Shown here: in pieces, positions 1 through 64,000 of the stretch | Numbering within the stretch: the stretch's first letter is position 1 | Layout: each line of letters begins with the position of its first letter | From: Paraspadella gotoi | Lineage: Eukaryota > Animalia > Chaetognatha | Direction: 5' to 3' | DNA length: 64,000 bases | Assembly (NCBI GenBank): GCA_051294375.1 | Contig: CM119267.1 | Coordinates: 10,663,045 to 10,727,044 of the forward strand | Made by a program: the position numbers and the translations under genes | The notes under the pieces: model-generated | Database searches by the model: none | The model's input: only the letters and a program-made list of their open reading frames with translations | Told to the model about the DNA's origin: nothing

Positions 1-1813
1 CATTCGTAGCAACTCAATCGGCGTTGTTCCTGTCGCATGTAACGCTCGGTTTCGGGACACATATCCAAGCATGTCCCTTCAACAACTTTAGCGCTTTTAA
101 TATCGGTGTTCTTGGTGTGGCGGGCCCGTATAATCTTGTCACGTTCCTTCAACACTTCCCATTTTTCCGCGTTGGTCTTTGCGTAGACCGGAATACCGCC
201 TAACATTTGAGCCCTAAGTCGAGAAGGGACGATGGGTGGCGTGGATTCTCGGTATGGTTCCGGGGAAGGTTTTCGTATCTCGGCCGTCCTCAACCCTGCG
301 GGGAGAGGGAGGGGCTCTCGATAATCGCCGCCGCCCATGGCGATCAATTCGGAATTCACGTCAGCTTCCAACGCGGATTTTTGACGTGGGGGTTGAGGCT
401 TCTTAAAAAAAATAACCAGGTTGCGAGCGCGAGTGGTGTTCGGGTTCATGGTGCGTCCCAATTGCTTGGCGCGCGCGGCTTGCTCGTGATTCTCGAAGGT
501 GATCGTGGCTTGGAAAAGGCGCGTGTTGAGTCGAACATCCTTTACAACGCCGAATTTATCAAAGTGGCGCTTTAATGATACTTTAGTATCTGTTGGCTGC
601 AAGCCCTTAACGATGAGCGCGATGCTCTCCTCGAAAGTGCCTGAAGATCGGCGTCGTACGGAGGCGCCGCCGCCACGACCTCTTACGGGCGAGGTGTCGC
701 GCTCGATCTCCTCCTCGGGTGTTGGTTCTGTGGGCCGGGCGGGCAAATCGACGGGGGATGCGGATGTCGCGGCGGCGGCTCTCGTTGAGAAGGAACTGCC
801 CGCGGTAACTACAAAGGCCGGTTGTTCCATAAGAGATGGAACGGTAGAGATGGGTTTAAATGGATTTCCCGATTCCTCGCCATGTGTTTTGGCCATGACG
901 CCGAAAACGTTGGTGGAAGAAGAATTCTTGGAAGGAGCGAACACAGAACTTTTCCTTCCAAACACAGACGAAGACGTTGACATCGGGACTCCGAACAATG
1001 AAGGAATTGGCTGCGCCGTTGTCGTCGTCGTCGTCGTTTGCAACGGAGTCATTTCTACGGAAACCGTCGTTTGCGTGCTGTATATTGGCTGTTGAGGCGA
1101 TGATGATGATGGTTTAGTCGCGAACAGGAGTGATTGCCCTCCTTAAAAAAGGAAGAAATTATTAAGAAGAGACGAATTAAACTGATTAACAAGATTTTAA
1201 TACCAGGAAGCGATGTTTTCGAAAATTCGTCGGAAACTTGACCAGAAACAAAAGCGGAAGCGGAAGAGGCCCCGGAAAAACTTTGATTTCCTTCGCCGAA
1301 TCGAACCTTCGTTGAGGATTGACTAACGGCAAAGGGCGAAGAAACGGCAGAGGTTGTGGTACCGAATGCCGAGGACGATCCGTAGACTGGTTTGGAACTG
1401 TTCCCAGCTCCAAACACGGACGTCGTCAATGAGCTGACGCCGCCAAATACGGGCGCGCTCGGTGTAGTAGTTCCAAAGAGTGACGGCACGCCGGAGGTAG
1501 AGGCGGAGCCGAAGGACGGAGTGGATATGCCGAAGATAGACGCCGACGTGGTGGTGGTTGAAGCGCCGAAAACCTTTGACGTCGGCGATTTGGTGCCGAA
1601 GGGATTGACGGAACCGGAAGAGCTCTGAGCAAAAGTCGACGTTGACGACATAAAACCGGCGGTTGTACTAGAAACTGGAGCGGAACCAAAGACGGGATTT
1701 TCCAAAGCGGCGCCGAAAATGTTTTGACCCGAAAGGGATTTAGAAGATGCGCCGAAGACATTCTGACTGGTAGAAGTGTTTTGACCGAACACGTTGCTTG
1801 GAAACCGTGACAT
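1..1813 (-). CDS. MCM3AP: GANP/MCM3AP (Sac3/Xmas-2 family, TREX-2 scaffold), 5' part; runs off the window start
   Basis: Exon 1 (1813-1204) encodes an FG-repeat N-terminus (MSRFPSNVFGQ...). GT-AG intron at 1203-1142. Exon 2 reads ...NAEKWEVLKERDKIIRARA...VEGTCLDMCPETERYMRQEQRRLSCYE, the conserved start of the Sac3/GANP domain. Confidence 0.9.
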
Positions 1814-1821
1814 TCTTGATT

Positions 1822-1838
1822 CTGAGAAAGAAAATTTT
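1822..1838 (-). promoter_or_regulatory. Splice acceptor 8 nt upstream of the GANP ATG (outron or 5' UTR intron end)
   Basis: Minus strand aaattttctttctcAG|aatcaagaATG. Confidence 0.6.
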
Positions 1839-2718
1839 AAAAATGAGCATATATAGAAGGAAATGCAGTCTTCTCATGTCAAGAATCCAAAGCAATCGGA
1901 ATTATTTATGAATAGAATTTCATTAGCTGAATAGCCAAATGAAAAACTGTACTAGTATGTGCATTGTACATGTACAATGTACAATATCGCAACTTTGTTT
2001 TTCGTTAACATGCGAGCAGTAATTTTGCAGTCACAACGTAACACCATATGTCGAAAAGAATATCAAGAAAAAAACATAACTTTTAACAAATAACTTATAC
2101 AAAAACTTTTTGGCCTATTATCTTATTTAAGTATTAGAAATATGAAAAAAATAACAATTCATTTGAAAATAATCTCTTCCTTTGATCACACACCGACGGA
2201 GATAAAGTTGAAATCAGCCTCTTATCATTTCTAAATGGTTTTCAAATGAAGTTTAAACTGTCTGATCCTGACAGGGTAAAATACGCAAATTATTTGCGTT
2301 CAGAAACGAGACGCCGATCCGGTTGCAACCTGATTCTTTAGAGAAAATCTTCATTTTTTAAAAAGAATTCATCTTCATACTTCATTTTGTATTCTATGAT
2401 CTATCTCTTTTTTATCTTTGATACGCCGATCGAAATCTATTCATAAAAATTAACACAAAGTGCCTGACAATTCCATGCACCATTACTCAAAAATGTAATT
2501 CTTTGCCTTTAACTCAATATAAATCCAATTAGCTGTCTTTAAAAAAAAAAGGGTTTTTAAAATTTTAATTGAAGTAATGAAATATTTACTATACTTTTCT
2601 TTATTCACAAATTTACATAAGACACAATGGAAAATGGCCTCGCGTAACAGTTGCAGTCGTAAAAAAAATTCCCTGTTCAATTTTGTGATATTCGGTTAGA
2701 TTTTGTAGAACGTGTTTT

Positions 2719-2888
2719 CATATATTTATATAAAAAACTACATTTGCTTCATCTTTTTTCCCCATTTTTTATCCAGTTATCTTTTTTATGGTCAAGGGTT
2801 AACCCATATATTTATATAAAAAACTACATTGCTTCATCTTTTTTCCCCCATTTTTTATCCAGTTATCTTTTTTATGGTCAAGGGTTAA
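2719..2888. repeat. Near-perfect tandem duplication of an ~86-bp AT-rich unit
   Basis: catatatttatataaaaaactacatt(t)gcttcatc...ggtcaagggttaa occurs twice head-to-tail with only small indels. Confidence 0.9.
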
Positions 2889-4972
2889 AGTCAGATACAG
2901 TAGTACAAAATATACACAATATAATAACCAATTTAGGATAAACTTTAAATGAACAAAATCAGCAGGAGAACGTTTCGCCAAGTTATTTTTCATTGTGTCA
3001 TAAGAGAGAGTTCGTTCGAAGGTCGTTTACCTTTAAACAAGGAGAGATCTTTCCTAATTTTAAAAAATAGGCCGACAAGTTATCTAACAAAATTCGACCT
3101 CAAAATCCGAAGTTCGCCTCTCGGCCAATGTCAAGTTAATTTTTTTATCCTCTCGACGAGAGTCTCGTCCTTTAAATTTAAAAGCTTCGAAACGAAGAGA
3201 AAAAGATCCCTGGGAAGAGAAGAGAAATTGCAGAGGCTAAAATAAAACTACCTACAGAACGAAAGGGAGATCAGCCACTGGAAAAAATCGGTCAGTCGGT
3301 CGCGCAGGTGTTTTTTAAATGGTTTTAAAAAGCTGTGATAATTATAACAAGAAAATTTACTTTACTTCAACTTGTTTTTGTATTAATTTTATAATAAGTT
3401 TAAAACATCAATTTTTAATTAAGCTATTATCAAACATTTTTTCTCATTAAAACCAGATAAGGGAGAAACCGCTTATGATTCAAAGTCCACGAGGGACACA
3501 AAAAACCTCCACCCGAAAAGATTTCGGTATAAAAAGGGAAAGAAATACTCGACTCTTGCACTTTCGTCCCAAAGAAATTCTTTCTCGAATCGTTTTAGAA
3601 ACCAAAGGGGTATTAAATAAAAGAAATCCGCTCGTCATTATTAGTCAATAGACTCGTTTGAAATCTCGGAAAGTGTGTTTGTCAACACGAAACATTTGGA
3701 CCACAAAAAAATAGCTGGTACGCCGACACAATAACCCTTTTCCTACTCGGCTGGTTCCTCGCGATGAATCCGGGTCGACACAACCCTGCCTGAGGCTGAT
3801 TCAATATTCTCCCTTCGTTTCGACGCGGTTTCATCATCCAAAATTCATTCACCTTGTCTTAGCACTCGATTAAACCCCGAAACGCAAAACACACGAACTC
3901 GAGAAGGGGGAAAAAACTTTGCGAAAAGATGGATTACGCGATGTTCGACATGATTTGTGCCAAAGACTGCGACGAAAGGGAAAAAAGCCGAAATTCGGAA
4001 TCGAACTTCTTTCCAAAAGTTCAGTTTTGCGCGAATTCAGGTGATTTGGAATGGGAAAACTTTTTTTATTTGGATAATTTTTTCGCAAAAATGTGAGTAA
4101 AAAAAATAATTTAAGTCAAATCAATAAAATATACTATAGAAAAAGATCAATTGTGAGTAACTCAGTAAGGTTATCTCCGAGGTTTGACGAATTTCACAAA
4201 TTGATTTCCTCAGAAATTATGAGTTCCGAATGGAGCATTATGCGGGCGGCCAAATCCGTTCTCTTCGACCTCTCGCCACTCGTCCGAGCGGCGGCCAAGT
4301 GCGTCGATGTCGAGACGCGGCCCGTGACTGCCGCTGGCCACGAACTTTCTTATGGAACGGAAGATGTCGCGGAAAACCGAGAAAAAAACGACAGTTTGAC
4401 GCAGCGGGAATTCTGTCTACTCACTCATAATTGCGGCTGAAAAACATTTTACGCGTTCTCTCTGTAATTTTAAAGACATTTGCAATATTTACGCTGATGC
4501 TGGACACGATTTCGTGCTTGCACGCATTACACTCGCTGGTCGATGTATAACTTTCTCTTCTCAACTTTTTATTTTTGATACATGCATTTGTACATTTTTA
4601 TATAACTGTAATAATAAGTTACTTTAAAAATGATTCTGCGTTAGTAAAAGTTTCTTTAATTGCGCTGAGTGATGTATTGCTTTTACCAACTTTTTAATAA
4701 GTTTTTGAGGTTGGTTCAAACAGCTGCTCTTCCAGAAAATGAATTTGAAGTACTAAAAATGTTTCGATCTGATGACGAAACACTCAAAGTACAAAAATCG
4801 TTACGCAATACGAAACATACCCGTTTCAGGCCGTCTCCAAAATATCCAAGGCGATTTATTCAAACACTAGATAGATGAAAAGATAACAAAAAGTTACAAC
4901 TAATGACAAAAGCTTCTCATGCGAGTCATCTAAAAGAGAGATCGAAAAGTTAGTTTGTTCGTTGATGATTCT

Positions 4973-5362
4973 TCAGTGACTCTCGCCGAAGAGCGCCTTT
5001 CCTCGATGATGAAAAGAGTAAAATGAAGGGTTATTCCAAACAGTCTCGAACGATTGTTTTTCCAATTCCGCCGTCACTCGAATCTCTTTCAACTCGCCCG
5101 CGACGTTGATGACGCCGAAAGCGACCACACCGAGCGCCACTAGGCACTGAAAATGATGTTGAGAACAAAACAGTAGAACCAACCCAGGAAAAACGCGTTT
5201 TCACAAAGGGACTCTAACCTGAATTGCGATGTCGAGAGGCAACGCAAAGAATTCCGTTTTGGTGAGGCGCAAATAGGTTCGGTGTTGCGCCGCTGAATAA
5301 GCGGCGTGAAGAATGAATAAGAGTCCGATTCCTACGAACACTTTGTGAATAGGATTCGCCAT
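4973..5362 (-). CDS. MMGT1: ER membrane protein complex subunit 5 / membrane magnesium transporter 1, 2 exons, 105 aa
   Basis: Exon 1 (5362-5219): MANPIHKVFVGIGLLFILHAAYSAAQHRTYLRLTKTEFFALPLDIAIQ. Intron 5218-5147 (GT..AG). Exon 2 (5146-4973): CLVALGVVAFGVINVAGELKEI...NNPSFYSFHHRGKALF. Matches the EMC5 motifs HAAxSAAQHR, LPxDI and PSFYxFxHRG. Confidence 0.93.
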
Positions 5363-5528
5363 AGCGTTAATTCTACTTAGCCATTGACTACAGAATAAAA
5401 GGCCGTGTAAATTAAAAACAGTAATTAAAAGTGCAATATAATTTAGACGTAATTGTAAAATATAATATTGAAGTCTGGACGGAATGAGTTCGGTTCATTT
5501 TATCAAATACAAGAAAAGCACTTTTGGT

Positions 5529-8240
5529 TTATGTTTTGTCTCTGGTGGCCGCCTTAATTCTGGCTCTGGCTTTGATAAATGCCATGATGTCGGCGTCGGC
5601 CTTGGAGTCACCCGTGAGCGGAATGTCAAAAACGGCGAGAGAATTTTTCGGAGCGGCGAGGGATTGACTAGAAGAAAGTGAATTTGAGTCACATGTCGAA
5701 GCGCTTTTGCTCGACAAAGTGGAAGGCAAGGCAGTAGGAATATCTGTTTTTGGCAAAGAGGCGGAGGGAGACGTAGAAACGCCGGATGACGAAGGAGAGC
5801 CATCGGCTGCCGCCCGCGATTTGGCAGGCGCCGAAACCACGGATGGCGCGCTGCGATTCTCCAAGGGTTGCAATTGATGCTTGACAGGTCTATTGGGAAG
5901 CGATCGAGTGCTGTGACTGGTTGGGGGAACATCGAGAACCTCGTTACCGAAGGACGGATCATCGTAATCAACGGAAGACGGCAAAGGCGGAGGAGCGGTT
6001 GACGCTTGGACGGGAGTCAGTGAGCGGGTTTTGGTTCGTCCCTTCGATGGTATGGCGCCGTGGTACCCATTCGACGCCGTTACCGAGGGCTTTTGTCTCA
6101 CGGTGGCGTCGTCCACCGGGTTCATCCAAGCACCGGATGAGTTCAAGACAGCCTTCTGTCGCTCGGCACTCTTGACTTGGTCGCCCCACCAAGTTTCGAA
6201 ATCCTTCTGTAGCTTAACGCGAGCTTTCTCCAGTACGTGCTGCTGGTGTTCGATCTCCGCCTTCAACTCTTTCAACTGGGCGAAGGCGAATCGGTAGTTT
6301 CGCTTTTCGTTTTCCACCTTATCGCGAATGAGAGTCTCCGTCTCGTCGGGATCCTCTTCCATCTTCGCGCCTGACATGGCCAGGCTGACACGATAATGTT
6401 CGATCTGAGCCTTAAGTCGGTTGATCGTTTCCCGGCTGGCGTTCACCTTTTCGCCGAGTTCCTTGGCCGACCGAAAGTTGGCCTTAAGCTTTTCTTTATG
6501 AGCAGCGATGACGCCATTGTCAGCATAGTCACGCTTGAACATCTCGAAGGCCTGCTGCCGCCCAACGGAAAGATCGCCGAGAATACGTCTGTTTCCGCCG
6601 ACGAGGGAAGCTTCCTTGTCGTCTGAAGCCACACTGTCCGGACGGGCGAGCGGGCGCGAGAGATCCACCGGAAATCCGTTGTGTTGCTTTTCCTTTTCCC
6701 TCTTCAACATATTCACTAAAATGGTGATCTCGTTGTCTCGCTGAAGAAGCAGATCTTGAAGTCGCTTGAAATGTTCCTCCGAGACAATTGGGCTCTTAAT
6801 CGACGTGTTGGAATCATTCAATCGATTGGCGTTTCGCGTGACAGACACCGAGCTGGAAGTTTCGATTCGGTCTGCGTAGGAGTCCTTCTTGTAGCGTCGA
6901 TCTTTGTCTTCGTCGCCACCGCCTCTTTCTCCTTTGGTAGATAGCATCCGCTTTAAAATTTTGAAGCACTCGTTGATCTTCCGCATGTCGGCGCCGACAT
7001 TGATGACTGCTTCAGTATCAGAGTCCTCAACAAAGGCCCTTACCATCGCCAGGCAACGCTCCTTTTCGTATTCCTCGAGCGGCTCGTCACTTTGTTTCCC
7101 GCCAGTCGCCAAGTGCAACTGGTTTTTTAACTCTTCCGTTTCCCGCTTTAATTTTGCGATGATGAGTTTAGGGTCCAACTCTTCGTTGAGGGTCACGTCG
7201 TTTTTGATCATCGCCACGCGTTGTGAGAACCTAACTGTGGAGATTGATTCGTCGACGCTAGCTTTTTCGACGGAACAGGTGGCCACCATGGTGGTCATGC
7301 AATTGCCGCCGAGAGAATCCTTTAAGACGTTAGTCATCATCGAGTTTCGATAAGGGACGTGGCTTTTATTTTCGCTTAAAGAAATAATAACTAGCTCCAG
7401 CATATGAAGGGAAGCGTTGATGTATTTTGCCTCGTCGAGTAGTTTGCCGTTGACGTTGGTCTTAGCGACTCGCTCGCTGCCGGCGAGATCGACGAGATGC
7501 ATCTTTGCTCGGCGAATGGTGGCAGCGCCGTGCTCGCGCGCAGTCACGTGGATCGTAAATATACAGTGCGATCGCGTCGACGCTTGATTCATTGGCGTTT
7601 CCGCGATCATGCGGTTCGTGTCGCCCAGGAAAAGGAGATTTAGTGCCTCCTCCTCGGTGTTGGCCAAATGCATAGAGAGGTTTTTCAGGTGCACGTTGTG
7701 ATCAGTGTCTTCCATCAGAGTCACTTTCGGCAGATCCTCCAGCTTGGAAATTTCGTGACGAGGATCTAAAAGATCATAGCCATGATTGTTGTATATCTCC
7801 AGATAGGAAACGTGCAACGTGAAGAGGTAACCCGTTCTCTTCTCGAACTCTTGGAAAATGTGTGAGATTGACCGGGGAATGATCCCTCGGTCGGCGTACT
7901 TCTCCGGACCACCGGTTATGGTGAAGGTTTTTCCCGAGCCAGTTTGTCCGTATGCGAAGATGGTCCCGTTGTAGCCGGAGAGGACGTTTTCGATGACGGG
8001 CTTTGCGACAACGTCGAAGATCTCCTCCTGTTTGGCCTCCACGTCGAAGACGCACTGAAATCGACCTTTGTAGCTTTCTTTGGAGTTGTTAACATAACCG
8101 CTGACGGCCGAGTCCTTCGGCAGCAGAAAGTGAAGCTCGTCGCCGCCATTCTCGCTTTTCTCGATATCGTAGTGACCGACTGGTTGTTTCCGGCGAGGCG
8201 GCTTCACGCGACAAAAAATCTGAATGGTCGCTTTCACCAT
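5529..8240 (-). CDS. KIF6: Kinesin-9 family motor KIF6, single exon, 903 aa
   Basis: N-terminus MVKATIQIFCRVKP; P-loop GQTGSGKT; NQASTRSH; DLAGSER; KIF6-type C-terminal motif IPLTGDSKADADIMAFIKAR. Confidence 0.93.
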   Translation of the reverse strand: MVKATIQIFCRVKPPRRKQPVGHYDIEKSENGGDELHFLLPKDSAVSGYVNNSKESYKGRFQCVFDVEAKQEEIFDVVAKPVIENVLSGYNGTIFAYGQTGSGKTFTITGGPEKYADRGIIPRSISHIFQEFEKRTGYLFTLHVSYLEIYNNHGYDLLDPRHEISKLEDLPKVTLMEDTDHNVHLKNLSMHLANTEEEALNLLFLGDTNRMIAETPMNQASTRSHCIFTIHVTAREHGAATIRRAKMHLVDLAGSERVAKTNVNGKLLDEAKYINASLHMLELVIISLSENKSHVPYRNSMMTNVLKDSLGGNCMTTMVATCSVEKASVDESISTVRFSQRVAMIKNDVTLNEELDPKLIIAKLKRETEELKNQLHLATGGKQSDEPLEEYEKERCLAMVRAFVEDSDTEAVINVGADMRKINECFKILKRMLSTKGERGGGDEDKDRRYKKDSYADRIETSSSVSVTRNANRLNDSNTSIKSPIVSEEHFKRLQDLLLQRDNEITILVNMLKREKEKQHNGFPVDLSRPLARPDSVASDDKEASLVGGNRRILGDLSVGRQQAFEMFKRDYADNGVIAAHKEKLKANFRSAKELGEKVNASRETINRLKAQIEHYRVSLAMSGAKMEEDPDETETLIRDKVENEKRNYRFAFAQLKELKAEIEHQQHVLEKARVKLQKDFETWWGDQVKSAERQKAVLNSSGAWMNPVDDATVRQKPSVTASNGYHGAIPSKGRTKTRSLTPVQASTAPPPLPSSVDYDDPSFGNEVLDVPPTSHSTRSLPNRPVKHQLQPLENRSAPSVVSAPAKSRAAADGSPSSSGVSTSPSASLPKTDIPTALPSTLSSKSASTCDSNSLSSSQSLAAPKNSLAVFDIPLTGDSKADADIMAFIKARARIKAATRDKT

Positions 8241-8525
8241 AGTTTACAATTTAAAAACACTTGAAAAATACTATGCATTAATCGATTTGTTAGTTAAAGG
8301 TTTAGCACGCATTTTCAAAAGACCACCTATTCAGCTGAGTAAAGTTCTACTTGCTATAAAATAAAAACAAAATAAAAATAATGAATACAATAATAAATTT
8401 TAAAGTTAGAAATTTAATACGTATCAAGAAAAGAACAAATAAGAGTCACTTTTAAATCAGAAACATTTAAATATTAATTCTACATATAAACTAAGTGAAT
8501 TATTTTTCGGAAAGAAAATACCATA

Positions 8526-10364
8526 TCACAAAGGAATGTTGCCGTGCTTTTTCCAAGGATTTTCAAGTTTTTTGGTCGCCAAAATCTCGAGGTCGTTGCA
8601 AAGTCGAACCCTCGTAGTGGAAGGTTCTATAATATCGTCCACGAAGCCTCTGACGGCCGCTGGCATCGGGTTGGCGAACTTTCTAACGTAATCTGCCTCC
8701 GCGGCTTGGACGTCTTTTCCCCTAAAAATGATGGAAACAGCGCCCTTTGCGCCCATGACGGCGACTTCAGCCGATGGCCAACAATAATTGACGTCGCCCC
8801 TGAGATGCTTGGAGCTCATGACGTCGTAGGCCCCACCGTAAGCTTTTCGAGTGATGACTGTTAATTTGGGGACGGTGGCTTCGGCGTAAGCGTAAAGCAG
8901 CTTGGCTCCGTGCTTGATAATTCCGCCGTACTCTTGACCCACGCCAGGGAGGAAACCCGGCACGTCGACGAAAGTGACGATGGGTACGTTAAAAGCATCG
9001 CAAAATCGGACGAAACGGGCGCCTTTGATGGAGGCGTTGATGTCGAGACAACCAGCGGCCGACTTCGGGTTGTTACCCACCACTCCCACCGAGCGACCGT
9101 TGAGACGGGCGAAGCCGACAACGAGGTTTTTAGCATAGTCGGGCGCGATCTCGAAAAACTCCCGCTCGTCCACGACGTCGAGAATGACGTCCTTAATGTC
9201 GTAAGCGGAGGTTGTCTCCAAAGGAACGACTGTGTTGAGTCCGGGACAAATTCGATGGGGTGAATCGAAGCAAGCCCTCACAGGTGACGCTTCCTTATTG
9301 CTGAGAGGCAGAAAGTTAAAGAGATTGCGAATGTTAAGTAAAGCCTCGATGTCGTTCTCAAAGGCGCCGGAAGCGACGCCGGAGGTGGAAGTGTGAGTCT
9401 TAGCGCCGCCCAGTTCCTCCTGAGTGACCTCCTCCCCCGTAACAGATTTGACGACATCGGGTCCGGTGATGAACATGAAAGAAGTTTGTCGCACCATGAA
9501 AATGAAGTCGGTGATCGCGGGAGAATAAACGGCGCCGCCAGCGCACGGGCCCATGATCACGGAAATCTGCGGCACCACGCCCGATGACAAAACATTTCGA
9601 AGAAAAATGTCCGCGTAGCCTGTAAAAAAAAATTACCTTAAATTTCAAAACGAACATCGTGAGCTGAAAAAAAAACTTACCTGCCAAAGATTCAACCCCC
9701 TCCTGAATCCTTGCTCCTCCCGAATCATTGAGCCCGATGACTGGAGCGCCGACCATGACGGCCTTGTCCATGATCTTGCAGATCTTTTTGGCGTGGGCGG
9801 AGGACAAGCTTCCGCCGAAAACGGTAAAGTCTTGACTAAATACAAAGCAATTCCGTCCGTTGATGTGGCCGTGGCCTGTGATGACTCCGTCGCCGTAATA
9901 TTTTTCCTTTTCCATCCCGAAGTCAGTGCAGCGGTGTTCGGAAAACATGTCATACTCGACAAAAGTACCTTTTAAAAATTATAAATCGGACTATGTACAG
10001 ACGATAAAATAAGAGGTCAGCGAGAGGATGTAGAGTTTGAACCATAATAAAGAAAGGTAAATTTCAGATTACTTATTCAAGGTTACCTTGCAAGAAAAGG
10101 TAACTTACCTTCGTCCAAAAGCAGCTCTATTCTTTCCCTCGCTGTGAGTTTTCCCTTTTTATGCTGCGTGGCGATGCGCTTCTCTCCGCCTCCCAATAAC
10201 GCGACTTTACGTACATCTTGAATGTGTTGCTGAACTTCGAGCGAGTGTGTGGCGCTTCCTGCCTCCGTAGCGAAAGACGCCGGAAAAATGGCCGGCGCAA
10301 TTCTACGGGCGCTGCTAAGCCACACAGACCTCAAGACGCCGGTTGAGACGCGGATCAACGCCAT
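8526..10364 (-). CDS. PCCB: Propionyl-CoA carboxylase beta chain, mitochondrial, 3 exons (10364-10109, 9968-9681, 9619-8526)
   Basis: Mitochondrial presequence-like N-terminus; [22 protein letters not shown]; [15 protein letters not shown]; [15 protein letters not shown]; C-terminal [13 protein letters not shown] introns keep the frame. Confidence 0.96.
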
Positions 10365-10697
10365 CTTTAGATGGGTCTAGGGAGCTTTAAAGAAAAAAGA
10401 CTGTAAAAAGTAAATTCTGACTAAAGTAAATATACGATATCCCCTATCACATAGATAATTCATAGATAATTTACAAACGCTTCCAAAAAAAGAATGAAAA
10501 TTCACAATTCCGAGAGAGAAAAGAAAAAAATACCATAAAACTTGTAGCGAGGCATACGTAGAGTGAAAGAGAAAAAAAATTATAAATGAAAAATGCGAGT
10601 CAATTTGACGGTACAGATGCTAATCTGAGTCTTCTTAAATCTTTTTCATAATTTTGTTGTGATGAGCTCTTGCGTTACGTGGTTAATCCCCCATCTG

Positions 10698-13600
10698 TCA
10701 CGAGCCGCGAGTGACGGGAATGGCCGGGTGAGACTTGTATAGAAGCGGAATGCCGGGTCGAACCAAGTTATTTTGACTGGCGGGGGTCTGATGAAAAAAA
10801 AAAGACGTCAAAGGAACGTTAAAACCAATTCAGAATCGATTCAACGCACCTGTCTGGCTATGATGTGCGAGGCTCCGATGGGTAAGGCAGCGATGGGAGC
10901 GTGGGGGTAACCAGGACCAATCGGCGGAGGGTGCGGTCGAATGAGCGGAGAGGAATGAAAGCCCGCCGCCGCCGCCAGATGGTTGTGGTGGGAAGTCATG
11001 GGATGATGAAGTCCCGCTTGCGGGTGATGGGGCAAGGGTCTCGAGATGGACGAGTGCGCCGGCGGGATCGGCACTTGATTCGGCTGCTGCCCGGCGAGCG
11101 TATGTAGCGGAAAAGGAGGGTGGAGCTGGTGGTGGTGGTGGTGAAGTACAGGGGGAGATTGCGTTGACGTCGCGGTCATGGACGACGAGGAAGTTGAGAA
11201 TGGAGGGGATCGCGTAGACCGAGCGACGACTTGAAGCCCGGCCGGGGGATGGAGAGAAATCAGTTGGGGCATCGCGTGGTGAGGCGTCGGGTTGTTGTTG
11301 TTGTTGTTATTGTTCCTTTGAGATCCTACGCATGGAAGAATGAAATTCTTATCTTCATCAAATATATATTGTACCTACAATATTTGTTCATCCATTTTAA
11401 CGGACAGTTTTCAATAAAAGAGAGAAATGTATGTACGTACATCCTCAGAGAAAGTTTCATTTCCAAAGTTTTTGAAATTTTACAAACAAACTTTTCTTGA
11501 GAATACAAATTTAATAAACAGCTAAAAAACGCCCATTGACTTAATAGACAAAAGTGTCCAATCGGCAACTACCTGTCGGTGGCGGTGGCTTGGACGGAGC
11601 CTTTACGGAATCAGCAGAATCGTGAGAGGCGGCACTGACAGACACGATCGGCTGACGATTCGACAAATGATTGATTTCTTTCGTTCGAGGTTCGCGATGG
11701 GTGAGCGAGGGATACGAAAGAATCGGCGTATTGACGGGAAACGAAAGGTTCGGCGGATTTGGATGATTTAAAAGGTCATTATTCGGACGAACGGGGGGAT
11801 TCGAGAGGCTCGAAGTAATTGAGATATTCGAGGGATTGAGAAAATTATGACGCTTAGAATGAATGGAAAGATTTGGTGGACTCGAGTGGTCTGGGGAATT
11901 CGGACGATGCTTTTGTGGGCTCAAGTGGTTGTTTAGGTCATTAGAATTATCAATATTGGGGTGCTTGAGAGAGTTGGAATGATTATGATAATCCGAGCGG
12001 TTCGAAGGGTTTCGAGTATTCGGGAGATTTGCAGACATCGGATTGAGAGATTGGGAGCTCGTCGCGGGCGGACTTAATTGATTACAAGGCAGGTTGGCGG
12101 GGGAGTCGTTTGACAGACCACGAGACGAAGGCTGAAACAAATATTTTTTATCTATTAATAATATATGCCTAATTTAGTCAAAACTGAAAATCCCACAGTA
12201 TTCACACAAGTTGATCGTTAAGTTAAATAATGCCCTTGGAATTTTGGTACTAACTTCGACAGCGACAACAGAGGGAGAAATTGAGGCACTCTGAGTTTGA
12301 TTAGTAGAAACAGTTTGAGAGAGGATGCTTTTGAAGGGTGAATTGCCCGTAGGTTGAACGAGTTCTGATACAACTTTGATCGCATCATTTAGATTCGGAG
12401 CAATTTCACCTTTATCCACAGCCTTAAATGTAGAAAAACAAGGGAAAACAAAAGTTACAAAAATAGTATGCCCAGAAAACTATTATCGCGCATAATATTG
12501 ATCCTACCAATTTAAGCTTACAATATCAGTGAGTTTTCCACAGTATTTAAATATTTAACATCATTCTCTCCAAGAAGAGTGAAAAAAAGTAGAATATTAA
12601 TGTATATGGTACTCGCCTTTTCTTGTTTAGCTTTTTTATGATCTTCTAAGACACTTTCTAGGTTGTACCGACGCTTGTAGTTGTTGAAAAAGGATTTAAT
12701 ATGAGCTTCAGTTTTGTTACCCAATATTTCAGCAATGGCCTTTAAACAATAAAAAATTAAAGATGTTTATTTATCAACAGTGGGCAAATTTGTGAATCAA
12801 AACCTCAAACCAAGTTAAAGAAATAGCTGTTGAGTTTGACTGAAATTTCTTCTCACTTAAAAAAAATGTTTTATTACCTTAAAGTCTAGACCGTAACTTT
12901 TAAATCCTTGCACGGCCATCAACAACTCTTCATTTGACCAGCGATTGTTGATTCTCGTTCCCAGATACAACTCTTCCGCGTCCAGGTCTTCAATTTGCTC
13001 CAACTTCGTTTTTTTAATCGACGTCACCTGAATTTTTTTAAAAAAGAAAAAAAATAATTTTGCCCCAAAAACATTAATAGCGAATCGAAGAAGAGGGCTA
13101 ATCAGTTCGTCAGAAACATTTATAAATAAGTTTTAAGTCAACTTTATTCATAATTTTTAATAGTGTTTCCAAAAAGTGATTCAAAAGGTCTGACCGTTAA
13201 TTTTTGAGCTTGTTTTACAGTATTCAAATTTATCACGGTAGTTTTAATCAGTAAACATTGAGACACAATGGAGACCTGTTTGTTTTTCTGTATTTGACGC
13301 TTTAGGGATACTACGTCTTTGTCCAATTGACCAAATGCGGCCTCCACTTTGGAGGGCGACTCCGCGGTGAGAAAACGGACATCCTCTTGCGACAGCATCA
13401 TCCCCGGCGGAGGCTCCTTGGGTCCCGAACGTTGGTGAGGCCTCTGCAAAAACAAAAAAAAATACCATTGGTGAAAAGTTCAATCGACACAATTAATTGT
13501 AACGCCAGACGACAATATATTCGTAAATGACGAATACTATGCGTAGAAGAAGCGTATTTCTCTCGCAGCGTTGGGACCTTCTGCCGCCATGAGCGGCGGC

Positions 13601-15131
13601 GAGGGGGATTTGCTGCTCTACGTCGTTTCAAGCAGATTAGTTAGAGATCACGAAATCAGACTCACCTGCGGGGATCGAGAGACGTGGCAAGGCCGTCGAT
13701 CTTTAGCCAAAACTACTCGACGTTCTCCCGTGATACGCCAGTGCCGAATACAAATGATGCAAAGCAAACCTGTTGAAAATTTACAAATAAATTTAGTAAA
13801 AAATAATCGCTAATTCATAAGTTAAAAAAATACGTTACAACTTCAACTAAACAATGTATGACTGAATGTCCAAGCGAACCTTTAAAGTCAGGAATCGGTG
13901 AAGGAGAATGAAAAACCGTCTCGTTGCCACAATTGTCGCAACTGCGCAAGGATTCTCCCTCGTTATCGCCGATGTCGACCGCGTGTTCCCCGATGGAATG
14001 GGGAGCGTCAGTTTTGGCTTGCACTTCGCCCAAATTGCAATCATTTGGACCCGTCTCGGGTTCTTGGCTGATATGAACAAATGGTGGAGCTAGTTTTATT
14101 TTCTATTATAAATACTGAATAAAAATCTGTGACCTAGGACGAAAATTACTAGTTTATTAGCTTTTAACAATTAACCTTTGTTTATTTCGTATAAATATTT
14201 TTGGTATTTCAGCATCTCACCAGTTGAGTTTTTCCTGCAGCACTTTTCTCGTCAGCCTATCAACTTGCGAAGTCTTGTGACGCAGTTTCTTCCATTCATA
14301 ATAATACTTGACTAATGTTGAGATCGGTTTTTGTGGCAATATTTGTCGGAAATTGTGAAAAGTTTTCCCGTGGATACTTTCAAGGAGATATTTAAATTTT
14401 AATGTACTAGGCGAAAAAGATCAAAGATACAATTTAAAGTATAATAACTGATTTCCGAGAGACGGTATTACCTGATAGCCTGTTCAAAAAGAATTTTTTC
14501 TTCAGTTGTCCAATCATCGTGAAACGGTTCGTAATTTGCCAAATCGGCGAGCGCGGTGTCAAAGTTGTATCGGTGCCAATAGAGCATACCAAGTGCCTGC
14601 TCTGACGAGTAGCCGAAGCGCTCGCGAGATACCAATAAATATTCATCGATACTAAAAAGAAATTTGAAATTTGTTAGTCCAACTTTCGAAAAATCAGATC
14701 AACCACTCGTTTTACTTTTTATCACTCAATTGTGAATCAGTAGACCACATCAGGGTGGCTTTATGTTCTGTTTCATCGTCGATCAATCCAAAACAAGGAG
14801 GAATCACGGCCTGTTTTGAAGAAAATTATAATCAGTAATAAACTAACTATTAACCAACAACCATTGAACCTAAAACAAGGAGCACTATATCTCTCGTTAC
14901 CTGATACTGATCGCCGATCCTAATAACGTTCTCGGCGTCGGAAGTGCCGGGACTCTTTAGCGAGTTCCCTCCGCAATGTGACGAAGGAGACGGGTCCAAA
15001 TCGGGAGGCGCCTTCGCGGGAATCGGGGACAATATCTCGACATCGGCGGGGGGAGCCCCTTGCGCGGGCGTCGGCGCCATAAACTCGCCCGAGTCGACAC
15101 CGTTTGTCAGACTCGTCCCTACCATGGTCAT
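10698..15131 (-). CDS. RCOR: REST corepressor (CoREST): ELM2, SANT, Zn-finger-like segment, SANT and a long Pro/His/Asn-rich tail; multi-exon
   Basis: Spliced translation gives IRIGDQYQAVIP, EQALGMLYWHRYNFDTALADLANY, WTTEEKILFEQA, LVKYYYEWKK, PPPGMMLSQEDV, LDKDVVSLKRQIQ, RWSNEELLMAVQGFKSYG and AIAEILGNKTEAHIKSFFNNYKRRYNL. Start (15131 or 15125) and the 3' exons are less certain. Confidence 0.88.
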
Positions 15132-15682
15132 AGCAGGTCATGGACCAATCAAAATCATTAAGTACGAAATTTTTGTCATCGTCGAGGCGAGGGCAATAGT
15201 AAAATAAATGCCAAGACTTTATTTCGCTCAAATACTGTGAATAAACTGAAAAATATAAAAAAATATAACCAATTAAAAAAATGTTTCTCTAAAGATAAAT
15301 CTTTGAGTTTGATAAATAGTAGTTCTCTTGAAAAACCCGATATTGTTTTTAAAAACCGTCAAATCGTAAACATCTGTAGCAGATTAATTTGTGAATTGTC
15401 TGTTAGACATCCACGGTTTTTGCACAGCTTTCCGCTTTATTAAGCAGCCGCCTGTTGCCGACAAGCGGCGTCAAGAGTCTGGCTCCTCATAAAAACAAGT
15501 TATTTCCAAATCGTCGAATTCGTCGTTGTCGCAGGGAAAAAAACATAGCTTAATATCTGCCTGTTAAAGCATGAAAATAAAATACAAATCTCAAAGAAAA
15601 CTAAAAAAACGAAAGGAACTATGGAATTAAAAAACGGTTACTGAGATCATACGTAATGTGCGTTAGTACGTAAAAATTGAGT

Positions 15683-16598
15683 TTAACCGTCCAGCGGCGG
15701 TCCGAGATAAACCATAGATACTTCGGTATTGCCGTAAACGGCGGATACGGCCGGATAGAAAAGGATTTTGGGGAGACCGCGAAACGCGACTCCGAGAAAT
15801 TCGTAGCCCCTTTCAAAGGAAAGAGTGTGGTCCTCGCAGTCGAGAATGACTCGGATGCGTTCGCCGACCTGGTATTTGGGGGCGTTATTGAGTTGCGGAT
15901 AATTGCCCTGAGAGTCGCCGTTGTGGAGCAAGTGATTGTCCACGAGATTCCAGCCCCAACTCTGGTCGTCACTTCCGAGGAGGCCCACATAACCGTGGCA
16001 CTGCATAGGTGACATCTTGGTGGCGATGCCGATGACAGCCACTGTGCCTAGTGGACCCTGAAAGTATTCCAAAGATTATACAAGCATTTAAAAGAATATG
16101 TATAAACGCTAAGTTTAAAACCAACTTATCAATTTTAAATTCTCTTTTGAAGGAACATAGGTTCCTTCAAATAGCAAGCCGTACCTCCCACCAAACTTCC
16201 CAACAATGTCGCCCCCGCCAAAATCCACGTTTTCCTCTCGCGCCGTCGGTGCTCTGAGCCACCGGGTTTCGGTGAACAGTGAACCCGTTAGCTTTGATGT
16301 AAACGTTTCGCGAACAGTCGTTTGGATTCCATGCATGATAGAAAGCGCAAAGTTTGGCCTTGTAAGAGGGGCATCCCACTAGGATGTCAGTCTTGAGCGC
16401 CTCTTCCGGTAAGGCGCTCTGACTCAAAAACTTCCACACCTCGTTATTTTCGTCCCTGAGAAAACGGCACCAAGATTTGCAAGCGAGGGAGCAACTGTGA
16501 AGATCCCCGAGGTCGAGGTAGGCGAAGATGGCCGCGAGAACCGTGGGCGGAAGGCGCGCAGCCAAGCTACCCATCGCGTTGACGAGTTTGCCTGTCAT
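15683..16598 (-). CDS. FBXO45: F-box/SPRY domain protein 1 (FBXO45/Fsn), 2 exons (16598-16185, 16057-15683)
   Basis: F-box [13 protein letters not shown]; SPRY motifs [15 protein letters not shown] and WEVWWE|[12 protein letters not shown]; C-terminal [24 protein letters not shown]. Start could be the second ATG (MGSLAARL). Confidence 0.95.
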
Positions 16599-16654
16599 CG
16601 CAAGACAGAGGTTGAGTGAGGAGTCGCCATATCGTCAGTTTTAAGAAGGCTGGT

Positions 16655-16726
16655 CTAAAAAAGGTGGAAAAAATAGGGGAGTACGTGAATAACAAAGCAA
16701 AATAGGAAAAACCACAAAAAAAGAAA
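16655..16726 (-). promoter_or_regulatory. U-rich intercistronic spacer ending in a putative trans-splice acceptor (MED6 to FBXO45)
   Basis: Minus strand after the MED6 stop: tttcttttttgtggtttttcc...attttttccaccttttttAG; no AATAAA and little room for a promoter. Confidence 0.55.
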
Positions 16727-17590
16727 CTATTTTTTTTCAAGTTTAATCTTCTTTTCCAGTGGTGGTTTGCTGACGTCGCCCTCGGTTTTGACTTTATCCG
16801 CGTGGGCGACTCGTTTCGATCCGCTCCCGGAAGCGACGGAAGTGAGAGCCATCGACGATGCTTCCGCGGCTCCATTGACCGCGACCCCGTTCGGCGTGGC
16901 CTTTTCCCGCTTCGACTCTCCGGCGGAGGGGGCTTCGGAAGGCGCCGGAGCCGGAGGCGGGTTCATAGCTTTGGGTGGGAAGCGCTTCGTCAAATCGTCT
17001 AAGAGTTGATCGACCTTTTGACGCTGGAAAATAGAGGAAGGCTCCTCCTTCCGACGTTTCTCCTTCCGCTTTAGCTGTTCTCCCTTAAGTTTCTCTTCCT
17101 TGGCGACCTCCATCGCTTGCGATTCTTTGTCCTTAAACTCCCAATGGTAGCCTTTGGCCGACTGGTATTTCGCGTAGGAGTGAACCTCGTTATAGGCCTG
17201 TTGGAGATAGTTGGCGCAATTCGCGAGGCGGGAATTAACAATGTTGCCAAGATCTGGCGCCTGATACACTTTTCCGGCTATGACGTAATAGTGCGCCAGA
17301 GGAATCACTTGGGTGGGGGATGTTCGGTGCTGCTTTCGAATGACGTAGAGGATCGGCTCCTGAGCTACCAACAAAACGTATTCCACACCGACCATACCCA
17401 ACAGCTGGTCGGGATTCAACCGCTGCATGCGAACCACCTCATTGTTGCATTGACGGTCGTAAAACATGGACTCCGCGAAATAATCGAGAACATTGGAGGA
17501 ATTTAGGATGGGCATCCACGCTTCCGCCTGCCAAGATTGGTGCAGCAGAGTGTCTTTGGAGTCTAGAGCGTTTAAGTTAGGATTCGCCAT
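16727..17590 (-). CDS. MED6: Mediator complex subunit 6, single exon
   Basis: First ATG at 17590 (MANPNL). Motifs [52 protein letters not shown] and [13 protein letters not shown]. Confidence 0.95.
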
Positions 17591-18518
17591 TATTTTTTTT
17601 TCAGACAAAATGTAACTAAAACGATTGGAAGAAAGGGGAATGAAAGAGAAAGGTTGAGAGAAAACTTATTATTTTATATTTCACTTTTGTAGCATTGGGC
17701 AGAATTGTTTCACTTTTAGGAAAAATAAGAGGGTCTTTTAACCTGAAAAGCTCGTTATAAATTGAGCAATTATTAGTACCTATGATTAAGGGGCGTTCAA
17801 GGATAGCTAAATCGTACTAAATTATAATCACTTAGAGTTATGGGCGGTTAAAAGGACAATATCGAGAATGTGATATGGCTCTCATGCTAGTTTCCCAATT
17901 GAAAAAAAAATTGTATATGGCACGAAGTGATATTGCTGATATGATATTTACTTTTTTCGGAAGACGCGAGTGTAAAATAACCAAAGAAACGATCAAAAAA
18001 GAAGGATCGTGAGAATTAAAGGGTTGGCTCCAAAAAAGAAAAAAAAGATTTTTCAAGAATTGCATCAAAAGAAGTGACAGATCAAAGTGCCAAAGAAAAG
18101 CTTTGAGTAAGAACTACCAGGCTAATTATCGTCAATATTGGAGATAGGAAAACTCGGGACGGCAGAAAAAATGGAAAACGGTGACGATCAACAACTATCT
18201 ATAATACATAGCGATCGTGATACAGTAACTTAATTTACTGTAAAGTTGTTTAACAATAAAACCTCGATCGATGCACCGAACGAATCAACCAGCTCCATTC
18301 GTAATAATAAAAATGATAATAAAATATGAGAAAAGTACAACACAAAAAGTTTTCTCCCGAGGAAGTACGGAGGAAAGAATAATTAAAAAAAAAAAAAAAA
18401 AATCAGAAACGTCACAACCCAAAGTAGGCTAACAATAGAAAAGATTCACTGTCATCGATTAAGCTTAGTGTAATTTCGTTAAATACTAGTTCTCGCGCGA
18501 ATGTAGATATATTCTCTT

Positions 18519-19136
18519 TCAAGCCAACGCCAGATCTTCGTGATCGTCCGCCTCTTCTCTCAAGAGTTGGTGACGCACGCAAGTAACGTTGACGGTGGAC
18601 GCCTCGGGTCTCCCGTCGCCACGCTCCCTTCCCGCGATGTTCTCCGCGAACTCATCGAATCGGTCGTAGTCCGTCTCCTCGCCCTCGCGAATCCGCCGCT
18701 CCCGCCGCGCCGCCAGAGTCAGAAGCAGGTTGAGGACGGCGGTAAGGGCGAGCAGCGAGCCGGGGATGAGAAGAAGCCAGACGGCGCGAGGGCGAAAAAA
18801 GCAAGGGATAGAGAGGAGCGCGTAGAGAGGACACTTTTTCGAGCTGTCCACCCACTCGAGGGCGTCTAGAATGAGGGTGGTAACCTTACCCGGACGGTAC
18901 CCGATGGACACGCAGAGGTCGACCATAAACAAAGTTTCCAGGGCGACGACGACGCAGGCGGCGCAGAGGGCGTACCAACCGATCGCCTGGCCAAAGTAGG
19001 TAACCTCGACGCCCACTCCGGACATGCAGGTGGCGCTTGCCAAGCCGGAGAGGCGGCAGGCCCATAGCAATACGGCGGAAAGGGGAGGGCACGAGGACGG
19101 CAAGTGGAGAGACGCCAGAAAATAATACAAGCTCAT
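18519..19136 (-). CDS. TMEM72: TMEM72-like multi-pass membrane protein, 205 aa
   Basis: Hydrophobic ORF with CRLSGLASA, GVGVE, YALLSIPCF and WLLLIPGSLL, resembling TMEM72 as I recall it (CRLLG, GVGTE, YLLLSVACF, WHVTIPGSML). Confidence 0.7.
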   Translation of the reverse strand: MSLYYFLASLHLPSSCPPLSAVLLWACRLSGLASATCMSGVGVEVTYFGQAIGWYALCAACVVVALETLFMVDLCVSIGYRPGKVTTLILDALEWVDSSKKCPLYALLSIPCFFRPRAVWLLLIPGSLLALTAVLNLLLTLAARRERRIREGEETDYDRFDEFAENIAGRERGDGRPEASTVNVTCVRHQLLREEADDHEDLALA

Positions 19137-19869
19137 TATTTTCGCGTTATGTTAAATCGGTTTTTCATTCCTCTTTGAGTATTTATTTATTATTTATTTC
19201 CTTTTTTTTATTAAGTAAAACCGAAAAAGGCTCGATTATGGACGGAGTAATAAAAATGAAAATGTGAAAAGCCCTGGTAGCGAAAATGAGTAAGAAAATG
19301 CTTGCTTCAATCGAGGCTAGGAATCGCCGCACGAGGTTCGAGTTGTTCGTTGAGGTAAGACGTCATGAGCAGCGGAGGTGAGATGGAACCATGGTTCAAC
19401 ATCCTGCTCGGTTTTTTTCTAATGCGTCCTCCAAAAAAAGCGCATTTTAGAAAAAAGGGCTTATTACTTTTTTTTTTCTGAAAGAAATGCAAAGACAACT
19501 ATAACACGAGTATGAAATTGGTATATAATTTTTTAAAAAATTAACAAAATTAAAAAAACAACCAACAGAGCGATTTCTCCTGACAATTTGGGTTTTTTAC
19601 TCTACGTTTTTTATGCGGAAATATATGAATATTAATATATATGTATATCGCATTAATATCGGAAATTATTTTCAAATATTCCTGAAGAAGAAAAATTTTT
19701 ATCTATAAAAAATTCATCTGTTTTTCTTTAATTCTGAAAACAACATAAGGCAAAAGTTTTATAACAAACTAATTTAATAAAATCTAATTTAATAAAATTA
19801 GAAAACTAAGTAATATATCAAAAACGTAAATTTTATATTGAGGCATTACATTCTTGTTTGTTCCTGACA

Positions 19870-20487
19870 TTATTTCCCATTTTTCTCAACAATGGCGAGG
19901 CAAGTGTCGGCGAATTCGACAAAAAGAGGCTCCTGCATGGCTCCGTGCATGATGGCGTTTTTGTTAAGAGCGCCGTCGACTTCGAGCAACGCAGTTCGCA
20001 GATGCGGGTTCGCCAAAAGCGTTTTCAAGCGTTTCGAAGCACAGAGTTCCTTCAAGATTCGCCTACTTAATTTGTCGGGATTCTCAGAGTTCGCTCCCTC
20101 TTCCTCCCCCGAAGAGGAAGCCGAGGACGTGAGTTCTATCTCGCCCTCGTGTCTCTCTAATCCGCGCTTGATAGCGAGACGTCGAGCGTGTTTCTCTAAC
20201 AGGGAAAGAGAAGACGGAGCGGCGGCTGCGGCTGCTGCGGCCGCGACGTCCTCGGGATCGTCCTCGATGTCCAACTCGGCCTGACACTGGGTGTTGTGAG
20301 TCTTGTAGCAAGAGAGAGAGCAGTAAAGTATGGAACAGCGAGGGCAGCGATATTTGTGATCTTGCAAGTTACAAACTTGGCAAATCTGTTGTTTGTCTTT
20401 GAGCGAAATTGTTTTAATGTTTTCCGATCTGGATCGGAAATAAGAGCGAAAAAAGCCCCGTTTTCGACCGCGTCTCGTGGATGACAT
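19870..20487 (-). CDS. ZNHIT3: Zinc finger HIT domain protein 3 (box C/D snoRNP assembly factor)
   Basis: HIT finger CQVC...KYRCPRCSILYCSLSCYKTH; C-terminal LKTLLANPHLR...AMQEPLFVEFADTCLAIVE. Confidence 0.9.
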   Translation of the reverse strand: MSSTRRGRKRGFFRSYFRSRSENIKTISLKDKQQICQVCNLQDHKYRCPRCSILYCSLSCYKTHNTQCQAELDIEDDPEDVAAAAAAAAAPSSLSLLEKHARRLAIKRGLERHEGEIELTSSASSSGEEEGANSENPDKLSRRILKELCASKRLKTLLANPHLRTALLEVDGALNKNAIMHGAMQEPLFVEFADTCLAIVEKNGK

Positions 20488-20566
20488 GGCTGTCGACGAT
20501 CATGATATTAACAATGAAGGAATACATCGATGAAAATAAAAGTAAAAAAAGCGCAAAAAGTAATTA

Positions 20567-20821
20567 TTATTCTTTGAATTTCCACTCTTGCCGGCACATC
20601 GGACATTGCTGATGAACTTGTTGGCTGTTGAGCCACTTCATGATGCAATGTATGTGAAAACAATGGGAGCATTTACCCCAGACTAACGGACAATCGTCGC
20701 CCGGCAGTTTACAATCTGGGCAGCAGCTATCGAAGGCCATTCGACAGATGCCACAGTTGTCATCGTTGGCGACCCACTTCCAGACGGCGACTCCGGTCCA
20801 GTTTTTTACTACAACTTTCAT
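20567..20821 (-). CDS. ANAPC11: Anaphase-promoting complex subunit 11 (RING-H2), 84 aa
   Basis: MKVVVKNWTGVAVWKWVANDDNCGICRMAFDSCCPDCKLPGDDCPLVWGKCSHCFHIHCI...QQCPMCRQEWKFKE. Confidence 0.98.
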   Translation of the reverse strand: MKVVVKNWTGVAVWKWVANDDNCGICRMAFDSCCPDCKLPGDDCPLVWGKCSHCFHIHCIMKWLNSQQVHQQCPMCRQEWKFKE

Positions 20822-21738
20822 ATTCCAAAAAAGTGGTTCCCTGTGGCAGTCGAAATGAATATCTCGCTATAAGCTTGTGACGCACGTAATATTTTTAAGT
20901 CCTCTGGTTTATGTTCGGAAGGCTGAAACAAATTTTGAAGTCAAAAACGGAAATCAATTGACGTACATAACATACGAAGTATGAAAAGGCGCGATCACAA
21001 TATATGTATACTTAAAAAGTAATGGGATACATCCAATAATAATAATATTGGAAGAATTTTAACCGTAACCCAATAAATTTAAATAAATGACCAATTTAGA
21101 AATAAAATACGGCGGGAAATAAACAAAAACTTTTTCAGTGTTCTATCATTTTCCTTCATATTCGTTGAAATTCTCTTTTTTTCATTGAGAAGATAATTTT
21201 CTGTCATATTGACGAGAGACTCTGCTGTAATACTTATTAAGGCTTTTATCGTGTAACAAAATGAAAACGACTGATGACAAGACTGTCATGTCATATTTTA
21301 GGACTACTTTCTTTGGTATATTTAATTTGTAAAATAAAATATTTTGAATGTTATAATGTAAAAATATGAAAAAGAATATTGAAAAATTTTGATAACAATG
21401 TAAAAATGGTAATCAATAAAAGCGGGAGAAACCTAAAATCTGTTACAATGTCTGACAGTGTCTACATAGTACATACATACATATCCGTCCAGTCTACGCC
21501 GCAACAACAAAAAAATTCAGAGACCAGAAATACAGTAATAAAAATACAAAAATACCCTGACAGGCTTAATGAACTTAGAGATGATAATAATGGAAAATTT
21601 TTAAAACAAAGCAGATCCTGGGCTTTGATGATGTCGTAATCATTTAATTTAAACACAAATAATTCTGATACAATCGCCAACGCTTATTAAGAACGTGGAG
21701 AGAATGCGAGAGAAAGAATAAACAAACTTTTATAACAG

Positions 21739-24700
21739 TTAACGTCTGGATTTTTTCACAGGGGGCGCATCCTTGTGAGGTGTCATCGAGCGTCTTCCTA
21801 TCGATGTTGCGGTATTCGCCTTTCTACTTCTACCGGAGGTGACCGCCGGAGAGGAGACCGGGGTCGATTCGGCCGCTGGCTGATCGCGGGCAGAGCGTAA
21901 GGCGTTGCTGGTGACACCCAACTCCTTTTCCACCTTGGTCAGCTCCGCTTCGGCTTTCCTGAGTTGCTCCTTTTTATCGACAATGTCGGGCGCTCCATCC
22001 TCCTGCATCTGCGAGTCAATGTCGGCCACGGTCTTTTGATGCGCCACCAATGCCGCTTTGTAGGCGTGTAGGACGTCGATGAGGTTCTGCGTTTCGGCGA
22101 TTTCTGGCGGTGTCGGCTCGCCGAACATGTTCTTCAACTTTTCCGCCGGTGGAGCCCGATTTTGGGATCCGCCGAACTTTCCATTGCTCCGGATCCTCTC
22201 ACCGGTTCTAGTGAGGATCGTGGGACATTGATTAAACTTGACTACCTCTCGACGATATTCGTTGGCTTCGCGCTGGGAGTCCATCAAAATCGTGTCGCCT
22301 AAAATTTGAGCAAAGACCAGGCGGCACTCGTCTTCGTGAACCGGAAACGCGAGACAGTGGCGTGCGTAGACGGGATTTCCGGGCGGCTCGTATCGCGGTC
22401 GATAGCGCACGTGCGGCAACTGCTTATCCCAATCCGGAATTGACCGTCGGTGCATGTTTTCGATCGGAAGTACTTGTTGCTGGCCACGCGAGGCTTCGTG
22501 CACTTTGTTGGCGGCGGCAAGAGTTTTTGTGACAACGCAGTCCATGTCACCGTACATGTGCCAGGACAAAACGCGCGCGACGTCGATTTCGGAAACTTGC
22601 GCGAGGTGGCAGACTTTGCCTATAACGTCGGGCTCATGGGGGGCAGGAGGGATCGGGCATACGCGCCGCTGCCGTTGGCTCAACTCTTGCTTGCGTTGTC
22701 GGGCATGGTTTAAAGTGGCGTCTACTTGGGAGACTTTTTGCAAATCCTTCGGGTGAAGCCGATGGTTTGTTCGCAATTCTTCCCCGATATTTTTCAGTTT
22801 CTCATGTTGATCGCGTTCGGTACTCCGCAAAGTAGCCATCAAATCAGCGGAAGTTTGGAAAAATTCCCTGAAGGTTGCCACCTGTCGATGAAGCTGGTCG
22901 CGCTTTTTGGACAAAGACTGCATCGCCGATTGCTTGGAAGAGTCGTTGTAGAAGATGAACTGAACGTCGAAAGGATCCACGTTCTCAAACTGGCCTCGCC
23001 GTTTCCCGGCAGAATCCTCGAAAAGTTCGCAACGCAGGTAGTAAGGTTGTTCATCTTGACCGGGTGAGTTCTCGGCGATTTGAACTGTCTGTATGTGACA
23101 CTGACCAAGGGTGAATGGAATGGAGAGGAATTTGGTGCCGCCGGCCAATTGAGGAATTCGCTCAGCCTCTTTAGCCGAGGGTTTGGAACCGTCGACCTTG
23201 TGGAGAATAGTCATCACTAGAGTTCCGTTGAGAAACTCGCCGCTCGTGTTGCCGTACTTATCTTCCAAAGAAAGTCGCAAAGACCGGATGATAGTTCGAG
23301 TTGCGGCGCGTTGAGTATTAGAAACAAGCGGCGTTCCGGGAAGCTGGTTAGGCACCAACTTCTCGGGTTCGCCAGGAATAGCGTGAAAGATGGAAGGTTT
23401 GGAAGCGAGGGAGTGATAATTGTCCGCGTATTCTGCGATCATCCGATACTCACCGACTTTTATCGGACACTGAAGGTGCGAGAACTTAAACACGCCGGTT
23501 TTGTTATCCATCGAAGTGGGGTCGTAGACGTCGCAGTCTTTCGGCGGCGCGTTGACGTTTTTCTTAGCCTTGGGGTCCATCAGGTCGACGAGCCACATGC
23601 GCAGCTGCACATCTCGCTTCTTGGCCGTCCGCATTATCCCGCCGTCCTCGGCGTAAATTTTAAGACAAAACTCTGGCAACTTATCACCGACGGCGAAACT
23701 CGGTTGATCCGAATCAACGTCCCACTCTTTGTCCAGCCGCACGGGCTTGCTGGCGTCTAAAGCAATATTGACGGAGAGTTGAGGTCCGGAGATATTCTTC
23801 ATCTGGTTGGTTCCACCCGGACTCCAAGTGGCTTTGGGCTGCAAAACAAAGCTGCCATCACCGGTAACCTTAAAGGGACCGAAAGAAGCCTTTCCATTTT
23901 TAGTCTTTTCTAACTTCGGGGACGGATCGAGTTTCGCACCATCTCCTTCCTTAGTGAGCCTAATGCTAACGCCGGTGTCGGGACAATCGTTGCCCCACTC
24001 GTCTACAAGGCGGCAAACGATTTTGTCTAAAGTTCCTTCGTTGTGTATTTGTTTTGGAATGTCGTTGGTCCAATTTGTCATAATGTCTTTGGGGAGCCCT
24101 GCCTTAACTTCTATTCTGACACTGTTCTCCATTGTTCCCCATCGAAAGCCAAGCTGCTGGTAATATGGGGTGACAGTTCCGGGAGCACAAGCGGACAATT
24201 GGATATCCGAGACCGTGAATGTCATTCCGTCCATGTACTTGACTTCTGCTTGAATAGCGCCGTCGATCTCGAGCCTGTGTTCGTCGGTCGTCTCAAGAGA
24301 GATGCAAGGATTCCCAAAGACGTCGGCGAGAGAGATAAAAATTTCCGCATCGAGCCGCTGACCTCGGCGGACGACAAGGTTATCGCCCTCGGTGGTCACT
24401 TTTATATTCTTCGGGGGTCCGTGGAGGGGCTCGAGCGTGAAGGACAGATCGACGTCGCCAATGGAAATGTTGCAATACTTGCCTTCCTCTCGTACCAAAG
24501 AAGGAACCTTCACGTCGGGCAAGAGACCGCGATACGCCTTGTTGGCTTCAATTTTCGGCTGCCAGTTGACCTTGAGTTTTTCGAGAATACTTTTGGTGAT
24601 TTCAACCTCGCGACCAGCTTCGTCGAGAAGAGAAAAGCAAAGGTCTTTCAACACGGATCCAGCCTGGAGTTTAATCACTTCGCCGTTTTTGACGGGTCGT

Positions 24701-27700
24701 GTTTCATCGTCGTCGTTTTCGCCAGTCATCAATCTACTGACGCGAATGACCGCGATCCGTTTGCTTGGGAAGACGGTGATGATTCGGTCCACGGTCGGCA
24801 CGTCCTTCAGAGTAGGGACGTCGAAACGAACCTTTATTTCCTGTTCCTTCGCCAATTTTTTCAGATTTATGGCGGAACCCTTTAAGTGACCCTTTCCAAG
24901 CTGGGAAACGTCGGTTTTGTAAGGCAAAGGAAGACCAGCTTGACTGCCGCTAAATTTCATCTCCACAGTGAGTTTCTCCTTTTTAGGGACGTTTCTGGTT
25001 ACGTTTCCTGCGACGTCGACGACCTTGACTTCGAACTCGAGAGAAGCCCCGTTCTCGATACGGACGCTCGTTTCTGGGTTAACTACGAGCGATTTGGGAA
25101 GACCTGGTTCGATGCGGATCTTGAGATTTTCGGATTTATTTTTGAAGCCGGCGCTGGCCTCTTCGTCCGGGAGGGAAATCTTTAAGTAAAAGTCGGTGCC
25201 GGTAAGGTTGACCACTGGACCCTTAGCGATGATGCCTCGCATTTGAAGGCTCATTGACTTAAAGACAACATCGTCGTAGGTGATTTCTAAACCTTCGGCT
25301 GAGATCTCCGGTTTTAGATCTTTCGGTGGCTTCGTCGGATGGCGTTTTTCGTCGGTGAATTCGAGCGGAATAGTGAACGGCGATCCGATGCGGAAGGGTC
25401 CGTCAAGTTGGCCGATGTTGAATCGGACAGGATCGCCTTCTGTAACTTGAAATTTGATCCGGTGGGATGGAAAGGGGCGACCGTTGAAGGAAGTGCAGGT
25501 TGCGTCACCGAGACAAACCTGTGTTGTAAACAAGTTTGAGCAAACAATGCCGGATCTGCCCACGATCATTAGCGGTAAGCAGCTGATCCGATAATTAATT
25601 AATTAATATTATTTTTTTTATTCGTGTCAAAATCGTTTTCCACTTTGTCTCGCCTCTCAATCACAAAACAACAATCTCGATCACAAAAGTAATTAATTAA
25701 TTAATTAAAAATAAAAAATAATTAATTAATTACTTATTTATAATGCAGCTTGAATTTACATTTAATATAAAAATAAAAAAGCATAATAAAATGGTGAAAT
25801 AGATTGTTTTTTACATTTTAACTCATTTCCACTCGGACGATTCAATCGAAACTTGATTTCCAGCTCAATCACACACTTTCCTACCCACACACAAAATTTC
25901 ATTCCAATCCATCCAATAAATCACGAATAATTGGTGTTTTTTGCTATGGGACGGACGGACAGACAGACAAACATTTTTTTGCATAATTTATCATAATTCG
26001 ATGTTATGACAAGATTGGGGGGCGAACCGACAAAGTGAATTATAGATGTAAGCAGATCCGGCTAAAAATCAATGTGAATAAATTTATTTCATTCGTTATT
26101 TCAATAAATTTGGTCTCAGGAATCCATCGTCTGTTTTCGTCGTTGAAAGTAAAAACCATCAAAATATTGTTTAAATAGTTATTAATAATTTACAAGGAAA
26201 AAACTTTTCGTATAGAAATTTAAATAATAATCTTTTTTGGATAAATACTATAAAACAGTTTTAAATATATACCTATTGTAGTACAAGAAACTTAAAATGT
26301 ACTACGGTAAAAGTTATTATTTGGACTCGCCTGAAGTTCTAGGGTGTATGAGCCCATGTCCTTAACAGGATTGTCAATTCTTCGGAACCAATAAGGCCAC
26401 TTAGTTGCGTGCGACGCGAGGTGATTGGTGACGACGTGATCCCCGGAGTTCCCATGCTTGATAATGTTTAGCCTAACGTATAACTTCTTAGAAGAGCCTG
26501 AACCAGGCATCTTGCTAATAGCTTCGTTGTTTTTGTTAAGAATCTCACATTTGATAGCGCCAATGACACAACGCCCATATTTGCGTTTCATCCCATTAGT
26601 GAGCTCGTCTCCCTCCGGCCATTCAACAATGAGAATGTCGGGGAGCTTGTTTTCTTCTTGGATAACATGAGCCTGGACTTGACTCTCACTGCAAAACTTG
26701 TCCAAGCGGTGAATCTGGAAAACTCGGAGAGGATCCTCACCAAAGAGCGAGGAAGGGAGCTGCTCCAATTCCACCTCGCCCCCGGTGGCGAAGATGTCGC
26801 CCTTAGATTCGTTGCTGGCGTAGAGCAGGAATCGTTTGATCTTCCCGTAAAATGCGGGAGTGGAACGAAGAATGTGAACCCAATCGCCCTGCTTAAAAGT
26901 GATTTTGTCCCAATGAATTCGTTTAAAGACGGACCATGGATGGGCTTTTCCTTTTGGGACGTCCTTTCTCGTTGTCTCTTCGACAAAGTTCATAAATTTA
27001 ATCTGCTTGTCATAAGTCTCGTGGCAGGCCTTGATCCAGGCGTTGAAGTCCTTTCCGATGTCAACCGTCCGCTTAGGAAGACCCCCGGCGACGTCAATGC
27101 ATGAAAACGTGGTGGCGTTTTTGTCTTTGAGTTTGTTCTCTAAATCCATGAAGGTAAGCTTATTGGTGGAAACTTGAAAGGTGCTGTCGCAAAAAAGGAC
27201 GCCGCTTATTCGATTGTAACACTCCTTTGGAATCGTATCGCTCTTGCGTTTTGGGAGAGAACACCAGTCGAATTCGTCGATGCACGTGTATGGAATGAGA
27301 CGTCCGTTCCAGTAAGTTTCGAATATGGGGCGTTTTCCCCGAGCCGGCCGTCCGTCCATGTTGATCTCCTCTACATCCGAATCAGGATCTGGCGGAGTAT
27401 GGAGCGACGATTCTGTATCCGGGGGATAGGTTTCTCGCGTGAACAGAAACGGGTGATACCTTAAAAATAAACAATTCATAGTTATTTTTCGACATAAATT
27501 TACTACTACTGTAGTAGTACTACTTCATCCCTGCCTAAAATTTAGTCAAATGCTTGGATTAAAAATTTTGTTCTTTTCAATTGTGCATTTTCATTATCTT
27601 TCTCTCCTTCATTTAAAATCATTCTTTCAGTTAATTTTGTAAAAAACAAGTTTGACCAAACAATGTCGGATCTGCCTACGATAATTAAGCGGTAATAAGC

Positions 27701-30700
27701 TAATCCGATGATCTTAACAGATCGTAACATAACAAATCTGGTATAATTTGATCAACTTGCATAATTTAATCAACATGCATTATTTAGTCAACTGGCATAA
27801 TTTGGTCAACTGGGATAATTTGGTCAACTTGCTTAATTTGGTCAACTGACATAATTTACTCAACTGGCATAATGTGCTCAACTTGCTTAGTTAGTTCAAC
27901 TAGCATAATATGGTCAACTGACGTATAATTTTCTCAACTCGCATAATTTGGACAGCCGGCATAATTTAGTGAATTTGCAGAATTTGTTTATCTGGCATAA
28001 TTTGATCAATCAATCATCAATCAGAGAAAGAGAGAAACTTTTAAAAAATCAAATAAATGTATCTTTTGGTTTTCTATTTTAAACTTTTTTCCACTCCTAT
28101 GATTCAATCAAAAATTTATATCCAGCTTAATCACATACTTTCCTACCTACATATAAAATTTAAATCCAATTTTTAATGAATATAATAATTATGAGTAAAT
28201 ATAAGTAAATATGAATGTTTTTTTCCATTTAAACTCATTTGCACTTGTACGATTCCATTGAAACTTTATATCCAACTCAATCACACAGTTTCTTACCCAT
28301 ACACAAAATTTTATTTCAATCCATCAATCCAATCACGAGTAATTGGAGTTTAATGCTAAGGTGGGACAAACAGACAGACATTTTTTTGGCATAATTTATT
28401 ATTATTAAATATTCTGATATGATAAAAATGATTTACCGACAGACCGACAAAGTGAATTATAGAGTCGGAATCTGCGATAAGCAGTTCAGACTAAAAATTA
28501 TGGACGAAGAAAAAAAACACATAATTCTGTTCATATAAATACTAATTTTTCAAGTTAAAATAATAAAGAAACTAACCTTAACTCTCCTTCACAAGTACCG
28601 ATGCCATCTACGACAGACTTGAACTTGAAAGTGGAGGCAGCGCTTCGAATGCAGTTTGTCTGGTGATCGTTATCCACCGTCCTCAGGTCTATCGTTTCGA
28701 TGGTGCGAATCTTGGACTGAATCCTGACTCGGATGGTGAGGTCCTGCATGGAGGAGGGCGGGGAATCCGCAGCCGACTCTTCTTTGAGTACATTGCCCGC
28801 GGGACCGTGGATGTAGTAGTGGTATATATGGGCGAGTTGCAGGCAGAGGCGACGAAAGTTGCTCTTCAGGTCTTTAATATGATACTCGTGAACCCCTTGA
28901 CAAACGACGGCCGTGAAGTTTTGCTTCCGCGGCTCCTCTTGGACCAATTGCTTTAGATAGTGCTCCTCCGGTCCCAGGTGGGATCCATCGCCCGGCTTCC
29001 GGTTGTGGATGTAGTCGGTATAGATGGCCTCGTGATGTGCCTCTCGGCGCTCGAACTCGTCCTTCGATATGCAGAGTTCGTGAATGTCCTTAAAAATCGT
29101 AAAGAACGCTTCGTGTGAAATTTAATTCGTATCGGAAAACTATCACAGGGTCAACCGGGGCGGCTGGATTTAATCTTTACAACCTTGGAATCCTTGGTTT
29201 TGGTAATCATACGGACGGCCTCCCCGATGAAAAAGACTGCCTGCTTTCCGCCGACACCAAAGAATGAAATATCGCTGTTGAGCGACCTGGTAACGTGTGA
29301 AGAATCTTTCCCGTTAGGCATAGAACTTCCGTTGAGGCCGTGGAAGTGATTCCCGCTCGTCTTTCCACCTGGCGCTAACTTTTTCGAATATTTTTCGTTC
29401 CGTCTCTCCTTTGAAAAGCGGTAGATGGCCCAGGCGTTTAGTTCGCGAGTGTTCATTCCGGAGCCGTTATCTATCACTGCCAAGTAGCTGTTCTTGTCGT
29501 CCAAAGTGATGACAACCTCGATTTCCCGTGCCTCGACGTTGTTTTTGGTGGCACCGAGCGCGTTGTCAATTAACTCGGCGACTGCGTAGGGAAGAGGATT
29601 AATGCCTCCCGAGGCGTAATACTCGTACATCCCGCTCTTAACGATGGTGTCGAAGTGAGGGATGTATTGGATCTTCTCCTTGGCCGGGGCTGACAATTCT
29701 TGGTCAATAGAGCTGAGAATGTACAGCGTGTCTCCAGGATTAAGAAACTTGTCGTAGGAATCATCGTCTTTGACCCACTCGCGAGAGGTTGAGGAGATGA
29801 CAAACTTTTCCGAAAGATCGAAGTGAGCGCGAACCAGATTTAAGAATCTGACGGGGAAAGAAAAATAATTTGTACGAAACTTAATTTTACTGCATGGTGC
29901 ATTTTTTGTATTACACTGCGGCGCAAAAAAAAGAAGACACTACTTTCACACCGAAAAAACAATATTGGATGGATGGATGAATTTCACTGAGATATAGAAA
30001 CCTAAAACAAAGCTTATTAAAAGATAAAGCGATTGGACCAAGTCCCATTAAAATCGATTAAAGCGTCAGAAATATATAAGACGTAAAAGTCGATTGGTAC
30101 AAAACATCTGACGAGAATAAATTAATTTTAATCTAAAAGAGTCTCTGACTTTTCCTTATTATAATATATTTATAATATGAAATTAGCTGAACAAATTCAG
30201 TATCAAATATCTGTAGGGATAGGTGACAACCATTTTCAACCTAAACAAAATTAAAATAAGTAAGGAAACTATATAGAAAACAATCTTTTAAAAATAAAGA
30301 AAAAGTAGTTGAGTGATACCTTACCCAAGGTTAATTTCAAAGCTTTTTCACATCAAAGTTTTTTCCTTATGGCATCTCGTGTTAAAGCAGACTAATATAA
30401 ACTCTTACAATTATATTAAAATCATTTTTTTGATTTTTATCATAAAATTATATTTTGATTTTGAAATAATTGTTAAAAAATTGATGTTTTTCAATTTTTA
30501 TTATTAAAATGACATATTTAGCAGCAATTAATAAAATATTTTTATAAAAAAGTAATACAAATTTATTGTTAACCCTTTTATATTTTTAATTCCATTATGA
30601 TTTTGTTAATTCTATATTGTAAACATCAGTCAGAAAAAAAAGTGTCAGCAATACAAACCTTTGAAAATCACTTTTTCCCCCCCCAATTCCATTTTGAGAC

Positions 30701-31209
30701 TTTATATTCTACTTCCTGAACCAATTCAAGTTTTTTTGCACCAATCGATAGCTCTTTAAATGAGCTATACTTTTCATATATATATATATTTCTTAAAATT
30801 AAAAAAGAAATAGTGGAGTATTTTAAGCTACCTAGTGTCTTCTTTTTTTTTGCGCCGCAGTGTATTACAAAATTACTACGTAATATTGTAGAAAACAAAT
30901 GGGGAGTTAGATTTCCGGGTAAGATATTAAGTAAGATTTCTACGTAATTAGTAGTAAAATATTGACAGTATCAAATTTTTTCTTGATTATAAATTCTCAT
31001 TTATATGAAAAAAATAAAATTAAGAATCCACAATAAAAACCTCAAAAGTTTCACCGATCACGAATGTAAACTTACTCGGCGTAAGTGAAGACACCTCCAA
31101 CGGAGATCTTTTTTGGAGGATTCTCCCCTTTTCGTCGATCGTACACAAAGACATGGGGATCTTCGACTCTGTCCTCCTCCGACTTGAGAAAGGAGTGATT
31201 CGACGCCAT
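21739..31209 (-). CDS. SMCHD1: SMCHD1 (GHKL ATPase plus SMC hinge), 5 exons (31209-31076, 29847-29184, 29088-28577, 27459-26331, 25518-21739), about 2072 aa
   Basis: HFDTIVKSGMYEYYAS, LPYAVAELIDNAL, VIDNGSGM, SDISFFGVGGKQAVFFIG, YWNGRLIPY and FQVSTNKLTF; hinge region ARVLSWHM...DMDCVVT and CPTILTRTGERIRSNGKFGG. Exon lengths sum to 6219 nt, in frame. An extra upstream exon starting at ATG 31289 is possible. Confidence 0.93.
25528..26068 (-). mobile_element. Non-autonomous Helentron-type element (HINE/DINE-1-like), copy A, in SMCHD1 intron 4
   Basis: 11-bp subterminal inverted repeats gccggatctgc (25549-25559) and gcagatccggc (26052-26062); (GACG)n(GACA)n microsatellite near 25950; A-tract ends; both ends similar to the copy at 27641-28497. 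Confidence 0.78.
27641..28497 (-). mobile_element. HINE/DINE-1-like element, copy B, with an internal minisatellite and duplicated core, in SMCHD1 intron 3
   Basis: Same termini as copy A (aacaagtttga.caaacaatg.cggatctgcc and acaaagtgaattataga); terminal hairpin agtcggaatctgc-gataa-gcagttcagact; GACA microsatellite; two diverged core repeats near 28080 and 28230. Confidence 0.75.
27743..28010. repeat. Minisatellite, ~19-20-bp unit (GCATAATTTGGTCAACTG-like), roughly 14 diverged copies
   Basis: Repeated cataattt(g/a)gtcaact seen directly. Confidence 0.9.
29914..30862. mobile_element. Tc1/mariner-type MITE, non-coding, in SMCHD1 intron 1
   Basis: ~29-bp TIRs CACTGCGGCGCAAAAAAAAGAAGACACTA and TAGTGTCTTCTTTTTTTTTGCGCCGCAGTG, flanked by TA at 29912-29913 and 30863-30864; no transposase ORF. 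Confidence 0.9.
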
Positions 31210-31398
31210 TTCTTTCATAAAAAAATATGTCCAAAGCGGTTGACGCAAAGTCAAACCTTACCCCCGTACAAATCACAGAGGGCGACCATTGCTAAACGAC
31301 GAAACGAAACAAAAAACCTAAAAAAAAAACAGGGCATCCATCAAAGCGAAGAGTATTAGGGAAAGAAACGTAAAAAAAAATATCAAAAATTAGGGCGG

Positions 31399-32403
31399 TC
31401 AGCAAAGATCTCCCAAAAAGTCAACGACGTCGGCCAACTCGCGGTGTTTGGCCTGCTCGTGCGCCCATCGCGCTTCGGCGACTTCGGGAGACGCGTTCCA
31501 TTTTTCGTGGAAGATCCGTTTGGCGCAGTCGGGGCATTTCTTCCCGCCGTCGAAGGGAGGAGTCTTCATGTAGACGTCGAGGCACGCGTGGTGAAACAAG
31601 TGGCCGCAGTAAACTTTTTCCACGTAGAGATCGGCCGAAGAATCAGTGAAAAGGTCGGCGGGGTCGTCGGGAAAAGAGCGTTGATGACAGAGCGGACACG
31701 TGGCAACCGGCATCCGCTTGAGACTGTCTCGGACGAGGAAGTTGACGACGGGCGTGATGGAGGGACGGGGCTCCCAAGTCTTGGCCTTTTTGGCGTTAAG
31801 CGGAGGTTGGACGCAACGACGAGCAATCTCTTTTGACTGCGCCAAAAAATACAAACGCATCTCCGGGGGAAAGCTGTTGCCTTTTTCTTCGATCGTCACC
31901 GTGTCGACAGGGTATTTATCGGGAACGCCGATTTTGTAGTGAAATCGGTATTTTCCTTGGGAAGCTTTAATGACTAAACAACTGTCTTTCTGTCGTAATT
32001 TAATCTCGTCGGTTTCGTCCAAAACGTCCCGCTTTAGGTCGTTTATTTCTCTACTGCAGCAGCAGAGAGGATTTTGATCAATGAAAGTTCTGATAAATTT
32101 CAGCATGGGGATAACTTGTTTTTGTCCCTTCAGCTTTCGCGCCTCGGCGTCGCATACTCGGGTGAGTCCGTCCAACAGTTTGGTGTCCAACGTTTTGCTC
32201 TTCAGTTCCAAAATAATTGCTTCGTTCGGGTAGCCGTCGGGGGGAAACTGGAGGCAGACGTCCAGGGATTTTTGCTCAGTCCGAGAAATATTGACGCGGA
32301 TGTGAGCGCGGACGCACGTGACGAGCAGGCAGCCTTCCACCTCCGATTCCACGTTTTCTTTGATCTCGGTTAGTTCGATGGCGATCACAGTTTCGTCGGA
32401 CAT
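31399..32403 (-). CDS. Uncharacterised RWD-like plus RING-H2 protein, putative E3 ligase, single exon, 334 aa
   Basis: RWD-like motifs QFPPDGYPNE and VPDKYPVD; RING-H2 pattern CPLC...CGHLFHHAC...CPDC; GC-rich coding-like composition. Confidence 0.75.
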   Translation of the reverse strand: MSDETVIAIELTEIKENVESEVEGCLLVTCVRAHIRVNISRTEQKSLDVCLQFPPDGYPNEAIILELKSKTLDTKLLDGLTRVCDAEARKLKGQKQVIPMLKFIRTFIDQNPLCCCSREINDLKRDVLDETDEIKLRQKDSCLVIKASQGKYRFHYKIGVPDKYPVDTVTIEEKGNSFPPEMRLYFLAQSKEIARRCVQPPLNAKKAKTWEPRPSITPVVNFLVRDSLKRMPVATCPLCHQRSFPDDPADLFTDSSADLYVEKVYCGHLFHHACLDVYMKTPPFDGGKKCPDCAKRIFHEKWNASPEVAEARWAHEQAKHRELADVVDFLGDLC

Positions 32404-32903
32404 TATTCTTTATTTTTTTACTTTTTTACGAGGGCAGTCGAAAGCAATATTACGAACAAATCTGTCTTAAAAGCCAAAGCAATATATATATGAAAAGTTT
32501 AAAGCTTTTTGTATATAAAATTGAACTAATCACCACAGAAAATAAAAATTATAATAAAACTGAACGGTTAAACCTAGTAGGGGAAAATCGCTTTGCTGTT
32601 TTTACATGGAGCAGTTCGATGCTACTCAATGAGACATTTTTAAGTTATTCAATAAATGTGCTTCAAAAAGGAAGTATCGAAAACTAAAAAATGTAAAATT
32701 TTAAAACTGCGGTATGGAATAAAATTAAGTTTTAATGCGTAGCGTAACAAACATCTAGGAAAGTCAAAAAAAATTGTGTTTTATAAAATAGGAAGCGGAG
32801 AATATGGAACGAAGACTAGTAAAATAAAAAAGTTTAATTTCGTGATTAACTAAAAACCCCATGTTTGCACGTAAATAATCTTTCGTTGATTAAATATCAC
32901 AAA

Positions 32904-54937
<22,034 letters not shown>

Positions 54938-56138
54938 TCTTTATAAATTACGTTATTTCAGTCGATGACGCTATTTAACTATTTATTATATATAACTGTG
55001 TAAAGGGTATCAAAATAAAACAAAAGCATCAAAATCAAATATTTTCAGCAAGAAGCGAAAAATCATTTCCTAACCCGTCCCACCCTCGGATGCGGAGAAA
55101 AAAAATTGACTTGATTAAGTAACAAAAAATAGGGAAACGCAGGAAATATCGAGGTCTGACTATATCCTCCGTTTCTGAAACCACGAAATCTAAAACTACG
55201 TACGCAAATCTCGGTTTTTCTTTCGAGAAATTAAATGTTATGAAAAACAGACTGGTAACGCGACAGAAAATAGAGGATATAACTGGGTGACATTCATATT
55301 AAAAATGTTTACAACTCGCTAAAAATTATAGTGACAAAAATGAAACTAGTGGTCGAAATAAACAGGGAGAAAAACCATGTTTTTATTTCTAGGGCAAGAC
55401 GAGCTGCAAAGAAACCCAATTGGAAAACGCAATGTACTAAAAAGGCATTAAAATAATACAAATTAATCCTAATTTCCTCACTCGCTTCAAACATACGCTA
55501 AACAACCATTATTGGCAAATAAAAACATAAACCAAGTCAAATTTTGTAGATCGTTAAATCGGTTAATTCATGCAGCAAGTGCCAGTGATAGAGCTGCTAA
55601 AGAAAAAAGAAAGCTTAAGACAAAATTGAGCACGTAAAAAAATGTAATCCATTTACAGTTCGAGAAAGGTCAATTTTCATCTAGAACATGATTCAGTTAA
55701 AAATTACAAAAGCCACTTCTTGATACTGAAGAACAAAAATGTTTAAAATTGCTTAGAACAATGTATTATGTACACGCCATACCATATTTCACCATAATTC
55801 GGCAACAACATCCACAGAAAAAGTACCATTTATTCAAGGTTATTTCATTAATAAATTGAATTGAATACGTAACTTTAAACTTTAAACTTGTTCACCGGAA
55901 ATTATACTATCACGACAATTTAGCTATTTCCTGGATGTTTTCATCAATTCCAATCAACATACATTAAGGAACATACATGTATTTGACCATTAGAATAAAG
56001 AAAAGTGCCCTTAAAAAATAAGAAACTTTGAATTTCGAAAAGAAATTTACAAGTATTACTCGTGGTTAATAGGTGCGATTAATGGGGAAAAACGCTAGCA
56101 GAAGAATAAAAGACGAGCAAACGTGAATTTTGGGGATA

Positions 56139-56179
56139 AGTGACAAGATTAAGTCGAAAGTGACAAGATTAAGTCGAAA
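56139..56179. repeat. 20-bp tandem duplication in the Ras 3' UTR region
   Basis: agtgacaagattaagtcgaa occurs twice in tandem. Confidence 0.85.
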
Positions 56180-56220
56180 CATTGCACAAAGATTCATGAC
56201 GTTTGGCAGGGGGAAAGGGT

Positions 56221-57080
<860 letters not shown>

Positions 57081-58636
57081 TCAATTAACTGCGAAGGAAG
57101 CCTAGCTGGATTTATTTCTTTTGACGATTAACGGAATAATTCTCTTAGTACTTTGCTTAAAAGTTTTTGCAATGGAATTTCGTCGTTCAGAAGCGACGTT
57201 TGTTGAGATTCGAAATTAAACGCATTTGTTGAAGAAGGCTGAAGAAAAATTATTTATATTGCAACAAGAGGCGGGTTATGAAATCAGATCATCGACATCT
57301 TGAGAGCGTAAGTGCAATAACTAAGTCAAAATAATTCAAATAACTGGATGAACTGATGACGATGGGCAGTTTACTGTAATTAACAGTAATAACAATGTAG
57401 TCGAATGCTGTTTTTGTGGAAATCAGCAAGCTGGCTTTGTCTAAATTTTACTAGTGTTTGCAAGGTTTTAAAATTGGATAGAATGAGAGGTATATATATC
57501 TTAAATACACAACTGCTTTACGTACAAAACGACAGAAAACATTTCTGTGAAATTATCAGCAAAAAGCTTAAAGTCGGTGTCTAAAGAGCTTGAAGGAAAC
57601 CGCAAATATAAAAAACACAAAAACTATAACCAAGCGAATTAATTGTACGAATAATTTAATGATTCATTGTTCTTGCTTTTATTTGATTAATGCGAAAATT
57701 AAAATAATTAAGAATAGGGTCTTAATTTAAGAAATCATTATATAATATTTATCACAGTCGCAAACAAAAAGATTGTATAAAGCATGTTTAAAGCAAAAGG
57801 TCTTTCTTATTATATGTATTATACTCTGAAGATCCTTTCAGTCTCGATATATTCATACAACGTGCAAAGTTTATTTCTTCGGCATTGCACAAGGAACAAT
57901 TTTGCTATGAAAAGCGAGAGAATTCATTTGTATACGCTAGCAACTGGTAGAACACAGCACATGTAGCCAATTTTTCGAAAACGAAATTATTAGAAAATTG
58001 ACGTCGAAAAATAAAGACAGCGTCAATTAAAAACCCACATCAAGATATGATCTTTTTAAAAACAGTCAAAAACGCCAGCTACAGGCGCTGTAAGAAGGCT
58101 AAAAGCATTCGTAGTATAATTTTTTTAGCAGCCAGATATGCCTAATTAGTTTGATTGAAGAAACAAATTGTTCACCGCGAAAATTGATCTAAAAACATCG
58201 CAGAGACTAGACTTTTTTAAGAGTGATTCCTTCGCAGGTAATAAATTGCATATCAGGAATCATGGGAATCATTACTTTTAAATAAGTTAATACAAATTCA
58301 TGACGCATCTTTTTAAAACATTTCCCCGCCATTTAGCTATAATTATTAGTTATTTATTTTTCGAACAATAAACAAAATTAAATAAATTTAAAAATCTTAA
58401 CAATCAAGTTTCAATAGGTTAAATATAAAAAGTAATATTATCAAGTCAATTACCTAATAACAAGTAACTTATTATGCCAATTTATGGACGGTACCCATTT
58501 TCAAATAAGATTTTTTTAAAAGTTTTTTTTCTTTATTTTAGAGATGTGATCACTGACCACTTCCCGATTAAGCTGGTTTAATGGTATCGGTAACGGTTTT
58601 CAAAAAAATATATTCCAAATGAGACCTTATCCTTTA

Positions 58637-59231
58637 AGTAGGGCTAGCCGACCAAATTTTAATGGGAACAGCACATTGAAGATTAAAGAAAATCATTATC
58701 GGTATTAATTATTGTGTTAAAATATTCTTTTGAAAAAATGATCCAAACCATGAGTAATTCGCTAATTTTAAATATTATTTTGCTATATAATATTAAACAA
58801 TTTTTAAATATTTTGTTTTTTAAATTTATTCTGAGAGAGGTTAAAAAGTTGAACGAAAAATTTAATTATAACTTTTTAAAATTTTGATGTTTGAAAATTA
58901 GCAAAAAGTGTTAAAATCATCGTAAGAAGGTGATGATGATTTTTAAAGGTTTCTATAAATTTTGACCTACTCAGCATAAAAATATTGAAAAAATAATTAT
59001 ACTTTTTATAAGCTATCTGAATCTACTTTTAAAAATACAAAATTTACAAAATTTTTTTGACATTTCTTATCTATAAATAAATGTTAAAAAAAGAGTTAAT
59101 TACTAGTGCTCCGAACCATTTCAGAAAATTTTGGTCCATTGAAAGTTTTCTCAGAAATGTATGAAGTTTCATTTGGGAAGGTTCTCAAATCAAATTTCTG
59201 ACCCACCCAATGTACATAGATTGGCCCTACT
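58637..59231. mobile_element. Putative Kolobok-like MITE between BICD and Ras
   Basis: Short TIRs AGTAGGGCTA and TGGCCCTACT (9/10 match), flanked by TTTA and TTAA; AT-rich non-coding interior. Confidence 0.5.
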
Positions 59232-59512
59232 TTAAGAGCACAAAAAGGAGGGAGTCGTCAAAAAGGAGACAGGATATTAAACCAAAATATCATCATAAGC
59301 GCCATATTTCGTTAGACATTCCTAGATATGAATTAGCATTATCAGTAACGTAGATTTTTTTGGTTGTACACGGTTGAAAATTTAATTTGGTCCTACCGAA
59401 AACTTTTGCCGTAAAAAATTCGTAAAAACTAGAATAATATAATTATTATATATAATTAACTAATTGAAATCTTGATTAAACACAGAATAAAAGGTAAAAA
59501 AAAAACAAAACG

Positions 59513-61897
59513 TTAAACCCGTTTCGAAGGGGGCGAATAGGGATGATGTCCCGAGCTAACGCCATCCTCGCCCCTGGACTTTTTTCCGCCCGAGTTATTG
59601 TTGCCCGAACCTCCGGCGCCAGCGGAGGGTGAACCGCTTCCTCTCCCACCGCCGCCTCCCCTCCTAGACCCCCCTCCTCGCCCACAGCCTTCGTTTAGCC
59701 GCGCCGTTCGCTCCCTGTCCATCTCGATATCTTCTAACCTCTGCGTGAGCGAGAGTTTCTGTTGGATCGCCATACGGAGGAGCGAATTGAGCGTTTTTTT
59801 CTCCTCTTCGGCGGCGGCGAGTTGGCGTTGCAACTCGTCCAGTTGCGTCACGTACTCGTCGCAGCGAGCGGCGAACATGGCTCGCAACGACGCGAACGTG
59901 GCCGCGTCCTCCTTTAAGGCTTTCAACTCGTTGCGCAACTTAAGCATGGTTTCGGTTACGATGGACTTTTCGTTTTCGTACTTGCTCTTTAAATTGGCTA
60001 GAGCTACTTCTGCCGTGTGCTTGTTGGCCTTGAGGACGGTGCGCAGAGTGGCGATCTGCTCGCGTTTGGTGGAAAGGAGAGACTTGAGTTTTCCGACTTG
60101 CTCTTGAAGCTCGGTGACGTCCGAGGTTTGTTCCGCGTCGCCATCGTTTGTCTTTTCGCGCGCTATCTCGGAGACGTTCTCGCAGACGCGTTTAAGGTAC
60201 TTAATCTGGTCACGGATGGCTTCGAGGACGCGTTCGTGAGTCACGGGTTCCTCGTCCTTCTTGTCGTCGGAGGTTTCGCCGTTAGTGGCGGAGATGGTGG
60301 CGGCGTCGGCAGCGCGATCGAGCCAGGCCGACTTCTCCTCATGCAGTTGTTTGACTAGATCGGCGACAGATTTGTTGGGCGGTTTTCCCACCGCAAAGCA
60401 GACGAGGTTATAGATTTGCGCGATTTCGTGGCTTATTTCAAATAATTCGTCCCTGGAAGCTTTCAACTGGGCTGTGGTTTCGCTAGAGTTTTTCTCCGCA
60501 TTGTTGAGTTCCTTCTTGATCTGCATGAGCTTTTCCTCGTAGTTCTTAACTTGCCAGGCGAGTCCGAGTTGCGTAAGGTCGGGCGCGGGACAGACTGAGG
60601 CTGAACCGATAGGCGAGGCGAGGCGTTGCTCGAGGTCCGAGATTTGTTGCAAGGCCGCGAGGTATTTCTTTTCCTGCTCCTTAACAACCTGTTTAAGGAC
60701 GACGACGTGGTGTTGAGAATTGACTTCTTCGTCTTCCACCCCGTTCTCAAGGGTGGCACCGGGAATTTCTTTGAGAATGGAATCGATATCTTTGGCGAGG
60801 TTGTTTGAATTCAATGTGGCCGTCAATTTGGCGATCTCCTCGGCCTTAGACTTGAGGCCAGACTGACATTCTTCCACTTTCTTCTCCAGCTCTCTCTTCT
60901 CGATTTCAGTTTTTTCCAGACGCTCCTCCAGTTCTCCGACGACGCTGAACAGATTGTTACGCGGAGGACTGAGTTTGCGTTGATGCTTGCGAGTAGTCTC
61001 GTTGCCCTCATTCATAAGATCCTGCTCCAGGTGATGAAGAGAATCCATGTCTTGGTCAGAAAAATTGAGATTTTCGCCGAATTGGTGCATTTTAGAAAGA
61101 TGGAGAAGAGATTCTTGGTCGCGCTTTTGGTCAAGCTCCTTTTTAAGGGCATGTCGCTGCTCCCGTTCTATCTTCAAATTTTCCAAGCACTCCTCCACCT
61201 GCTTTTCCGATATTCGCTTGAGACTATTTAACTCTTCGATCTGACTTTCCAAATAGTTAATCTCTTCCTGCAATCGCTTGTTCATGTGTTTCGTGCCTTC
61301 GAATTCGATCTGGTTATGCTTTAAAGTGGATACTTGTTTCTGCAAATGGATGTTTTCCTCCTCCAACTCGGAATAATCGGCCAAAAGCCTCGTTTCCCTC
61401 CACTTGAAATCCTTGAGTTCTTTTCTCGATTTTCTTTGCTCTTCCTCCATATTCTCTTTCTGCTGTTGCAGATCTTTCGCCTCGTCGCCAAGATTCTCTT
61501 TTTCTGCCTCGAGCCTTTCGTTCGTTTGCTTCAGCTTCATGTAGTCCGATTGCATCTTGTCGAGGGTCGCCTGCAGCAGAGCTTCGTTCGAGGCCGTCTC
61601 TTGCAAGAGGGATTCCTCGAACGAAACTCCGACGGCCGTTTGGGTTTTCATGTTTTGTTGAATCTGACCCAGGGCCTCCTTGGCGCAATCGCGTTCGTGC
61701 TTAGTGGTCTCATAGAGCTCCTGAAGCTGGTTTAATTGCTCCTTCAAGACTGCTTGCTCCCCGAGAAGCTGAAGTCCGTATTCCGCCGCTTGATGTTTTT
61801 GCTGCGTAATTTCGTCCAATTCAATTCGAAGTTTCGAAAATTCCATTCGTAGATCGTCCGGAGATAGATCCGATGGATCAGGAACGAAAGTGGACAT
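59513..61897 (-). CDS. BICD: Bicaudal-D dynein adaptor, single exon, 794 aa
   Basis: CC1 box QAAEYGLQLL; DYSELEEENIHLQKQVS; CC3 LKSLLSTKREQIATLRTVLKANKHTAEVALANLKSKY...EDAATFASLRAMFAARCDEY...LLRMAIQQKL. Confidence 0.97.
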   Translation of the reverse strand: MSTFVPDPSDLSPDDLRMEFSKLRIELDEITQQKHQAAEYGLQLLGEQAVLKEQLNQLQELYETTKHERDCAKEALGQIQQNMKTQTAVGVSFEESLLQETASNEALLQATLDKMQSDYMKLKQTNERLEAEKENLGDEAKDLQQQKENMEEEQRKSRKELKDFKWRETRLLADYSELEEENIHLQKQVSTLKHNQIEFEGTKHMNKRLQEEINYLESQIEELNSLKRISEKQVEECLENLKIEREQRHALKKELDQKRDQESLLHLSKMHQFGENLNFSDQDMDSLHHLEQDLMNEGNETTRKHQRKLSPPRNNLFSVVGELEERLEKTEIEKRELEKKVEECQSGLKSKAEEIAKLTATLNSNNLAKDIDSILKEIPGATLENGVEDEEVNSQHHVVVLKQVVKEQEKKYLAALQQISDLEQRLASPIGSASVCPAPDLTQLGLAWQVKNYEEKLMQIKKELNNAEKNSSETTAQLKASRDELFEISHEIAQIYNLVCFAVGKPPNKSVADLVKQLHEEKSAWLDRAADAATISATNGETSDDKKDEEPVTHERVLEAIRDQIKYLKRVCENVSEIAREKTNDGDAEQTSDVTELQEQVGKLKSLLSTKREQIATLRTVLKANKHTAEVALANLKSKYENEKSIVTETMLKLRNELKALKEDAATFASLRAMFAARCDEYVTQLDELQRQLAAAEEEKKTLNSLLRMAIQQKLSLTQRLEDIEMDRERTARLNEGCGRGGGSRRGGGGGRGSGSPSAGAGGSGNNNSGGKKSRGEDGVSSGHHPYSPPSKRV

Positions 61898-63074
61898 TTT
61901 TAATTTTTAAATATAACTCCTCAATATCAATATCGATTATTTTTTTATATAGTCATGGTTATTATTAAGTTTATTAATACATTCCTCTGAAATAAAGATT
62001 TTTAAAGTCATACGATCGTGATGATTAAAATTTTACAATGCTTTTCAAATCATTGAAAGAGCAATTGCACTAAGCGAAAATCAACAACATTCAAAAACTC
62101 AAAAGTTATTGTAAAAATTGTGTCAGTTAAAAAATTTGAAAACAATTTCAAACAAATTGCGCATTGATTTGAAAAACTTATTACATCTAAAGCAATGAAT
62201 GTTTCTACAAATAACAACAATCCACATATAATCTGTAATGTATCCTGGTTTAAATTTTTAGGAGATCAATACAAATCTAAGTACTATTTTGATCTTTGCT
62301 TTTAGACCGTAGATCCTACTATTTGGTTCATTAAAGTTATATTGAACTCCATCAATAATTTACTAAGAATTTTTTTGTTTTTTTGTTTTCTTCACATATT
62401 ACAAAAAATACATCAATGTATTCGTGGAAATATCCCTTGAATATATGGCAATGCAGATATTTATCTGCGATAACATCGCTGAGTGAGACTAGATAATATG
62501 CTAAACTAAAGGATTAAATTTTTGATAAATACAACAAGAGTGGGAAAACTCAGATTATGGTCATCCTAAAAAAAATTAATGATGTTAAAATGTATGAAAA
62601 TGCAAGAAACACCCATTTTATTATTTCATTTATTTATCATCACAACTATGAATGCAGATAAATTTATCCGGTCGTTATTTAAAAAACCGATATTTTTTTT
62701 TGCAACAATATTCGACGACCGAGTTACTCCACCCTTCTACTCAAAATAAGATTTAATATGCAGTGTTTGAAATGCAAGATTTAACTTTTCACTGTGGGCG
62801 TCCCTAACTATATCGTTACGGAGCGATTATCCCAGAACGAATTCCAATCCCGAAGCAGTTTGTTTTTTTATTTTTTTAAATTTGGTAAGTCGCCTCAATC
62901 ATAAGATTTTTCCAAGTCAGAAATGAAAAACGTTCAGGAAGAATTACCAAGGCAGTTAAGTTCAAAAAGTTAAAAACAATCACTCTTGTTAGAATAAGAA
63001 ATGAAAAACGGTTTTAAATACTGCTAGGCTTCAACAATAAAAACAAAAACTTACAAACAAAACAAATAAGAAAT

Positions 63075-64000
63075 TTACTGAGGAGGTGGTCCGTCAGAAT
63101 ACCTCAGTTGCGGTTGCAACGACCACCTAAGGTTATTCCTAGAATGACAACAATCAGGGGAAAACAAAATGTTGAGAGCGATGAACAGCACGAGAAATGC
63201 GATGGAAACGAGGGCCAACGTGGAACGGCGGCGGAATATGCGAGATAGAAAACTGGACGAGATTCTTGAGTCGGTGTCATCTTCGGCGTCGTCGTCGTCA
63301 TCATGGGATTCGCAAATAAAAGGCCACCTCTTATCTTCAAAAGTATCCTCGACGCCTTCATCGCAAGACGGGTTCAACCAATCGGCGGCGCTCAATTCAT
63401 TAACTTCCCGACACAGAGCTCTCAATTGCGAGAGGAGAATCTCTCGCGCCGCGGAAGACGCAACTGGGAGTAACTCATTCGCCAATTCCTGCAAGCGTCG
63501 TAGGTCTTCTTCCAAAAACTCGGCGTGCCTCTCTAAAAGTCGACGATCCATTTCAAAAGACTCAAAATTGAAATCTTTCGCATCCTTCGCAGATCCACGA
63601 TTTTCCAATGTCGCTCTTCGCAGCATCTGCCCTCGTCGACGTTGAATTTTAAGTCCAAAAACAGTCTCTCCTACGAATTCATCAAACATCAACCACTGCT
63701 GAAACGTGGCTTTCAGATCGATTAATCGTTGCGCGAGCACATTCGCTAATCCTTCCAATTCTTCGTCTACTGCGGCAACGGAATCTGAGATTTTCTGAAC
63801 ATTGTACCTCGGATTTGTGTCGGCAAAGAGGATGAGGCGGCTCTGTGTCTCGTCGAGCAGTAAACGACGATCGGCTATATCGCGGCCGAGATTCTGTAGA
63901 TCGGAGACCAACGCTTCAAGACGAGCAGCATCGTCGGCGACGACGTCTGTTTCGATCCAAGACGAAACTGTGTCGCGGAAGTCGATGGCACTGAGGAGAT
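63075..64000 (-). CDS. KASH-domain protein (nesprin/SYNE-like), 3' end only
   Basis: Frame is open to the window end. Spectrin-repeat-like helices, then a TM segment (LALVSIAFLVLFIALNILF) and a luminal tail DCCHSRNNLRWSLQPQLRYSDGPPPQ-stop with the KASH PPPX end. Confidence 0.88.
   Translation of the reverse strand, partial: LLSAIDFRDTVSSWIETDVVADDAARLEALVSDLQNLGRDIADRRLLLDETQSRLILFADTNPRYNVQKISDSVAAVDEELEGLANVLAQRLIDLKATFQQWLMFDEFVGETVFGLKIQRRRGQMLRRATLENRGSAKDAKDFNFESFEMDRRLLERHAEFLEEDLRRLQELANELLPVASSAAREILLSQLRALCREVNELSAADWLNPSCDEGVEDTFEDKRWPFICESHDDDDDAEDDTDSRISSSFLSRIFRRRSTLALVSIAFLVLFIALNILFSPDCCHSRNNLRWSLQPQLRYSDGPPPQ

Follow-up and report, generated by a model that had tools for sequence, protein, structure and literature searches.

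Can a long run of neighbouring genes on one strand of an animal genome be a single polycistronic unit, resolved by spliced-leader trans-splicing? The question is raised by a 64,000-nt window of the Paraspadella gotoi genome, the whole stretch of DNA analyzed here, for which an initial annotation proposed one or a few such units spanning tens of kb. That annotation likened the layout to the operons of nematodes, tunicates, and flatworms. Chaetognatha were not among the lineages named, yet the same mechanism has been published for this phylum. Spadella cephaloptera possesses an RPS14-PCNA spliced-leader operon (PMC2481426), and 1,470 operons have been validated in P. gotoi itself, where an operon is defined as at least two neighbours <250 bp apart, with at least one gene carrying a splice leader in five reads (PMC12460157). 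The mechanism is thus not new, and the locus matters for its size.

A one-way array of 16 genes

The minus strand carries all 16 gene models, none of which has internal stops on translation (Table 1). They contain 41 modelled introns and are mostly housekeeping genes. Each has a Pfam match, limited to an RRM and a weak FG-repeat match in the gene at the low-coordinate edge, whose GANP/MCM3AP-like name is presumed from its domain order. Plus-strand frames of ≥80 aa in the window yielded no Pfam matches (0/86), so the one-way run is not interrupted by a plus-strand gene; Rfam and ARAGORN searches of the window returned no matches. The proposed single orientation and the 22-kb dynein gene (22,034 bp) were therefore borne out. 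The odds attached to the orientation, (1/2)^15, are arithmetically right (3.05e-5), but their independence null is too strict for an operon-bearing genome: at 60–70% same-strand neighbours, 4–30 runs like this are expected among 21,000 genes.

Table 1. Gene models of the window, from the highest to the lowest coordinates.
Gene	Position	Strand	Structure	Support
KASH-domain (nesprin-like) gene, 3' part	63075..64000	-	off window edge	Pfam KASH 6e-12
BICD	59513..61897	-	single exon, 794 aa	Pfam BicD 3e-132; gene model
Ras	56221..57053	-	5 exons, 187 aa	Pfam Ras (exon 3); gene model
Cytoplasmic-type dynein heavy chain	32904..54937	-	17 exons, 4,668 aa, 22,034 bp	Pfam DHC_N1, DHC_N2, AAA_6-9, MT, Dynein_C; open model
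RWD-RING gene	31399..32403	-	single exon	Pfam RWD, zf-C3HC4
SMCHD1	21739..31209	-	5 exons, 2,072 aa, one modelled GC donor	Pfam HATPase_c_3, SMCHD1_S5, SMC_hinge; gene model
ANAPC11	20567..20821	-		Pfam zf-ANAPC11 7e-36
ZNHIT3	19870..20487	-	79 bp past ANAPC11 stop	Pfam zf-HIT, ZNHIT3_C
TMEM72-family gene	18519..19136	-		Pfam TMEM72 1e-22
MED6	16727..17590	-	first gene of RNA-supported block	Pfam Med6; RNA contig record 4
FBXO45	15683..16598	-	2 exons, 128 bp past MED6	Pfam F-box, SPRY; RNA joint 16,056-16,184
RCOR/CoREST	10698..15131	-	13 exons, 895 aa	Pfam REST_helical; at least 10 RNA joints, depth 183; gene model
PCCB	8526..10364	-	3 exons	Pfam Carboxyl_trans; RNA contig
KIF6 (kinesin-9)	5529..8240	-	single exon	Pfam Kinesin, KIF9; RNA contig record 3
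EMC5/MMGT1	4973..5362	-	2 exons, 105 aa	Pfam MMgT; RNA joint 5,146-5,219
GANP/MCM3AP-like gene, 5' part	1..1813	-	off window edge	Pfam RRM_1, weak Nucleoporin_FG

The six stop-to-start gaps quoted by the annotation (79, 128, 166, 189, 285, and 333 bp) are correct, but tiny spacers make up only 6/15 gaps, the other nine measuring 500, 551, 733, 917, 928, 1,177, 1,283, 2,459, and 3,159 bp; by coding distance, 4/15 gaps fall below 250 bp. U-richness is marked in four of the six short spacers (T 0.45–0.49) but ordinary in two (T 0.40 versus 0.39 in short introns). T/A skew of the non-coding sequence leans weakly towards the minus strand (12 of 16 blocks). All seven acceptor-like AGs listed before start codons are present, although sites of ≥4 bits within 60 nt of the ATG are no commoner than chance (6/15 genes versus 38/153 and 56/193 background tiles; p 0.15 and 0.25). 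Strong acceptor sites within 130 nt of the ATG (7/15 genes) are modestly enriched (p 0.009–0.02, the best of six window/threshold settings, uncorrected). A search of the spacers for shared promoter words gave nothing that survived multiple testing (1,802 hexamers, best p 3.5e-4).

Leader addition at EMC5 and RNA links from MED6 to GANP

RNA evidence came from the assembled contigs of one run, compared with positions 1,500–19,500 (eight gene starts). We take this run to be RNA because at least 15 joints remove GT-AG or GC-AG introns; two further datasets gave matches of 34–50 nt only and were left out. The EMC5 contig carries the non-genomic sequence TTGTTTAAA 5' of position 5387, exactly after the predicted AG (5,389–5,388, minus strand), which supports this site as the trans-splice acceptor it had been taken for. 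The evidence consists of nine leader letters in one contig (mean depth 191). The same 9-mer, through which the source paper was located, ends 25 of 26 chaetognath leader forms and equals their longest common end (Table 3 of PMC2481426); a contig merging several leader forms would retain just this part. The window contains TTGTTTAAA five times, but no copy has GT directly after it and no upstream copy could serve as an exon end, so local cis-splicing does not explain the leader end. Back-splicing from TTGTTTAAAG/GT at 3,040 was considered as well and rejected, as it would add a G absent from the aligned junction. The leader-gene pattern was not found in the window. Among the matches listed, the leader was seen at one of the eight gene starts compared with RNA, that of EMC5. 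Its acceptor scores only 0.7 bits, indicating that trans acceptors are poorly predicted by the sequence model.

The AG listed before GANP proved to be a cis acceptor, so that trans-splicing at the listed sites stood for EMC5 and failed for GANP. This AG closes a GT-AG intron (1822..4820, minus strand, 2,999 nt; RNA joint 1,821–4,821, depth 92.6 versus ~8–26 within the intron) whose donor lies 152 nt past the EMC5 stop, and pairing with a cis donor is what the initial annotation had itself named as counting against its proposal. The 3,159-bp coding gap between EMC5 and GANP consequently consists of a 152-nt link plus a UTR intron, which means that a rule based on distance can miss operon links. 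An AATAAA at 4,860 precedes the GANP donor by 40 nt, and a weak AG lies at 4,836–4,835. Leader addition to GANP would most likely occur at or near the EMC5 3' end, before the 3-kb intron is spliced out.

The remaining spacers are similarly short once transcripts are considered. Contig record 4 (15,373–18,370) contains MED6 and spliced FBXO45, crosses the 128-bp spacer between them, and ends 149 nt from the TMEM72 stop; no RNA contig covers 18,371–19,500, which includes the TMEM72 coding region. Record 3 runs unbroken from spliced PCCB through the 285-bp spacer into KIF6. Both crossed spacers lack AATAAA. A stretch of 44 nt (5388..5431, minus strand), which ends in the acceptor AG, separates the KIF6 contig (aligned 3' end) from the leader junction of EMC5. 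Depth-bin arithmetic, which assumes no third contig in the bins concerned, places the RCOR contig in overlap with record 4 by ~65 nt and its 3' end 1–8 nt from the 5' end of the PCCB contig. Measured by RNA ends, all six links from MED6 to GANP are <250 bp (two by this arithmetic), and coding gaps of 333, 551, and 3,159 bp shrink to ~0–150 nt once UTRs and the UTR intron are counted. A contig crossing two genes does not equate to one molecule or one start site, as overlapping UTRs look alike.

Extent of the proposed polycistronic unit

We consider it probable (roughly 65%) that MED6, FBXO45, RCOR, PCCB, KIF6, EMC5, and GANP (>17.6 kb) constitute one leader-resolved operon. The block would be transcribed from one promoter into a common precursor, which spliced-leader addition at AGs beside the 3' end of each upstream gene is predicted to resolve into mRNAs of one gene each; downstream genes other than EMC5 would presumably receive leaders as well. 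The proposed polycistronic, trans-spliced unit thus gains from the EMC5 leader and the operon-like packing of seven genes, and loses the GANP AG. Compared with the published operon definition (PMC12460157), the locus shows gaps <250 bp, at least one leader-bearing gene, and a leader absent from the locus itself; the definition asks for five leader reads, and the value of 191 at EMC5 is a contig depth, not a read count. The seven-gene operon may already stand in the operon list of that study. Coding CpG o/e in the window is 1.16, weakly in line with the unmethylated gene bodies of Paraspadella. In a MED6 tree, the protein groups (100/100) with eight unnamed proteins, and a long stem separates this clade from every named animal included; like the leader end, this is indirect evidence of a chaetognath origin. 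A metagenome scan with the MED6 alignment returned 46 loci, of which none came from the close clade, neighboured any of the other 15 genes, or started with the chaetognath leader end.

The same observations could arise if tightly packed genes each had their own promoter. EMC5 would then be trans-spliced but monocistronic, with a promoter inside KIF6, and UTR overlap or read-through would generate the crossing contigs. About half of Paraspadella genes are trans-spliced and only 18% operonic, a single gene showed the leader among the matches listed, and start sites are not visible in contigs. We nevertheless regard this as unlikely, since it requires six separate coincidences of transcript ends within ~0–150 nt as well as promoters inside upstream coding or UTR sequence, and the sequence immediately after EMC5 is joined to the GANP exon by splicing.

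A unit of all 16 genes (>64 kb, including dynein and SMCHD1) appears less probable still. Because the coding gaps between MED6 and GANP shrank with UTRs, the same could hold for the gaps of 500–2,459 bp further upstream. Record 4 comes within 149 nt of the TMEM72 stop, the run is free of plus-strand genes, and a Spadella BAC described in 2008 has 14/14 non-transposon genes on one strand over 120 kb. However, seven upstream gaps (500–2,459 bp) are roomy enough for promoters and five of them contain AATAAA, the unit would be longer than the published maxima (nine genes in chaetognaths, 11 in tunicates), and the RNA comparison covers positions up to 19,500. The nine upstream genes probably include additional operons (ANAPC11-ZNHIT3, RWD-RING-SMCHD1) as well as one or more further promoters.

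That some pairs (EMC5-GANP, PCCB-KIF6, MED6-FBXO45) stay mature cis-spliced dicistronic mRNAs, uncut by trans-splicing, is improbable: the main contig path into GANP is indeed cis-splicing from the EMC5 3' region (92.6 versus ~8–26), and the other two pairs lie on unbroken spliced contigs with AATAAA-free spacers, but assemblers should clip short leader tips on a continuous precursor path (as expected of de Bruijn assembly), AATAAA stands 40 nt before the GANP donor, and MED6 contigs of close relatives (923–1,561 nt) have no space for a second gene.

Chaetognath arrays and known operon systems

The seven-gene operon proposed from MED6 to GANP would fall within the published maximum of nine; with seven RNA-linked genes in a 16-gene run, the locus would be a large example, near or possibly above that maximum. 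As the Spadella BAC is also one-stranded, long one-way arrays may be a trait of the phylum. One could go further and imagine arrow-worm housekeeping genes arranged in long one-way arrays and transcribed in polycistronic units that contain well more than nine genes and extend over tens of kb (here up to 16 or more genes with the 22-kb dynein). The published 250-bp rule would split such units, their links being concealed by long UTRs and by introns within UTRs, and the organisation would resemble that of kinetoplastids, though in an animal. We hold this to be doubtful, though conceivable. Should one-strand runs like the present one and that of the Spadella BAC prove general, no other animals would have transcription units as long as those of chaetognaths.

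Like described chaetognath operons (PMC2481426, PMC12460157), the locus has housekeeping genes on one strand, one or more of them with a leader that ends in TTGTTTAAA, and 3' ends that lie a few bases before the 5' end of the following gene (3 nt from poly(A) to acceptor in the Spadella operon; the rule of Piovani et al.). It differs in having seven RNA-linked genes within a 16-gene same-strand run, in one link that runs through a 3-kb UTR intron, and in its content of cytoskeletal, chromatin, and signalling genes (KIF6 and RCOR, with dynein and Ras upstream); in the operons published so far, protein-metabolism genes are overrepresented and signalling genes underrepresented. Tunicate operons (Ciona, Oikopleura; PMC7986045, PMC4122922) are similar in using one leader class for operonic and monocistronic genes, in having little or no intercistronic DNA, and in their comparable size (up to 7–11 genes), but belong to another lineage with another leader (Ciona ATTCTATTTGAATAAG). 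Trans-splicing likewise resolves the polycistronic housekeeping clusters of nematodes (SL2-type operons of C. elegans and Trichinella; PMC7986045, 10.1101/642082). These have intercistronic regions of ~100 nt and a leader specific to operons, a kind of leader absent from the published chaetognath data. Kinetoplastid directional gene clusters are long one-strand runs of unrelated genes with leader trans-splicing. In those clusters a unit comprises tens to hundreds of genes with hardly any introns, and trans-splicing applies, as far as is known, to every mRNA. The chaetognath array departs from them in its 41 introns across 16 genes and in that a single promoter is here a proposal, and resembles them in its long one-strand run of unrelated genes and in leader trans-splicing.

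Gene content and orientation of the array

Sixteen genes lie on the minus strand in the order KASH, BICD, Ras, dynein heavy chain, RWD-RING, SMCHD1, ANAPC11, ZNHIT3, TMEM72, MED6, FBXO45, RCOR, PCCB, KIF6, EMC5, and GANP, bearing out the complete co-orientation proposed in the initial annotation. No model (0 of 16) contained an internal stop, and 35 of the 41 modelled introns were shorter than 250 nt. Pfam supported all 16 genes, GANP only via an RRM and a weak FG-repeat match; that name also rests on what we take to be its domain order. Across the window, none of 86 plus-strand frames (≥80 aa) matched Pfam, and no Rfam or tRNA genes were found. Six gaps quoted earlier as small were correct in value, yet they are the six smallest among 15 (see table). 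The run of co-oriented genes exceeds the independence null (3.05e-5), but 4–30 such runs are expected if 60–70% of neighbours share a strand.

Stop-to-ATG gaps and other features (window positions)
Feature	Positions	Gap	Strand
KASH-BICD		1,177 bp	minus
BICD-Ras		2,459 bp	minus
Ras-dynein		1,283 bp	minus
dynein-RWD-RING		500 bp	minus
RWD-RING-SMCHD1		189 bp	minus
SMCHD1-ANAPC11		917 bp	minus
ANAPC11-ZNHIT3		79 bp	minus
ZNHIT3-TMEM72		733 bp	minus
TMEM72-MED6		928 bp	minus
MED6-FBXO45		128 bp	minus
FBXO45-RCOR		551 bp	minus
RCOR-PCCB		333 bp	minus
PCCB-KIF6		285 bp	minus
KIF6-EMC5		166 bp	minus
EMC5-GANP		3,159 bp	minus
Dynein intron 11 element	47906-51522		
SMCHD1	21739-31209		
SMCHD1 intron minisatellite	27720-28009		
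SMCHD1 intron dispersed repeats	25900-26080 / 28290-28500		
MED6	16727-17590		
RCOR GC-AG intron	12423-12616		
GANP 5' intron	1822-4820		
GANP 5' intron tandem duplication	2,754-2,888		
GANP 5' intron candidate exon	3,209-3,031		

Table S5 for a 158-kb Spadella BAC has 24 rows (19 plus, 4 minus, 1 unstranded; PMC2481426). Our recount, leaving out nine transposon/recombinase rows and the unstranded row, put 14/14 genes, spread over 120 kb, on the plus strand; all four minus rows are transposons. The BAC was chosen for containing an operon, its table is confined to genes matched in SwissProt, and its authors already remarked on the shared orientation (PMC2481426). The 2025 genome paper uses neither "strand" nor "orientation" in its main text, with nothing relevant in three supplements (PMC12460157), and we found no description of long one-way chaetognath arrays in the literature searched. 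Long runs at two loci lend such arrays plausibility without demonstrating single transcription units.

The full-length SMCHD1 (2,072 aa; GHKL ATPase, S5-like, and hinge domains), likely of chaetognath origin, includes one intron modelled with a GC donor, an intronic 18-bp minisatellite, and two mutually similar dispersed repeats; the 2025 genome paper does not mention "SMCHD1" in its main text. Dynein intron 11 harbors a likely non-autonomous DNA transposon of 3.6 kb. Its terminal inverted repeats (69 nt) are perfect, further inverted repeats lie inside them, and low-complexity sequence rich in GAC/GAA fills the interior.

Transcripts from MED6 to GANP

In the public sequencing run X1, 74% of sampled words were present, and 27 assembled contigs aligned to 1,500–19,500. 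The 15 canonical joints listed (of 18) each remove a GT-AG or GC-AG intron, including the RCOR GC-AG intron, indicating spliced RNA from this organism or one almost identical to it. Nine non-genomic letters, TTGTTTAAA, open the EMC5 contig (depth 191), and genomic sequence takes over immediately downstream of the AG at 5,389–5,388, the acceptor proposed beforehand; X1 contigs revealed a leader at 1/8 gene starts within 1,500–19,500. By contrast, the AG proposed as a trans acceptor for GANP pairs in the RNA with a GT donor at 4,820, which lies 152 nt beyond the EMC5 stop codon (2,999 nt removed, depth 92.6), and is therefore a cis acceptor.

A single 4,798-nt contig comprises spliced PCCB, the spacer, and the entire KIF6, and another of 2,907 nt, between 18,370 and 15,373, covers MED6 and spliced FBXO45. 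Five depth bins matched listed contigs to a tenth; two further bins place the RCOR contig from ~15,437 down to 1–8 nt from the PCCB contig 5' end, assuming no third contig within them. Contig coverage is absent at 5,388–5,431, between KIF6 and EMC5. Contig ends and joints together indicate that neighbouring MED6–GANP transcript ends meet within 44 nt, overlap, or are spliced together (EMC5–GANP link, 152 nt), as read from assembled contigs, which are blind to single molecules, starts, and strand.

The KIF6 contig terminates at 5432 with a 30-letter foreign stretch resembling the start of another coding message, probably a library chimera because no GT donor lies there. The GANP 5' intron carries low-depth contigs (about 8–26), one skipping 173 nt at 4,037–4,209 without splice ends, an 86-bp tandem duplication, and a possible unused exon.

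Scored with a matrix built from the 41 modelled introns, the proposed AGs reached 8.7 (GANP), 0.7 (EMC5), 5.2 (KIF6), 11.1 (PCCB), 5.9 (FBXO45), 3.4 (MED6), and 5.0 bits (ZNHIT3). Acceptor-like sites were not enriched within 60 nt of ATGs (6/15 genes vs 25–29% of background tiles), and strong sites within 130 nt were modestly enriched (7/15 vs 18–20%; best of six settings, uncorrected). These sites therefore do not establish trans-splicing from sequence alone.

Leader identity and probable chaetognath affinity

On AT-rich DNA, TTGTTTAAA would match by chance at ~3e-5 per site, and the junction would carry an AG with a probability of ~0.05; even sought post hoc among the few dozen known leader ends, such a match remains unlikely. 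In the accessible portion of the chaetognath transcriptome paper PMC2481426, 25/26 chaetognath leader forms of Table 3 end in TTGTTTAAA. These nine letters are the longest end common to those forms, and a contig merging several forms would keep just that end.

MED6 has relatives that are 63–76% identical. In a tree of 41 sequences, picked by hand from the 146 fetched proteins plus the window (no rotifer or named chaetognath among them), MED6 formed a 100/100 clade with eight of these relatives. The clade has a long stem and excludes the named molluscs, annelids, arthropods, deuterostomes, and a coral. MED6 is intronless in the window, while genomic contigs of close relatives (P0125, P0128, P0131, P0138, P0141) break at 'SPTQ|VIPL', suggesting intron loss in the window's lineage. 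Two unrelated MED6 transcript contigs, L004 (1–25) and L006 (1–40), have similar 5' starts ending CACTTCTACAAGAG and CACTTCACTAAGAG, which presumably resemble a copepod-type spliced leader. Coding CpG o/e was 1.16, as expected where gene bodies are unmethylated; gene-body methylation is reported to be absent in Paraspadella (PMC12460157).

Proposed transcription units and known operons

We favour, with a probability of about 0.65, the reading that roughly seven genes of the 16-gene same-strand array form a chaetognath operon resolved by leader splicing. Most likely, RNA polymerase II would transcribe MED6 through GANP from a single putative upstream promoter. Cis introns, whose joints were observed, would leave the shared precursor, and a leader joined to an AG near the preceding gene's 3' end, as seen at EMC5 and predicted elsewhere, would free each downstream message. 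Of the polycistronic, trans-spliced reading in the initial annotation, the EMC5 leader and the transcript packing stand, whereas the trans role of the GANP AG falls. Separate promoters, to which the assembled contigs are blind, are an improbable alternative. Slightly less probable is one unit of all 16 genes. Among the upstream nine, two pairs lie <250 bp apart, and seven gaps of 500–2,459 bp could hold promoters or only UTRs. For GANP, the leader would most likely be added close to the 3' end of EMC5 (AATAAA at 4,860, weak AG at 4,836–4,835) before the 3-kb intron is removed; the alternative is a stable EMC5–GANP dicistronic mRNA, and stable dicistronic mRNAs in general, although joint contigs exist, are very unlikely.

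AATAAA is absent from all six spacers <340 bp, and its common variants from the RWD-SMCHD1, ANAPC11-ZNHIT3, MED6-FBXO45, and RCOR-PCCB spacers. This may point to a coupling of 3'-end formation with trans-splicing, but is no more than a lead, since about one copy is expected by chance across the six.

Chaetognath trans-splicing and operons were reported in 2008 (PMC2481426; accessible part of PMC2566580), with 3 nt from poly(A) site to next acceptor in one operon (PMC2481426). Trans-splicing affects about half of Paraspadella gotoi genes; a 250-bp criterion classes 18% of the genes as operonic, with up to nine in one operon (PMC12460157). The present block may already figure among the operons catalogued there. 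Operons reach 7–11 genes in tunicates (PMC7986045, PMC4122922) and five in Trichinella (10.1101/642082), according to the accessible parts of these sources. Against these sizes, the seven-gene block is large, yet of a known kind.
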